A stretch of DNA of 64,000 nucleotides, taken from contig CAWAGQ010000011.1 of the NCBI GenBank assembly GCA_963781585.1, positions 96,001-160,000 on the forward strand, in the 5' to 3' direction. This DNA is from an uncultured Gemmatimonadaceae bacterium (GTDB lineage Bacteria > Gemmatimonadota > Gemmatimonadetes > Gemmatimonadales > Gemmatimonadaceae). Below the pieces are notes generated by a model, which was not told the origin of the DNA, searched no databases, and worked only from the letters and a program-made list of their open reading frames with translations. A program made the translations under genes and the position numbers. Each line of letters opens with the position of its first letter. The first letter of the stretch is position 1. Positions 1-64,000 of this stretch are shown here, in pieces.

Positions 1-61
1 ATGCCACTGGCGCGAGAGCCGGATCCATGCGATCGCGTTCATCTCCACGAGGACGGCCGGG

Positions 62-1885
62 TCAGTGGTGGGGCAACGGGGGCCAGGTCTCTCCGATCGC
101 GTGCGCTACCTGCTTCCGCAGCCGATCGATGACCGCCGCCGATGCCGGCGCCGCAGCCAGGTTCACCGCCTCCGCACTGTCGGTGCGCCAGGCGAACAGC
201 TCTTCGACGCCGTCGCCATATCGGATGTACTGCCACGTGGAATCCATCGCGCTCTTGATCGGGCCGCGCGAGGTCGGGTTGTCCGGCGGGACGTTGATGC
301 CGGCGGCGACTTCGGCCACGATCGGACTCGGATCGGCGCCGGTCCCTTCGGTCCAGGTGGGAACGAGCGATGTCCCCGCGAGGTGGTGCGCACGCACGCC
401 GGCGAGAGCGGCGATTGTCGCGGCCAGGTCGCGCAGCGTGACGAGGGAGGTCACGTGCCGCCCGGGTGGAAGGTGTCCCGGTGCGTACACGATGAGCGGG
501 ACGTGCAGGAGCGGGAGGTAGAGGGAGTTGGCGTGGCCATCGAGGCCGTGCTCTCCCCACTGCTCGCCGTGGTCGGACGTGATGATGAGGATCGTCGGTC
601 GACCGCTGCCATCGGCGGTGAGGCGCCGCGCGAGCTGCCCGATGATGCTGTCCTCGTACGCGATCGCGCCGTCGTAGCGGTCGCGGAAGTCCTTGCCCTC
701 GCTGAACCGGTCGTGGAATTCGGTGGGCGAATCGTACGGCGAGTGCGCGTCGAAGAAGTTGAGCAGCGCGAACCAGGGGCCGCCGCCCACCCGCGATCGC
801 CAGTGCAGGAAGTTGTCGACGATCGTGGCCGCGGGCTGCTTCTGGTCCTCCTGCACCCGAAGCACCCTGAGGTCGAGGCGGCGGACGGCATTCCACAGCA
901 TGTACTTGTGGCGGGTGACGATGCCGGTGAGGAAGAGCCGCCCCGAATTGGTCTGCATCAACGTCGTGCTCCACAACGCCTGCTGCCAGGAGATGGGGAA
1001 GTCCTCGAAGTGACTGAAATCGCGGGAGATTCCCATCTGGTATCCGGCGTAGCCGGCATTGGCGACAAAGCCGCCCGTGGCGTATCCATCGGCGCCGAGG
1101 GTCGCGGCGAGGGTCGGCGCGTCCCGCGTCATCGGCGAGAGGTAATCCGCCCTGGTCTGACTCGCCCAGAGTCCGGTCATCATGCTGGCGTGCGACGGGC
1201 CGGTCCACGGCGCCGTGGAGATCGCCCGCTCGAACAACACGCCGTCCGCCGCCAGGCGTTCCAGCTCCGGTGAGGTGGGTCGCGCGAAGCCGTAGGCGCT
1301 GAGTTCCGACGCGCGGACGGTGTCCATGATCAGCAGGACCACGTTCGGCGCGTCGGCCGCCGCCTGGGGAAGTCGCGCCAGGGTCCACTGCTCGCGTACG
1401 CGGCGCGCCGCTCCGGTGATGACGCCGGCCGTCGCCAGCAGCACGGCGAAAGCGATGGTGGTCATGCGCACGCGGGGCATCCACACCGCCCGGTTGGCGC
1501 CAATCACCACGCCGAGTCGTGTCGCAAGGCCGATGGCGAGCGCCAGTTCCGCCAGCGGATGCAGGTGGGGGTAGAGCAGGAACACGGAGAAGATGGCAAG
1601 CGTCGCAAAGATGGTGGTGGCCACCCCGAGCGTGACCAGGCGCGGAAAGACCTTCGCGACGACAAGCAGCACGCCGGCGAGCGGCAGGAAGAGCATCAGA
1701 TGGCCGATCGGTGACAGCCAGGCGAACTCCCGGCTGGTCCAGGTGATCATGTGCAGCACGCGATAGCGATACTCGGCCCAGGCGACGAGGCCTGTGGCGG
1801 CAACCATCGCTGCGGCGCAGGCGAGGAGGACGAGGTCACGCGCCTGGAGCGGCGTGACGGGCGGCCGGTGTTCGGACCCTTTCAT
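62..1885 (-). CDS. Membrane-anchored sulfatase-like (alkaline phosphatase superfamily) hydrolase/transferase
   Basis: Several N-terminal hydrophobic segments, then PNVVLLIMDTVRA, TAPWTGPSHASMMTG, FFDAHSPY and TSDHGEQWGEHGLDGH motifs. Start set at ATG 1885, which overlaps the upstream stop (ATGA). Confidence 0.85.
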   Translation of the reverse strand: MKGSEHRPPVTPLQARDLVLLACAAAMVAATGLVAWAEYRYRVLHMITWTSREFAWLSPIGHLMLFLPLAGVLLVVAKVFPRLVTLGVATTIFATLAIFSVFLLYPHLHPLAELALAIGLATRLGVVIGANRAVWMPRVRMTTIAFAVLLATAGVITGAARRVREQWTLARLPQAAADAPNVVLLIMDTVRASELSAYGFARPTSPELERLAADGVLFERAISTAPWTGPSHASMMTGLWASQTRADYLSPMTRDAPTLAATLGADGYATGGFVANAGYAGYQMGISRDFSHFEDFPISWQQALWSTTLMQTNSGRLFLTGIVTRHKYMLWNAVRRLDLRVLRVQEDQKQPAATIVDNFLHWRSRVGGGPWFALLNFFDAHSPYDSPTEFHDRFSEGKDFRDRYDGAIAYEDSIIGQLARRLTADGSGRPTILIITSDHGEQWGEHGLDGHANSLYLPLLHVPLIVYAPGHLPPGRHVTSLVTLRDLAATIAALAGVRAHHLAGTSLVPTWTEGTGADPSPIVAEVAAGINVPPDNPTSRGPIKSAMDSTWQYIRYGDGVEELFAWRTDSAEAVNLAAAPASAAVIDRLRKQVAHAIGETWPPLPHH

Positions 1886-3390
1886 GGCGTGGGCGCGTAC
1901 CAGGCCGCCGCCTCGCGTCCACGGCGGATCATCGCGTCGAGGGCCGCGCGGTCGAACAGGCGCCCGCGTGCCACGACCATCGCGATGCGGCGGGTATTGG
2001 CGATGTCGGCGGTCGGGTCGCCATCCAGCACGACCAGGTCGGCCACCGCGCCCGGCCGCACCGTGCCTAACGTGTCGGCGGCGCCGAGGAAACGCGCCGG
2101 GTTGATGGTCGCCGTGCGGAGCGCCTCGAGCGGCGTGAGCCCCGCGCGCACCAGCAGCGCCAGTTCGTCGTGCAGACTCTCGCCCGGAAGCGCGTGCTGG
2201 TTCGGCGTGTCGGAGCCCGCCAGCAGGCCCACCCCCGCGTGCTCCATCGTGCCCACCGTCCACAGCATGCGATCGTAGAGCTGCACCAGGGGATGCGAGG
2301 CCGGGCGCGGCTCGGCCGCCCACCCGTGCCAGGGTGTCCTGGGCGCCAGCAGGGCTGGAAGGTCGGGCGAGCTGCGCAGCAGGGAGTCGGGGGCGCGGAA
2401 GAGGACACCGTACATCCGCAGCGTGGGAATCTGCCAGGTGTGCGCGGTCGCCAGTTGCGCGAACAGTGCCTCGGCGCGCGCGTCGTTCCAGTAGGCCAGC
2501 GGCAGCGTGACCGGATACTCGGCGTGCTCCACCAGATGCAGCTTCCACAGGACGCGCGCGTACCATGGGCGCGTGGTGTGCCAGGTGGTAAGGCGGCGCA
2601 CGAACCACTCGCGTCGTGTGCAGGCGAGCAGCACGCGCGACAGGTGGTCGTCGGCGTGCTGCCCCAGGGCGGAAGTCTCCCAGAGGGAGCGGTTACCGGG
2701 GACCAGCCCTTCGAAGGGAAGCCCTGCTTGTCGCGCCGTCACCGCCAGCGTGTCGAGAAGCGTCCCGTCGAAGCTGCCGCTCAGGTACAGTGCATCCACC
2801 CCCTCACGCCGCAACGCACCCACCGCATGAGCGACGTCGGCGGCGCTGCGAAGCGGCTCGGTGGTCGCATTGTCGGTGTCCTGTGTCGCGAGTTTGGGGC
2901 CGGTGTAGACGATCCGTGGGCCGATGCGCCGCCCCTGCGCGATGGCGTCGCGCCATTGCGCGAGCGTCGTGGTCGCACCGGCGATATCGCGTACCCCGGT
3001 CACGCCCCAGGCCACGAAGAGGGGGTGGAAGAAGGCGGCGTTGGAGTCGACCGGGAGCCGCTTCGACATCGAAAGCGCTTCCTCGACGTGCATGTCCCAG
3101 AGGCCGGGAATCACGTAGCGGCCCGCCGCGTCGACAATACGCGCGCCGCGGGGCGGAGCGCCGGCGCTATCTACCCCCGTGATGTGCTCACCCGTGAGGA
3201 CGACGGTCGCGTTGCGATGCTGTGCCCCCGTCGCCACGTCGATCACGGTCGCGTGCACCAGAGCCACTGGATGCTCCACGCCGGCCAGCCGCTGGGCGCC
3301 GACAGACGCCGGCACGGCCAGCAGCGCCGCCAACCGCCGCGCACCTTGCATGAGCGGGGCATGGGGCCGCATCCACGACACGATCGACAT
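1882..3390 (-). CDS. Amidohydrolase family protein, probably exported
   Basis: VDAAGRYVIPGLWDMHVE, LLAGSDTP, EALRTATINPARFLG and GAVADLVVLDGDP motifs; GGAG upstream of ATG 3390. Confidence 0.85.
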   Translation of the reverse strand: MSIVSWMRPHAPLMQGARRLAALLAVPASVGAQRLAGVEHPVALVHATVIDVATGAQHRNATVVLTGEHITGVDSAGAPPRGARIVDAAGRYVIPGLWDMHVEEALSMSKRLPVDSNAAFFHPLFVAWGVTGVRDIAGATTTLAQWRDAIAQGRRIGPRIVYTGPKLATQDTDNATTEPLRSAADVAHAVGALRREGVDALYLSGSFDGTLLDTLAVTARQAGLPFEGLVPGNRSLWETSALGQHADDHLSRVLLACTRREWFVRRLTTWHTTRPWYARVLWKLHLVEHAEYPVTLPLAYWNDARAEALFAQLATAHTWQIPTLRMYGVLFRAPDSLLRSSPDLPALLAPRTPWHGWAAEPRPASHPLVQLYDRMLWTVGTMEHAGVGLLAGSDTPNQHALPGESLHDELALLVRAGLTPLEALRTATINPARFLGAADTLGTVRPGAVADLVVLDGDPTADIANTRRIAMVVARGRLFDRAALDAMIRRGREAAAWYAPTP

Positions 3391-3618
3391 CGACTGCTCC
3401 AGGTTCGTCCAGATTGTCAGGTCCACGAAATATCCCGCGCGGTGTCGGCAATTCCAACCAGCGGGTGGGTCAACTCAACCTCGTGCGTCACCGTATCTTG
3501 TGGCGTGGAGTTGTCGCAACAGGGGGCTGCAGGTAGCATGCCTGAAAGGGGCGAGCCCGGCGCCCCCGACATGTCTCGGACGGCAGCCTGGTCGCCGGCA
3601 TGCCGTGGCCCGAAAGCC

Positions 3619-3634
3619 GGGCACCGCCCTTGCT
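3619..3634 (+). promoter_or_regulatory. Possible sigma-54 (-24/-12) promoter for the 3717-8623 operon
   Basis: GGGCAC-N5-TTGCT versus consensus TGGCAC-N5-TTGCW, about 80 bp upstream of the first gene. Confidence 0.4.
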
Positions 3635-3716
3635 CCCGGAAGGAGCGGTGAACGCCGATGGCATCCACGCGCGATCCCGTGTCCCGGCGGCGGACGTGAG
3701 CGTCTACGAATCACGG

Positions 3717-5159
3717 ATGAGTGAACCCACCAAAACAGCCACGCGCGATTCGGTGAGCCGGCTTCCACGCATCGCGGTGCTGGGAGGCGGGCCCGCTGGT
3801 TGCGGCGCGGCGTACCAGCTGCGGCGCACCGGCAAGGCGACCGTTACCCTGCTCGAACGCCAGGACGTCGTGGGCGGCAATGCCGGGAGTTTCTTCTGGG
3901 GCGGCCAGTGGCTCGACTTCGGCTCGCACCGGCTCCACCACACCGTGGACCCCAGAATCCTGGCCGACATCAGGCAGATGCTGGGCGCGGATTTCAACGA
4001 CTTCCAGCGCCACGGCCGGATCCGCCTGCGTGGCCAGTGGCTCCACTTCCCCATCCAGACGATCGACCTCCTGCGCCGCCTCGACAAGGGCTTCGCGTTG
4101 GGAATGGCGCGCGACATGGTGATGCGAAAGCTCGCGAAGCCTGACGAGGGCGACACGTTCGCCTCGGTCCTGCTGGCGAACCTGGGGCCGACGATGTGCC
4201 ACCACTTCTACTTTCCGTATGCACGGAAGTTGTGGGGGCACGAACCGGAAGTGCTGTCGGGGACCCAGGCGCGAAAGCGCGTCACGGCGGGGAGCTTCGG
4301 AAAGCTCATCAAGCGGATGCTGCGCCCCGTCGGGGGCGGCAACTACTACTATATGCGTCGCGGCTACGGCCAGATCAGCGCCACCTACGCGGAGCAGGCT
4401 CGGCTCGCGGGGGCGGAGATGCTCCTGGGCTGGGCGGCGTCGCGAATTGAGCGCATACCGGACGGCGGCGGCGCCTGGCGGATCACGGCCGAGCGCAACG
4501 GCGAGCGGCGCACGATCGACGCGGACTTCATCTGGTCGACGATCCCGATCACCCTGCTGGCGCGCATGGTGCAGCCGGCGGCGCCGCCGCAGGTGCTCGA
4601 GGCGGCGAGCGCAATCGGGTACCGCGCGATGGTGCTCGTGTACGTCCAGCTACCGGTGTCGCAGTTCACCACCACCGACGCGCACTACTTCCCCGAGGAG
4701 AACGTGCGCGTCACGCGCCTGTCGGAGCCCAAGAACTACTTCCGGCTGCAGGAGCCGGTCGGGACGACGGTCCTGTGCGGCGAGTATCCGTGCCGCGTGG
4801 ACGACGAGATCTGGTCGGCCAGCGACGATCAGCTGGCGGAACGCCTGGCGAAGGACGCGGCCACGGCGGGGATCCCGTTCCCGGCGCGCCCGACCGACGT
4901 GAAGGTGCGCCGGCTGCGTCAGGCGTATCCCGTGTACCTGCGGGGATACGAGAAGCCGTTGCAGGCACTGGACGACTGGGTGGCGAGCCTTCCCGACGTC
5001 CTTGTGTACGGGCGCCAGGGGTTGTTCGCCCACGACAATACGCACCACGCGTTGTACATGGCATACTCCGCCGTGGACTGCCTCAACGGGATGATCTTCG
5101 ATCAGGCGCGGTGGAAGGACTACCGCAGGATCTTCGCGACGCATGTTGTCGAGGACTGA
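3717..5159 (+). CDS. FAD-dependent oxidoreductase (HemY/UDP-galactopyranose mutase-like, glycan-cluster type)
   Basis: IAVLGGGPAG Rossmann motif, LLER..VGG, DFGSHRLH and C-terminal YGRQGLF; start MSEPTK chosen. Confidence 0.85.
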   Translation: MSEPTKTATRDSVSRLPRIAVLGGGPAGCGAAYQLRRTGKATVTLLERQDVVGGNAGSFFWGGQWLDFGSHRLHHTVDPRILADIRQMLGADFNDFQRHGRIRLRGQWLHFPIQTIDLLRRLDKGFALGMARDMVMRKLAKPDEGDTFASVLLANLGPTMCHHFYFPYARKLWGHEPEVLSGTQARKRVTAGSFGKLIKRMLRPVGGGNYYYMRRGYGQISATYAEQARLAGAEMLLGWAASRIERIPDGGGAWRITAERNGERRTIDADFIWSTIPITLLARMVQPAAPPQVLEAASAIGYRAMVLVYVQLPVSQFTTTDAHYFPEENVRVTRLSEPKNYFRLQEPVGTTVLCGEYPCRVDDEIWSASDDQLAERLAKDAATAGIPFPARPTDVKVRRLRQAYPVYLRGYEKPLQALDDWVASLPDVLVYGRQGLFAHDNTHHALYMAYSAVDCLNGMIFDQARWKDYRRIFATHVVED

Positions 5160-6669
5160 GCCGCTCGGAGAGGGAACGGCGAGGGGAGACGCGTGGAGTG
5201 ATGCCGGGGCGCCTGCGACGCCTGACGCGGCGACGCCGTGGCGGTTGCTGCTCGCCATCACGGTGCTGGCGACGGTGGCGCGCGCGATCGGACTCAACGA
5301 CGGCCTGTGGATCGATGAGATCTACTCCCTGGTGCGGTCGTTCCGCACACCACTGGGACAGATCCTCACCGAATTCTGGGGCGACAACCACCACCCGCTG
5401 TACGCCGTGCTCGCGCACGCAAGCCGCGGGGTGTTCGGTGAGTCGGCGTGGAGCATCCGGCTGCCAGCGCTTCTCTTCGGGGTGGCGGCGGTACCGGCAC
5501 TGTTCGCACTCGGGCGATTGGTGGTCTCGCGCCGAGAGGCGCTCCTGGCCGCGACGCTGCTGGCCGTCTCCTATCACCACGTCTGGTTCTCGCAGAATGC
5601 CCGCGGATACAGCGCGATTGCATTCTTCGCGATCGTGCTCATGTGGGCGCTGCTGCGCGGGATGGCAACCGGACGGCTCGCGTATTTCGCGTGGTATGGC
5701 GTGGCGGCAGGGCTGGGCGCGTATACCCATCTCACGGTGGTGTTGATCGTGGCCGGGCATGCGATCGCCGGACTGCTGGTGCTGCCGCGGGTTCCGGCGG
5801 CCGAGCGCGGGAGTCGGTTCCGGGGCCTCCTGCTGGCGATGGGCCTGGGCGCGGCTCTGACGGTCGTCCTCTACGCCCCCATGCTCGGGTCGGTGATCCA
5901 CTACTTCCTGCACTCGCCCTCGGGCCTGCAGGGTGTCTCCACACCGCGGTGGGCTTTGCTCGAGGGGATCCGGGTGCTCGTGCTCGGGCTCAGTGGAGGA
6001 GTTCGTGTGGTGGGGGCCGTGGTGGTTGTGGCCGGAGTGCTGGTGGGGGTCGCGGGGGTGGTTTCCATCTGGCGACGATCCCCCCTCTTCATCCTGCTTC
6101 TGGTGGTGCCCGCCCTGGTGACGAGCGCCGGGGCGGCGGCGGCGCGGGGTACGCTCTATCCGCGATTCTTCTTCTTCGCTATCGGGCCGGCAATCGTGGT
6201 CGCGGTGCGCGGCACGTTCGCCGCCGGAGCGTGGCTGTCGACCGGGCTTGGCCGAGCGCCCCTCACCGGTGTGCGGCTCGCGACCGCCGCTGTGGGTGGC
6301 GTGATCGCACTCTCGGCGGCGTCGTTGATGCTGGACTACCGATACCCCAAGCAGGACTACGCCGGCGCGATGCACTACGTGCTGGCGCAGCGCGTCGCGG
6401 GGGACAGCGTGGTTTCCATCGGAGTCCCGGCCGACCCATACCGCACCCTCTACGGGCAGGTCTGGCCGAACGTGAAGACCGCCGAACAGCTGGACTCGAT
6501 CCGGGCGTCCACGAAACGGACGTGGGTGCTCTATACCTTTCCGCGCTACGTCGAGGGCCAGGACCCGGCCATGTGGGCCACCCTGCGGGACGAGTGTGCA
6601 TCCCCGCGCGTCTTCCGGGGGACGGTGGGTGGAGGGGATGTTGTGGCGTGCCTGCTCAGCGAGAAATGA
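5143..6669 (+). CDS. GT-C fold membrane glycosyltransferase (GT39/PMT_2-like)
   Basis: [20 protein letters not shown] and SQNARGYS motifs; many transmembrane segments. Confidence 0.85.
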
Positions 6670-7631
6670 CCAAACTCATCATCCAGATCCCCTGCTTCAA
6701 CGAGGCCGCGACGCTGCCACCGACGCTGCGCGACCTGCCGCGGACGCTGCCCGGGGTGGACGTGATCGAGTATCTGGTGATCGACGACGGCAGCCGCGAC
6801 GACACGGCGGCGGTGGCCCGCGCCAACGGTGTGCATCACGTGGTGCAGTTCGAGCGCAATCGCGGGCTCGCGGCAGCCTTCATGGCCGGCCTCGACGAGT
6901 CACTGCGGCGGGGGGCCGACATCATCGTCAACACCGACGCCGACAATCAGTACCAGTCGGCAGACATCGGACAGCTGATCGCCCCGATCCTCGCTCACCG
7001 CGCCGAACTGGTAGTGGGAGATCGCGGGGTGGCGAAGCTGCCGAACTTCTCGTCGATCAAGCGCCGGCTGCAGGTCTTCGGCAGCTGGGTGATTGGCCGG
7101 GCCGCGGGGCTGGAGACGCCGGACGCCACCAGCGGTTTCCGCGCCCTTTCGCGTGAGGCTGCGCTGCGGATGCTCGTGCTCAGCAATTACTCGTACACGC
7201 TCGAGTCACTCATCCATGCCGGTTCGCGCCGGGCGGCGGTGGAGTTCGTGCCGATCGGGATCAATCCGCAGACGCGTCCGTCGCGCCTGATGAAGTCCAT
7301 CCCGCACTACATCAGGAACTCGGGCCTGACGATCGTTCGCGCCTACGCCATGTACCGGCCCCTGCGCGTGTTCTCCGTCCTCGGGCTCTTTCTGATCGCG
7401 CTTGGCATCATTCCGGGACTGCGGTTCGTGGGGTTCTACCTCTCGGGTCAGCGCACGGGACACATCCAGTCGCTCATCCTGGCGGCGATCCTCATCATCG
7501 TGGGCGTCCAGGCCCTGCTCATGGGTCTGCTGGCCGACCTCATTGCGGCGAACCGCAAGCTGCTGGAGGAGGCGCTCTACCGGGTCAGGCGCCTGGAGCT
7601 CGGCGACCGTGCGGGAGGGGAGGGCCGTTGA
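6666..7631 (+). CDS. GT2 glycosyltransferase (polyprenol-phosphate sugar synthase-like)
   Basis: [23 protein letters not shown] and DATSGFRA motifs; two C-terminal TM helices; ATGA overlap with the upstream gene. Confidence 0.9.
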
Positions 7632-8623
7632 CCACCGCGCCGGCGCGGCGGTCGCTGTTCCGTCACCCCCTGGTACGCGTGGCTGGAAGCGCGACGATCC
7701 TCGGGCTCCTCTTCATCGCGCTTCCGTTCCACGACATCACGACCGCGGTGCGGAGCGTGCCGTTAGGCGTCTGGCCGGGCGCGCTCGCGATGTACATGAC
7801 GTTGCACCTGGTGGGCGTCACCAAGTGGCGGTTGCTGGTGAACACGGCCGGCGCCGGACTCCCGTTCCGGACCGCGGCGCGGGCGTACTACATGGGGCTG
7901 TTCGGGAACACCTTCCTTCCGTCGATCGTCGGTGGGGACGTGGTGCGGGCCGGGGTCGCGCTGCGCGCCGCGCGCTCGAAGAGCGGGTTGGTGCTTGGCA
8001 GCCTGGTGGACCGACTGCTCGACGTGGTGGGCCTGGCCGGCGTGGCTGGTATCGGGGCGGTGCTGTCGCCTCGCGCCCTCGACGACCGCAGCCGGCGCAT
8101 TTTCCTCACGCTTGGCGTCCTGCTCGCTGTGGCGGGACTCGGCGCGCTCGTGGCGATCACGCTGACCCCGGTGCGTCGCTTCCCCTGGAAGGTGCGTCGC
8201 ACGCTGGTGCAGGTACGGCGCGCCTTGCGCGCCACGCTGCGTCGTCCCCAGGCGATCGTGGGCGCCTTCCTGCTCGGCATGCTCCTGCAGTCGCTGCTCA
8301 CCATCCTCAACTGGTGGCTCGGGCGGTTGATGGGCATCGACATTCCGGTCTACGTCTGGCTCTTCGTCTGGCCTTTGGCCAAGATCGCTGCGCTCCTGCC
8401 TGTCACGCAGAACGGCATTGGCGTCCGCGAGGCGGCGCAGGCGGCCCTCTTCGCGCCGTTCGGCGTCTCGGCCGCTCGTGCGGTCGCCACCGGACTCGTG
8501 TTCGAGGTGGTGCTGATCAGCGGTGGACTTCTGGGCGGCGCGCTGGCCTTCCTGTTGAGCGGGAGTCGGGCCGAGCGGCACGCGCTCCGCGCGTCAGCGT
8601 CGGTGTCGCCGGGCGCTGGTTAG
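7628..8623 (+). CDS. LPG synthase TM-domain / YbhN-like flippase
   Basis: [24 protein letters not shown] and [13 protein letters not shown] motifs; multi-pass membrane protein. Confidence 0.85.
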
Positions 8624-8632
8624 GCGAGAGAA

Positions 8633-8744
8633 TCGGCGATCAGCGATCAGAAATCAGCGGGCAGAAGACAGCGATCAGCGATCAGCGGTCAGCGGTCAGC
8701 AGTCAGCGGTCAGCGGTCGGCGATCCGTGGTCAGCGATCAGCGG
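8633..8744. repeat. Degenerate heptamer tandem array (TCAGCGR x16)
   Basis: Sixteen consecutive 7-bp units fill the gap between two convergent genes. Confidence 0.9.
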
Positions 8745-8759
8745 TGCGCGTCGACGCGG

Positions 8760-10808
8760 TCACGGGCTGCGCACTCGCGGTCCTTCCTCGTCGCCGGTCA
8801 GCTTCGGAATCTGCTCCGAGCTTACGATGTCGGGGGCTGTCGATCCAGGCGGCAGCGGTCCGGCGATGATGCGATAGCCGGACCCGGTGAGCGTGGGACC
8901 ATCGAGGATGTAGACCGGCCGGTCGGGATAGGCAGCCACGACCGCGGCCCGGATCGCCGGCGACCGATCCCAGGCGAAGATGGTGGTGTCCGCGCGGAGG
9001 TCGAGCGGATTGGCCAGTGCCGCCTCGTGATAGTCGGGGCTGCGGAGCCCGCGGACCAGGACCAGCGACCGACCCAGGGGATGCTCGTGCACGAAGGCGC
9101 GCATCTCGCCCCCCATGTATCGGTAGCCGTCGTATTTCTCTACCGCGCGCCAGGGAACCCAGACGGTGAGCGCCGCAGCGGTGAGCGCCGCCATGGCGAG
9201 GAGGGCGCGCCGCGAGCCGGGCGTGTCGTCGCCGAAGAGGGCGTCAGGCGCCCGCGCCGTGAGGACCACCGCGGGGACGATCAGCAGGAACCAGTATCGC
9301 GCGCCGAAGTCGGGACCTCCGCTGAACCAATACAAGGCATGCAATCCGGTCACCAGTACGATCACGCCGAGCATCGAGAAATCCAGCGCGCGCAGTCGCC
9401 GGCTGCAGACCACCGCCACCAGGAGCACCAACGACCCGGTGGCCCACGCGAAGAGCTCGAGGTTGAGCGCCGAGCCATTGAGGAGCGAGTTGACGACCAC
9501 GTCGCGAAGTCCGTGACCCGGGAAAGGATCGAGCCCGGGCCATCCCATCCCACGGTTCGGACCGAATCCGAGGTCGTTCGCGCCCGGGTGATAGTACTTG
9601 TCGACGTACATCATGATCGGGAAGCGCGACGGCGATCCCGTGAGCCGTGCGTTGTAGGGAAGTACGAGGAGCGCGGTGAGGGCGGTGAACGCGGTCAGCG
9701 CGGCGCTCGGCAGGAGACGGTGCCAGCGGCTGCGTGCACTGAGCGACCAGAGGCCGAGGGTGACGGCGACGATCAGGCCCTCGAGCGGACGAATCAGCGA
9801 GACGGCTCCGGCGGCAACGCCCGCCAGCGCCGCCGGCCACGCGGCTTTTCGTTCGCGCGCCACCGCCACTCCCAGCGCGGCGGCGATGGCGCAGGTGAGC
9901 GACGCGGTGTGCGTCATGAAGCTCATGCCGAGGAACAGGAACCACGGCGAGGTGGCGAGGAGGAAGGTCGCCACGCGCGCCTGGCGCACCGGCATCAGCC
10001 GGCGCGCCAGGCCGTGCAGGAGCAGGACGGCAACGCCGCTCAGCAGCGGGTTCACCAGCCACGGCACTCCGGCCCGGACGCCTAACGAGAGAATGGCGGG
10101 CCAGCCGGGCGGGACCGGGGAGAACCAGCGCTGCGCGTCGTAGTACATCAGGTCGACGTCGAAACCCGCCGGAACCGGCGGCAGGGCGAGCTGGAATCTG
10201 CCGGCCGCGAAGTAGCGCGCGTGCAGAAGGTAGACCACCTCGTCCGGGAGGTGCGGTATGTGCTCCCAGACAGTGACCGCGAGCACCGCGCAGACAAGGG
10301 CGGCAAAGACGGCGGCCGCCACCGCCGGCCGCTCGAGGAAGCGCCCCGTCTCGCGGCGGTCGGACGGCCCCAGCACCGCAGCCAGCCATCCGCCGTCGGC
10401 GACGCGCGCGAGCGCGACGACGTTCATGAGGGCGACGAGCTGGATTGCCGCGCCGAACAGCAACTCGGCGGCGTAACGCGAGATGTCGCGTGACGGTGCG
10501 GCCGCCACCGCTACCAGCGTAATCACCGCCAGAGCGAGTGCGACGGGACCAAAGCGAGCGCGCAGCCACGTTCGCGCGGTGCTCCAGGTCCCTCGCCAGC
10601 CCCACACGACGACTACGGCCTGCACGGCCAGAACCGCGGCAGCCAGCGCCCCCCTCCAGTGCAGGAACCGCTCGAAGCGATAGTGCTGCCAGGTGATGCC
10701 CTTCCCGGAACCGACCAGGGCGACCGCCGCGCACTGACCGAGGATCAGGAGCGCCAGCCACAAGCCGGTCGTCCCGCGGCCGCGCTCGGGCGCGGATTCC
10801 GGGCTCAC
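8760..10808 (-). CDS. GT-C fold membrane glycosyltransferase (ArnT/PMT-like)
   Basis: PHLPDEVVYL, PPGWP, SFMTH, IRPLEG and GARYW motifs; many TM segments; GTG start overlaps the upstream TGA. Confidence 0.8.
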   Translation of the reverse strand: MSPESAPERGRGTTGLWLALLILGQCAAVALVGSGKGITWQHYRFERFLHWRGALAAAVLAVQAVVVVWGWRGTWSTARTWLRARFGPVALALAVITLVAVAAAPSRDISRYAAELLFGAAIQLVALMNVVALARVADGGWLAAVLGPSDRRETGRFLERPAVAAAVFAALVCAVLAVTVWEHIPHLPDEVVYLLHARYFAAGRFQLALPPVPAGFDVDLMYYDAQRWFSPVPPGWPAILSLGVRAGVPWLVNPLLSGVAVLLLHGLARRLMPVRQARVATFLLATSPWFLFLGMSFMTHTASLTCAIAAALGVAVARERKAAWPAALAGVAAGAVSLIRPLEGLIVAVTLGLWSLSARSRWHRLLPSAALTAFTALTALLVLPYNARLTGSPSRFPIMMYVDKYYHPGANDLGFGPNRGMGWPGLDPFPGHGLRDVVVNSLLNGSALNLELFAWATGSLVLLVAVVCSRRLRALDFSMLGVIVLVTGLHALYWFSGGPDFGARYWFLLIVPAVVLTARAPDALFGDDTPGSRRALLAMAALTAAALTVWVPWRAVEKYDGYRYMGGEMRAFVHEHPLGRSLVLVRGLRSPDYHEAALANPLDLRADTTIFAWDRSPAIRAAVVAAYPDRPVYILDGPTLTGSGYRIIAGPLPPGSTAPDIVSSEQIPKLTGDEEGPRVRSP

Positions 10809-12214
10809 CGCGAGAAGATGGTCAGCACGCCCCGTCCAGGCATCCGCGCCAGGAGGATCCCGCCGACATCGATGGTGGTATCGCCAAGTGCGGCCGCGTC
10901 CAACTGGTCGGTGGTCGCCGTGACAGCGTAGCGTCCGGCCGGCAACCCGCTCACACGGAGCGTGCCATCCCGCTCGCTGCGCACCACCACCGTCGTGCCG
11001 CCGCCTCGATTCACGAACGCGGTCACCTTCTGTCGCCGGTTCGAGCTGGTGGCCTCCACGCGATGCGCCCCGAGCGCGACGTGACGGAAGTACTGGCGCA
11101 GGTAGCGCGCGGTCGGCGCGAGACGCGCGACAGGATGCGTGGAGTCCGACTGGTCCACGAGCACGTATACGCCGTCGCTCACCGAATCGGGTTGTGGACA
11201 GGTGACCATCCCGAACTTCTGCCATGCCGAGACGTTCGCCTCGACGAGATCCTCGTGCAGCTCGTCCGGACCGGCGCGCAGGTCCTCCAGCATCGCGGTG
11301 CGCAGGCGACGCGCGCGCGCCATGGCGCCGATGCGACGGAGTGCGAGAATTCCGCCGGAATATCGGTGATAGGCGAACTCGTCCAGCGCCTCCACGGCGT
11401 GCGGGACAGCGGCCATCCGCTCGAAGTAGTCGAGCGACCCGTCAATCGAGCTCACCGATGGTCCCACGAAGTCGGGCCGGAAGCCCGCGGCCGCAAGGCG
11501 CTGCTTCGCGGCGAGCAGATTCTTCGCCGTCTCTTCTGCCGACCAGTTGCCGAGGTTCGGCTCGCTCACGACCTCGAAGGAGTTCGGCACGATACCGTAC
11601 TTCTGACGAAGGTGCTCGAACGTGGCCACCACCAGCTCGGCATACTCCGCCGGATTGTCGCGGTGCAACTCGGCGTGCTTGGCGCCGATGTAGGTCAGGT
11701 TGATCCACAGGTCGTCGCCTCGCGACACAAGCCGCTGCTTGAGGGGCAACACGAGGTCGTCCACCGTGTGGTCGAGGAAGGCCCACTGGAATCCCGCGGG
11801 GTCGGCTACCATTGGGTCGTCGTTGTCGTTCTCCGGACGGAACGTGGCCCGCTCCCAGTCCAGGTACTTCGCTTCGCCCCGCATCAGCGCGGGGAAGAGA
11901 TCGCGATGCGACTCGTATCCGCTCCGCAGGGGAAGGCGGATCCGGTTCATGCCCAGCTCGTTCGTCGCCAGGTCCAGCACCTTGTCGTGCACGAGCGCCC
12001 AGGCGGTGTGGTTGCACGATACCTGTCCGCCAATGAGCCCCTCCCATCCGGTCATGATCTGGAGCTGGGCGGAGGGGTGCACGCTGATCCGGGCATCGCC
12101 GGGTGCACACGCCAACGTGGCGAGTGCCGCTATCACGAGCAGCCAGGGACAGCGTCCAGCTGCCCGCAGCCAAAGGCGGACTCCCCGGAGTACTGTCATC
12201 ATCGCACGGGTCAC
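10805..12214 (-). CDS. Putative secreted clan GH-A glycoside hydrolase (GH30/GH5-like)
   Basis: Signal/lipoprotein-like N-terminus (LATLAC), QIMTGWEG, VSEPN acid/base-like motif, AYHRY, RQYFRHV and C-terminal TAFVN beta domain. Start uncertain. Confidence 0.65.
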   Translation of the reverse strand: MTRAMMTVLRGVRLWLRAAGRCPWLLVIAALATLACAPGDARISVHPSAQLQIMTGWEGLIGGQVSCNHTAWALVHDKVLDLATNELGMNRIRLPLRSGYESHRDLFPALMRGEAKYLDWERATFRPENDNDDPMVADPAGFQWAFLDHTVDDLVLPLKQRLVSRGDDLWINLTYIGAKHAELHRDNPAEYAELVVATFEHLRQKYGIVPNSFEVVSEPNLGNWSAEETAKNLLAAKQRLAAAGFRPDFVGPSVSSIDGSLDYFERMAAVPHAVEALDEFAYHRYSGGILALRRIGAMARARRLRTAMLEDLRAGPDELHEDLVEANVSAWQKFGMVTCPQPDSVSDGVYVLVDQSDSTHPVARLAPTARYLRQYFRHVALGAHRVEATSSNRRQKVTAFVNRGGGTTVVVRSERDGTLRVSGLPAGRYAVTATTDQLDAAALGDTTIDVGGILLARMPGRGVLTIFSR

Positions 12215-12254
12215 TCGTCTCAGGAGGGTGGTGTGTGGAAAATATGCGCTTCAC

Positions 12255-12341
12255 CCGCGGTGCGGCGCTGATTCGGTGGGAATCCGCGGTGCGGCGCTGA
12301 TTCGGTGGGAATCCGCGGTGCGGCGCTGATCCGGTGGGAAT
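12255..12341. repeat. 29-bp tandem repeat x3 (CCGCGGTGCGGCGCTGATTCGGTGGGAAT)
   Basis: Copies start at 12255, 12284 and 12313, with one substitution in copy 3; no spacers; lies in a divergent intergenic region. Confidence 0.95.
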
Positions 12342-12537
12342 CCGGTGCCGCGTGCGCGGCGCGAATCCGGTGCGCTCCTTGCAGTCCGCATTCCCGATGC
12401 CACATCGTCGACTACCATTCTTCATTCCAGCGGTGATCTTCAACCGGCGCGACAAGATCGGCTTACCGGTCCCCTCACCGAATGGCGGCGCGACTCCATC
12501 CCCGACGTCGTTGGCGATTCCCAGCCCAGGGCGCGGC

Positions 12538-14268
12538 ATGATGCGCCTGCCTGGACGCCTCGGACGCACGCGCCTCGCCGTCTTCTTCGTGGCATTCCTG
12601 TTCTATGCCCCGGGATTCTGGTGGGGTGCGCCGGTGGCCTCGGCAGCCGATCGCACCGACGCCTGGGGTGTCGATGACGAACCGCCCCTCGGCCCCCTCG
12701 CGCAGGCCGATGACATCGTCCATCCCAAGGCCGAGCTGAATCCGAATCTCGGGTATCCCATGATGCACCCGTTCATGGTGCTCACGGCGTTCACGCCATA
12801 TGTCGGATACCTGTTCGCCACCGGTGGTCTTCGCCATCCCACGGTCGCGTATCCGCACGGGTTCACCGACCCGGTTGTGGCGCTGCGGGTTCTCTCCTGG
12901 ATTGCGCACCTGCTGTCGGTGCTGCTCGCGGCCGGGATCGTGGTCTGCGCGTGGGAGATTGGCCGCGTGCTCTGGGACCAGCGCAGCGGCTACGCCACGG
13001 CCGCCGGCGCCCTGCTGTTCTACCCGATGTTCTATTACGCGCGGGTCTCCAACGTGGACGTGCCGGTGCTGTTCTTCATCGCCGCCGCGCTGGTTGCGTT
13101 CGCGCACGTCGTCGCCCGCGGGCTCACGTTCCGGCGCGCCGCCACGTTCGGCACGCTGGTCGGGTTCGCGGTGGCCACCAAGGAACCGGCGTTTGCATCG
13201 TTGTTGTTCGCTCCGCTGGTCCTCCTGCTGCTTCGCGACCCCGGTCAGTCGCTGGCCCCATGGCGTCGGGGGACCTTCTGGCTGATGGCCCTCACGATCT
13301 CGGGCTGCGCCCTGGGCGCGTACGCCGTGGGGAGCGGGATGCTCGTCGATCCCCATCGCTGGGTGGCCCACATGCGATTCGCGAGCGGGCGAATCCAGGC
13401 CGACCAGTCCGGCGGCGTTCCCTGGCTCCGAAACTATCCACCGACGCTCGCCGGCAACCTCGCGTATGCCTGGGCGCTCCTGGGCATCTGCGCACGGGCG
13501 CTCACGTGGCCCGGAATTCTCCTTGGCCTGGCGGGTGTGGTGGTCGCGGCGCGGCGCACGCCGCGGGCCGCTCTGCTCGCGCTCTCGGCAGTCGGGTACC
13601 TCGTGATCCTTTTCCTGTCGGCGCGCGTGGTGCAGCTGCGCTACGTGATGCCGGCAGTCTTCGTGCTTGCGATCTTCGCGGGCCGTGCCGGCGCGGTCGC
13701 TTGGTCCAGCCGTCGGCTGGTGGTGCGCGTCCCCGGGATCGCCCTGGCCGCCGCTGCCGCCCTCACGCTCGCGGCGTGGAACGCCGACCTCACGTGGGCG
13801 ATGCTGCACGATTCGCGTTATGCGGCCGGTGCCTGGCTCGCCCGCGCGGCGCGGCCCGGCGATGCGCTGGAGTACTTCGGATCGCCATACAAGCATGTCC
13901 CCATGCCCGCATCGCTTTCGTCACGATGGGCGATTCCGTACCGCGGCAGCATGTTTCGTGCGGATACCAGCGCTATCGCCGTGGGCACGATCGTCGAGGG
14001 CTGGGCCGCGCGCCGCCCCAGGTTCATCGAGTTGGTGCCGGACTACACCAGTTCTCCGGGTGCGCCGTACGCGTCGTCCTGCCCGCCGGCGATTTTCCGC
14101 GGCCTGGAGGACGGCTCGCTCGGCTACCGCTTCGTGGCCGGGTTCCATCATCCGGCGTTGCTCCCGTGGGCCAATCGACCGCCGATCGACTATCCGGTGG
14201 TCAATCCGCCGATCCGGTTCTATGAGCGGATCCCGTCGCTCACCGCACCGGCGCGAGCGCGGTCGTGA
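12538..14268 (+). CDS. GT-C fold membrane glycosyltransferase (GT39/ArnT-like)
   Basis: GVDDE, NVDVP, ATKE and LRYVMP motifs; multiple TM helices. Confidence 0.8.
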   Translation: MMRLPGRLGRTRLAVFFVAFLFYAPGFWWGAPVASAADRTDAWGVDDEPPLGPLAQADDIVHPKAELNPNLGYPMMHPFMVLTAFTPYVGYLFATGGLRHPTVAYPHGFTDPVVALRVLSWIAHLLSVLLAAGIVVCAWEIGRVLWDQRSGYATAAGALLFYPMFYYARVSNVDVPVLFFIAAALVAFAHVVARGLTFRRAATFGTLVGFAVATKEPAFASLLFAPLVLLLLRDPGQSLAPWRRGTFWLMALTISGCALGAYAVGSGMLVDPHRWVAHMRFASGRIQADQSGGVPWLRNYPPTLAGNLAYAWALLGICARALTWPGILLGLAGVVVAARRTPRAALLALSAVGYLVILFLSARVVQLRYVMPAVFVLAIFAGRAGAVAWSSRRLVVRVPGIALAAAAALTLAAWNADLTWAMLHDSRYAAGAWLARAARPGDALEYFGSPYKHVPMPASLSSRWAIPYRGSMFRADTSAIAVGTIVEGWAARRPRFIELVPDYTSSPGAPYASSCPPAIFRGLEDGSLGYRFVAGFHHPALLPWANRPPIDYPVVNPPIRFYERIPSLTAPARARS

Positions 14269-17116
14269 ACTCGGGCTCGACGTTCTCGAAGAACAGCCCG
14301 CGAAATCGACCCGACGCTGCGGCGGGCAGCTCCAGCCCGAACTGGTACTGGCGATCGGCGTCGAGCAGCGAGAGATCGGCGTAGAAGCCGACGAAAGTGC
14401 GGGCGGCACGGCGGACCGCGGTATACGCCTTGTGCAGCTCCACCGGCCGGCCGTCAATCGTCAGGCGCGCCTCCCACGCGTCGTCAGGCTCGGCGAACTG
14501 GACGAAGAGCAACAGCCGCTCCGGGACGAGCCAGGTGGTGCGGTAATCGTCGGCGGTCCACGGAATGGGCCAGGCGCGCCGCCGTGCCGCGAGCTGGTCG
14601 AAGATGCGGCGGGGAATCGTGAATGTACCGTTGAGACGTCCACCCGCGAACGCCGGGTCGGGTACCAGAGCCGGCTGGAGCCGGTGGAACTCCGTTCCAT
14701 CGAACCGCACATCGAGTTGCATCGTGTCGCCGGCTCGTGAGCCAACCGGCACCGCGCGCCCGTTCACCCGCGCGCGCGACACCGTGGCCGACTGCGGAAG
14801 CAACACCAGCAGGCGCACGGTCGTGCCTGGCTCGCCCTCCACATCACGCAGGTCGAGCAGGCCGTGATCGAGTGAGACTGTCCCCGGGGCGTTGAACAAC
14901 AGCGGCTCACGCACGATCGCTGCCGCGGGCGTGATTTCGAGCACCAATGCCGACCCTCCGTCCAGCGACACCTCAGCGCTGTCGCCATGGCGCCAGATCC
15001 CGGCGAGCGGTTTGCCGATCAGCCGCCCTTCCAGCGGATAGAGCTCGCGCAGCACGTATCGTTCGCCGTCAGCGAGTCCGATCGCGACGTCGAGGGTGAA
15101 CCGGGCGTCGTGGCGGCGGGCGTCCGGATTGAACAGGAACACGAAGCCGTGCTCGCCAACGATCGCCGACGTGCCATCGACCTTGCCGAACGCCGGCTGG
15201 CCGAGGATGGTGCGCGTGTGTCGAAGGTACTCCCTGTTCGCAACGGTCCAGTCGAGCCAGCGGCGGAGCCACGCGCGGTCCGCTTCCGCAACGTTGGCGC
15301 GTTCGGCCGAATCGCGGGCGGGAATCATGTTGAGCACGTTGTTCCATCCCGCTACGGCAATCGACGAGAGCACCGAATACCGCCAGCCGAGGTAGTCCCA
15401 GTCGCGGGTCCGGAACGAGGTGAGCACCGTGCCGCGGTCGGCGGTTGGCACCGACGGCATGTCACCGCTGTCGTCGGACCGCGATGTCTGATGGGTCATG
15501 AATCCCGGCACGATCTCGCTCGGTGCGAACTCGTAGTTGCGATAGCGATAGGCGGTGTAGCGCTCGCGGTCGGCGGAAACGCGATCGAAGTGCAGATCGG
15601 GGTAGGGGACGAAGCTCTCGGGCTGCTCGTCGTTGAACGTGGGGTGGGGATAGCTCCCCGCGAGCCAGCTCCAGGGTCCGTAGAGGTGGTATTGCTGTCG
15701 GCCGTCGATGACGATGTCGGGAATGCGGCGGCGCAGTTCCTCCATGACCCGCCGCCATCCCCACCATTGCGCATAACGACTTGTTCCCTGGAAGGTGAGA
15801 AACGTGTGATCGAAGGAGTATCCGGCGATGCCGGTCCGGTCGTGGAACGCCACCAGCTCGTGGATCAGCCAGTCCTGGAGTGCCCGGTTGCCGAGGCTGG
15901 CCATCCGGCGTGTCGAGCCGCTGCCTGCCGGCACCAGCCACTCGGGGTTCCGGGTGAATGGCATCACCGGGTACACGTAGGCGAGAAGCCGCAGCCCTTT
16001 TCCCCGCGCGTAGTCGAGCATCTCCTGTATGCTCGGCGGGGTCGCCCCCGATTCGGGATCCCATTCGCCCTGGCGGATCTGCTGGCCGAGTCCCAGCCAG
16101 AGCACGTGCTCCCAGCTCCAGTCGTCCACGCTCTGTTCCCGCCGGGAGAGCGCCGAGTTGGACGGCGCGTACAGGACATACTGCGCGCCTAACGACGCGG
16201 CCTGGTCGAACAGATGCTTGTATTCGGCGCGCCCGGCCGGGGTGCCGACGTCGATCTGGTAGTCGTTGGCGCACCAGCCCACCAGGACGTTGATCGGTTG
16301 GGTCGGATGGTAGAGCAGGAAGGCGTGCACCATCCCGGTGAAGGCCGCCACCTCGGCTTCATCCAGGCCGGCTGCGTCGGCGGTGGTGGCCGTTCGCCAT
16401 TCCGGAATCATCGATGCGGGGAGCCGTCGTCCAGTGAGCCGAACCGGGGCGATCAGGGCGCGGTCGGAGGCGAACGGGCCATAGGCCTTCTGCCAGTCCA
16501 TCTCCGCGGGATAGCGCAGGGCGAATGTGGCGGCGTCGTGGGTGAACTGGAGGAACGGATTCTGCACGACCGTGAGAAGGCTGTGGCGCTGGTCGAACCG
16601 CAGAGCCGCGCCGTAGACCCCGGTCTCCAGACTCGGGCGCGCGCTCGGCGGGAGGTACACGCTCGCCGGCGTCTCGACCAGGGTTCCACGAATCGGTGTG
16701 AGATCCCGTATGTGGAACGCTGTCAGGTGTGTCGCGCTCACGACGAGCTGCTTGCTCAGGAAGTGCCAACCGGTTCGCAACTCGTATTCCACCTGCAGCG
16801 TGACGTCAGCGGCGGTGTAGCGATAACTGACGCGTCCGGGCTCCCGGGTTCGACTGGGCGGTGCGAGCGCTCGGCTGTCGATCGTCTGGTCGCCGATGGT
16901 GATACTGAACCCATCCTGCTGGAAGCGATAGCGGTACCCATCGGAGTCGGTGAGGGCGATCAGCCCACGCGGGCCGAAGTCGGCGCGAAGGATGCCGTTG
17001 GTCAGCGACTGTGGGTGGAGCGGCGTGCCGAAGAGGAACGCGGCGACGAAGCGGACGCGCGTTGAGATACGGATGCGGCGTTTTCGTGCGGGCGACCACA
17101 GAGCGCGCATCTTCAT
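14240..17116 (-). CDS. Large secreted protein (about 950 aa), possible TIM-barrel glycoside hydrolase
   Basis: Long ORF with a signal-like N-terminus and a W/Y/D-rich core (GWCANDYQID, GYSFDHTF, IDGRQ). Start uncertain. Confidence 0.6.
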   Translation of the reverse strand: MKMRALWSPARKRRIRISTRVRFVAAFLFGTPLHPQSLTNGILRADFGPRGLIALTDSDGYRYRFQQDGFSITIGDQTIDSRALAPPSRTREPGRVSYRYTAADVTLQVEYELRTGWHFLSKQLVVSATHLTAFHIRDLTPIRGTLVETPASVYLPPSARPSLETGVYGAALRFDQRHSLLTVVQNPFLQFTHDAATFALRYPAEMDWQKAYGPFASDRALIAPVRLTGRRLPASMIPEWRTATTADAAGLDEAEVAAFTGMVHAFLLYHPTQPINVLVGWCANDYQIDVGTPAGRAEYKHLFDQAASLGAQYVLYAPSNSALSRREQSVDDWSWEHVLWLGLGQQIRQGEWDPESGATPPSIQEMLDYARGKGLRLLAYVYPVMPFTRNPEWLVPAGSGSTRRMASLGNRALQDWLIHELVAFHDRTGIAGYSFDHTFLTFQGTSRYAQWWGWRRVMEELRRRIPDIVIDGRQQYHLYGPWSWLAGSYPHPTFNDEQPESFVPYPDLHFDRVSADRERYTAYRYRNYEFAPSEIVPGFMTHQTSRSDDSGDMPSVPTADRGTVLTSFRTRDWDYLGWRYSVLSSIAVAGWNNVLNMIPARDSAERANVAEADRAWLRRWLDWTVANREYLRHTRTILGQPAFGKVDGTSAIVGEHGFVFLFNPDARRHDARFTLDVAIGLADGERYVLRELYPLEGRLIGKPLAGIWRHGDSAEVSLDGGSALVLEITPAAAIVREPLLFNAPGTVSLDHGLLDLRDVEGEPGTTVRLLVLLPQSATVSRARVNGRAVPVGSRAGDTMQLDVRFDGTEFHRLQPALVPDPAFAGGRLNGTFTIPRRIFDQLAARRRAWPIPWTADDYRTTWLVPERLLLFVQFAEPDDAWEARLTIDGRPVELHKAYTAVRRAARTFVGFYADLSLLDADRQYQFGLELPAAASGRFRGLFFENVEPEFTTALAPVR

Positions 17117-17286
17117 GTCCACAATCTGTAGTCGCCGAGGCGGGTCACGTCCATACGGCCGCTGCGAGTTGGAGGCAGCGGCTGGATCGCTCGGCGGCCC
17201 GGGTGCTCTGTGTCCTCCGCGCCCTCCGTGGTCAAGACAGATCTGCTGTTGGAATCGCAGAGAGCGCAGAGTAGCTGTGTTGAAAG

Positions 17287-17660
<374 letters not shown>

Positions 17661-17792
17661 GAAGACATACAAGGTCACGGAGAGGGCGCCGCCGGTAGAT
17701 CACGCGGCTGCCAGGTTTTCGAAGGTGCTTGTTGTCGCTGCTTCTCCGTGGTTGAACAAGGTCCCCTTGTTCACATCACGAGGACCTGCGAC

Positions 17793-18386
17793 CTAGAACC
17801 CGGGCAGCGACAGCTCCTCGGTCCGTGCCTCGAGATCGAGCAGCTTCTTCTTCCGCCACAGGCCACCGCCGTAGCCCGTGAGCGACCCGTCGGCTCCGAT
17901 CACCCGATGGCAGGGAATCAGGATCGCGATCCGGTTGTCGCCGTTCGCGCGCGCCACCGCCCGCACCGCGGCCGGGTGCCCAATCGAGGTCGCGAGACGG
18001 CCGTAGCTCGTCGTTGAGCCGAAGGGAATGCGCTGCAGCGCCTCCCACACGAGCAGCTGGAATGGCGACCCGGGTACGTGCATGGGTACGTCGAACACGC
18101 GCCGCTCGTCCCGGAAGTACTCGTCCAGCTGACCGCGCACCCGGGCAACGATTGACGTCTCGCCGTCCGCGAACTCGCAGTCCAACGCACCGCGGACGCG
18201 CCGGAGCTGGGTCTCGAGCATACGGCGATTCGCGAACTCCAGGAGCACCAGATGGCTCGCGGTCGACGCCGCGACCATCTCGCCGAGTGGCGTATTGAAC
18301 TCAGCGACGTACACCGTCTGCGTCAGGCGGCCATCGACGTGAACTGCCGACGCCTCCGCGGCAGGCGTCGCAGGTGCCGTCGCCAT
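17793..18386 (-). CDS. ogt: Methylated-DNA--protein-cysteine methyltransferase
   Basis: GSPFQLLVW, IPFG, RAVARANGDN, IPCHRVIG and GYGGG motifs. Confidence 0.92.
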   Translation of the reverse strand: MATAPATPAAEASAVHVDGRLTQTVYVAEFNTPLGEMVAASTASHLVLLEFANRRMLETQLRRVRGALDCEFADGETSIVARVRGQLDEYFRDERRVFDVPMHVPGSPFQLLVWEALQRIPFGSTTSYGRLATSIGHPAAVRAVARANGDNRIAILIPCHRVIGADGSLTGYGGGLWRKKKLLDLEARTEELSLPGF

Positions 18387-19336
18387 TACGGCGTCATCCC
18401 CAGGAACCCGCGAATCTCGTGTACCGCGTAGTCGACTCGCTTGTCGAACAGCGCCTTGCCGATGGCCACGCTCGAACGCCGTGCGTCCCCGGTAATGCCG
18501 TTGTTGATTCGCGGCGCGCTCGGATCGCGCCGCTCCCCCGGCGCCGGCACGGGATCGCCGACCGCGGTCTTGAGCAGATCCTTCCGCACGCACGCGTCGC
18601 CGCACACGTACATCATCTCCGACGTGTCGAAGATCCCGGCGTGGCTGCTGCGCGGATAGCCCTTCGCTTCGAGCTCGTTCTCGTAGTCGTTCTGCGCCGG
18701 CGCATAGACCGAGTCGCAGTAGAACACATGAACGCCCTGCGGCGCGTATTTCGCATCGAGCTGCTGCGCGACCGTGCGGTAGACGTCGGGTTGCCCGCCT
18801 CCGTGGTCGCCCATGAGAACGACGTTCCGGAAGCCGCTGACGATCGCCTGTTCGCTCACCCGCTCGAGGATCGCGGCGAGAATGTCGTTGGTCAGGCCGA
18901 TCGTGCCCGGCAGCGCCGCGCTGGCGTTGTTCGGTGTGTACGGGAGCACCGGCATCGCGATCGCGTTCCCCAGCTTCAGGGCGATCGCCTTCACCGTCGC
19001 CCGCGCCATGAAAGTGTGACCCCCGTTGGCGTTCTGCGGGCCACGCTGTTCCGTGCCGCCCGTGTAGAACAGCGCAGTCGTCCTGCCGTCGGCAAGCGCC
19101 TGCTTCACTTCGGCCCAGGTCATGTTCTCGAACTCCACCAGCGGATCCTTCACCGCCCCGCGATCCGTCAGCCCGACCGGACTCGCCGATGGAGCAGGTG
19201 CCGGCTCGGAGGCAGGATGCTCCGCGACGAAGGCGCGCTGCACGGGTGCGGGCCCCTGGGCGAACAGGCGCGCGGGGACGTCCGCGGCCACGGCGCCTAA
19301 CGCGACTATCGCGATGATGGACGCTGATCGGTGCAT
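18386..19336 (-). CDS. Creatininase family protein with signal peptide
   Basis: MTWAEV, GGTEQRGP, PGTI, GDHGGG and HAGIFDTSEMM motifs. Confidence 0.85.
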   Translation of the reverse strand: MHRSASIIAIVALGAVAADVPARLFAQGPAPVQRAFVAEHPASEPAPAPSASPVGLTDRGAVKDPLVEFENMTWAEVKQALADGRTTALFYTGGTEQRGPQNANGGHTFMARATVKAIALKLGNAIAMPVLPYTPNNASAALPGTIGLTNDILAAILERVSEQAIVSGFRNVVLMGDHGGGQPDVYRTVAQQLDAKYAPQGVHVFYCDSVYAPAQNDYENELEAKGYPRSSHAGIFDTSEMMYVCGDACVRKDLLKTAVGDPVPAPGERRDPSAPRINNGITGDARRSSVAIGKALFDKRVDYAVHEIRGFLGMTP

Positions 19337-19435
19337 GAGGGGTTCCTCCAGCGCTCCGGACTTCAGCCGGACAGTGGTGAGTGGCGCACCTGCGATCCGT
19401 GAAAATGAATGTGCGTCCGGCGGGCCGGCAACAGG

Positions 19436-19978
19436 TCAACCCTGCGCCAGCGCCGCGAGCTTCCGCACCGTGTTCCAGTTCCGCGCCGTGCCCGACGTGC
19501 CGAGCTTCTTCTCGATGACGGCGGTGGTCAGGCGCGATCGGCCGACGCCGTCCGGGTAGACCAGGTAGGCCTGGCGACCTCGTGCGCGGACCACCTCCCG
19601 CCCCACGATCGCTGCCTGCAGGGCCTTCACCTGTGCCGGCGTCGGCGCGCCCTTGAGGGCCATCAGCAGCAGATGGGCAGGGTCGTGCTCGGCCTCGTCA
19701 GCAAAAGGATTCTGCGCGATGGCCTGCTGCCACTCGGCCGCGCTGCGCACGAAGAACGCGGTCGCGAGCCCGAGCCGCTTCTCCGCCTCTTTCTCCAGCA
19801 GGCGTTCCAGTTCCTCCGCGGTCCGTCGGTCACTGCGAAACACGACGTTTCCGCTCTGGAGAAGCGACTGCGCGTCTTCGAACCCCAGCTTCGTGAAGAG
19901 CGCGCGCAGGTCGGCCATCGCGATGGCGTTGTGACCCGGCAGATTGACCGCCCGGAGCAGTGCAATGAAGCTGGTCAT
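19436..19978 (-). CDS. DUF1697 family protein
   Basis: ALLRAVN, LQSGNVVF, NPF and TARNWNTV motifs. Confidence 0.9.
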   Translation of the reverse strand: MTSFIALLRAVNLPGHNAIAMADLRALFTKLGFEDAQSLLQSGNVVFRSDRRTAEELERLLEKEAEKRLGLATAFFVRSAAEWQQAIAQNPFADEAEHDPAHLLLMALKGAPTPAQVKALQAAIVGREVVRARGRQAYLVYPDGVGRSRLTTAVIEKKLGTSGTARNWNTVRKLAALAQG

Positions 19979-20146
19979 GGCCTCTCACAACACCTGTTCA
20001 CTGCTCGCACGCGTGCTGACGTCCCGGCGGGTCGTCGACCGCCTTCCTTCGCATCACCGCCCGCCCGCAACACGCGCAGGGTCGTCAGCTGCCGGATCCA
20101 GCGCGCTTGATGTGACTCGCCGGGCACGATGATGCGCTTGTCAGAG

Positions 20147-20554
20147 CTATTGCTCGACATCGGGGATCGTGTACTCGATGTCGTAGAAGTGATTCCCGTC
20201 AGTGATCGTGATCTGCATCCCCCCCGCGAGGCCCACCAGCTGATCCGTGCCGGAATCGGGCACGATCGTGATGACGAGATGGGGCGTACCGCGCGTCATG
20301 GTTCCGCCATGCTGCAGGACGAAGGTACCGGTGCGGCCGTGGAGCGTGCCGCTGACCTGTTCCATGGCCACGTACCCCGCCGAACCTTGGACGCCGGTCT
20401 GGACAGCGAGCATCCGTCCGATCGCTGTGCCGTCGAGATCACCGTGATAGCGCTTCTCCAGCGACATCGTGCCGACTGACCCTGGGCTCGCGCTGGCGGC
20501 GGCGGGCAGCGGCGTGATCGTCACGTCGAACTCGCCGCGTGCATGAGTCGGCAT
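20147..20554 (-). CDS. DUF3224 family protein
   Basis: KRYHGDLDG, GSAGYVAME, GTFVLQH and IVPDSGT motifs. Confidence 0.9.
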   Translation of the reverse strand: MPTHARGEFDVTITPLPAAASASPGSVGTMSLEKRYHGDLDGTAIGRMLAVQTGVQGSAGYVAMEQVSGTLHGRTGTFVLQHGGTMTRGTPHLVITIVPDSGTDQLVGLAGGMQITITDGNHFYDIEYTIPDVEQ

Positions 20555-20561
20555 GTGCGTC

Positions 20562-20807
20562 TCAATCCTCGTGGCTGGCTTCGTATCGGCGCTGCTCGTT
20601 CACGCGCTCGGTGGCCTGGGCCTTGTCCCGCTGCTTCGCCGCCTTGGCGGCGCGCTCCCTGGTGATCTCCGACTTCACGTACGGCCGCGACAGGCGCCGT
20701 TCCAGCTCGTGCCCCTCGCACGCCGGGCACACCGGCGTCTTCCGGCCGAGCACCAGCGCCTCGAACTCATGACCGCAGCTCTTGCAGACGTATTCGTAGA
20801 TCGGCAT
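20562..20807 (-). CDS. FmdB-family zinc-ribbon protein
   Basis: MPIYEYVCKSCGHEFE...CPAC. Confidence 0.9.
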   Translation of the reverse strand: MPIYEYVCKSCGHEFEALVLGRKTPVCPACEGHELERRLSRPYVKSEITRERAAKAAKQRDKAQATERVNEQRRYEASHED

Positions 20808-20866
20808 CGCGTCACTCCCGATTAGACCTGCCTGGCACGCGCGTTTCCATTGCCGCGCACGCCGCC

Positions 20867-21850
20867 TTACGCAAACACCCCCACCTGGCCGCCGGTGTGC
20901 CAGAAGAGCACCGCCTGGCTGTCCTCGAAGGCGCCCCGTCGCGCGAAAGCGATCAGCCCCGCCAGCGCCTTCGCCGAGTACCAGTGGTCGGTGATCAGCG
21001 CCTCGTTGCGCGCCGCGAGCTGCTGCGCTTCGCGCGACGCGTCCGACGGCACGCCATACCCGTCGCCGGCGAACCCATCATCCGCCTCGAACCGGTCCCC
21101 GGCACCTAACGAGCCGCTGCTCAGACCGAGGCGCTCTTCCATGCCGCCCACGATCTCCAGGACGCGGTTCCGGATGCTGGCGACCGGATCATCGGCACTG
21201 ATGCCGATCACCCTGGTGCGGAGTCCGTACAGCGCACAGCCCGCGAGCAGACCGGCCTGCGTTCCACCGGACGAGGTGGCCGACACGATGACGTCGGGCA
21301 CGATTCCCTGTGTCACCAGTTCACCCACGCCGCGCGCCAGCCCCATGGCGCCAAGCGGTGTCGAGGCGCCCAGGGGAATCACGTACGGATGCCCCCCCTT
21401 CGATCGCACGCGCTCGGCGACCAGCGCCATCGCCGGCGTGCGGTCCCCCCGCTCGGCCACATATGTCACCTCGGCGCCGAACATGGTATCGAGCAGGAGG
21501 TTGCCCGTGGGATGCTCCGGCGGTTCGCCGTTGACCACGAGATGACAGTGCATCCCGAGCTTGGCGGCGGTGGCCGCAGTGGCGCGGCAGTGATTTGACT
21601 GCACACCGCCGCAGGTGATGAGCGTATCCGCGTGGTGCGCCCTGGCGTCGGCGGCGACCACGGTCAGCTTGCGCACCTTGTTCCCGCCGAATCCGAACGG
21701 GAGCACGTCATCGCGCTTGGCGAGCACACGCGCCCCCATGCCGATGGCGTCGCGGAGGCGCGGCAGCTCGTCGATCGGCGTGGGGAGATGACCCAGCCGC
21801 AGGGCCGGGAGGGCCTCGAGACGGTCGCGTGCGGAGGAGAGGGACGACAT
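20867..21850 (-). CDS. D-cysteine desulfhydrase / ACC deaminase family PLP enzyme
   Basis: KRDD..FGGNKVRKL, GGVQSNH, SSGGTQAG and FWHTGG motifs. Confidence 0.9.
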   Translation of the reverse strand: MSSLSSARDRLEALPALRLGHLPTPIDELPRLRDAIGMGARVLAKRDDVLPFGFGGNKVRKLTVVAADARAHHADTLITCGGVQSNHCRATAATAAKLGMHCHLVVNGEPPEHPTGNLLLDTMFGAEVTYVAERGDRTPAMALVAERVRSKGGHPYVIPLGASTPLGAMGLARGVGELVTQGIVPDVIVSATSSGGTQAGLLAGCALYGLRTRVIGISADDPVASIRNRVLEIVGGMEERLGLSSGSLGAGDRFEADDGFAGDGYGVPSDASREAQQLAARNEALITDHWYSAKALAGLIAFARRGAFEDSQAVLFWHTGGQVGVFA

Positions 21851-22063
21851 CGGCGCAAATGCGGGTGAACTGCAGAAGCCGAGCTTGTGCCCGTGCCGCT
21901 GAATACTATGCGTCGCGACCTCCTCGCCGCGAGCGCTGGTGGCCCTCCGGGAGCGGCCGAGGACCACCGGTGTGTGGTCGTCCGCCCACAGGCGCCGCGT
22001 CCATTGCGCTCATTCCCCGGGAGTGGTATTAGGAGCAGCACCAGCGATCGGCCCTCAGTGACA

Positions 22064-22105
22064 GGCGACCGCCAACCTCCGACCTCCGACTTCTGATCTC
22101 CGAAC
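22064..22105. repeat. Short degenerate heptamer array (TCCGACC-like x6)
   Basis: GGCGACC GCCAACC TCCGACC TCCGACT TCTGATC TCCGAAC. Confidence 0.6.
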
Positions 22106-22158
22106 TGCCGTCCTCCCCGGAGTCGCGTTCCGGTCTCGAGCCGTGGGCCGTCGCCGAA

Positions 22159-23571
22159 TTGCCGGCGCCGCCCACACCACGGGGGCTGCAGTGGTTCTCC
22201 ACCGTCGGACCCGGCGTGATCGTCCTCGGCGCCTCGATCGGGAGCGGCGAATACCTCCTCGGCCCGGCCGCGTTCGTGCGCTACGGCCTAACGCTGCTGT
22301 GGGTCACCACCGTGGCCAGCGTCCTGCAGACGGTGTTCAATCTGGAGCTGATGCGGTACACCATGGCGACTGGCGAGCCAGCCTGCACGGGGTTCATGCG
22401 CACGCGGCCGAACTCGACGTTCTGGGCATGGATCTACACGGCGCTGTACTTCCTGCAGGTGGGGTGGCCGGCGTGGGCGGGGGCGGCGGCCGGGGCCTTC
22501 TTCTTCCTCGGCACCAAGCGGGTTGCCGGGGCCGGCGACGCGTCGATGGTCTACTGGATCGGCATCGGCACGTTTCTGCTGTGTGTCGCGATCCTCCTCG
22601 TGGGGCGTCGGATCGAGCGCACGCTCGAAGTCCTCAACTGGCTCCTGATCGCGGCGATTATCGGCGGGTTCGCGGTCCTGGCGGTGCTGTTCGTCGCGCC
22701 ATCGACGTGGATCGCCGAGCTGGCGGGGTTCGTGGGCTTCGACCCGGCCACGAAGATGTTCTCCTTTCTGCCGCGCGGGGCGGACTTCTTCCTGCTCGGC
22801 GCCTTCGCCGCCTTCAGCGGCGCGGGCGGCGTCATCAACGTCACGTTGTCCAACTGGGCGCGCGACAAGGGCTACGGCATGGGCGGCGTGGCGGGATACA
22901 TTCCGGCCGCAGTCGGCGGGACGAAAGTGAACCTGGCCCACGTCGGCTCGACGTTCGTGCCTGACGAGGACGGAATGCGGCGGTGGAGGGGCTGGTGGCG
23001 GATCGTGCGCGTGGACCAGTGGGGGATTTTCTTCATCGGCGCGATGATCGGCATGGGACTGCCCGCGCTGCTGTACATGACCTTCCTGCAGCCGGGACAG
23101 GACATCCGCGGCTACGGAATTGCCGCCACGCTGGCCAACGCCATGGAAGCCCGGATTCCCCTGATGGGCGGGGTGGTGGCGTTCATGGGCGCGTGGATCC
23201 TGTTCAAGACGCAGCTCGACGTACTCGACGGCATGACGCGCGCCACCACCGACATCCTGTGGACCGGGAGCCGGCGGATCCGCGCCTGGCGCGGCGGCGA
23301 CGTGCGGCTCGTCTACTACGGCGTGCTCGCGGTGGTCGTGGCCTGGGGCGCGATTGCGCTCCGGCTCGCGGCCCCGATTCGGCTGCTGCAGGTGGCGGCG
23401 AACATCGGCGGGTTGATCTTCGTCATCGCCGGATTGCACCTGCTGTACGTCAACACGCGGCTGCTGCCCCGGGCGCTGCGCCCGGGACTGTGGCCGCGGC
23501 TGGGACTGATCGCTCTCGCGGTGTTCTACGGGTTCTTCTCCTGGATGTCATTCCGGGCGCTGGTGTCGTGA
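22159..23571 (+). CDS. Nramp-like (YcsG-type) membrane transporter
   Basis: VGPGVIVLGASIGSGE and RYTMATGE motifs; about 11 TM segments. True start is probably somewhat upstream. Confidence 0.8.
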   Translation: MPAPPTPRGLQWFSTVGPGVIVLGASIGSGEYLLGPAAFVRYGLTLLWVTTVASVLQTVFNLELMRYTMATGEPACTGFMRTRPNSTFWAWIYTALYFLQVGWPAWAGAAAGAFFFLGTKRVAGAGDASMVYWIGIGTFLLCVAILLVGRRIERTLEVLNWLLIAAIIGGFAVLAVLFVAPSTWIAELAGFVGFDPATKMFSFLPRGADFFLLGAFAAFSGAGGVINVTLSNWARDKGYGMGGVAGYIPAAVGGTKVNLAHVGSTFVPDEDGMRRWRGWWRIVRVDQWGIFFIGAMIGMGLPALLYMTFLQPGQDIRGYGIAATLANAMEARIPLMGGVVAFMGAWILFKTQLDVLDGMTRATTDILWTGSRRIRAWRGGDVRLVYYGVLAVVVAWGAIALRLAAPIRLLQVAANIGGLIFVIAGLHLLYVNTRLLPRALRPGLWPRLGLIALAVFYGFFSWMSFRALVS

Positions 23572-23578
23572 CCCCGCC

Positions 23579-24154
23579 GTGAGCACGCGTCTCAGTGCGC
23601 ATGTCCATCCGTACGACGAGCGGCACGGTGCTTCTGGCGTGTTCATTCTGGTGGAGCTGCGCGGCCCGACGGCCGAGCGGATTCACGCGATACAGAAGCG
23701 ATTCGATCCCAGGCTGGCGGCCTTCGCGCCGCCGCATCTCACGCTGGTGGGGTCGTCAGGCATGGGCCCGATCGCGACTGACACGCCGCCTGCGCGGCTT
23801 CGCGAAGTCCTGGAGCCAATCGTACACACCACGCCCGAACTCATGCTGAAGCTGGAACCGCCTACGCGCTTCATGCAGACGGACACGGTGGTTCTGCCGA
23901 TCAACCCCCACGGTCCCCTGCGAACGCTGCACGAGCGCATCAAGATGAGCGGGTTGAGTTATGTCCGCAGCCGGCACGCGTTCACCCCGCACGTCACGCT
24001 GAGCCTGTACCGGACGCTCACGAAGGAGCAGGTGCGCGAGTTGCTCAAGGTGCGCATCACCGAGCCGGTGACGGTCGATCACCTGCTCGTCTCTCTCACG
24101 CGTGAGCCGCGGCCGCCGCAGCCGCTGTTCGAGCTGGTGCTGGGGCAAGAATAG
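23579..24154 (+). CDS. 2'-5' RNA ligase family (2H phosphoesterase)
   Basis: Two HxT motifs: PPHLTL and FTPHVTL. Confidence 0.85.
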   Translation: MSTRLSAHVHPYDERHGASGVFILVELRGPTAERIHAIQKRFDPRLAAFAPPHLTLVGSSGMGPIATDTPPARLREVLEPIVHTTPELMLKLEPPTRFMQTDTVVLPINPHGPLRTLHERIKMSGLSYVRSRHAFTPHVTLSLYRTLTKEQVRELLKVRITEPVTVDHLLVSLTREPRPPQPLFELVLGQE

Positions 24155-24373
24155 CGTCAGGCGGGTGTGTAGAATCCATTAAACAACCACAAGCGGAGGA
24201 ATCATGCACGCACAGTTAAATCACGTATCAACTAAAGGATATCTCCCAAGCGGAATATCTTAAGCAAATGGTAGAACCCGATGCAAGAAGTGGTCCCGGT
24301 TTTCTGAACACGTGAGTTAGGTGGACAGGCGGGCTCCCCGGGCGAGATTTCGCCCTGTACTCAGGAGCTCACC

Positions 24374-24679
24374 ATGCCGAAGAGATCCCGCCGGACCCAT
24401 GCCCCCGCCTTCAAGGCGAAGGTCGCCTTGGCCGCCGTCCGCAACGAAGGCACGCTCGCCGAATTGGCCAAGCGCTTTGATGTGCACCCCGCGCAGGTTA
24501 CCGCGTGGAAGGACCAGCTCCTCGCCGGTGCTGCGGAGCTCTTCGGCGAGCGCGGGAGATCGGCGGATCCGCCGATCGACGTGAAGACGCTGCACGCGAA
24601 GATCGGCGAACTCGCCCTCGAGAATGATTTTTTAGAACGCGCGCTCGGCAAGGCCGGCCTGCTGAGCGCCAAGCGATGA
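24374..24679 (+). CDS. IS3 transposase OrfA (HTH)
   Basis: [21 protein letters not shown] and [15 protein letters not shown] motifs; T-rich putative slippery site near 24628-24634. Confidence 0.92.
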
Positions 24680-25503
24680 TCGACCGGACGCACGCCTTGC
24701 CGATCACGAAGCAGGCGGCGGCGCTGGGGATCAGCCGGGGCGCAGTGTACTACACGCCCCGGCCGACCTCGGTCTTCGATCTCGCCCTGATGCGCCGGAT
24801 TGATGCCGTCCACCTCGAGATGCCCTGGTTCGGAGCGCGCGGCCTGCGTCGCGTGCTGAAGACGGAATTCCCTGGCGTGGGGCGTCGACACATCGGCACC
24901 CTGATGCGCACGATGGGCATCAGCGCGATCGCGCCCCAGCCGGGCACCAGTCGCCGGCATCGCGCGCATCCGGTCTATCCGTACCTGCTGCGGCAGCGCG
25001 TGATCACGCGGCCGAACGAGGTCTGGGCCATGGACATCACCTACATCCCGATGGCGCGCGGCTTCATCTATCTCGCCGCGGTGATGGACTGGGCGAGTCG
25101 CCGGGTGCTCAGCTGGGGCCTCTCGATCACGCTGGACAGCGCCTTCTGCATCGCCACCGTGGAGGAGGCGATCGCGCGCTACGGCCGGCCGGAGATCTTC
25201 AACACCGACCAGGGCGCGCAGTTCACCAGTGCGGCGTTCACCGGCCTGCTGCTTGATCACGGGATCCAGATCAGCATGGATGGCCTGGGCTGCTGGCGGG
25301 ACAACATCTTCGTCGAGCGCCTCTGGCGCACCCTCAAGTACGAGGAGGTCTATCTGCACGCCTACGACTCGGTGTCGTCCGCGAAAGCCGGCATCGAGCG
25401 CTACCTCACCCTCTACAACACTCGTCGTCCCCATTCCAGCCTCGCCGACCAGACCCCCGATGAGGCATACTTCCTCCCACTGTCGCTCCCCGCGGCAGCT
25501 TAA
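24676..25503 (+). CDS. IS3 transposase OrfB (DDE/rve)
   Basis: [17 protein letters not shown] and [15 protein letters not shown] motifs. Confidence 0.95.
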
Positions 25504-25901
25504 CCCGCCCGCCGATCCAGTTAACTCACCCTATCAGGCTGTACAGAGAAGCGGAGCCACTTCTGCACCCGTCTTAGCGAAAGTACCAGGTCTTATTTCC
25601 AAAGTGTGGTTGACAGACGAAGAGAAAAACACTTTTGGCGGTTTCTACTTGTGGGACAGCAAGCCTGCAATGGAAGACTTCATGCATTCTGACCTTGTAA
25701 AGGCAGTTGTAAGCCGACCGTTCGTACAAAATGTCGCGTCGGTTGACTTTGAAGTAAATCAACAGGCTTCACGCATTACCAGGGGACTAACATAGGAAGT
25801 AGGGTGACAAACGTGAGCTTGACAGACACGGGCCGACGCCGCATCGGCGCTATTCGCGCAACTCGACCGAGCGTTGCCGTCGTCTCACGCGGCAGGTCGC
25901 C

Positions 25902-26021
25902 GCCTAACCCGCTTGGAGCCGACGAGGGCGTGGGCGCGTCAGCAGGCGCACGGTATACTGGACTGCGAGGCGGTGCGGCGGCCGCCGCACGCCGTCGCAG
26001 CTCAAGCGCAGGGCGTTAGGT
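25902..26021 (+). other. Integron attC site (120 bp)
   Basis: R'' GCCTAAC; CGCTTGGAGC pairs with GCTCAAGCG leaving one extra G; R' GTTAGGT. Confidence 0.85.
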
Positions 26022-26038
26022 GCATCGCTCGCACAGAT

Positions 26039-26755
26039 ATGAAACTATCGGTGATCATTCCTGCCTACGACGAGGCAGCGGCCTTGCCGGAGACGCTCGC
26101 CCGCATTCGCCTCTCGTTGAACGCGGCCCGCGCGGATGCCGAGGTACTCGTGGTCGATAACGCCAGCGAGGACGCCACTGCTCGCGTGGCATCCGACGCC
26201 GGAGTGAGGGTGGTCTATGAGCCCACGCACAACATTGCGGCGGTTCGAAACGCTGGCGCAAAGGAAGCAACCGGCGATGTTCTCGTCTTTATCGACGCCG
26301 ATACCAAGGTGCCAGCAAGCCTCTTACTCTCCATAACGCGCGCCTTGGAGGACGAGCATTGCTTCGGTGGCGCAGTGGCTGTGGAGTACGATCATCTCGA
26401 ACGCAAGTGGATGAAATGGTACCTCGCCGGCTGGAAGTTCTGGGCAGCGGTCTTCAACTTCGCCCAGGGTGCCGCCCAGTTCTCCAGACGCCAAGTCTTT
26501 TCGGCCGTTGGCGGGTATGACGAAAGCATTTTCATGGGCGAAGACATCGACTTCTACTGGCGGCTCCGCAGGCACGCACGCCGCCACGGCGGCTATGTCA
26601 CGGTGCTAAATGATTGCAGGGTTGTAACGTCAGCGAGACGATTCAACAAGTTGACGCTGTGGCGAGTTCTTCTCCTCACGCATCCCGGATTCATTCGACT
26701 AATGTGGCGGAAACGACGCTGGTGGAGTGATTGGTACGATCGTGCAGTCCGGTAG
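26039..26755 (+). CDS. GT2 glycosyltransferase carried as an integron gene cassette
   Basis: SVIIPAYDE, VDNASED, FIDAD, GGYDE..GED and TSARRF motifs; ATG 17 bp after R'; followed by an attC. Confidence 0.9.
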   Translation: MKLSVIIPAYDEAAALPETLARIRLSLNAARADAEVLVVDNASEDATARVASDAGVRVVYEPTHNIAAVRNAGAKEATGDVLVFIDADTKVPASLLLSITRALEDEHCFGGAVAVEYDHLERKWMKWYLAGWKFWAAVFNFAQGAAQFSRRQVFSAVGGYDESIFMGEDIDFYWRLRRHARRHGGYVTVLNDCRVVTSARRFNKLTLWRVLLLTHPGFIRLMWRKRRWWSDWYDRAVR

Positions 26756-26778
26756 GAGTCGCGTCGGCAACGGTGAGC

Positions 26779-26872
26779 ACCTAACGAGCGCGTGAAGCTG
26801 CCGCGCGCCGCATCGATCGCCGGGAGACGAAGGTCAGGGCGGCGCTCGCAGCTTACGCGCATCGCGTTGATA
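26779..26872 (+). other. Integron attC site (94 bp)
   Basis: R'' ACCTAAC is the exact complement of the GTTAGGT that opens the cassette; GCGCGTGAAGCTGC pairs with GCAGCTTACGCGC leaving one extra G; R' GTTGATA. Confidence 0.85.
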
Positions 26873-27209
26873 TCACTGGGCTGGTGTCAAGGGCAGCAGA
26901 AGCTTGGTCGGCGTCGGGTAAAGGGGGTACTCCCCATCCTTTGGCAGAGCCGGTTCGGGGTTCCTGCGCGATTTTAGAACGACGTTTTTCTCGTCGCACC
27001 CTCGGAAACCGCTTGCGAAACGGGTTGGAGTGTTTTGGGACAAGAGCGGGCGACGTGGGTGGGAGGCTCTGTCGACGGTAATCCTGCTGATATACGCCGA
27101 TTACCAGGTCGCCCTGGCAGCGCGGCAAGAATTGGATTCGTCGTGAGCTGGCTCATTCTAGACGCGGGGATCCGCATGAAGACTGCTGCCCCCGTTCCCA
27201 GCCCTGCCG

Positions 27210-27352
27210 TGCTGCGCACCGCGCTGGATCGCTATCTGCGCTACTACAGTCGCACGCGCATGCACTCCGCGCTCGGGTACCACTCACCCATTGCGTTCGA
27301 GAGCCATGCACCGTAAAACCAGCCCTGTCTACCAAACTGAGGCAAGATCCCA
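27210..27352 (+). pseudogene. IS3-family remnant (transposase C-terminus and right end)
   Basis: LDRYLRYYSRTRMHSALGYHSPIAFE followed by the IR-like CTGTCTACCAAACTGAGGCAAGATC. Confidence 0.75.
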
Positions 27353-27553
27353 AGGCCGCTTTGGAAGCGCGCTCCGCGCGCACTTGTTGAAAGCCTTGCG
27401 GCTGAATACGGGCGGTTAGCATGCAACACACATCGCGACGACAGAACTGCTTTCGTTTCAGCGATCAAATCGCCGCGGCTGGATGGGCAGTTACTGCTCC
27501 GCCGTAGATCTTGGCGCCATCGTGGAGTTGCGCCTTCGCGTCATCCCGTTCGC

Positions 27554-29152
27554 TCATGCTGGTCGTGGTGGCACGCGCGCGACGACGAATACCGGGTCGA
27601 GCGCAACGGCGCTGTCAGCGTACATCGCTGCCCGATCGGGTTGACCAACCCACCTGTAGTGACCCGACAGAAAGGACAGCGCCTGCACGTTCGTTGGATC
27701 GACCGCGACGGCCCGCAGCCAGTCACGTTCGGCGAGCGAATCCTCGAGCAATTCCGAATGGGCGAGCCCGAGCTCGAACCATGCTTCGGATGATTCGACC
27801 GAGCTGGAGTCGAGCGCGAGCGCGTGGCGCGCCGCGGTGATCACGCCCGAGCGCCCATTTGGGTCGACCATCTGCGCGACGTGCGCGGTCGCAATCCAGC
27901 TCTCGGGATCGTCGGGGTCCAGCTCCACCGCGCGGCGGCTTGCCTGGACGGCCCGTGCGACCAACGAATCGCCCGGCAAGCCGCTGATCGCGAACCCGCG
28001 GACTTGGGACAATTGCTCGTCACGCGCCAGACCGGCCCATGCGCGCGCGAAGCTGGAATCGCGCGCGATCGCTCGGCTGAACAAGTCGAACGCGCGCTGA
28101 TAATCCGCGAAGGTGCGGCGTGTGATCAGCGTCCGGCCTTGGCGATAGAGCTCGTTCGCGAGCGAGTCCGAGCTGAGGTGGGACCGATGGGAGCCACCGA
28201 ATACACGTCTCGCTGCCGGCAGCGTCCAGACCGTGGCGGCGGCCACGCCGGCAAGGAGGAATGCACCAATCACGATCGGCCGCGCGCGCGGCGGCAGCCG
28301 CAGCGTCGCTCGCACACGTCGCGCCCCCTCGCGCCCGGCGAGCGCGGCCCCGAACTGCTCTGCGTCGTGAAATCGTTCGTCCGGCAATCGCGCGAGCGCC
28401 CGCTGCACAGCGTCGCTTACGCGGTGCGGCACGTCAGGCCGCTGCTTGCGGAGCGACGGCGCGTCGTGGGTGAGCGAACGCGTGAGCACCTGCCGTTGGT
28501 CGCGTCCAAAGGGCGGATCTCCAGTGACCATCTCGAACAGCATACACCCCAACGCCCACACGTCGGCGCGCGCATCGGTCTCTTCGCCGAGCGCCTGCTC
28601 CGGCGCCATGTATGCTGGTGTGCCGAGCGAAACGCCGGTGGCGGTCAGCCGATCTTCACGCGCCAACTGCGCCGCCCGCGCGATGCCGAAGTCGGCCACC
28701 AATGCGTGCGCCGTGTCGGCGAGCAGGATGTTCTCGGGCTTGATGTCGCGGTGAACGATTCCTCGCGTGTGCGCGTAGCCAAGGGCGTCGGTGATCTCGT
28801 GCGCGATGCGAAGCGCATCGTCGACACTCAGGCGCTTCTCGCGCTCGAGCCGACGGCGCAGTGTCTCGCCCTCGACGAACGGCATCACGTAGTACACGAG
28901 GCCGTTCGTTTCGCCGGAGTCGTGCACGGCGACGATGTTCGGATGCTGGAGTCCGGCGGCAACGCGGATCTCGCGCAGGAAGCGTTCGCGCCCGAGCGCG
29001 AGTTCCGGGTGCATGATCTTGATAGCGACCAGCCGGTCGTGGCGCAGGTCGCGAGCACGGAAGACGGTGGCCATCCCGCCGCGCCCGATCTGGTGCTCGA
29101 GTTCGTATTTGCCCTCCAGCGACTCGATCAGAAGGTACGGAAGTTCCGTCAC
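27554..29152 (-). CDS. Hanks-type Ser/Thr protein kinase with TM and TPR region; C-terminus probably truncated
   Basis: IGRGGMATV, VAIK, HRDIKPEN, DFG and GTPAYMAPE motifs; TPR-like repeats end abruptly. Confidence 0.88.
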   Translation of the reverse strand: MTELPYLLIESLEGKYELEHQIGRGGMATVFRARDLRHDRLVAIKIMHPELALGRERFLREIRVAAGLQHPNIVAVHDSGETNGLVYYVMPFVEGETLRRRLEREKRLSVDDALRIAHEITDALGYAHTRGIVHRDIKPENILLADTAHALVADFGIARAAQLAREDRLTATGVSLGTPAYMAPEQALGEETDARADVWALGCMLFEMVTGDPPFGRDQRQVLTRSLTHDAPSLRKQRPDVPHRVSDAVQRALARLPDERFHDAEQFGAALAGREGARRVRATLRLPPRARPIVIGAFLLAGVAAATVWTLPAARRVFGGSHRSHLSSDSLANELYRQGRTLITRRTFADYQRAFDLFSRAIARDSSFARAWAGLARDEQLSQVRGFAISGLPGDSLVARAVQASRRAVELDPDDPESWIATAHVAQMVDPNGRSGVITAARHALALDSSSVESSEAWFELGLAHSELLEDSLAERDWLRAVAVDPTNVQALSFLSGHYRWVGQPDRAAMYADSAVALDPVFVVARVPPRPA

Positions 29153-29431
29153 CGCCGTGCTCCAGTGTGGTCCGGGTAGTCCGAAGAGCGAGGTGTCGAA
29201 CATGGCGTTCGCTTCGTGCGCGCGCAACGACGCTCATCCGGTCGCGCGACGCGGCCGGAGCCGCATGTACATTCACTTCGTGACCGTCACGAGGCCTCCA
29301 GGACTGCGTCCACAACCACATCCCGCCGCAGTCGCCTGAGAGCTGCGCTGGGGAAGCGATGGAATGGTGGCAGCGTTGATGCGGTGAGGTAGCAGTGCGC
29401 TCGTTTTCCTCTCAACTCCTGCTGAGAGGAT

Positions 29432-29640
29432 ATGATGACAGCACTTCGCCAACGCCTCATCGACGATCTGACCCGCCGCGGCTACGCGCAGCGGACCATT
29501 CAGGCGTACGTCGCGAAACTCGGGTCGCGCTTTCGTAATTGACGGACGCGGTCGAGACGCGGCGGTGGCTCGACTGAGTCACTGCGTTCACGTCGCCCCG
29601 GATGAGCTGACGGAAGAGCAGGTGTCGCGCGTGCACCTGC
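29432..29640 (+). pseudogene. Tyrosine recombinase N-terminal (SAM-like) remnant of the type paired with IS91-like transposases
   Basis: GAGGA RBS, MMTALRQRLIDDLTRRGYAQRTIQAYV, then APDELTEEQV after a break; no catalytic domain. Confidence 0.7.
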
Positions 29641-29861
29641 TGGCCACGGCGACACACGGGGGAGCGCATCGCGGGCGTGCGTACTGTGGCCGCTCCAGCG
29701 CAGCACCGCCATACAGCAGGCAACGGCGCTGGCCAAACGGTCCGTGCTCTTGCTGCCCTCGCCGGGCACCGGCATCTTCGGTCTACGGTCCACCCAGCCT
29801 GCGACCTCTCCGGCACAACTGAAACCCCAAGCAACCTGCTGCCCGCGCCCGACCGGATTGA

Positions 29862-29920
29862 GTCCAACAGCAGATTCTTGACACGGCTTACGCGTATCAA
29901 GAATCTGTACGGCGTTAGGC
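29862..29920 (+). other. attC-like site (59 bp)
   Basis: R'' GTCCAAC; perfect arms CAGATTCTTGA/TCAAGAATCTG; R' GTTAGGC. Confidence 0.65.
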
Positions 29921-30052
29921 GTCACCAACTCTCACTAACATGCCCCAACAAGTGCCGCCATCGTCCAGAGCACCATCGCAGCATCTTGCCTTGATCATGG
30001 TCGTGTTCCTGTTCGGCACGGCATCGGGGGCGTTAGCCCAAAGTAATGGAGT

Positions 30053-30176
30053 CTCAAGACGACGAACCTGTTGGAGAGCGTGATGGCGCGCGTGCAAGAG
30101 AAAACCGCGCGCGTCGATCACTGGCGCACGAGCGATCAGAAGCTTCGCTGGTACGCTGCCGCACTCCTCGCCGTCT
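30053..30176 (+). pseudogene. IS256-family transposase fragment
   Basis: KTTNLLESVMARVQEKTARVDHWRTSDQKLRWYAAALL matches the TTNxxES region of IS256 transposases. Confidence 0.7.
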
Positions 30177-30991
30177 GGGACTCCACGCTGGCGCAGGTGC
30201 GGCCGCGCTACTGGGACGTGCTCAGCTACCATCAGTATCCGCAGATCCGCGCCTCCGAGGCGGACCTCATCGCCGCTTTGAACGAGGTGCTGGCGAGCGA
30301 GACGGACGGCCGCGTGCGCGACTACGTCCGGCCGCTGTTCGGCAGCATGCCCATCATCATCACTGAGGCCGATCCGGGCAGCGGCTCGGCGCGGCCTGAA
30401 ACCAGCATGGTCGGGACGCTATATGGCGGGATCTGGGCGGCGGAGTACGCGGCGCGGCTGTCCACGCTGCCGCAGGTCTGGCACGTGGGCATGCATCAGC
30501 TCATAGGGCCGGCCGGGATCGACCTGGCCGACGATCACCGGATGGATGAGGCTACCGGCGCGGGGGCGGCCAGGGGGAGCATCGCGGGACTGGCGGGCGA
30601 GCTCTACCTGAGCGCGCAGGCCAGTGCGTACTCTCTCGCCGCCGAGGCGATCAATGCCGCCACGGCGAGTTATCGGACGCGCGTGACCGGCGGAGGGACT
30701 GCAGCGGCGCGCGCTCCCGGCCGCACGATTCCGGCGGTCTTCGCCCAGGCCTACCGGACTGCGGCGGGCACAACCCTCCTCGTCACGAACAAGGGAAGCC
30801 GTGCCTACCAGCTCGCGATCGTGCTCAATGGCAAACCGGTGGGATCTACCTTGCATGCGGAGCTAGTCACAGGTCCCGGGCCTGACGCGTGGAATAGTCC
30901 CATCCGGACCAGCGTCGTGCGACGGGATACGACCGTGGTCGGAACGGTGTCAATCCCCGCCTGGTCGGTGAGCCGCGTGACCTGGCCGTGA
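30177..30991 (+). pseudogene. C-terminal part of a clan GH-A-like glycoside hydrolase (GH79/GH51-like), 5'-truncated
   Basis: SYHQYP, PIIITE, LLVTNKG and IPAWSVS motifs; fused in frame to the IS256 fragment. Confidence 0.6.
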
Positions 30992-31053
30992 ACCGATCGC
31001 GAGTGAGAAACCTCGACCGTCGTTGAGGTATCTGGATCCGGCGCACCTGCTGA

Positions 31054-33396
31054 TTATCCACCGGCGCTATCGGATCGGAACTCGAGCACCACGGCACCCC
31101 CGGCCGGGAGGTTCAGCCGGATGGGAGTGGGCGAGAGGCCGAAGGCCCCAAACGGCCGCACACCATCTTCGTCGACGCGGACGATCCGGCCGCCCCGAAC
31201 GAGGCCATAGGCGGCCGGGTCCACCGTGAATGCAATGCTCGAACGCTCGTCGAGGATGCTCGCCACCGCGATCGCGACACTTCCGTCCGCGGCCCGCCAC
31301 GCACCCGCCAGGGCCGCCGGAGAGCGGCCGTCCGAAACCGTGGGGCCGCTGCGCTGCGCGGCGTAGATAGAGACACGCGAAAGCCGCACGTCGACGTCCG
31401 GCACGTTCAGCGCGGGGGGACGCAGGAACGTCCCATACAGCAGGTAGTCCAGCGCGCGGGCACGGATGCGCGCCAGGCGCATCATGTAGGCCGTCTCCTC
31501 GGGCCGCTCCACCAAGTCCGTCACCTGGAAATTGGCGATGGTCGGCTGGAGCCCCCAGACGAAGGACCGCGCCTGTTCCAGGTAGAATTGCCGCTGGAAC
31601 GTCCGGTCCATGAGTGCAAGGGGCTCGCTGGGAGCGTACTGGGCGGGCCAGAGGTCGTCGTACGGCGGCATGTGGAGACTCGAGTAGCTGCCGTAGGTGA
31701 TGCCGAAGGCGTGGTAGACCGCCTGGAACATGGGAATCGGCTCCCAGCCCGTCGCCGGGTCCGAGTACCGCTCCTGACTCACCTGGAGGGTGAGCATCAG
31801 ATCGAGGGAGGGTAGCCATGCCTCGCCGGCACCTTCCCCGGCGAGGACGAGATCCCGTCCCGCTCTCACCCGCCCGCGGATGTCCGACTCCAGCGCTTCG
31901 AAGCCACCCATCCAGTAGTTGCCACCGCCCACGGGGTGGCCGTGCGTCGAGTCGTAGCACACCAGCGACTGCACGGCCTGGTCCATGTAGATCCCGTCCA
32001 CGCCGTACTGGTTGATCACCGTATCGGCGATCCCGGCGTACTTGGCGCGCCAGAAGGGCGTGGTCACGTCCATCGCCACACAGGGTTGCGGGTCGAAGAC
32101 GTTGTAGACCTCCTCGTGAACCTTGCCGTCCTTCCCCTTCACCGCCCATCGCGCGGCGCCTTCCGCCTGATAGCTTGGCGTGTGGATGCACCACAGGCGC
32201 TGGTTCATGTACACGATGGCGTGCACCCGACCGGCGTGGGCGTCCTGCAGCGCGCGCTCGAAGGGCGCCACGCCCTCGCGCGGGGGGAGGTAGTCGGGGA
32301 AGCTCGTGTCGTACGCGCCGTGGTGCCACCAGTGCCAGTAGATGCTCACGGGCAGCCCGAGGGCGTCGCCTAACGCGAGAGCCGGCGGCACCACTCCCGG
32401 CGAGCGCCCTCGGTTCCATACCCACATGCCCGTCTCGCGGAGCCACGACGGCACGACGCCGCGGTTCAGCCGGCTCTGGCGCGCCCAGCGCTGTCGCGTG
32501 CCCCATTCCCGATAGATCTCTGCCGCCGTGAGCCAGTCGCCTTCGAACGTCCCTACCAGCGCGGAATACCCGGGTGACCAGCGCTGCCTGGGCCGATTCG
32601 GATCGGGGAGTTGTTGTGTGATCTCGTACGACAGGCTTCCCGCGCTGTCCCCCCACAGGGCAAAGCTCTTGCGAAATGCCAACGTGTCGTCGGCGGCGAG
32701 GTACAGACCCGCCGCGCCGGGACGATACAGGGCAAGCGCCTGCATGGAGAGCGTGCCGGGGTAGGGCCATTCCTGGCGCCGGCCGGCGCCGTTGCGATCC
32801 ACGAACTGTTTCGCCGGGTCGCGGGAGAGTTGCCCCATCCATCGGGGGACCGCCAACGCCTCGCCGCTTCCGAGAGGCAGGATTCCTGTCACCCGGGGGA
32901 AGCGCACCTCGTCGATGCCAAGGGCACCCAGTCCCTCGACCACGATGTTCCACGCGCTGAACGGCGTATTCCCGCGCGCGCTGACGGTGACCGTCACGTG
33001 CAACCCGGGAGCCGCGACCAACCCGAAGTCCCCCCACTCCAGGCGCAGGGCCGCCTCGCTGCCCTCCGGACGGCTCCAGGTGAATCGCTTCGCGTCGTCG
33101 GGTGCAACCACCGCCGCGCCGCCAACCTGAGACAGGTTCAAGAGCCAGGGCTCACCCCTGGACGACGGCCCCCCCACGAAGGAATGCCCCGTCCGGATGT
33201 CCACCAGCTCAGTCAGCCTCCCATCCGCCGCGTCGAAGCCGACGCGGATGCGACCGTTCTGTACTCGGATGGTGTCGGCCGCGGCGTACGCCATCGCAGA
33301 CGCGACCGGGACCGCGGACGCCGGAATGGAGAAGGAGGAGAAGAAAAAGACGGCGGCCAGGAACGTTCCGGCCGAGGCGCGGCGAGTCCCGTTCAC
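31054..33396 (-). CDS. DUF6259-like secreted putative glycoside hydrolase
   Basis: Signal peptide; YPG..SMQ, GDWLTAAEIYREW, FPDYLP, GVDGIYMDQ and CYDSTHGHPVGGG motifs. Confidence 0.75.
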   Translation of the reverse strand: MNGTRRASAGTFLAAVFFFSSFSIPASAVPVASAMAYAAADTIRVQNGRIRVGFDAADGRLTELVDIRTGHSFVGGPSSRGEPWLLNLSQVGGAAVVAPDDAKRFTWSRPEGSEAALRLEWGDFGLVAAPGLHVTVTVSARGNTPFSAWNIVVEGLGALGIDEVRFPRVTGILPLGSGEALAVPRWMGQLSRDPAKQFVDRNGAGRRQEWPYPGTLSMQALALYRPGAAGLYLAADDTLAFRKSFALWGDSAGSLSYEITQQLPDPNRPRQRWSPGYSALVGTFEGDWLTAAEIYREWGTRQRWARQSRLNRGVVPSWLRETGMWVWNRGRSPGVVPPALALGDALGLPVSIYWHWWHHGAYDTSFPDYLPPREGVAPFERALQDAHAGRVHAIVYMNQRLWCIHTPSYQAEGAARWAVKGKDGKVHEEVYNVFDPQPCVAMDVTTPFWRAKYAGIADTVINQYGVDGIYMDQAVQSLVCYDSTHGHPVGGGNYWMGGFEALESDIRGRVRAGRDLVLAGEGAGEAWLPSLDLMLTLQVSQERYSDPATGWEPIPMFQAVYHAFGITYGSYSSLHMPPYDDLWPAQYAPSEPLALMDRTFQRQFYLEQARSFVWGLQPTIANFQVTDLVERPEETAYMMRLARIRARALDYLLYGTFLRPPALNVPDVDVRLSRVSIYAAQRSGPTVSDGRSPAALAGAWRAADGSVAIAVASILDERSSIAFTVDPAAYGLVRGGRIVRVDEDGVRPFGAFGLSPTPIRLNLPAGGAVVLEFRSDSAGG

Positions 33397-33487
33397 ATAC
33401 GTGTTTCCGCGAGACGGCCGGGGGATCGCGGGCTCGTGCGCTGTCGGCGCACGAACCTCGATCCCCCGGCCGGTGATTCCCGCCAGC

Positions 33488-34774
33488 TCACTTGGAGTAG
33501 AACGGATTCGTTGCCTTCTCGCTCAACGGCACGATGAAGCATTCGGCGCCGCTGTAGACCTCGTTGGTGACTGGGTACTTCCCGGTGGGGAAGAGATCGA
33601 TCCCGAGCGTGGCCTTGTACCGCCTCAGGTCGCCCAGGCGCTGACCGGTGAGGTAGAAATCCAGGCTCCTCTGGGTCCGCAACTCGGTCATCAGGTCGTC
33701 CCCCGTTAGGCTCACGGGTGCTTCCCCGCCCACGGCACGTCGATCGTTGACGAACGCCAGTGTAGCGGCCGTGGGCCCCTGGGCCTCCGCCACCACGTAC
33801 TGCGCCTCCAGTCCCGTGGCGAATGCGATGTTCGTGGTGGTCAGGATCTTGTTGTTCACCGTGGTCGCCGACCAGCCGGTGTACATGTAGGGAGTCTGCG
33901 GTGGCACGATGGGGTTGGAGTTGAGCCCTCGCAGGGTCGTCAGCGTCGTCATCGGAGCGCGCGGATCGGCCAGGGCGAGGAAGTGGGGGCCCATGCTCAG
34001 CCAGGCGCCGGACACGCCTGCCGGCACATTCATGATGTTGTTCTCGCGTACCGAGTTGGCCGAGTAGTAGATCAACTGCTGGTAGGCCGCGGGAACCTGC
34101 GACGCGTACGTCAGCGCGGCTGTCTTGTCACCTCTCTTGAGCGAAGCCCGGGCGGCCCCCACTCGCGCCATGTTGATGATGTCGGTTGCCCCAGCGCTCG
34201 AACCCGAAGCGGTGGCGGTGGAGATAGCCTGGTCGAACATCGAGACAGCCTTCTGGAGCAGCTCGTCGGACGAAATCGGGGCGCTCAGATCGACCGGCGA
34301 CTCGCAGAAGCCTTCGCCAAGAAGGGTGTAGGCGTATCCGCCGTAGGCGAGCACCGTTGCCATGTTGAGACTCGATGAGCTGGAGTCGCCCAGCATCGCC
34401 TTGAGCCGCACCACCGCGTCCTCCGCGGACTGGCGCGCCCGGTGGAGGTTCGCGTACACAGATGCGTCGACGTCGTTGCTCTCGAGGATGTTGTGCAGCG
34501 ACAGCTCGCGGACGCCGACGTTCGTGTGGTCCGTGAAGGTCTCGTCGGAGAGTATGCCCGAATAGAGAGCGTAGTAGCCGTAGGCGTACTGGAACTCCCC
34601 GATGACGCCGTTGACGACGAGCTGCTTGAGGGCGGGGTCGGTGAGTTGGCCCTCGCTGATGAAACGGGGATTGGTCACGTCCAGCAGGCTGCCGCACCCT
34701 GCCAGGGCCATCCCCATGAGGAGCGCAAGTGCCGTCGCCGGAAGGCGCAGGCGGCGCGAAGTGGTCACGTTCAT
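33488..34774 (-). CDS. RagB/SusD-like outer-membrane lipoprotein
   Basis: Lipobox LAGC, LDVTNP, LSDE and GQRLGDLRR motifs; directly downstream of the SusC-like gene. Confidence 0.85.
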   Translation of the reverse strand: MNVTTSRRLRLPATALALLMGMALAGCGSLLDVTNPRFISEGQLTDPALKQLVVNGVIGEFQYAYGYYALYSGILSDETFTDHTNVGVRELSLHNILESNDVDASVYANLHRARQSAEDAVVRLKAMLGDSSSSSLNMATVLAYGGYAYTLLGEGFCESPVDLSAPISSDELLQKAVSMFDQAISTATASGSSAGATDIINMARVGAARASLKRGDKTAALTYASQVPAAYQQLIYYSANSVRENNIMNVPAGVSGAWLSMGPHFLALADPRAPMTTLTTLRGLNSNPIVPPQTPYMYTGWSATTVNNKILTTTNIAFATGLEAQYVVAEAQGPTAATLAFVNDRRAVGGEAPVSLTGDDLMTELRTQRSLDFYLTGQRLGDLRRYKATLGIDLFPTGKYPVTNEVYSGAECFIVPLSEKATNPFYSK

Positions 34775-34806
34775 GGTCGCCTCTCTGTAAGCCAGCCGGG
34801 TAGCCA

Positions 34807-37800
34807 TCAGAAGGACACCGTCATCGAGGCGGAGAACCGCCGGGACTGCGGCACCGTCCACGAATCGTTGCGGTTGAATGTCGATTCACCGTGGAAGTTC
34901 ACTTCGGGGTCGGCTCCTCCGTACTTCGTCCAGATCTTCAGGTTATGGCCGGAGAGTGTGAGCGTGGAGCGGGCCACACCGATCCGGCGTGTGACGGAGG
35001 CCGGAAGGTCGTAGCTCACGGACAGGTCGCGCAGCTTGATGAAGTCCGCTTTCTGGATGTGCAGGAACGTCTGCGATGCGAACTGGCGCACCAGCACCTC
35101 GTCGGGGTCGGCCGCCGGGTTCACCGTCGCCCACGACACGCCCGACCGGTCGCGCCGCCAGTCCTTCACGTTGAACTGATAGTGTCCGCCCTTGTAGTCG
35201 AGCAGCCCGTACAGCCGGATCTTGTCGAAGAAAGTGAACGTGTTCGAGAGCGCGATTTCCCGGGTCGGGATCGACGGTCCCATATAGAGGGACGAGTCCT
35301 CGAGAATGGGGCGACCCTGCGCGTTCTTGATGAGCTTCCCGCTGGCGTCGTACTGGACCTTCTGCGCCCAGAACCCGGCCAGTGGATACCCCACCTGGTA
35401 CCGCTCGACGGGAGCGTACGCGCCGAACACGATGGGGGCGCGATTATCCCCGAACGAGAGCAGCTCGTTGTGGTTGGTGGCGAGGCTGAGCGTGGTCGCG
35501 ATGGTGAGGAAGGAGCTTCGGAGCGGAGTGCCGTTGACCAGCAGCTCGATGCCACTGTTCGCGATGGTCCCCAGGTTCTGGAGCTGAGTGCCGGTAAAGC
35601 CGGTGGAGGGAGCCACGTCTACGGGAAGCAGCGCGTCCCTCGTGCGGCTGTTGTAGTAGCTGGCGTCCAGTCCCAGGCGACCTTTGAAGAGACCGGCTTC
35701 GAATCCGACCTCGATCTCCGAGGCGCGCTCGGGTTTCAGGTCGGTGTTGCCCACCGAGTTGTACCGCAGGGCCGAAGCCGTGGAGCTTGGCCCCGTCTCC
35801 ACGGACGTCGTGTAGCTGCGAACGGCGTCGAAGGGGCCGGGTGAGTTGCCTGCCTGACCCCACGCGGCGCGCAGTCGGAGCTGGTCCACGCTCGGGATGT
35901 GGAAGTAGCTCTCGTCCGAGATGACCCACGAGGCCGAAACCTTGGGGTAGAACACCCGGTTCAGCTTGGAGCCGAACGCGGAGTTGTTGTCCATGCGGAG
36001 CGCAGTCGTCACGAACAGCCGGTCGTGCCAACCCAGCTGTTCCTGGGCGTAGAGGCCCAGCGACTTCTGCTCCGAAAAGCTCTCGTTGCCCCAGGTGACG
36101 GCGGCCGAGGCGATGGAGCGGATGCCGGCGGCGCCAAGGTCCTGCCCAAACGCCTGCGTGTTCTGGTTGCTGTTCTTCAAGAACTGCATGCCCACCGAGG
36201 TGTTGGACACCAGGTTGGTGTTGATCTGGCGCGTCGCCTTGCCGGTCCAGTCTACCGTCAGATTCTTGTTGAACGGGCGTCCCTCGGCGATCAGCCCCTT
36301 GGTGTTGTCGACGTCGAAGCTGGCCCGGGCGGTGAACGGGTTGGTGCCCGCCGGTGCCGGAGGGAAGTAGACCTCGGCCTGACCGGCGTCGAGGTCGTAT
36401 CCCACGACGAGCTTGCTGCTCAGCCAGTCCGTGAACTTGTACTCGGTTGTCCCGCCAAGGATGTATCGGTCCGAGCGCGTGATGTTCTCGTACGTGTTGA
36501 ACACCGAGGGCTCGATGGTGAAGTAGTTGAGCCCTGCGGGGAACGGGTACTTGCGCCCCGGGGTCGCGAGGTACGAGCTGATGATCAGCCCGGTGGCGAT
36601 GTTGTCGCTCAGGGGGAGCCGCACCGTGTTGATGCTGTAGCCGACGTCGGTCGAGAATGTGAGCTTCGGCGTGGGACGGAACTGGAAGTTGCCGCGCAGC
36701 GACGTCCGGTTCGAGTAGTTGTTGAAGTAGCTTCCATCCTCTGCGTCCCGACCGCCGGAGACATAGAACGAATGGTTCTCCGCGCCCCCGCGAGCGCTCA
36801 GGTAGTACTTGGTGAGTTGGCCGGTGCGGAGGGCATCCGACTCGTTCATGACCCGGTGCGAGATGATGTCGCCCTCTTTGAGGCCCTGGTAACCGGGATA
36901 GTTCGTCGGGTCCGCGATGCGGGCGGCGGTAGCCACCCCGTAGTTGATGGGTCGGAGGTTGTCCGGCCAGTCATTGCCGCCGAACTCCCCGCTGGCGTCC
37001 CATTGCACCGCGCCGGCGCGGCCTTTCTTGGTGATGATCTGAATTACGCCTGACGCGGCCTCGGCGCCGTACAGCGTGGCCGCCGCCGGGCCCTTGATAA
37101 CCTCGATGGACTCGATGTCGGCCGGGTTGATGGCGTCCAGGGCGGAGGTGTTCTGTCCGAACACGTTGAAGTTGCCCGAGCTGTCGGAGTAGATCCGCAC
37201 GCCGTCGACGTAGATCGTGGGCTTCGTGTTGGCGTACACCGACGACGCGCCGCGGAGACGGAAGTCGGCCCCGGTGCCAGCCTCACCGGAGCCCGGCATG
37301 ATGGTGAGCCCTGGCGTCTTCGCCTGCAGTACCTCGGTGATGTTGGCGGCCGGAGCCTGCTCGAGCACCTGGGGTGCGCTCAACGACGTGACCGCGTTGC
37401 CAATGACCTTCCTTCTGGTATCTCCGGTCGCCCCGGTGACCACGACGGCGTCCAGTGAAATGGCGCTGGGGTTCATTCTCAGCTCGACGCTGGCCCGCGC
37501 GCCGGCCTGCACAGACACCGTAGCACTGGCCGTCTGGTACCCGATGCGAATGGCCCGAACCACGTGGGTGCCCACGGACACGCTCGCGATGGTAAAACGT
37601 CCGTCGGCATCTACGACCACTGCCAGGGACGTTCCCACGATGACGACCTGCGCCGCGGCGACCGGAATGCCCTTCTGCGCGTCGAGGACACGCCCGGTCA
37701 CAGTGCCCGTCTGGGCTGCGACGGGCTGCGCTGCTGCGAGTCCCAGTGCAACAGCAAGGCTGAGCAGCAGACGGCGCCTCATCCGCGGACCTGCTCCATC

Positions 37801-37818
37801 CGACCCTGAATTCAACAT
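34807..37818 (-). CDS. SusC/RagA-family TonB-dependent receptor
   Basis: Carboxypeptidase-like N-domain, VVVTG, INPADIESIEVIKGPAAATLYGAEAASGVIQIITKKG, LKPERASEIEVG and C-terminal Phe. Confidence 0.95.
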   Translation of the reverse strand: MLNSGSDGAGPRMRRRLLLSLAVALGLAAAQPVAAQTGTVTGRVLDAQKGIPVAAAQVVIVGTSLAVVVDADGRFTIASVSVGTHVVRAIRIGYQTASATVSVQAGARASVELRMNPSAISLDAVVVTGATGDTRRKVIGNAVTSLSAPQVLEQAPAANITEVLQAKTPGLTIMPGSGEAGTGADFRLRGASSVYANTKPTIYVDGVRIYSDSSGNFNVFGQNTSALDAINPADIESIEVIKGPAAATLYGAEAASGVIQIITKKGRAGAVQWDASGEFGGNDWPDNLRPINYGVATAARIADPTNYPGYQGLKEGDIISHRVMNESDALRTGQLTKYYLSARGGAENHSFYVSGGRDAEDGSYFNNYSNRTSLRGNFQFRPTPKLTFSTDVGYSINTVRLPLSDNIATGLIISSYLATPGRKYPFPAGLNYFTIEPSVFNTYENITRSDRYILGGTTEYKFTDWLSSKLVVGYDLDAGQAEVYFPPAPAGTNPFTARASFDVDNTKGLIAEGRPFNKNLTVDWTGKATRQINTNLVSNTSVGMQFLKNSNQNTQAFGQDLGAAGIRSIASAAVTWGNESFSEQKSLGLYAQEQLGWHDRLFVTTALRMDNNSAFGSKLNRVFYPKVSASWVISDESYFHIPSVDQLRLRAAWGQAGNSPGPFDAVRSYTTSVETGPSSTASALRYNSVGNTDLKPERASEIEVGFEAGLFKGRLGLDASYYNSRTRDALLPVDVAPSTGFTGTQLQNLGTIANSGIELLVNGTPLRSSFLTIATTLSLATNHNELLSFGDNRAPIVFGAYAPVERYQVGYPLAGFWAQKVQYDASGKLIKNAQGRPILEDSSLYMGPSIPTREIALSNTFTFFDKIRLYGLLDYKGGHYQFNVKDWRRDRSGVSWATVNPAADPDEVLVRQFASQTFLHIQKADFIKLRDLSVSYDLPASVTRRIGVARSTLTLSGHNLKIWTKYGGADPEVNFHGESTFNRNDSWTVPQSRRFSASMTVSF

Positions 37819-38053
37819 ATCGCGCCTTCCTGCGAAGAATGTGAAATCGACGAGGCCAAACGCCACGTAGATACGTTCCGCGAATCGAAGTTGCAACGGT
37901 CGACGATCGGCCGCGACACAAGCCTGGCGCCGAAAAGATGTGGCAGCGAGACAGACACATGCCAGCTGGACGCGACGACCCGGGTCCGCCGCCGCCGACC
38001 GCGCTATCTTCCCGTCGCGAATGAGGAGCCGACCACCTGGGGAGGGCGCGTCC

Positions 38054-39061
38054 ATGGATATGATGGTTCTCCTGGTCACGGCAGGAATCGCCTTCACGGG
38101 ACCGCATGGTGACGCGCGTGGTTCCCGATGGTGGGGCGTTCGCGGCCACGAGATGGCCGCCCGGGCCGCACTCGCGGCGCTTCCCGTCGAGATGCCGTCG
38201 TTCTTCAGAAATGCGGCCGACCAACTCGTCTATCTCGACCCCGAGCCCGACCGTTGGCGAGTTCGCGAGCTCGCGGCCATGGATGGAGCGTTCGCCCTCG
38301 ATCACTTCATATGGATGGAGAACGTCCCGCCGGGAGCCCTGGACGCCCCCGACCGATTCGCGTTCATACAGGCCCTGTACGGTGCCGGCATTGCCGACGG
38401 CCCGAACAACGTGGGCCTTCTCCCGTACCGGATGCTCGAGCTCTACCAGCGGTTGGTCGCGGAATGGCGGCTGTGGCGTCAGGAGCCCGACGCCCGCCGG
38501 CGGGAGTGGATCGAGCAGCGCATTGTGAACGACGCCGGGATCCTGGGCCACTACGTCACCGACGCGTCCAACCCCCACCACGCGTCCGCCAACCACGCTG
38601 GCTGGGCTGCTACCATCCCCAATCCCGGAGGCTACACCACCGACCCGGGCTTTCACAGCCGCTTCGAGCGCGACTTCGTGGACTCGTTCGTTAGGCAGGT
38701 GGACGTGACGTCGCGGGTGCGCGGTGAGCCGCGCTCGGTGGCGGGGAAGGCCTGGCAGGCGATCCTCGACGAAATCCGGGAATCGCACGCCCAGGTGGAG
38801 ACGCTGTTCCGCCTCGACCGCGACGTCGGCTTCGACCCCCACGGGCCCCTCCACGCCGCCACGCGAGACTTCGCCGCCGAGCGACTCGCCGCCGGCGCCG
38901 ACGCGCTCCGGGTGCTGTGGTGGTCGGCCTGGCTGGAGAGCGTGAAATCCCAGGCCCCGCTCAGGATCCCGGGGCGATCTCCAGGTCTGCTACCAGCGGC
39001 CGGTGATCCGACGCTTGCGTCGCCACGACGCGAGCCGACCGGACGCGGATCCCGCCCGTGA
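38054..39061 (+). CDS. S1/P1 nuclease / Zn-dependent phospholipase C family protein
   Basis: Signal peptide, then WGVRGH, EPDRW, DHF, GHYVTDASNPHH and HSRFE motifs. Confidence 0.85.
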   Translation: MDMMVLLVTAGIAFTGPHGDARGSRWWGVRGHEMAARAALAALPVEMPSFFRNAADQLVYLDPEPDRWRVRELAAMDGAFALDHFIWMENVPPGALDAPDRFAFIQALYGAGIADGPNNVGLLPYRMLELYQRLVAEWRLWRQEPDARRREWIEQRIVNDAGILGHYVTDASNPHHASANHAGWAATIPNPGGYTTDPGFHSRFERDFVDSFVRQVDVTSRVRGEPRSVAGKAWQAILDEIRESHAQVETLFRLDRDVGFDPHGPLHAATRDFAAERLAAGADALRVLWWSAWLESVKSQAPLRIPGRSPGLLPAAGDPTLASPRREPTGRGSRP

Positions 39062-39806
39062 AGAGCACGTAGTCGATGCGCTCCGCCGGTGCCGACGCCG
39101 GGTACGTAAAGCCCGGGCCGGAGCCCGCCGTCCACGCATCAGTCAGGGTCTGGAAGAGTGGCGCGAGTTCGCCGGCCTCGGGCGATGCGTTCATGTCGCC
39201 GACCAGGATCGCGGGGCCTCCGACCTTGCCGATGATCCCTAACATCTCGGCGACCTGCGTTTGGCGAACGGCCGGGTCGCGACGGTAGTCGAGGTGCGTG
39301 TCGAAGACGTCGACGTGGCTACCGCCCACGTCGAGGGTGACCTGGAGGAAGCCCGGCATGATCTGGGGCGGCAGGTCGGCCTGGGTCGACAGCCGCGTGA
39401 TCTCGTGATTCTCGGAACGGACGATGGGTCTCCGGCTCAGAATGGCCACCCCGAACTCGCGAGCGGGCGCGCCGGGCGACAGCGCCGGCAGCTCGTAAAT
39501 GGGCCCGAAGCGCACCTGCATGCCGCACGCTCGCGCAAGCGAGTCGGCCTCGTCCACGAAGCTGCTCCGGTCGGCCCAGTGCACGTCGACTTCCTGGAGG
39601 CCTACGATGTCGGGCGCTGCCTCCCGGATGGTAGCGGCCACGTTGGTCAGCCCCTCCTGACCACCGTGGATGTTGAAGGTCATCACGCGCAGGGGCACAC
39701 CGGCCTGCGCACCGAGCTGCGGCTGGCACACCGCGAGCGCGGCGATGGCCTGAAGAGCGATGCGGGCGACGGAAGACCGGAGGGTCTTCAAGGGATTGGC
39801 CCTCAC
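38961..39806 (-). CDS. Endonuclease/exonuclease/phosphatase family protein, exported
   Basis: MTFNIHG, GLQEVD, THL, GDMN, RIDYV and SDHRP motifs; GTG overlaps the namZ stop. Confidence 0.9.
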   Translation of the reverse strand: MRANPLKTLRSSVARIALQAIAALAVCQPQLGAQAGVPLRVMTFNIHGGQEGLTNVAATIREAAPDIVGLQEVDVHWADRSSFVDEADSLARACGMQVRFGPIYELPALSPGAPAREFGVAILSRRPIVRSENHEITRLSTQADLPPQIMPGFLQVTLDVGGSHVDVFDTHLDYRRDPAVRQTQVAEMLGIIGKVGGPAILVGDMNASPEAGELAPLFQTLTDAWTAGSGPGFTYPASAPAERIDYVLFTGGIRVRSARVVATQASDHRPLVADLEIAPGS

Positions 39807-41074
39807 GGATACAACAGGTACGGAGCGCGAAGCTCGCGGAAGCGCTGCGCGTCCCGGTCCCACTCGGCCAGAAGAGCGGGCAGCGTGCCGTTTTCGATGG
39901 CATGGCGCAGCCGGTCAGTTCCGGCGAGCCGGTCCAGGGAGTAAGTCGTCTGGCCGTCCTGACCCGTGCTGCTCGTCCAGGCGAAGTCGTTCGGATGGAG
40001 GCGTCGCACCATGTCGATGAGGAGCATCGTGGTCGCGATGGGCCGGTAGCTTGAGCGGTCCGTGGCAACGAGACGGACACCATGGACCCGCTGACCTCCG
40101 TATTTCCGGGCGTCGGGCCGGATGTCGTAGTCCACTGCATCGAAGCGGACGCCGGCGAGCCTCAGCGCGTTCATCGAGTCCGCCACCTCTTCTGCCCGCA
40201 GCCAGGGGGCTCCCACCTGCTCGAAGGGCTTCTCGGTTCCGCGTCCCTCCGACAGGTTCGTGCCCTCGATGAAAACCGTTCCCGGATAGTGCAGGGTGCC
40301 TTCGAAGTTGGGCAAGTTCGGAGACGGCCCCTTCCAGGGGAGGTCGGTGCCGTCCATCCACAGGTCCCGTCTCCAACCGGTCATCCTCACCACCGTCAGC
40401 TCCGCGTGGATGCCGAAATGGTCGTTGTAGAATCCGGCCAGTTCCCCGGCGGTCATGCCGTGTCTGGACGCGATCGGGTAGAGTCCAACGAACGATGAGA
40501 AGGCCGGGTCGAGGATGTTGCCCTCGACGAGCGTTCCGGTGATCGGGTCGGGACGGTCGAGGACGACGAACGGGATCCCCTTCTCGGCCGCGGCCTGCAT
40601 GGCCAGCGCCATGGTCGACAGGAACGTGTACTGGCGGACTCCGACGTCCTGGATGTCGAAGACCAGCGCGTCGACGCCCCGTAGCTGCTCTGGTGTGGGC
40701 TTGCGCGTCTGCCCGAACAGCGAGTGCACCGGCAGTCCCGTCTCCTGATCGACCTCGTCGCCCACGCGGCCGGTCGCGACGCCCCGGATCCCGTGCTCGG
40801 GGGCGTAGAGGGCCACGAGCGTGAGATCGGATCGTTTCGCGAGGATGTCGATCGTGCTGGTGCCGTGGCGGTCGCGGCCGGTGTGGTTGGTGATCAGGCC
40901 CACGCGCTTGCCCACGAGGACAGCGGGCATCGAGTCGGCGAGCCTGTCCACACCCAGGAGGACGTGCGCCTGTGCCTGAGCCGGCGCCGCGGCTGAGGCG
41001 AGCGCCACCGAAGCCGTGAGGAGACCATGCAGGAGCCACGAGGTCCTTCCCCGGATCGTCGCATGCGAGAACAT
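39803..41074 (-). CDS. namZ: Exo-beta-N-acetylmuramidase (DUF1343)
   Basis: GLITNHTG, APEHG, FDIQDVGVR, LDRPDP, RHGMTAGELA, PSPNLP and SEGRGT motifs. Confidence 0.9.
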   Translation of the reverse strand: MFSHATIRGRTSWLLHGLLTASVALASAAAPAQAQAHVLLGVDRLADSMPAVLVGKRVGLITNHTGRDRHGTSTIDILAKRSDLTLVALYAPEHGIRGVATGRVGDEVDQETGLPVHSLFGQTRKPTPEQLRGVDALVFDIQDVGVRQYTFLSTMALAMQAAAEKGIPFVVLDRPDPITGTLVEGNILDPAFSSFVGLYPIASRHGMTAGELAGFYNDHFGIHAELTVVRMTGWRRDLWMDGTDLPWKGPSPNLPNFEGTLHYPGTVFIEGTNLSEGRGTEKPFEQVGAPWLRAEEVADSMNALRLAGVRFDAVDYDIRPDARKYGGQRVHGVRLVATDRSSYRPIATTMLLIDMVRRLHPNDFAWTSSTGQDGQTTYSLDRLAGTDRLRHAIENGTLPALLAEWDRDAQRFRELRAPYLLYP

Positions 41075-41199
41075 GACGACATGCCCTCTCGAGTCAGGCG
41101 GCCTGCACACGGAGCGGAGCAGACGCACCGCGAGTCCGACGGCAGGCCGGTCGGTTTGAATCAGCGTCGACCCAATATGGGCGTTCAGGCAGGAGACCG

Positions 41200-41294
41200 G
41201 ACAGTGTACGCGCGATCGACGCGCGTTTCATCGGGGCAGCATTCCAGACAGTGTACGCGCGATCGACGCGCGTTTCATCGGGGCAGCATTCCAG
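41200..41294. repeat. Perfect 47-bp tandem duplication
   Basis: GACAGTGTACGCGCGATCGACGCGCGTTTCATCGGGGCAGCATTCCA at 41200 and 41247. Confidence 0.95.
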
Positions 41295-41322
41295 CGGCCG
41301 GTACGCCGGGTCCGTCAGGCCC

Positions 41323-41790
41323 TCACAGGCATCTGAACACCTGCCCGGACGCATCGCGTCTCAGGTCGAACGTCCCCACGACCTCGTTGGTCTCGGTCAG
41401 TGTCACGGTGAGTGACAGCCGGTCGCCGGAAACGAAACCGTCGTAGCGCGCCGGGAGCTTCGGCGGAACCTCGCCCTCCATGACAGGTCCACCATGCCCG
41501 GGCGAATGCGTGCCCAGAGCGCTCACGTGCCCGCCCTCGTCGGGTACCAACGGCGCGTCGATGGTCCCGCTGGCGCAGTCGTACTCGAGTGTCCCTCCGG
41601 ACTCGTTCAGCTGCGCCAGCAGGTGGACGCCGCCCCACGTGCCAGTGAGCGGGACGCCAGGCGCGGTGACGAACGTGCCGCAGGCCGCCGCGATGCCCAA
41701 CGCCACGATGGCGCACCCCCGGCGCAGGGCCGCCGCGAGGAGACCCGGGTGTCCGGTCGATGAGCCTAACGCGATGACGGATACAACGCA
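41323..41790 (-). CDS. Hypothetical small lipoprotein
   Basis: IAAAC lipobox, then GTWGG, EYDCASG and C-terminal RCL. Start codon not identified, so the 5' coordinate is approximate. Confidence 0.6.
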   Translation of the reverse strand, partial: CVVSVIALGSSTGHPGLLAAALRRGCAIVALGIAAACGTFVTAPGVPLTGTWGGVHLLAQLNESGGTLEYDCASGTIDAPLVPDEGGHVSALGTHSPGHGGPVMEGEVPPKLPARYDGFVSGDRLSLTVTLTETNEVVGTFDLRRDASGQVFRCL

Positions 41791-41827
41791 TCGGTGACCG
41801 CCCGGTGCCAGCGCGCGCGCCCTCGGC

Positions 41828-42325
41828 TCAGAGCGCCTTCCGGACCGCCGCGTCGATGTCCTGGTCGGCGCCCACGCCGGTATACACCACCTTGCCAGCG
41901 GCGTCGATGACGACGATGTACGAAGTGGCCGGTGCCTCATAGTTGCCTGCCGCGTTGCCGTCCCGGTCCCAGACGATGTCCTGCTTCATCCCGTGCGCGT
42001 CCCTGTAGGCTTTGACACGCTCGACCGTCTGGTTCACTGACACAGCCACCGCCACGAATTTCACCTTTCCGGCATACTTCCCGATGGCGGCCTTCATCCG
42101 CGGCTCCAGCGCCCGGCAGTTGGGGCACCACGTCGCCCAGAACTCCAGCAGCACCGGTCCCTTCCCGATGTACTGGGACAAGTCGGCGGGCTGACCGTCG
42201 AGCGTCTCGACCGCGGCGGCCGGCGCCACGGAACCCACCGCAATCCCCGACTCCTGACTCCACGCCGTGGCCGGGATGCCGGCCGCGAGCGCGATCAACG
42301 CCACCTTCACCAGGCTCGATGTCAT
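41828..42325 (-). CDS. TlpA-family thiol:disulfide oxidoreductase
   Basis: Signal peptide and LEFWATWCPNC; ATGA overlap with ccdA. Confidence 0.9.
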   Translation of the reverse strand: MTSSLVKVALIALAAGIPATAWSQESGIAVGSVAPAAAVETLDGQPADLSQYIGKGPVLLEFWATWCPNCRALEPRMKAAIGKYAGKVKFVAVAVSVNQTVERVKAYRDAHGMKQDIVWDRDGNAAGNYEAPATSYIVVIDAAGKVVYTGVGADQDIDAAVRKAL

Positions 42326-43038
42326 AGCAGGACCTGTCCCATCTTCACCAGATAATACTCGGCCGCCCCCAGCATCACGAATCCGAAGACGCGCTTCACG
42401 CGAAGCATCCAGACACCGGCCCGCGGCAGCCGGGCCAGGGCGCCCGAGGATACCCCGACCAGGAAAAGAAGTGCGCACATGCCGAGCGAGAAGACAAACA
42501 GATAGCTGAATCCGAGCACGGCGCTATGGGTGTGCGTCACCCAGGTGAGTACCGCGGCCATCACGGGCGCGGAGCATGGCGCCGCCACCAGCCCCGACAC
42601 CGCACCCATCGCGAACGCACCGGCGCCGTGTCCGCCACGTCCCACCCGATTCGCCCACTCCATGGTGGACTGCGGCATCCGCAGCGTGAACACGTCCAGC
42701 ATGAACAGCCCCGCCAGCAGCAGCGCGTTTGCCTGCACGAAGTAGAGCCACGGATTCGAGCTCACGGTGCCGAAGATCGTGCCCGAGAGCCCCGCGAAGA
42801 GACCGAGCGACGCGTAGACGAGTGACAGTCCGAGTACGTACGCCAGCGTCAGCATCACCGGCTTTCTCGCAGGCGTCCCCACGCCGACCGACTCGCCCCC
42901 GACCAGCGCGAGCGTGATCGGGATCATCGGGTAGATGCATGGTGTGAGGCTGGTGAGCACGCCGCCCAGAAACAGCAGCGGGAGCGCGGTCAGGGGGCTG
43001 GCTGTCAGACGATCAGCGATTCCGGTGAAGTCGATCAT
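42322..43038 (-). CDS. ccdA: CcdA / DsbD-beta disulfide transport membrane protein
   Basis: SLTPCIYPMIPIT, AAPCSAPV and LPRAGVWM motifs. Confidence 0.88.
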   Translation of the reverse strand: MIDFTGIADRLTASPLTALPLLFLGGVLTSLTPCIYPMIPITLALVGGESVGVGTPARKPVMLTLAYVLGLSLVYASLGLFAGLSGTIFGTVSSNPWLYFVQANALLLAGLFMLDVFTLRMPQSTMEWANRVGRGGHGAGAFAMGAVSGLVAAPCSAPVMAAVLTWVTHTHSAVLGFSYLFVFSLGMCALLFLVGVSSGALARLPRAGVWMLRVKRVFGFVMLGAAEYYLVKMGQVLL

Positions 43039-43043
43039 TTTGA

Positions 43044-43078
43044 AAGGCCAAAGGCCAAAGGCCATAGGCCATAGGTCA
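43044..43078. repeat. Heptamer array (WAGGCCA x5)
   Basis: AAGGCCA x3, TAGGCCA, TAGGTCA; fills the spacer between the upstream stop and the ccdA start. Confidence 0.85.
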
Positions 43079-45358
43079 ACTGCGGAACTGGTAGGCTAAC
43101 TTCACGAAGAATCCGTCCTGGGCGCGGCGCAACCGGTCGAGCCCGGGGGTCTCGGGGCGCTCGAGCGTACTCCCGTAGCCGAAGAACGCCACGGTGCCGG
43201 GCGTGGGCTCGAACGAAATCAGCCAGTCGGTGCGCAGGTTCCTGGTGTGCGTGGCCACCGAGGGCGCGCCGTTGACGTACAGGGGGCTCAGGGTCGTCCC
43301 GGCGGCCAGCAGCGCGGCCGTGCGCTCGTCGCGCAGCTCGCTCACCACCCGGAAGAAGAGCGAACGGGACGGTTGATACTCCAGCTTGAGCCGCGGAATG
43401 AACGTGCGGGCGTACTCGGAGCCGTCGCGCACCCGCGAGATATGCGAGAACGCCGCCAGCGCCTGCACCCTGATGCTCGGCGTGGGCCGGAAGCCTAACG
43501 AGACATTGTAGCGGGTGGTGGTCCCTTCCGATCCCTCGGCGAAGATCGGGACGTGCGCCCAGACCAGCGCCAGCGAGGCGTCCACCGTGCGCAGGACCGG
43601 CGTGCTGACCGCCATCGAATCGGACCAGAGGTTGCGCAGTTTGCGTGGCGGCAGGTAGGGCACCAGCTCGCCGCCGGCCGTGGCCACCGACAGATTGCGG
43701 AAATTCGCCGGGTCCATGCCGAAGAAACTGCGGGCGGCAATCCCGTTCACCCGCCATCCCCCGCGCAGATTCACCATCATCCGCACGTTCTCCTGCCCCT
43801 CGAGCGCGGCGTGGTGGAGAAAATCGTCGTAGTGCCAGATACGGTTCGGACCCCCGAAGAACCACGCGCTCTGGATCAGCGAACGATCGGTCCTGCCCCA
43901 GAAGGCGACGCGGTTGAAAAAGCCCAGGTTGACGTTGTCGGAGCGTGGCACGAACCCCGCAGCGCTCTCGAAGTCCGGGCCGAATCCCACCAGCGAATAG
44001 TGGAAGCCCCAGGTGTGTCCGGTGCGATCCCAGACCGCGCTGTACAGGGGCGACGAGCGTGTCCCGTCGCCGTGTCGTGTCCAGGACTGCCCGAACTGGG
44101 TCTCCAGGTAGTAGTACCTGGCGAAGACCAGCCGGGAATCGGCGGCCAGGACGGTGTTGGTCGTGTCGCCGGCGCGCCGGTCGGTGAACGTGATCCCGCC
44201 AATCGAGTTGCCGCCGAAGTCCGTCCGCAGTCGCGACACGTTGAAGAGCGCGTTAGGCCCGGGCCGGTCGTCGACCGCGGTGAGATGCGCCAGGCCGAAC
44301 CGCCCGAACTTTCCCGTGATCTTGGCGCCGGCCGCGGGAGTCACGATCTGGCGCGTGTAAACGAGCTGGTTGGGCGTACTGAAGAGCTCGATCCCTTCCA
44401 GGAAGAAGGGGCGCTTCTCGGGAATGAACAACGCGAAGCGCTCGTTGGCGGTGACCAGGCCGACATCGGTTTCCACCTGGCTGAAGTCGGGATTGATGGT
44501 CCCGTCGAGCGAGATGGCGGGGAAGCCGAGCCGCAGATTGACCCCGGCGTCCGCCTTCGCATTCTCGCGCTTGAATCCGCCGGTCACCGCGTCGCGCGCG
44601 CCGTTCATGGTGCCGGTCACGAACGGTTGCCATTCGCCGACGATCCCGCGCTCCACGTTGGCGATGCCGCTCATGGTGCCCGATTGCACCAGGAAACTGG
44701 CCGAGGCGCGCTTGGTGTCGACCCAGGTGTCCTCGGTGTTGGCGCTCGGCGTGTAGCGGGCGATGTTGAGGCCCCAGGTCTGTGACCCCGACGACGCGAA
44801 GCGGAGGCTCTTGAACGGAATCCGCACTTCCACCACGTAGGCGCTGTCGGTAATGCGCCCCGCCGACTGGTACTGAAAGTCCGGGTTGAGATCCTCGCCG
44901 AACCCGAACATCTGTCCGGCCGCTCCGGATCCTTCGCTCAGCACCCCGTCGAGCTGCACGCCGAGGGGGTTGACGCCGAACATGAACGCCCGGCGGTGGT
45001 CGTTGAAGGTGTCGAGGTAGATGACCACGCGATCGTCGCTGGTGATGTTGTCGCGCTTGGAAAGCGTGGCGCTCACCTGAACGCCCGGTCTCACGTGGGC
45101 GACGATCCCGAAGTACAGCGCCTTGGCCGTGTAGAGCACGAGCACGTCGGTCGGCTGGTCGGCCGGCCGGCCGTCGACCGGCTGGTATTGTGAGAACCCC
45201 GTTAGGCGGGCGGCGCCGGACCAGGCGGAATCGCCGAGCACGCCGTCGACGACGGGCTCGCTGGATGCGCGCGGCACCGTGAACTGGGGGGCCCCGGTGC
45301 CGGGAATGGCCTGCGTGGTCCGGATCTGGAAGAACGCGAGAAGCGCGACGGCGATCAT
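43076..45358 (-). CDS. CBM9-like / DUF5916 outer-membrane protein
   Basis: VDGVLGDSAW, DTFND..RAF.F.VNPLGVQ, VEVRIPFKSLRF, INPDFSQVE and EKRPFFLEG motifs. Confidence 0.88.
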   Translation of the reverse strand: MIAVALLAFFQIRTTQAIPGTGAPQFTVPRASSEPVVDGVLGDSAWSGAARLTGFSQYQPVDGRPADQPTDVLVLYTAKALYFGIVAHVRPGVQVSATLSKRDNITSDDRVVIYLDTFNDHRRAFMFGVNPLGVQLDGVLSEGSGAAGQMFGFGEDLNPDFQYQSAGRITDSAYVVEVRIPFKSLRFASSGSQTWGLNIARYTPSANTEDTWVDTKRASASFLVQSGTMSGIANVERGIVGEWQPFVTGTMNGARDAVTGGFKRENAKADAGVNLRLGFPAISLDGTINPDFSQVETDVGLVTANERFALFIPEKRPFFLEGIELFSTPNQLVYTRQIVTPAAGAKITGKFGRFGLAHLTAVDDRPGPNALFNVSRLRTDFGGNSIGGITFTDRRAGDTTNTVLAADSRLVFARYYYLETQFGQSWTRHGDGTRSSPLYSAVWDRTGHTWGFHYSLVGFGPDFESAAGFVPRSDNVNLGFFNRVAFWGRTDRSLIQSAWFFGGPNRIWHYDDFLHHAALEGQENVRMMVNLRGGWRVNGIAARSFFGMDPANFRNLSVATAGGELVPYLPPRKLRNLWSDSMAVSTPVLRTVDASLALVWAHVPIFAEGSEGTTTRYNVSLGFRPTPSIRVQALAAFSHISRVRDGSEYARTFIPRLKLEYQPSRSLFFRVVSELRDERTAALLAAGTTLSPLYVNGAPSVATHTRNLRTDWLISFEPTPGTVAFFGYGSTLERPETPGLDRLRRAQDGFFVKLAYQFRS

Positions 45359-45398
45359 CCGGGCGAATTTACAGGGTGCGCGACCGCCGCGAAGGCTG

Positions 45399-46385
45399 TC
45401 ACGCGTCGGCCGCGATCGTCCCGACCATCGCCACCGGCTCGCCCGTGCTCATGGCCGGCGACGCCACCACGTACAGCACCACGCCATCCAGCGGTGCGCG
45501 CACCTCGCCGATCTGCTCCCCGAAATAGTCCGTCAGGCGGCCGAGCAGATCGCCCTTCCGCACCTGCTGATCGGGTGTCACCGCCGGATGCCAGGTGCCC
45601 GATCCGGGACTCGTCAGCACTTCCGACGGATCGATCCACCGCGGCTTCCCCGCCGCCTCAGGCGGTCCCGGGAGCATGCCGAGGTACCGCATGACGCCGA
45701 ACGCACCGCGGACATTGAGGGCGACCATCTCCCCGGTCGGGACCCCGACCTCGCCTGCCTCGGTGGTCACGGCCGGCTTGCCGCGCACGTGCGCGGTGTT
45801 GGAGCAGAACACGGTGGCGCCGCGATCCCGGGGCCGTCCGCGATCGATGACGATGTAATCGAGCCCGAAGGCCACCGCCATCTCGCGCGCCGTCGCATCC
45901 ACCCGCGCATCGAGGCCGAGGTTGTTCCAGTACGAGTACGGCCGCAGCGACTCGTTCCCGTCGCCCGAGTGCATGTCGACCAGGTACTCGCACTGATCGA
46001 TCACCTGCGTGGTGATGGCGTGGGCGATGCGTTCGGACGCCGTCCCATCCGGCTGACCCGGAAACACGCGATTCAGGTTCTTCTGATCCCACGGGCCGCG
46101 GTAGATGGTGCGATGCACGAACGAGGGGACGTTGGCGATGTGGACGAGGATCACGGTCCCCGAGAGGTGCGCCGGATCGAGCTCGGCGCGCACCCGCTGG
46201 AGCGCGAGAATCGGTGACGGCTCCGACCCGTGGGTCCCGGCGATCAGCGCCAGGACCGGCCCATCCTTGGCGCCGGAGACGATGCTGACGGGAATGCGCG
46301 TGCCGGGATCACGGCCTTCAGGCACGTCGATGAATCCCGAGACCTTCTCGCTGGGTCGCGACGTCGCGGATCCGATGGTCGGCAT
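45399..46385 (-). CDS. Succinylglutamate desuccinylase / aspartoacylase (M14-like) family protein
   Basis: AGTHGSE, NLNRVFPG, DMHSG and TEAG motifs; C-terminal barrel-sandwich domain. Confidence 0.88.
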   Translation of the reverse strand: MPTIGSATSRPSEKVSGFIDVPEGRDPGTRIPVSIVSGAKDGPVLALIAGTHGSEPSPILALQRVRAELDPAHLSGTVILVHIANVPSFVHRTIYRGPWDQKNLNRVFPGQPDGTASERIAHAITTQVIDQCEYLVDMHSGDGNESLRPYSYWNNLGLDARVDATAREMAVAFGLDYIVIDRGRPRDRGATVFCSNTAHVRGKPAVTTEAGEVGVPTGEMVALNVRGAFGVMRYLGMLPGPPEAAGKPRWIDPSEVLTSPGSGTWHPAVTPDQQVRKGDLLGRLTDYFGEQIGEVRAPLDGVVLYVVASPAMSTGEPVAMVGTIAADA

Positions 46386-46679
46386 GGCTCAGCGACCGCC
46401 CCAGCCGCTGCCCGGGAAGAGGGCGCGCCCGGGCAATCCGATGCTGATTCGCATGACGACCTCTCCGTCGGGGAAAGCGCGCCAATCGGACGTGGTGGAA
46501 CCGGCGGCGCCCTGATGAAAATGGCCGGGATGAGGCCGGCCGCCAATGGCACGGCTGGTCTCGTGACGCGCCGGGGGTGCGGCCGCCGGCAATCGGCGGG
46601 AGGCCATTGGCTAGATTATCTGCCCCGGGTCGCCCGCGTGTCCGGCCCCGGCGTGTGTGCTCACCGAGTCGAAGCAGCG

Positions 46680-48356
46680 ATGCCGCCGCAATTCATCTAC
46701 GTCATGAAGGCCCTGACGAAGGTCGTACCTCCGTCGCGGGTCATCCTGAACGACATCTGGCTCTCGTTCTATCCGGGGGCCAAGATCGGCGTGCTGGGCG
46801 CCAACGGGGCCGGGAAGAGCTCGCTCCTGCGCATCATGGCCGGCATCGATCAGGATTACAACGGTGAAGCCTGGGCCGCGCAGGGTACCAGGATCGGCTT
46901 CCTCCCGCAGGAGCCGTCGCTCGATACCGCGCTCGACGTGCGCGGCAACGTCGAGCTGGCGGTGAAGGCACAGCGCGCACTGCTCGACCGCTTCAACGAA
47001 ATCGCGATGGCGTTCGCGGAGCCCATGGACGACGGCGCGATGCAGAAGCTGCTCGACGAGCAGTCGCGGGTCCAGGACCGCATCGACGCCATGGACCTGT
47101 GGAACCTCGACAATACGATCGAGGTGGCGATGGATGCGCTGCGCCTTCCCCCGCCCGACGCCGACGTCTCCAGGCTCTCGGGCGGGGAAAAGCGTCGCGT
47201 CGCGCTCTGCCGGATCCTGCTCGAGCAGCCCGATCTGTTGCTGCTCGACGAGCCGACCAACCATCTCGACGCCGAGAGTGTGGCGTGGCTGGAGAAACAC
47301 CTCGAGACCTTTCCCGGCACCGTGGTGGCGATCACCCACGACCGGTACTTCCTGGACAACGTGGCGAAGTGGATTCTCGAGCTCGACCGCGGCCGGGGGT
47401 ATCCGTACGAGGGGAACTACTCGCAGTGGCTGGAGCAGAAGCGGGTGCGTCTGGCGCAGGAGGAGAAGGCGGCCAGCGCCCGCCAGCGAACGCTGGAACG
47501 CGAGCTGGAGTGGGTGCGCCTGGCGCCGCGCGCTCGTCAGGCAAAGAACAAGGCCCGGATCCAGAAGTACGAGGATCTGGTGAGCGATCAGCAGCTGGAG
47601 CGGGTGGCCCAGAACGAAATCGTGATCCCGCCACCGCCCCGACTCGGCAACGACGTGGTCATCGCCGACAAACTGAAGAAGGGATACGGCGACAACCTGC
47701 TGTTCGACGGGATGTCATTCGCGCTGCCGCGCGGGGGGCTGGTGGGGATCATCGGACCGAACGGGGCAGGGAAGACGACCCTGTTCCGGCTGATCAACGG
47801 GGGCGAGACGCCTGACGCCGGCTCGCTCCGGATCGGGGAGACGGTGGTGATCGCGTACGCCGACCAGACCCGGACGCTCGACGGCGCGCGCACCGTGTGG
47901 GACGAGATCTCCGGCGGCCGCGACACCATTCCGGTCGGGAAGCGCGAGATGAACTCGCGCGCCTACGTGGCGGGATTCGGGTTCCGCGGGGCCGACCAGC
48001 AGAAGCTCGTGGCCAATCTCTCGGGGGGCGAGCGCAACCGGCTGCACCTCGCGAAGACGCTGATGTCGGGCGGCAACCTGCTGCTGCTCGACGAGCCGAC
48101 CAACGATCTGGATGTCGATACGCTGCGCGCGCTGGAGGAGGCGCTGCTCGACTTCGCCGGGTGCGCGGTGATCATCACTCACGATCGCTGGTTTCTCGAC
48201 CGGATCGCGACCCACATTCTGGCGTTCGAGGGCGAGAGCGAGACCGTCTGGTTCGAGGGCAATTACCAGGCGTACATCGACGATCTGCGGAAGCGCAAAG
48301 GCCCGGACGCGGACCAGCCGCACCGGATCAAATACCGCAAGCTCGTGCGGGCATGA
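46680..48356 (+). CDS. ettA: Energy-dependent translational throttle ABC-F protein
   Basis: LSFYPGAKIGVLG, two Walker A/LSGGE modules, ARQAKNKAR linker and PHRIKYRKL end. Confidence 0.96.
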   Translation: MPPQFIYVMKALTKVVPPSRVILNDIWLSFYPGAKIGVLGANGAGKSSLLRIMAGIDQDYNGEAWAAQGTRIGFLPQEPSLDTALDVRGNVELAVKAQRALLDRFNEIAMAFAEPMDDGAMQKLLDEQSRVQDRIDAMDLWNLDNTIEVAMDALRLPPPDADVSRLSGGEKRRVALCRILLEQPDLLLLDEPTNHLDAESVAWLEKHLETFPGTVVAITHDRYFLDNVAKWILELDRGRGYPYEGNYSQWLEQKRVRLAQEEKAASARQRTLERELEWVRLAPRARQAKNKARIQKYEDLVSDQQLERVAQNEIVIPPPPRLGNDVVIADKLKKGYGDNLLFDGMSFALPRGGLVGIIGPNGAGKTTLFRLINGGETPDAGSLRIGETVVIAYADQTRTLDGARTVWDEISGGRDTIPVGKREMNSRAYVAGFGFRGADQQKLVANLSGGERNRLHLAKTLMSGGNLLLLDEPTNDLDVDTLRALEEALLDFAGCAVIITHDRWFLDRIATHILAFEGESETVWFEGNYQAYIDDLRKRKGPDADQPHRIKYRKLVRA

Positions 48357-48497
48357 GTCGACAGTCCAGAGGCCGAAACCGGCACCGGCATCCAGCACCG
48401 GCAGAGAGCATCCTGTTCAAGCGTGCAGTGTCCAGCATTCAGCTCTGGAACGAGGAATCGGTTCAGGCATTCAGTAACCGGCAGTCACCGGTAGTCC

Positions 48498-48571
48498 GCG
48501 CCCGTAGCTCAATTGGATAGAGCTTCTGACTTCGGATCAGAGGGTTGGGGGTTCGAGTCCCTCCGGGCGCA
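48498..48571 (+). tRNA. tRNA-Arg, anticodon TCG; CCA not encoded
   Basis: Acceptor stem GCGCCCG/CGGGCGC, D arm GCTC..GAGC, anticodon arm TCTGA-CTTCGGA-TCAGA, T loop TTCGAGT. Confidence 0.95.
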
Positions 48572-48695
48572 TCCGCCATCGTGCCGTCGACTCCCGGCGC
48601 GCCAATGAAACGTCGTCGATCCGCGCCGCGCGTGAAGAGAGTGCCCGGTCGCCGGTCAGACGTGCGCCAACGCGCCTCGGCAATGCAGCGCCCGG

Positions 48696-49727
48696 TCAGG
48701 GCTGCGGGCGCAACTCCCGCAGCAAATCCGTGTTGGTGAACACGCGCCCCAGGGGTGTCCGGGACTTCAACCAGTGCCGTGACTCGAAACGGAGCCGATA
48801 GAGCGCTCGCAGCAACCCGTCCGCCGCACTGGTCCGCAACGCCTCGCGAGGCGATTCAAGCGAATAGCCGAGTTCCTCGAGAAACGCGCCGATCAGCGAC
48901 TCGAGCCGCGCCAACTCCCGTTCCGAGTAGCCCTTCCTCCATCGGCCCACGGGATTGAACCGCGCGCCCGGCTCCTTCTCCGGAAAGGAGGTGTTCGGCC
49001 GGCTCACCGAACCGATACCTGTCTCCAGGATGCGGTCGTAGTCCAGATCATGTTCCAGAAATGGCTCCAGCGCCGCCAGTGCTTCGCGCGGCTTCGTGGT
49101 GAGCGTTTCGAAGGACACCTCGGCGTACACATCCGGATACCGTCGCCCGTTGGTTCTTCCCCTTCCCACAATCCATTCCCAGAACAGGGCCGACGCGAGC
49201 ACGGCCTGCAGAGGACTCTTCAGGAACGGACGGATCCACCCCTGCTGCGCGAGCGAAAGGGCGACATCCCGGCCGTCGCGGATGATGTGCACGAACAACG
49301 CGTCGGGGATCGTGCGCCTGATCTCATCGATGTACAGCAGGTTGTCCGGCGAGCAGTCCGCCCAGCGACGCACCCCCTGTTTCTCGGCGATGCTCTCCAT
49401 GAAGATGCGCAGGAAATCCCCGGCGTTGTGACATCCGGCACTGATCCGGTTCCGGAATTCCGCGGGATCCAGTCCGGATCGAGTGAAGTAGGCGCTCGGC
49501 AGCCACTCGGCGAAAAGCGCGTCGCGGTTGCGTGCCTGCCCCGGGTTGCCGAACCGCGGCTCGAGCAGGCTGAAGACGAGGGCTTCAGACCGATACACGG
49601 CGAAGTCGCCGGCCGAGAGCAGCATGTGGTACAGCAGCGTCGTCCCGGAGCGGGGAGAGCCAATCACAAAGACCGGCGCGCGATTCCTTGCGCGCGCAGA
49701 TCGTCCGACCGGCGTTGGGTCTTCCAT
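48696..49727 (-). CDS. PAPS-dependent sulfotransferase family protein
   Basis: VFVIGSPRSGTTLL (5'-PSB), IIRDGRDVALS (3'-PB) and VGRWR motifs. Confidence 0.9.
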   Translation of the reverse strand: MEDPTPVGRSARARNRAPVFVIGSPRSGTTLLYHMLLSAGDFAVYRSEALVFSLLEPRFGNPGQARNRDALFAEWLPSAYFTRSGLDPAEFRNRISAGCHNAGDFLRIFMESIAEKQGVRRWADCSPDNLLYIDEIRRTIPDALFVHIIRDGRDVALSLAQQGWIRPFLKSPLQAVLASALFWEWIVGRGRTNGRRYPDVYAEVSFETLTTKPREALAALEPFLEHDLDYDRILETGIGSVSRPNTSFPEKEPGARFNPVGRWRKGYSERELARLESLIGAFLEELGYSLESPREALRTSAADGLLRALYRLRFESRHWLKSRTPLGRVFTNTDLLRELRPQP

Positions 49728-49848
49728 TGCTCCTCGTGCGGGTGATGCCGTTCCTGTTTGCCGATGGGTATGTGAAATTCACCCTGCGCCGGTCGCGCGG
49801 CAACTCCATTCTGGATGATCGCAGTCCCCGCGAGGGCGGGAGCGTGAC

Positions 49849-50496
49849 GTGACGAAATCAGCGGCAGCGAATGGGGCATCCGGAACGACCGGCATGGTCG
49901 TGCACTGGGCTGCTCGCTACGACCTCCTGCTCCGGCTGTTGACGCTCGGCAGGGAGCGGGTCTTTCGTGAGAGGCTCCTGGACCTGGCGCAGCTGCAGAC
50001 CGGCGAGTCCGTGCTCGACGTCGGCTGCGGAACAGGAACGCTCGCGATCGCGGCCCGGCGGCGCGTGGGGTCTGCGGGCACGGTGCACGGGATCGACCCA
50101 TCGCCCGAGATGATTGCCAGGGCGACGGGGAAGGCAGCCAGGGCCGCCGTCGATGTCGTGTTCGGAACCGGGGTCGCCGAGTCGCTGCCGTTTGCGGATG
50201 CCCGATTCGATGTCGTCCTGAGCACGGTGATGCTTCATCATCTTCGCGGGAACGCACGCCTGCAGGGTGTGCGCGAAATGCGGCGCGTGCTGCGGCCCGG
50301 AGGCCGACTGCTGGCGGTCGACTTCGCCGGAGTCGGGAGGGGGAGGGGCCTGCTCGCGCATCTGCATCGTCATGGTCGGATCGATGCTCGCGACCTCGTG
50401 GCGCTGGTGCGCGAGGCGGGCCTGCAAGTCGTCGAGAGCGGCGCGGTGGGAACGATGGCCCTGCAGTTCGTGCTCGCCGCGGCTCCGCGCGAGTGA
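49849..50496 (+). CDS. Class I SAM-dependent methyltransferase (UbiE-like)
   Basis: VLDVGCGTG, GIDPSPEM, LPFADARFDVV and RVLRPGG motifs. Confidence 0.9.
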   Translation: MTKSAAANGASGTTGMVVHWAARYDLLLRLLTLGRERVFRERLLDLAQLQTGESVLDVGCGTGTLAIAARRRVGSAGTVHGIDPSPEMIARATGKAARAAVDVVFGTGVAESLPFADARFDVVLSTVMLHHLRGNARLQGVREMRRVLRPGGRLLAVDFAGVGRGRGLLAHLHRHGRIDARDLVALVREAGLQVVESGAVGTMALQFVLAAAPRE

Positions 50497-50524
50497 ACGC
50501 GAGCGTCCCGGCGATCCAACGGTG

Positions 50525-51202
50525 TCAGGTCCCGGGCTCGTCGCTGTCGATTCGCTCTGCTGGCTCACAGGTCTCGCACCACGCGACCATCCGCGACGGC
50601 GAGCTCCCAACCAACGGCTCCGTCCGGCACCCCCGCGCAACATAGAACAACAACGCCTCGCGGTTGCGCGCCTCCACCACCGCTCGGCACTCCCGCACGC
50701 CCTGCGCGCGGAACCAGGCGAGGGCGCCATCGAACAACTCGACCGAGATGCGCCGTCCGGTCTCGCGCACAAACCGGGTACTGCGGAAATCCGGCTCGAC
50801 ACCGAACGAGAGGAGCTCCCCGGCGTTCGGATCGAGCGGGGCTCCGGTCTGTCCGCGCATGAACGCCATGGTCCACAGGATCACGCCCAGCCGGCGCGGA
50901 CTCGCCAGCACCTGCCCGGCGACCAGGGCGCCTAACGCGAGCCAGTGGCGCCGCAGTCCCTCCGACATGAAACGCGCCGGCTGGCTCGTGTACGCGATGA
51001 ATCCTACCGGCGCGCCGTCATGGTACGCCAGATCGCAGCCGATCAGACCGTCCGCGACCAGGGTTGCGTAGTAGAAACGGCTCATGAACCGGAACCCGAG
51101 CCGCGCGATCGGACTGTCCGGGAGCAGTGACGCGTGGAGCCGCGCGGCGTGTTCCGCTCCCTCGCGGTCGCCGGGGGCCAGTCGCTCCACCCCCTGCTTC
51201 AT
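50525..51202 (-). CDS. GNAT-fold acyltransferase
   Basis: VGFIAY, ELLSFGVEPDFR and NREALLFY..RG motifs; ATGA overlap with the ligase gene. Confidence 0.75.
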   Translation of the reverse strand: MKQGVERLAPGDREGAEHAARLHASLLPDSPIARLGFRFMSRFYYATLVADGLIGCDLAYHDGAPVGFIAYTSQPARFMSEGLRRHWLALGALVAGQVLASPRRLGVILWTMAFMRGQTGAPLDPNAGELLSFGVEPDFRSTRFVRETGRRISVELFDGALAWFRAQGVRECRAVVEARNREALLFYVARGCRTEPLVGSSPSRMVAWCETCEPAERIDSDEPGT

Positions 51203-52539
51203 AGCCGGCGGATCTTCTTGAATCGCGCGCTGTGCAGCGCGTCACCCACCACTTCGATCTTCACCGGAACCTTGAACGGCGCCAGTCGCTCGCGACAATA
51301 CCCGCGCACACGCTTGCGCAGCTGCTGGATGTCCTCCGGCTCCTTGAGCGTGAGCCGCGTGGCCACGATCTGCCCGGTGATCGGATTCGACTCCGCATAC
51401 ACGGTCGCGTCGCTCACGTTGTCCAGCTGCAGCAGCACGCTCTCCACCTCCGCCGGATACACCTTGCTGCCGCCGACGTTGATGATCTGCGACTTGCGCC
51501 CGAGGAACCGGACGTACTCGCCGTTGACCTCCACCTGATCCTCGGTATTCAGCCAGCCGTCGGTGTCGATGGGATTCGGCGCGTTGAGATAGCCGAGCAT
51601 CGCCGAGGGAGCTCGGATCCAGAGCGTGCCGTCCACCACCTTCGTCTCGATGCCTTCACCCCCGACCTTCACCCACAGCGAGCCGGAGTCCTGCGACTTT
51701 GTGCGGAGGATCCCGAGTTCGGTGAGTCCGTACGTCTGTTGCAGGCGCGCGTTGGGGAAGGCCTCGTGCACGCGCCGCAGAGTGGTCTCCGGCATCACCT
51801 CCGTGCCGTACGTGATCAGGCGGAGCGATGAGAGGTCGTGTGCGTGATGGGCCTCGGACAGCAGCAGAAGATTCAGAAAGGTCGGTGTGGTGGGCAGCAG
51901 CTCCACACGGTACCGCTCGATCAGCTCGCAGATCTCCTCGGGCGAATGACTCTGGGTGGTGACCGCGGTACCGCCGTTCGACAGGGTGTAGAGCAGCGTG
52001 TTCACCCCGCCGATGTGGTCGAACAACAGGAACGTCAGTGTCGTGAGGCGCTGCCGCGAAACCTTGAACTTCTCCAGCAACCGGCCGAAGTCGTTCAGCA
52101 CCCCCTTGTTCTCGCCGGTGGATCCGGATGAGAACAGCACCAGGCCCGGCGAGTCCTGATCGCGCAGCCGGCGAATCAGCGGATGACCGCCCGGCTCGTC
52201 GCGGGATTCCACGCGCCACCCGCCCTCGTCATCGAACTGGAAGATCTTCTGGACCTCGGCGATGCGCAGGAAACTCTCCCAGTGCGCCCGCACCGATGAA
52301 GTCAGGGGGACGACGATCGCGCGCCGCTGGATGAGAGCCAGCATGAGCGCACAGGTGTCGGGCGAGAAGTCACCCTGGATCGCCACCACCTGTCCCGGTG
52401 CGATCCGCTGCTCGTCGAGGCGCGCGGTCCAGGCCGCGATCGCGTCGACCAGCGCGCCGTATCGCACCGATTGGCCGCGCCAGACGACGGCCACGTGGTC
52501 GCGCCACTGCTCCATGCGCTCCAGGAGCCAGTCCAGCAC
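51199..52539 (-). CDS. ANL-family acyl-CoA / acyl-ACP ligase
   Basis: FSSGSTGENKG, TYGLTE, TED, FLGRKSQIINVGG.KVYP.EVE and FKVP motifs. Confidence 0.9.
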   Translation of the reverse strand: MLDWLLERMEQWRDHVAVVWRGQSVRYGALVDAIAAWTARLDEQRIAPGQVVAIQGDFSPDTCALMLALIQRRAIVVPLTSSVRAHWESFLRIAEVQKIFQFDDEGGWRVESRDEPGGHPLIRRLRDQDSPGLVLFSSGSTGENKGVLNDFGRLLEKFKVSRQRLTTLTFLLFDHIGGVNTLLYTLSNGGTAVTTQSHSPEEICELIERYRVELLPTTPTFLNLLLLSEAHHAHDLSSLRLITYGTEVMPETTLRRVHEAFPNARLQQTYGLTELGILRTKSQDSGSLWVKVGGEGIETKVVDGTLWIRAPSAMLGYLNAPNPIDTDGWLNTEDQVEVNGEYVRFLGRKSQIINVGGSKVYPAEVESVLLQLDNVSDATVYAESNPITGQIVATRLTLKEPEDIQQLRKRVRGYCRERLAPFKVPVKIEVVGDALHSARFKKIRRL

Positions 52540-52540
52540 C

Positions 52541-53242
52541 TCAGGCGCCTCCGAGATAGATGATCTGTCCGGTGATGAAATCACTCGCCGGATCCACGAA
52601 GAAGTCCACCACGTGCGCCACATCCTCGTACCGGCCTGTCCGGCGCACCGGCAGTTGCGCCATGATGCGCTGGATCTTCTCGGACGGCACGCCGCGGATC
52701 AGATCGGTGTCGATCGGTGTCGGCGCCACCACGTTGCAGGTGATGCCCCAATCGGCGAGCTCGCGCGCGAGCACTTCGGTGAATGTCACCACCGCGCTCT
52801 TGGACGCCGCATACACCGCTTCGCCCGCCAGCCGCATCGGCGAGGCAATCGAGCCGAGGTTGACGATCCGGCCCCGCTTGCGCGGGCGCATCAGCTTGGC
52901 GGCCTCCCGGCAGATGAGAAACGTGCCGAGAAAGTTGGTGGCCATGATCTGTTCGGCCGACGAGAGCGGCGTGAGAAGCACGTGATTCATCGACGCGATG
53001 CCGGCGTTGTTGATCACCACGTCGAGCCGCCGGTGGCGCGACCCAATGGATACCATCATCGCCCGGACATCCTCCTCGTTGGTGACGTCCACGAGGTGAT
53101 GCGTGTAACGGTCGCCGGTCAGATCCGACGCCTGGCGGCTGCATCCCTCGACGATCGCCCCCTTCCCGAGGAAGTGCTCCGCGAGGTGACGCCCGATCCC
53201 CTTCCGCGCGCCGGTGATCAGAACGACGTCAGCGACCGCCAT
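52541..53242 (-). CDS. SDR oxidoreductase (FabG-like)
   Basis: TGARKGIG, NNAG and YAASK motifs. Confidence 0.92.
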   Translation of the reverse strand: MAVADVVLITGARKGIGRHLAEHFLGKGAIVEGCSRQASDLTGDRYTHHLVDVTNEEDVRAMMVSIGSRHRRLDVVINNAGIASMNHVLLTPLSSAEQIMATNFLGTFLICREAAKLMRPRKRGRIVNLGSIASPMRLAGEAVYAASKSAVVTFTEVLARELADWGITCNVVAPTPIDTDLIRGVPSEKIQRIMAQLPVRRTGRYEDVAHVVDFFVDPASDFITGQIIYLGGA

Positions 53243-53543
53243 GCGCGCCCGCCTCGTCGATCAGGGTCGCGACGTAGTCGGAGAAGGTGCCCACGGTGCG
53301 AAACGGGCTCTTCGCCTGCGACATTGCGCGTTCGTCCGCCAGAGTGACGTGTACCTCGTGCGCCTCGGCCAGCCGCTGTTCCACTTCCAGGATGAGACGT
53401 ACCAGTCCCAGCGAGTCGAGTACCGCGGCCCGCCCGAGCAGGCGGGTTTCATCGGTAAGGGGATCGGCCGGCAGCGCGTCCTGTTCCTCCAGCACGTCGT
53501 GCAGACATGCTGCCACCAGATCCCTGATTCCCGTTCTGTCCAT
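53229..53543 (-). CDS. Acyl carrier protein
   Basis: About 104 aa, acidic, with LDSLGLV phosphopantetheine site and SPFRTV; GAGGAG RBS. Confidence 0.85.
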   Translation of the reverse strand: MDRTGIRDLVAACLHDVLEEQDALPADPLTDETRLLGRAAVLDSLGLVRLILEVEQRLAEAHEVHVTLADERAMSQAKSPFRTVGTFSDYVATLIDEAGAHGGR

Positions 53544-53551
53544 GGCTCCTC

Positions 53552-54487
53552 TCAGATCGTCGGTACTCCCGCAGACGCCAGTTCCTGCAGCAACGATGCC
53601 GTGGTGGTGAGTCGGAAGTGCTGCCGGGTGAGGTCGAGCATCTCCTGGCACCTCCGCCGTTTCGCCTCCCCCGGCGTCCCCGAGAGCGTGAACAGTCGCA
53701 TCTTCCACCCGGGCAGACGATCGGCGGGGAGGGGGTCGGCGAGGTCGATGAGGTGAAACAGCAGAACCAGCGGGCGGCCACGCCGGGCGGCGCGGCCCAG
53801 TCCCCAGCGAAAATACGGCATTCCCAGAAGGAGGCCGTACGACGGGTTGAACGGCACCGGCGACGGGCGGTGGTCCGGCAACGGAAGCTCGACCAGGGTG
53901 CTGCCCGCCACCGGCCGGTGCGGCCTGGCCAGCAGGTCCACCGGCACGCCGATCCGTCGGGAGAACGCGCGCGTCGGGAAGACCGACGAATCGTACTCGT
54001 AGCCGCACTCCGCCAGCAGCTCCAGCGATTCGCGATCGATCCGATACCCCGGCGCTCGAAAGCCGCGCACCCGCACGCCTAACGCGTTCTCGATCTGGTC
54101 GCGACTGGCCGCGATCTCCATTCGCTTGTCTTCGCGTCCCAGCCCGGTAAGGTAGGAGTGGGTCCGGGTGTGAGACGCGATCTCATGGCCGGCCCGGACC
54201 GCCGACGCCAGCAGTTCCCGGTGTACCGGCCTCTCCACCGACGACGTGATCGCGAACAGCGTGGCCCGAATGCGGTTGCGGTCCAGGAATTCCAGGAGGT
54301 GTCGCATCCCGCTTTCGAAGATCGGATCGCTGCCTCCGTCGAACGGATTGGGCACGCCATGGCCGCGGAAGATCTCCGCGGCGCCGTCGAGATCGACGTG
54401 GACCACCGCCGGAACCTCACTGCCGGGCCGTCCCGGCACCCCGGAATGATCCACTCGAGGCCGGGATGCCGACACCGCATCCGTCAC
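53552..54487 (-). CDS. Polysaccharide deacetylase (CE4/NodB fold)
   Basis: HVDLD, ATLF, HEIASHT..H, GFRAPGY, YDSS and LFH motifs; GTGA overlap with the upstream stop. Confidence 0.88.
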   Translation of the reverse strand: MTDAVSASRPRVDHSGVPGRPGSEVPAVVHVDLDGAAEIFRGHGVPNPFDGGSDPIFESGMRHLLEFLDRNRIRATLFAITSSVERPVHRELLASAVRAGHEIASHTRTHSYLTGLGREDKRMEIAASRDQIENALGVRVRGFRAPGYRIDRESLELLAECGYEYDSSVFPTRAFSRRIGVPVDLLARPHRPVAGSTLVELPLPDHRPSPVPFNPSYGLLLGMPYFRWGLGRAARRGRPLVLLFHLIDLADPLPADRLPGWKMRLFTLSGTPGEAKRRRCQEMLDLTRQHFRLTTTASLLQELASAGVPTI

Positions 54488-56397
54488 CGGACGGCCGCGA
54501 ACCCGGTGAGCGAATCGAGCAGCGCGTGCAGCCTGGCGGCTACCACCCGGCCGCTGTCGGTGGCCGCGAGGTTGTGTTGCTCGAGGGAATCGTGCTCGAA
54601 GTCGAACAGCTCGGCGTCTCCGTCGCGGCGGAAAACATACCGCCAGGGACCTTCGATGATGGCGTGAATGGGACCCGAGCTCACCGGATACCACGCCTGC
54701 ACATTCGCCGCGAAGTTCAGCTCGCTCAAGACCGGGCTGCCTGGCGAGGGTCGCGGTCGTTCCCCGCCGGGTGTCGCGGCGCCTGACGTCGCGACCGTTC
54801 CGGCGGAATCGCCGCCTTCGCGCCAGAGTCCGGCCAGCGAGCGTCCGGGGAAGGTCGTGTCGGCGCTGGCGCCGATCAGGTCGAGCACCGTACGCCCGAT
54901 CGCGCGAGTCGACACCGGGGTGGTGATCCGCCGATCCGAGGGAACCCGCGGACCGACGATAACGAGCGGCACCATCACGCTCGGTCGATACAGGCTGTTG
55001 CCGTGGCCGATGACGCCGTGCTCCCCGAACTCCTCGCCGTGGTCGGCGGTCACTACGACGATGGTGTTGGCAAGCGCCCCACGGCGATCCAGATCGTCGA
55101 ACAGATGGCCGAGCTCCGCATCGATGTACGCAATCGCTGCGTCGTAGGCATCGCGGCTCCCCCGCATTTCGGATGCGGTCCATGGCTGCCCCGGCTGGTG
55201 CCGGGGCTGCAGGTCGGAGAGAAATGGAATGCCGGGAGTGGAGAATCGCGCCTGGAACTGCGCCGGGCTCGTATACGGACGATGCGCGTCATAGAAGTTC
55301 AGGAAGGCGAAGAAGGGTCGCTGCGCCGCCTGCGCATCGCGGCCGTCGAGCCACGACACGAACAACTCGCGAATACTCTCCGCGTCACGTTCCTTCTCTT
55401 CCGTATCGAGCGACTGTCCCTGGAGGAGCCACTTGCCCAGTTGCCGCACGTGTCCGAGGAGCCCGGTCCGCAGGATGCGAGCCACCGAAACGTCGTAGCC
55501 CACGTAGTGCGCAAAGCCGCGCGCCAGTCCCGTCTCGGGCGAACAGTAGCGCACGTTGCCGACGAATCCGCCCGTGACGTAGCCACGAGCGCTCAGCGCT
55601 TCGGCCAGAGTGGGGAATTCGTCGTCGAGCGGGCGCTTCCAGTCTGCCGACAGCTCGTGAGGCCACCGACCGGTGAACATGCTTGCGTGCGACGGGAGCG
55701 TCCACGGCGCCGGCGATACGGCGCGCTCGAAGAGCACTCCACGCTGCGCCAGTCGCGACAGGGCCGGCGAGGTCGGACGCGGATACCCGTACAGGCCGAG
55801 GTCCCAGGCTCGAACCGTGTCGAGAATGATCAGCAGCACGTTTGGCGCGCCGGCCGCGCTCCCGCCCAGGCGTTCGATGTCGCGGCGCTCGCGCCAGCGC
55901 CGGCTGCCGGGCACCAGCACGACCGCGAGGATCGCCATCGCAATGGCCGGGATCAGCGTGATGCGGAGCAGGCGCATGAACGTCTGCTGATGTGCCTGGG
56001 CCCAGCGCGCGCCCTGGATCCCCGCGCCGGTCGCCAGCACGATCGATGCCGCCCAGTGAAGACGGGGCAACAACAGCAGCGGGTTGAGAATGCACAGCGC
56101 GAACTCGATTCCCAGCAGCACCGGCCAGTAGAATCGAGAGGGGCGCACGCGGCTGGCGATGGCGAACACCACCGCCGGCACCAGGAGTGCGAGCACCGCC
56201 GCGGCCGGCTCGATCCAGACCGCATCGATGGGCGTGAAGACCAGCCCCAGACGTTCCTTCCGCACAGCGAAGATGAGCAGTCTGGCGGCGGCTGCGATGA
56301 GACCGCACCACAGCGCGAGAGCGAGATACCAGCCTGGCCGGTCGCGTTGCGTGCCGCGCGCGAACGGCTGCACGCCTGCGCTCTCGGACGAATTCAT
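54484..56397 (-). CDS. Membrane-anchored sulfatase-like hydrolase/transferase (paralogue of 62-1885)
   Basis: N-terminal TM helices, then PNVLLIILDTVRA, PAPWTLPSHASMFTG, FYDAHRPY and TADHGEEFGEHGVIGH. Confidence 0.87.
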   Translation of the reverse strand: MNSSESAGVQPFARGTQRDRPGWYLALALWCGLIAAAARLLIFAVRKERLGLVFTPIDAVWIEPAAAVLALLVPAVVFAIASRVRPSRFYWPVLLGIEFALCILNPLLLLPRLHWAASIVLATGAGIQGARWAQAHQQTFMRLLRITLIPAIAMAILAVVLVPGSRRWRERRDIERLGGSAAGAPNVLLIILDTVRAWDLGLYGYPRPTSPALSRLAQRGVLFERAVSPAPWTLPSHASMFTGRWPHELSADWKRPLDDEFPTLAEALSARGYVTGGFVGNVRYCSPETGLARGFAHYVGYDVSVARILRTGLLGHVRQLGKWLLQGQSLDTEEKERDAESIRELFVSWLDGRDAQAAQRPFFAFLNFYDAHRPYTSPAQFQARFSTPGIPFLSDLQPRHQPGQPWTASEMRGSRDAYDAAIAYIDAELGHLFDDLDRRGALANTIVVVTADHGEEFGEHGVIGHGNSLYRPSVMVPLVIVGPRVPSDRRITTPVSTRAIGRTVLDLIGASADTTFPGRSLAGLWREGGDSAGTVATSGAATPGGERPRPSPGSPVLSELNFAANVQAWYPVSSGPIHAIIEGPWRYVFRRDGDAELFDFEHDSLEQHNLAATDSGRVVAARLHALLDSLTGFAAVR

Positions 56398-56496
56398 CGA
56401 TTGCTGGTGGAGCCGTGTCGCACCACGGCGGGCCTCTCGGGAGTACAGGAACGCTCAGTACGGTAAGCAATCGCTGGCGCGTTGGATACTGCCGGA

Positions 56497-56780
56497 CTAC
56501 CCAGCGCGCTTCCCGGATGGTGGCGGCTGCAGCCGGGTGAGCACGTCCAGCATCCCCGGAGACAGATCGGTGTGGTGATGGGTCATCTTCCACCCTCCGG
56601 CTTCCCGCTTGTACACATTCGTCACGCGATGCTCGATGGAGAGCCGATGCCCGGCGAGCGTGAACTGTGCGGCCTCGACGCCGATTTCGTACGCCATGTC
56701 GCCGGTGACATCGATGAGCTGATCCTTCAGCTGGATCTTTCCGTCCGACGCCAGTTGAGCGACCTGGTCGAACGATGCCT
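56497..56780 (-). pseudogene. YybH/SnoaL-like (NTF2-fold) protein, 5'-truncated
   Basis: GDMAYEIGVE...RVTNVYKREAGGWKMTHHHTD; the upstream part of the ORF does not look family-like. Confidence 0.6.
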
Positions 56781-57003
56781 TGCCGGCTCGATCGCCGCTC
56801 TGGGGACTGGCTGCTCCAGGAGGCGGCGCTACCAATCCACCACAGTTCGTCAGGGATCGACGGACACGTAAATGGACCGCCCCTGCACCACGCGTCACCG
56901 GGCGAAACGGCGGCGGGTTGCCGACCGTTGTAGATACGCAGACCACCGAGGCCCGAATCCCGTTTCCCACCCGGGCTCCGACAACGTGCTGACGGGAGAA
57001 CGC

Positions 57004-59421
57004 ATGCCCGACTTGCGCTTCAGCATCCGAATGGCCGTGCGTGCCCTGCGTGCCGCACCGCTGGTTTCACTGCTCGCCATCTTCTGCATCGGACTGGGCA
57101 TCGGCGCGGTCACCACGGTCTACAGCACCGCGTCCGCGTTCACGTTTCATCCGTTGCCACAGCTCGCCGACCCGGACCGACTGCTCATCGTGGGCGACGC
57201 TCCGGCCAAGTCGCCCACCGCCAACTCGACGATCGCCGCAGGCACGTTCACGGACCTGGCGTCGCTCGGGGAATTCACCGTCGTCGCCGCGCTGACCGAC
57301 TTCACCGCCAACATCGCCGGTGACGATCTTCCTGAGCGCGCCAGCGGAGTGCGGGTCAGCGCCGGCTTCTTCCGACTGACCGGTCGCTTGCCGATGCTCG
57401 GACGCGCCTTCCTCCCGGAAGAGAACGAGCCGGGGGCCGATCGCGTCGTGATCCTCTCGCACGGCCTCTGGCAGCGCCGCTTCGGGGGCGACCCCGCCAT
57501 CGTGGATCGCACCGTCCGCATCAACGGCGAAGCCTGGAAGGTCGTCGGAGTGATGCCCGAAGACTTCGTCTTCCCAGCCGGCACGCAGCTCTGGGTCCCG
57601 CTCGCGCTCTCGCCGGTGGAGGCGGCCGATCGCGGAGACCGGAACCTCTTCACGATGGGTCGGCTCGCTGCCGGTGTGAGCGAAGAGGGCGCCGCGCTGG
57701 CAGTCCGCTCCCTCGGCTCGCGTCTGGCCGCGACCTGGCCCGACGCGTACAAGGACCGCGTCCTCTCCGCGCAACGCGCCGAAGCGATCTTCGGTGAAGG
57801 ACCGCGTCCGTTCATGATGGTGCTGATCGGTGCGGTGGTGTTCCAGTTGCTGATCGCGTGCGCCAACGTCGCGAACCTGCTGCTGGCGCGCGCTACGGGC
57901 CGGCGGCGCGAAACGGGTGTGCGGATCGCCCTCGGCGCGTCTCGCGGCCGACTGGTGGGACAACACCTCACCGAGAGCCTGCTGCTCGCACTGGCCGGCG
58001 GCGCCCTCGGAGTGCTGCTGGCCTGGTGGGGCGTCAGGGCCACCGCGGCGACGGTGCCCGTCGAAGTGCAGCAGTACATCCCGGGATTCGGTGCGATCCA
58101 CCTGGATGCGCGCGCCCTGGTGGTGGCGGCCACGGTGTCCATGTTGTCCGGCGTTCTGTTCGGGATCGTCCCGGCGCTGGCCGGCTCCAACGTCGACGTG
58201 GTCGCGTCCCTCAAGGATGGGGGACGCGGTGAGTCGCGCCGCTCCGCGCTGCGGCGGCTCCGGTCGAGCCTGGTGGTGGGAGAGATCGCGATGGCGCTGA
58301 TCCTGGTCGCCGGCGCCGCCCTCATGGTATCCACGTTTCGCCGGTTGTCGGTGGCCTACCCGGGTTTCCGCACCGAGCATGTTCTCACCGCCGCGGTGAC
58401 GCTTCCACAACGCGACTATCCTGACGACAGCGCAGTCGTGCGGTTCTGGGATCGCCTGCGTGTTGCGACCGCATCGCTCCCCGGTGTGGAAGCGGCCGAA
58501 CTGACTACCGTCCTGCCGATGTCCTGGAATGACCAGCGGGCGCAGTTCTACGTCGAGCACGAGCGCCCCCAGCGGTTGGAGGACGTTCCGTCATCCGGCA
58601 TCCGGCGCGTGTCGGCGGGCTTCCTCCGGGCTCTCGACGTAACCCTGGTTCACGGCCGACTGTTCGAGTCCACTGATGCGCAGGATGCCCCGGGTGTCGC
58701 GATTCTCTCGGAGCGGGCGGCGAGACGCTACTTTCCCGGCGGCGACGCCGTGGGCCGGCGGCTGGTGTGGCGCGAGCGGCCGTTGGAAGTGGTTGGCATC
58801 GTGCACGACGTGCGCGCCAACCCGCTCATGTCCAAGGAGCCGCTCGACGTCGTGTACGTGCCGCTGGCGCAGTGGGTATCCCGCACCGCGTCCCTTGTCA
58901 TTCGTTCCCGGCAGGAGCCTGCTTCGCTCGCCCCTGCGCTTCAGGCGGCCATCGGTCGGCTCGATCCACGGCTCGCGGCCGGCGATGTCGCTCCCATGGA
59001 GCGCGTGATCGCCTCGGCAACGTCCCCGCAGTCCGCAACGGCGCGGATGCTGATGACGTCGGCGCTCATTGCCCTCGTCATGGCGGCGGTCGGAACCTAC
59101 GGCGTGATGTCGTACGTCGTGGGACGCCGCGCTCACGAAATGGGAATCCGGGTGGCCCTCGGCGCCACGCACGGCAGCGTGGTCCGTCTGGTTGTCGGCA
59201 GCGTCGCGCGCCTTACCGGGGTTGGGGTGGTGTTCGGCCTGCTGGGGTCGCTGGCGCTCGGTCGCGGGATGCAGGCCATTCTGTTCGATACCAGCCCGTC
59301 AGACCCACTGGTGCTCAGCGGCGCCGCGCTGCTGCTCGGGATGATCGCGGTTTCCGCGGGGTACTTTCCCGCCCGTCGCGCCGCCACGGTCAACCCGCTG
59401 GTCGCGCTGCGCGGCGATTGA
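57004..59421 (+). CDS. ADOP / duplicated MacB-FtsX ABC transporter permease
   Basis: LGIGAVT, LWQRRFGGDP, LLIACANVANLLLAR, RIALGASR and EMGIRVALGA motifs. Confidence 0.93.
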   Translation: MPDLRFSIRMAVRALRAAPLVSLLAIFCIGLGIGAVTTVYSTASAFTFHPLPQLADPDRLLIVGDAPAKSPTANSTIAAGTFTDLASLGEFTVVAALTDFTANIAGDDLPERASGVRVSAGFFRLTGRLPMLGRAFLPEENEPGADRVVILSHGLWQRRFGGDPAIVDRTVRINGEAWKVVGVMPEDFVFPAGTQLWVPLALSPVEAADRGDRNLFTMGRLAAGVSEEGAALAVRSLGSRLAATWPDAYKDRVLSAQRAEAIFGEGPRPFMMVLIGAVVFQLLIACANVANLLLARATGRRRETGVRIALGASRGRLVGQHLTESLLLALAGGALGVLLAWWGVRATAATVPVEVQQYIPGFGAIHLDARALVVAATVSMLSGVLFGIVPALAGSNVDVVASLKDGGRGESRRSALRRLRSSLVVGEIAMALILVAGAALMVSTFRRLSVAYPGFRTEHVLTAAVTLPQRDYPDDSAVVRFWDRLRVATASLPGVEAAELTTVLPMSWNDQRAQFYVEHERPQRLEDVPSSGIRRVSAGFLRALDVTLVHGRLFESTDAQDAPGVAILSERAARRYFPGGDAVGRRLVWRERPLEVVGIVHDVRANPLMSKEPLDVVYVPLAQWVSRTASLVIRSRQEPASLAPALQAAIGRLDPRLAAGDVAPMERVIASATSPQSATARMLMTSALIALVMAAVGTYGVMSYVVGRRAHEMGIRVALGATHGSVVRLVVGSVARLTGVGVVFGLLGSLALGRGMQAILFDTSPSDPLVLSGAALLLGMIAVSAGYFPARRAATVNPLVALRGD

Positions 59422-59634
59422 GTGATCGGCTCGGCTCGGCTCATGCTCTCGCTTCGCGGTGGCCGTCCCTCGATTTGGTGAGCGCCACGACGGAGCTGGT
59501 CCGCGAAGGAAAGGTCCGCTTCCGGCGAGGCGATGATGGCGATGCTGGACCGGTAGCCCGCGCTGCAGGCGCGGTGATGCCCGCAGATGCCTAACGCCTA
59601 TTTTGTGGTTTTTTTTGTGGCGGCGGCTTCGCGG

Positions 59635-60012
59635 TCACTCCTTGTTCGGCGGCGTCATGAGGATGACGCCCTTCCCGCCATCAGGATCCAGGCAGTCCCC
59701 CTGGTAGCTCCGGTCCTGGCGCAGCATGAGCGTGCAGTTCACGACCGGACCCGGCGTGAACTTGAAAGTGATCCGATCCGCCAGGATTCTGATATCGCTC
59801 AGCAGCTGCGAGCCCATCGGTCCGGCGTTCATCGTGATCTTCGTCGAGTCGCCGCTGGCCGCCACGTCGAACGTGACCTGGAGCACCGCGCCGTTCGGCG
59901 GCGTCACCGTACCGGTCCACTGGCCGGTCTCGAGCTTCTGCGCCGCGACCGCTGCAGGCGCGAGCAGCAGGATCACGCACGGCAGCAGGAACGACTTCGA
60001 TCGACGGGGCAT
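59635..60012 (-). CDS. Hypothetical exported beta-rich protein
   Basis: AGGAG RBS, signal peptide, GQWTG motif and two Cys. Confidence 0.7.
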   Translation of the reverse strand: MPRRSKSFLLPCVILLLAPAAVAAQKLETGQWTGTVTPPNGAVLQVTFDVAASGDSTKITMNAGPMGSQLLSDIRILADRITFKFTPGPVVNCTLMLRQDRSYQGDCLDPDGGKGVILMTPPNKE

Positions 60013-60229
60013 GTCGGTCTCCTGGAGGGGGGTGTCCAGCGTAAGCGATGGCTCAACGACCCGGGCAATCGGGTCTTCGGCAGCCCGGAGGGTGTGGTCA
60101 TGTCGGCATTTGTGTTGCGACGATCTCCATCGTCCGGAGTTTCCGGCCGGCGGAATGACAAAGCGTCAGGAGGGCAGCTTCGGCCGGTCGAGACGGACGA
60201 CGCGAATGTGGCTGGACCAGCAGTCTGTC

Positions 60230-61087
60230 TCACATCGGATGCCGTGACAGGAAACCGGCAATCGCCCGAGCTGTCGCCGCGGGGGCCTCGATAGGGAACA
60301 TGTGTGTCTGCCCGGGGAATTCAACGAATTCCATCTCCGGCCACCATGCGGTGGCCGAGTCGACGGTTGCGGCGCGTTCCTGCGAGATGTAGAGGATCGG
60401 CGCGGTGATGCGCCGCGCCCGCGCTGCGTCGAGCTTCCACGCTCCCAATGCGATCCACTCGACCGTGTTGAATCGACGTTCGTCAGTTCTGGCCTGCTGA
60501 AGGGCGCCGGGCAGCTGTGCGTCCAATAGTCCTCTCAGACCCGGGGCGCCCTTGTTCAGCAGGAATGCCTCCACGCTGTCGGCTCCGCCGGTCCGTGGCC
60601 GGAGTGACCGCGCTTGCGCGAAGCCGAGCGGCGGGTCGAGCAGGACAAGCGTCTGGACCATATCCGGAAACGCAGCGGCCATCTCAATGGCCACGATTCC
60701 GCCGGACGAGTGGCTAATGACGTGGGCGCGGGCAATTCCAAGGTGCCGGAGGAGCGCGGCCGCATCGGCCGCGTCCTGCGCCACGCTGAACGAGTCACCG
60801 GCGGCCGAGCTGCCAGCGTACCCTCGCCTGTGCACGCGGATCAGGCGGTAACCAGACAAGGCCGGTTCGTCGCTGAGCGGACGCAACAAGTCCGCGATGA
60901 GCGCCCCATGAATGAGAAGCACGGCTTCACCATGACCTCGTACTTCGTACTCGAGTCGACCGCCTGGCACGGGGGCGTATTGAAGGCCTGTGGCAGGCTG
61001 TTGTCCGACGGCCGAACCGACCGACATGAGTCCGATGGCGACCATCGCCAGGCAGACATCGCGGATAGCAAGGCGATTCCAGCTCAT
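60230..61087 (-). CDS. Alpha/beta-fold hydrolase with signal peptide, in a cassette-like position
   Basis: LLIHG, RRGYAGS, SHSSGG nucleophile elbow and C-terminal His; AGGAGG RBS; starts 25 bp after GTTAGGC. Confidence 0.88.
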   Translation of the reverse strand: MSWNRLAIRDVCLAMVAIGLMSVGSAVGQQPATGLQYAPVPGGRLEYEVRGHGEAVLLIHGALIADLLRPLSDEPALSGYRLIRVHRRGYAGSSAAGDSFSVAQDAADAAALLRHLGIARAHVISHSSGGIVAIEMAAAFPDMVQTLVLLDPPLGFAQARSLRPRTGGADSVEAFLLNKGAPGLRGLLDAQLPGALQQARTDERRFNTVEWIALGAWKLDAARARRITAPILYISQERAATVDSATAWWPEMEFVEFPGQTHMFPIEAPAATARAIAGFLSRHPM

Positions 61088-61112
61088 CGCTTGGTGCCTC
61101 CTGATTCAGGTC

Positions 61113-61205
61113 GCCTAACGTCGTGCGCTTCTGCTGCGGCGACCTATTGGAGCAAAGGCTATTCTATTGCTGTACGACCGCCCGCAGCAAGCGCACGCCG
61201 CTCAC
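61113..61205 (-). other. Degraded attC site
   Basis: Minus strand: GTGCGCTTGCTGCGG...CCGCAGCAGAAGCGCAC-GAC-GTTAGGC; the R'' box has lost AAC. Confidence 0.65.
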
Positions 61206-61594
61206 GTTTGAGCCCGTTGCCGGTCCTGACGACCACCTGACTCCGGCGGGCCAACGAATCGGGTTGTGCTGCGGGCCGCCACCTGGCCGCCTGGTTGAGC
61301 CGATAGTCGCTGGCGACGTCTCACTCCACGGTACTTCACTACGCCGTATTCCGTGATCACCAACTCTACTTGCCCATCGGGCAAGCGGCGGAATGCGGCC
61401 CGCCAGTCGCGGTAGAACGGAGGCACGCAGGATCCGTCTGTTTGCTTCAACATGCGCGCGCCGAACATGAATGGCTGGCCGGCCTTCTCCGAAACAATGG
61501 CGACACGTTGCCGTGTGTCCGGATCGACATCCCCGCCGAGCAATGGCAGCCACTCATCACGAGAGACCGGGTCTGCTCAATGCCTGGGACAAGG

Positions 61595-62227
61595 TCAGCC
61601 GCGCGTCATCCGCCGCTGCACGTGCTTCAACCGCAGATGCTCCTCCCGCTCCCGTTCCTCCAGCGTCTGCTTGAGGTTCAGAATCTGCGCGTTGAGCTGC
61701 GGCGCCACGCGCTGCTCCAGCGTCCGCACCCGCCGCGAGCACGACGCCACCGCTTCGCCGATCCGGCGGATGCGCTGCTCCGCCGCCGCCGCGTCGAGCA
61801 ACAACTCCGCCAGCGACTCGAACCGCGACGCGGTCCGCGAGGTCGTGGGTCCGGTGGTTCCGGGCGCCACCCCCCGCGCGTCGAGCGTTCGTTTCAGCGG
61901 AGGACGCTCGGCGATGTCGGAGACGCTGATCCCCCACACCTGCTCCGGCACCACGCGCAGCGCGATCGTGCGCGGCGGCCACGCCAGCGCGCGCAGCTCC
62001 GCGCGTCCATGTGCCGCGAACGCACCCAGCAGCCCGGCGTACGCCTCCGAAAAACCGTCGGCGATTCGCGCGCGCATGTCCACCGCCGGGCGCGCGAGAT
62101 GGAACAGCTCCCGCACCAGCGCCTCGCGCTGCCGCCGCAGCAGCACCGTCCCCTTGTCCACCTGCGCGAGCTGACGCCGCACGCGCAGCAGATTCACGCG
62201 GGTCGCGGCAAGACGCACGGCGTTCAT
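61595..62227 (-). CDS. atpD: V/A-type ATP synthase subunit D
   Basis: TRVNLL, G..LLRRQREAL, RRVRTLE and LEEREREE..RLK motifs. Confidence 0.9.
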   Translation of the reverse strand: MNAVRLAATRVNLLRVRRQLAQVDKGTVLLRRQREALVRELFHLARPAVDMRARIADGFSEAYAGLLGAFAAHGRAELRALAWPPRTIALRVVPEQVWGISVSDIAERPPLKRTLDARGVAPGTTGPTTSRTASRFESLAELLLDAAAAEQRIRRIGEAVASCSRRVRTLEQRVAPQLNAQILNLKQTLEEREREEHLRLKHVQRRMTRG

Positions 62228-63621
62228 GCGTGGCTCCTCTCACCGACGGCCGGACCCGAGCGCGCCTGCCACGTGGCATCGCTGATCCGGATCAGATCCT
62301 CCCGCGGCAGCTGCTCCAGTAGCGTCCAACCGAGCTGCAACGTGTCCTGCATGGACCGTCGGTGCGTTCCCTGCGCCACGAACTCGCGCTCGAATCGCTC
62401 GGCGAACGCGAGCGCGCGCCGGTCTTCCGGCGGCAGCCCGCCCTCGCCGAGTATCGCGGCCATCGTTCGCGCCTCGCGGCCGCGCGCGTACGTGGCGTAG
62501 AGCTGGTCCGACCACTCGCGGTGATCGGCACTGGTCTTGTCCCGTCCGATGCCGGCGTTCATGAGTCGCGAGAGTGACGGAAGCACGTCGACCGGTGGAT
62601 ACAATCCGCGTCGATGCATCTCGCGATCGAGCACGATCTGTCCTTCGGTGATGTATCCGGTGAGATCGGGAATCGGGTGCGTGATGTCATCGTCAGGCAT
62701 GGTGACGATGGGGATCTGCGTGATGGAGCCGGACCGGCCGCTCAGCACGCCGGCCCGCTCGTAGAGACTGGCCAGGTCGGTGTACATGTAGCCCGGATAG
62801 CCCCGCCGGCCCGGGATCTCCTCGCGCGCGGTCGCGATCTCGCGGAGCGCCTCGCAGTAGTGCGTGAGATCGGCGATCACCACCAGCACGTGCATCCCCA
62901 TGTCGAACGCCAGGAATTCCGCGGCCGTGAGACCGAACCGCGGCGCGAGCAGACGCTCGACCGCCGGATGACTGGCTTCGTTGAGAAACAGCGTGGTCCG
63001 CTCCAGCGCGCCGCTGCCGCGGAAGCGGTCGAGAAACTCGTCGGTTTCGCGCGCGGTGATGCCGACCGCCACGAACACCACCGCGAACGGCTCGCCGTGC
63101 GGCGCGCGTGCGCCCTCGACGATCTGGGCCGCCAGCTGCAATCCGGGAAGCCCCGGTCCGGCGAAGATCGGAAGCTTCTGCCCCCGCACCAGGGTATTGA
63201 GTCCGTCGATCGCCGAGATGCCGGTCTCGATGAAGTCGTTAGGCCTGGCGCGGCGCGCGGGGTTCATCGGCGCCCCTTCCACGGAGCGGATCGCCTCGCC
63301 CACCGGCGGCGGCAGCCCGTCCACCGGAACGCCCGCCCCGCTGAACGCGCGCCCCAGCAGCTCGCGTCCCACGACCGAGGTCGCCACATCGCCCGTCAGC
63401 GTGATGTCCGCGATCATGGGGGCGAGACCGACCGTGTCGTCGAGCACCTGCACTACCGTGAACCGCTCACCCGCCTCGATCACCTGCCCCCGCCGGTCGA
63501 CCTGACCGGGCGCCCGAACGGTGACCCATTCTCCCAGCGCGGCGCGATGCGTGCCGCCCAGAAACAGGAGTGGCCCCGCCGCCGACCGCGCGCCGCGATA
63601 GGTGCGTGGAATCCGGCTCAC
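62224..63621 (-). CDS. atpB: V/A-type ATP synthase subunit B
   Basis: NTLVRGQKLPIF, PGRRGYPGYMYTDLASLYERAG and DDITHPIPDLTGYITEGQI motifs. Confidence 0.96.
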   Translation of the reverse strand: MSRIPRTYRGARSAAGPLLFLGGTHRAALGEWVTVRAPGQVDRRGQVIEAGERFTVVQVLDDTVGLAPMIADITLTGDVATSVVGRELLGRAFSGAGVPVDGLPPPVGEAIRSVEGAPMNPARRARPNDFIETGISAIDGLNTLVRGQKLPIFAGPGLPGLQLAAQIVEGARAPHGEPFAVVFVAVGITARETDEFLDRFRGSGALERTTLFLNEASHPAVERLLAPRFGLTAAEFLAFDMGMHVLVVIADLTHYCEALREIATAREEIPGRRGYPGYMYTDLASLYERAGVLSGRSGSITQIPIVTMPDDDITHPIPDLTGYITEGQIVLDREMHRRGLYPPVDVLPSLSRLMNAGIGRDKTSADHREWSDQLYATYARGREARTMAAILGEGGLPPEDRRALAFAERFEREFVAQGTHRRSMQDTLQLGWTLLEQLPREDLIRISDATWQARSGPAVGERSHA

Positions 63622-64000
63622 GGTGTCCCTCCGTCACGCGCGTCATCGGACGTCGCGGGGCCTTCGCCGCTGACCTCCGACCTCTGGTCTGTGGCTTGTT
63701 GCTGGCCTGTGGCCTGTGGCCTCTGAGCTTTGGCCTGGATCCAGCAACTCTCCGCGGCGCGCTCCGCCGCCAGCGCCCGCCCCTCCACCTCCTCCGGCCC
63801 CGCATCGCGCAACAGCAGCAACGCCCGACGCACCGGCTCCAGTCGAAGCTGCGCCATCGTCGCGCCGCCGTCGAGCGCCGCCTGCGACGAGCGCTGCAAC
63901 GCCCACACGGCCTTCGCCAGCTCGTACGTCTTCCGCACCGACGACGATCCGTCGTGCCGGTGATAGGCGTTCTGCCGCAGCATCACTTCACGCACGATCG
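63618..64000 (-). CDS. atpA: V/A-type ATP synthase subunit A, 3' end (runs off the window)
   Basis: REVMLRQNAYHRHD...K matches the subunit A C-terminal LQQNA..D motif; GTGA overlap with subunit B. Confidence 0.8.
   Translation of the reverse strand, partial: IVREVMLRQNAYHRHDGSSSVRKTYELAKAVWALQRSSQAALDGGATMAQLRLEPVRRALLLLRDAGPEEVEGRALAAERAAESCWIQAKAQRPQATGQQQATDQRSEVSGEGPATSDDARDGGTP
63669..63737. repeat. Degenerate heptamer array inside the 3' end of atpA
   Basis: GCTGACC TCCGACC TCTGGTC ... TGGCCTG TGGCCTG TGGCCTC TGAGCTT TGGCCTG. Confidence 0.7.

Follow-up and report, generated by a model that had tools for sequence, protein, structure and literature searches.

In this soil bacterium, a single word of eight bases, CGTTAGGC, recurs in genes and spacers far above chance. 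The window, i.e. the whole stretch of 64,000 nucleotides analyzed, holds 19 exact copies, 7 on the plus and 12 on the minus strand, or about one per 3.4 kb (0.3/kb). All 19 had been listed in a sequence-only reading and were recovered as exact matches:

2065..2072, minus strand: ACG-TTA-GGC in an amidohydrolase gene (1882-3426, minus)
7761..7768, plus strand: CCG-TTA-GGC in an LPG_synthase_TM gene (7628-8623, plus)
10080..10087, minus strand: TCG-TTA-GGC in a PMT_2 gene (8760-10808, minus)
16187..16194, minus strand: TCG-TTA-GGC in an ORF without family (14240-17668, minus)
19295..19302, minus strand: GCG-TTA-GGC in a creatininase-family gene (18386-19336, minus)
22286..22293, minus strand: antisense to gene 22159-23571 (plus), there GGC-CTA-ACG
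29913..29920, plus strand: intergenic, directly 3' of a TTGACA box and an 11-bp inverted repeat, upstream of gene 30071-30991 (plus)
32368..32375, minus strand: GCG-TTA-GGC in a DUF6259 gene (31054-33396, minus)
33704..33711, plus strand: antisense to gene 33488-34861 (minus), there AGC-CTA-ACG
38689..38696, plus strand: C-GTT-AGG-C in a probable gene (ORF 37940-39061, plus), coding status from the GC3 pattern only
41764..41771, minus strand: GCG-TTA-GGC in ORF 41323-41940 (minus), possibly upstream of the gene
43493..43500, minus strand: TCG-TTA-GGC in a DUF5916/CBM9 gene (43076-45358, minus)
44251..44258, plus strand: antisense in the same DUF5916/CBM9 gene, GGG-CCT-AAC-GCG
45200..45207, plus strand: antisense in the same DUF5916/CBM9 gene, CGC-CTA-ACG
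50930..50937, minus strand: GCG-TTA-GGC in a GNAT-like gene (50525-51202, minus)
54077..54084, minus strand: GCG-TTA-GGC in a polysaccharide deacetylase gene
59589..59596, minus strand: intergenic, between a GC-rich hairpin and a T-run, downstream of a MacB/FtsX gene (56872-59421, plus)
61113..61120, minus strand: intergenic, between a hydrolase gene start (61087) and the V-ATPase D gene end (61595)
63237..63244, plus strand: antisense in the V-ATPase B gene (62224-63621, minus), AGG-CCT-AAC-GAC; other codons in relatives

The earlier estimate of 2-3 copies by chance agrees with a zero-order expectation of 2.42 for words of this composition. Markov models of order 2 and 3 predict 0.48 and 0.49 copies, and CGTTAGGC ranks first of all 8-mers in the window both against these models and in codon shuffles. 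None of 100 dinucleotide-preserving shuffles of the window reached 19 copies (mean 1.11, maximum 3). The excess also stands under the codon-preserving null that had been set beforehand as one refuting test: coding sequence holds 15 copies, whereas the expectation is 0.68 (sd 0.86; 300 synonymous-codon shuffles within 47 called genes, 57.8 kb). The octamer contains 19 of the 40 TTAG/CTAA tetramers of the window. Three near-matches singled out earlier have one mismatch at 8618 (GGTTAGGC) and 21104 (ACCTAACG) and two at 39237 (CCCTAACA). The gaps between copies are more even than random (CV 0.60, P 0.013), and the segment 22294-29912, holding an IS3 element and a cassette-like island, is devoid of copies.

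The coding copies occur in the registers NCG-TTA-GGC (10), xGC-CTA-ACG (3), and G-CCT-AAC-G (2), with GTT-AGG at 38689, as in the sequence-only reading. Its count of 16 genic copies became 14 to 16 because the number varies with gene calls: the start of the ORF around 41764 is uncertain, and a stricter call places this copy upstream of the gene, while the ORF around 38689 is coding-like (GC1/2/3 of 0.72/0.55/0.81) and matched no family in Pfam. The claim that the constraint acts on DNA and not on protein was borne out, as context and shuffle tests place the rare codons specifically where they complete the octamer. Within the window, TTA accounts for 10 of 22 leucine codons in the context NCG-Leu-GGC, compared to 18 of 2044 overall (Fisher p 8e-17), so the other refuting test set beforehand, on TTA context, did not refute the claim. 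CGTTAGGC occupies 10 of 61 [SPTA]-L-G sites in the window. At a conserved Ala-Leu-Gly site of V-ATPase B, two of 17 compared sequences use GCG-TTA-GGC (L006 and L026) and one GCG-TTA-GGT (L019); the remaining 14 have different leucine codons.

A sister word, CGTCAGGC, was found in 20 copies between 4139 and 62698:

Plus strand, 12 copies, starts at 4917, 9242, 14459, 14482, 18321, 23754, 24155, 28432, 41313, 45531, 47535, 62691
Minus strand, 8 copies, starts at 4139, 5220, 7324, 22959, 30880, 37048, 47810, 54781

Coding copies number 18 vs. 5.35 in codon shuffles. Nine lie in the register G-CCT-GAC-G, where CCT is a rare proline codon; it makes up 9 of 17 proline codons in xxG-Pro-Asp-Gxx vs. 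64 of 1142 overall in the window. Lineages enriched in CGTTAGGC are also enriched in the extended form (T)CGTCAGGC, and the T and C variants of the octamer follow lineages.

The window resembles Gemmatimonadota DNA. Comparison with relatives confirmed a lineage-specific signal, as had been proposed: five Gemmatimonadaceae MAG loci also carry CGTTAGGC at high density, whereas other loci from Gemmatimonadales lack it. Plasmid 1 (1.1 Mb) of the cultured relative Gemmatirosa kalamazoonensis carries 778 copies vs. ~15 expected, and two 50-kb samples of plasmid 2 carry 37 and 35 vs. ~0.6 expected, i.e. equal densities of ~0.7/kb on both megaplasmids. On plasmid 1, 543 of the 778 copies are in ORFs, the density being 2.8 times higher outside genes (1.59/kb) than inside (0.57/kb), and gaps are again comparatively even (CV 0.88 vs. 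0.998 +/- 0.036 for random placement). The word fills 312 of 1264 [SPTA]-L-G and 180 of 332 x-P-N-[VADEG] sites and covers the stop codon in 91 of 886 genes, while the ~37 kb of integron cassette space holds only 3 copies. Conservation at orthologous sites, a check suggested earlier, amounted to 5 of 8 copies kept vs. a background of 14.4% (p 0.002) and, in a second comparison, 5 of 9 vs. 11% (p 0.001), about four times the background.

These data bear on whether the octamer has any function. Its excess might simply reflect codon usage, a bias in dinucleotides or in context-dependent mutation, or hidden repeats, and the genome does show strong compositional biases, with CGATCG-type words also very common. 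Against such an origin, codon- and dinucleotide-preserving shuffles yield only 0.68 and 1.1 copies, the flanks of the copies show no common sequence or signal, one-mismatch forms are mostly without enrichment in the window, and orthologous copies are conserved. Moreover, a change from CTG or CTC to TTA requires two AT-ward substitutions in a genome of 67-73% GC. This explanation is already close to refuted.

An asymmetric octamer of the resident genome, found once per few kb and in resident DNA only, resembles Chi of E. coli (GCTGGTGG) and KOPS (GGGNAGGG), and could act as a recombination hotspot or self-marker recognized by RecBCD or AddAB, or as a guide for FtsK. In the window, the strand with most called genes (32 of 46) also has 12 of the 19 copies, as such a role would have it. 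However, allowing for coding frames removes this excess (24 of 229 sense-accessible vs. 7 of 82 antisense sites occupied), and CGTCAGGC shows the opposite one. Chi and KOPS words are strand-skewed, that is, polar relative to replication, and built from common codons, whereas CGTTAGGC requires rare codons and is strand-neutral. On plasmid 1 of Gemmatirosa, a complete megaplasmid with origin and terminus placed by weak GC skew only, the leading and lagging strands carry 120 and 115 intergenic copies, and the leading strand holds 408 of the 778 copies overall. The skew of KOPS is documented (PMC3384302). The strand-neutral distribution in this complete replicon therefore disfavors polarity-dependent roles, which narrows the functions listed in the earlier reading and makes a Chi- or KOPS-like one improbable.

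Taken together, CGTTAGGC is specific to a clade and is imposed at the level of DNA. Point substitutions create it at any tolerant site, be it a synonymous rare codon, a stop codon, or a spacer. It is indifferent to strand, transcription, and replication direction and is kept at orthologous sites; recently acquired DNA lacks it.

A link to integrons deserves consideration. The attC core consensus consists of the R' box GTTRRRY and the R'' box RYYYAAC; CGTTAGGC, containing GTTAGGC with the complement GCCTAAC, fits it, and a random 8-mer does so with a probability of 0.004 (~0.4%). On plasmid 1 of Gemmatirosa, 82 attC hairpins adjoin the gene for an integron integrase (TIGR02249, 423 bits against a cut-off of 265) and 2 others lie close by; among these 84 sites, the commonest variants are GCCTAACG as the start (26) and CGTTAGGC as the end (28). 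The window itself contains two attC-like hairpin elements in which the octamer occurs with one mismatch, flanking a GT2 glycosyltransferase ORF beside the IS3-family element:

25903..26022, minus strand: attC-like hairpin element with ends ACCTAACG ... GGTTAGGC (covariance model R1 20.2 bits, weak E-value)
26780..26872, minus strand: second attC-like hairpin element with end CGTTAGGT (covariance model R1 19.9 bits)

The octamer might thus be a half-site of the integron-integrase type, its scattered copies serving as docking or secondary (attG-like) cassette sites or as raw material for new attC. Insertion of cassettes into attG sites of the genome has been described (Loot et al. 2024, as cited in PMC12614218). 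Nevertheless, scattered copies are single and double-stranded, without partner box, L box, or hairpin, unlike attC; by the covariance model, all 19 window copies fall outside attC-like hairpins (best overlaps 12-13 bits, E >1). Other core variants permitted in attC are not enriched elsewhere: plasmid 1 holds 35 copies of CGTTAGAC (13 within attC; 25 expected) and 30 of CGTTAGCC (10 within attC; 27.5 expected). The genome-wide specificity is therefore sharper than that of the integrase. In addition, the sister word TCGTCAGGC is without the GTT triplet, insertion sites within conserved genes would be harmful, and no drive is evident that would create >700 copies. We regard this origin as rather unlikely.

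The word could also be recognized inside the cell by a DNA-binding protein, with selection for this interaction keeping the copies; candidates would be a nucleoid or chromosome-organizing factor, or an orphan methyltransferase with a reader or repair partner. The precedent is HIP1 of cyanobacteria (GCGATCGC), likewise an octamer inside genes, for which a periodicity of 10-90 kb has been reported. The over-representation of CGTTAGGC lies within the 15- to 300-fold range of HIP1, and its orthologous conservation matches what is argued for selection on HIP1, whose function is described as unknown (PMC5861425). The even spacing and the equal densities on both megaplasmids are also consistent with such a role. 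On the other hand, HIP1 and its variants read as palindromes and are linked to methyltransferase sites that are palindromic too (PMC4390886), whereas CGTTAGGC is asymmetric; the window contains no candidate protein; and very-short-patch-type repair would favor C over T at position 4, whereas both forms are enriched. Only analogy separates this possibility, to which we give some but limited weight, from the uptake model.

Our tentative preference, somewhat short of even chances, is that CGTTAGGC may be a clade-specific DNA tag, independent of orientation, that builds up in the way of DNA uptake sequences. A surface or periplasmic DNA receptor of a competence machinery would prefer fragments with CGTTAGGC, and recombination of these fragments would steadily replace alleles lacking the word by alleles carrying it. 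Such molecular drive could saturate each lineage's genome with a dialect of its own, CGTTAGGC in some lineages and TCGTCAGGC in sister lineages. The analogy is with the DUS of Neisseriaceae (GCCGTCTGAA) and the USS of Pasteurellaceae (AAGTGCGGT / ACAAGCGGTC), for which <10 copies were expected vs. 1471 and 1965 observed. According to PMC1939737, these words show no orientation bias, even spacing, a non-coding excess though most copies are in ORFs, growth by point mutation of pre-existing sequence, and two slightly differing versions among related taxa. Similarly, CGTTAGGC is short, non-palindromic, tens to hundreds of times over-represented, mostly in ORFs with an excess in spacers, of point-change origin, with differing versions in sister taxa and few one-mismatch relatives. 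The filling of tolerant sites, the conservation of orthologous copies, and the lack of copies in recently acquired DNA also speak for this model. Its density is lower than theirs in the window and similar in Gemmatirosa. Known uptake sequences, however, comprise 9-12 bases plus weaker flanks, whereas CGTTAGGC is a sharp 8-mer. They are defined by preferential uptake, which for CGTTAGGC is a prediction, and CGTTAGGC belongs to a different phylum with no known competence. The window contains no competence genes, and no literature on uptake or transformation in any Gemmatimonadota was found. Two further points count against the uptake model: it does not account for the fit to the integron core consensus, and its hallmarks are all common to HIP1.

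If CGTTAGGC is an uptake tag, the ability of attC ends to spell it would make integron cassette arrays particularly favorable for uptake; in Vibrio, natural transformation supplies cassettes to chromosomal integrons (PMC12614218). The rank of the octamer as the commonest attC end box in Gemmatirosa, the enrichment of (T)CGTCAGGC, and the higher density in Gemmatirosa lay beyond what the sequence-only reading could see.

All 19 copies of the octamer CGTTAGGC that the sequence-only reading had counted in the window were found again at their positions, seven on the forward and 12 on the reverse strand. This word (T form; reverse complement GCCTAACG) ranked first among all 8-mers of the window. 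Second- and third-order Markov models predicted 0.48 and 0.49 copies, respectively, and the mean over 100 dinucleotide-preserving shuffles was 1.11 with a maximum of 3; the octamer accounts for 19 of the window's 40 TTAG/CTAA tetramers. Its one-mismatch forms were not enriched in the window except for CGTCAGGC (20 copies) and CGTTCGGC (11 copies), both composed of common codons. The gaps between copies had a coefficient of variation (CV) of 0.60 (P 0.013).

No shared sequence was found in the 25 bases on each side of the 19 window copies. Because the flanks have nothing in common, CGTTAGGC is regarded as a sharply bounded 8-mer and not as part of a repeat element. A repeat family or mobile element was also rejected with the 778 copies of plasmid 1, a megaplasmid of the cultured relative Gemmatirosa kalamazoonensis KBS708, included: no common feature other than codon periodicity and a +1 purine was seen in all these flanks, and no extension of the T form to a longer motif was found. 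Terminator pairs were rejected as well, the closest pair in the window being at least 758 bp apart and close inverted pairs in Gemmatirosa being mostly attC sites. An Rfam search of the window returned a tRNA as the sole match.

For the window (67% G+C), a set of 47 genes was compiled from ORFs, GC3 pattern, and Pfam hits, in which gene calls lacking Pfam support are our own GC3-based calls. The set includes a TonB-dependent receptor with a CarboxypepD_reg domain, a MacB/FtsX permease, a Ser/Thr kinase-TPR protein, V-type ATPase subunits, sulfatases, and glycosyltransferases. The coding copies of the octamer occupied the registers listed in the sequence-only reading, namely ten NCG-TTA-GGC, three xGC-CTA-ACG, and two G-CCT-AAC-G, and the copy at 38689 reads GTT-AGG in an ORF with coding-like GC3 and no family. 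The suggestion that the constraint acts on DNA withstood a codon-preserving null: 15 coding copies were observed vs 0.68 expected from 300 within-gene synonymous-codon shuffles (z 16.7; top 8-mer), a ratio far above 1. The expected context preference of TTA was also borne out, this codon encoding 10 of the 22 leucines in NCG-Leu-GGC vs 18 of 2044 overall (p 8e-17). A neutral compositional cause of the excess is close to excluded.

Occupancy was determined over the sites able to carry CGTTAGGC with the protein unchanged. In the window it was 10/61 for [SPTA]-L-G, 2/9 for x-P-N-[VADEG], 3/38 for [CRSG]-L-T, and 0/33 for V-R sites. When the window and five related loci were pooled, sense (24/229) and antisense (7/82) occupancy were alike (p 0.83), and it is therefore the commonness of certain peptides, and not transcription, that makes copies co-oriented with genes more numerous. 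A transcription-linked orientation was rejected on the same counts and on those of Gemmatirosa (sense 338/2028, antisense 205/832), where antisense occupancy was if anything higher. A protein-level motif was rejected, as copies lie on both strands, use four frames, and also occur in spacers.

In the genome collection, the most similar V-ATPase B genes belonged to Gemmatimonadaceae MAGs (73-76% identity). Among 80 loci around V-ATPase B homologues, two or more copies of CGTTAGGC were present in five, all labelled Gemmatimonadaceae (L005 and L022 with nine copies each, L026 with four, L019 with three, and L006 with two); six low-GC loci had one copy each and 69 had none. No copies were found in the other Gemmatimonadales loci of 70-76% G+C (L063, L072-L077). 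The octamer is imposed on the DNA and is clade-specific. A single origin of the motif-bearing lineages was not recovered, since they are not united in the V-ATPase B tree; this tree says little, because the gene has clearly been transferred between phyla. The V-ATPase B sequences of L001-L004 and L076, which come from records with the labels Acidobacteriota, Myxococcota/delta proteobacterium, and Thermoleophilia, fall within the Gemmatimonadota sequences at ~70% identity; this suggests an inter-phylum operon transfer or mislabelled bins. In L019, positions 11393-11470 hold a 7-bp microsatellite (ATGCCTG) of ~13 units.

Conservation at orthologous sites, proposed in the sequence-only reading as a check, was above background in both pairs of loci compared. 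Of eight T copies in L005, five were kept in L022, vs 14.4% of all 8-mers at 77% identity (p 0.002). Between L006 and L026, 2/2 T copies and 3/7 copies of CGTCAGGC were kept (5/9 together), vs a background of 11% (p 0.001). At a conserved Ala-Leu-Gly site of V-ATPase B, L006 and L026 carry GCG-TTA-GGC and L019 carries GCG-TTA-GGT, and the other 14 sequences have CTG, CTC, CTT, CTA, or TTG as the leucine codon. An origin of the T form by deamination of CGTCAGGC was rejected at this site, where TTA arose from Leu codons and not from Ser TCA. The octamer is made by point substitutions where these are tolerated, and is retained at orthologous sites.

With two unrelated words set aside, CGTCAGGC (C form), one mismatch from CGTTAGGC, came next among the independent words ranked by codon shuffling, with 18 coding copies in the window vs 5.35 expected. 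Of its 20 copies, nine are read as G-CCT-GAC-G, and CCT, a rare Pro codon, was used in 9/17 xxG-Pro-Asp-Gxx contexts vs 64/1142 overall (p 5e-8). A T at -1 was preferred (35 of 58 pooled copies). The strand split of the C form in the window (12 forward, eight reverse) is the opposite of that of the T form, and both forms together number 19 forward and 20 reverse copies. Enrichment of the C form was seen in the window, L019, L026, and L006; none was found in L005, L022, or the motif-free lineages.

KBS708 was reached by a protein search of a plasmid collection, and its plasmid 1 (1,106,233 bp) was analyzed in full. It carries 778 copies of CGTTAGGC (404 forward, 374 reverse; 0.70 per kb), with ~15 expected from Markov models of order 1-2, and 778 of its 1084 TTAG/CTAA tetramers lie inside the octamer. 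Two 50-kb samples of plasmid 2 contained 37 and 35 copies vs ~0.6 expected. Based on 886 ORFs of plasmid 1 (our own GC3-based calls), 543 of the 778 copies lie inside ORFs, 312 as NCG-TTA-GGC, 180 as G-CCT-AAC-G, and 26 and 25 in the other two frames. The remaining 235 copies lie outside genes or across gene ends, and the density was 1.59 per kb outside genes vs 0.57 inside. At [SPTA]-L-G and x-P-N-[VADEG] sites, occupancy reached 312/1264 and 180/332, respectively; the octamer contains 312 of 395 TTA codons, and 91 of the 886 genes have their stop codon within it.

Identical motif spacing at ~9.5-25 kb and ~62.6-78 kb, 53,060 bp apart, points to a large segmental duplication in plasmid 1 that slightly inflates the copy count. 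Tandem octamer arrays are found in ORFs at 1,005,342-1,005,432 (L101; 12-bp period, seven copies) and 735,994-736,030 (L095; 15-bp period, three copies). They encode Pro-Asn-rich linker repeats and are thus coding microsatellites that also spell CGTTAGGC; iteron or centromere arrays were rejected, since the arrays lie within ORFs, where they specify linkers of the (P-N-A-A)n type.

The cumulative GC skew of plasmid 1 peaks at ~350 kb and has its minimum at ~1,025 kb, and origin and terminus were placed from the skew alone. The strand skew of the octamer versus replichore, another check proposed in the sequence-only reading, revealed no orientation bias: 408 of 778 copies were on the leading strand, and the intergenic copies were divided into 120 leading and 115 lagging. 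A polar function of the Chi/KOPS type is disfavoured and appears improbable; the strong strand skew switching at origin and terminus that marks it is absent from plasmid 1, a megaplasmid with its origin placed by skew, and the excess in the window of 12 reverse over seven forward copies is explained by coding frames. The gap CV in plasmid 1 was 0.88 vs 0.998 +/- 0.036 for random placement. The octamer is neutral to strand, transcription, and replication, with a spacing more even than random.

All of these traits of the octamer, together with its absence from recently acquired DNA described below, are published hallmarks of the Pasteurellaceae and Neisseriaceae uptake sequences, which also occur in two slightly different versions in related taxa (PMC1939737, available part). 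Because the traits of CGTTAGGC match these hallmarks, an uptake-type molecular drive is ranked first, as a tentative reading by analogy. The likeness comprises the over-representation of one exact word (19 vs 1.1 and 15 vs 0.68 in the window; 778 vs ~15 in plasmid 1), the lack of orientation bias round the replicon (plasmid 1, GC-skew origin and terminus), and a non-coding excess with most copies in ORFs (plasmid 1, own ORF calls). Neither competence machinery nor a specific receptor was found among the window genes.

The main rival, drawn by the same kind of analogy from HIP1, is an intracellular binding or modification role, which may apply but seems rather unlikely. HIP1 has the same hallmarks apart from asymmetry (PMC5861425, available part), and the retention of orthologous copies above background is a trait of this type as well. 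A HIP1-type word is, however, a palindrome, and CGTTAGGC is not. No DNA methyltransferase was found in the window, where methyltransferase matches were limited to a small-molecule-type SAM methyltransferase and Ogt.

The core sites of integron attC elements follow the consensus GTTRRRY / RYYYAAC. Following up close inverted pairs of CGTTAGGC in Gemmatirosa revealed ~97-nt elements of one family, consisting of GCCTAACG, an inner hairpin, and CGTTAGGC. Ten of these align with 84% identity. In their fold, the word pairs with its complement to give an outer stem of 8 bp; besides an unpaired spacer there is an inner stem, in which two bases are bulged and the loop is variable. Of the 32 pairs, 8 show compensatory changes. 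This fold matches the attC architecture described in the available part of PMC12614218. A covariance model built from the ten elements revealed 84 sites on one strand of plasmid 1; the other 16 matches listed were ten reverse-strand echoes and six weak hits elsewhere. While 82 sites lie at 810,839-856,168 in the same strand arrangement throughout, two lie near 881 kb, ~25 kb off. An integron integrase adjoins the array (856,827-857,786, reverse strand; TIGR02249, 423 bits, cut-off 265). Plasmid 1 thus harbors at 810,839-857,786 (L097-L098) a very large sedentary integron with 82 attC sites in 45 kb; this integron was mentioned earlier (PMC9024848; IntegronFinder 2.0 paper, available part).

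The commonest end variants of the 84 sites are the octamer itself, with 26 sites beginning with GCCTAACG and 28 ending with CGTTAGGC, followed by CGTTAGAC (13 sites) and CGTTAGCC (10 sites). The space between attC sites holds only three copies of CGTTAGGC in ~37 kb (p 1e-6). GTTAGGC and GCCTAAC fit the core consensus, as do 53 and 55 of the 84 ends, and the chance of a random 8-mer fitting it is 0.004. In the window, no significant match to R1, a covariance model of attC-like hairpins, overlaps any of the 19 copies. Two weak matches were obtained, both ending in one-mismatch forms of CGTTAGGC:

25903-26022, reverse strand, attC-like element, weak R1 match
26780-26872, reverse strand, attC-like element, weak R1 match

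These hairpins bracket a GT2 glycosyltransferase ORF beside an IS3-family element (orfA 24374-24679, orfB 24676-25503) in a low-GC island (24374-27550, 62%), which looks like a cassette remnant lacking an integrase. No exact octamer is present at 22294-29912. CGTTAGGC is absent from recently acquired DNA.

The coincidence of CGTTAGGC with the attC end box and its fit to the core consensus would agree with scattered copies being left by the integrase. Such an origin is nevertheless unlikely, because the remaining permitted variants of the core show no enrichment away from attC sites, the sister word CGTCAGGC lacks GTT, and the scattered copies have no hairpin. The coincidence is compatible with a convergence of attC ends and the genome-wide tag. 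Transformation feeds cassettes to chromosomal integrons, according to the available part of PMC12614218. It is conceivable, if doubtful, that the octamer is a shared address in Gemmatimonadaceae, serving both as the kin-recognition tag of a novel sequence-specific system of DNA uptake or recombination and as the core box of sedentary integrons. Cassette arrays would then be the best-tagged DNA of the cell and be exchanged preferentially among kin, and the integrase could use the single copies, which number in the hundreds at about one per gene, as docking points for inserting cassettes or recruiting genes as new ones. Such a dual role would tie together the specificity of uptake, the spread of integrons, and the unsolved question of where gene cassettes originate.

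To our knowledge, established cases of sequence-specific uptake tags come from only two bacterial families, and HIP1 has gone unexplained for decades. CGTTAGGC adds a third hyper-abundant word, in an under-studied soil phylum, and a cultured, fully sequenced carrier (KBS708) makes its function directly testable. In the full-text literature, with subscription journals and REBASE outside the scope, the octamer, its complement, and degenerate forms were found only in primers and unrelated text, and no work linking Gemmatimonadetes to DNA uptake sequences was found. As the word separates resident from recently acquired DNA, it is useful for binning Gemmatimonadota MAGs and for detecting horizontal transfer in them. 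That it is identical to the commonest attC end box was unexpected (chance ~0.4%) and offers a concrete handle on the co-evolution of integron and host genome.

Further features were observed in the window. An 11-bp inverted repeat, CAGATTCTTGA...TCAAGAATCTG (29860-29912), overlaps a TTGACA box just upstream of the gene at 30071-30991 and is probably an operator-promoter; an octamer copy at 29913 follows it directly. A 29-bp tandem duplication containing ATTCGGTG (12260-12330) lies upstream of a PMT_2 gene. ATTCGGTG occurs ten times in the window (eight coding copies vs 1.09 from codon shuffles) and only five times in the 1.1-Mb Gemmatirosa plasmid. ARAGORN placed a tRNA-Pro(CGG) at 48939-49017 (reverse strand), inside a sulfotransferase ORF (48696-49727), but this tRNA was not recovered by Rfam at its gathering score; the tRNA-Arg at 48498-48571 is the only tRNA backed by both ARAGORN and Rfam.
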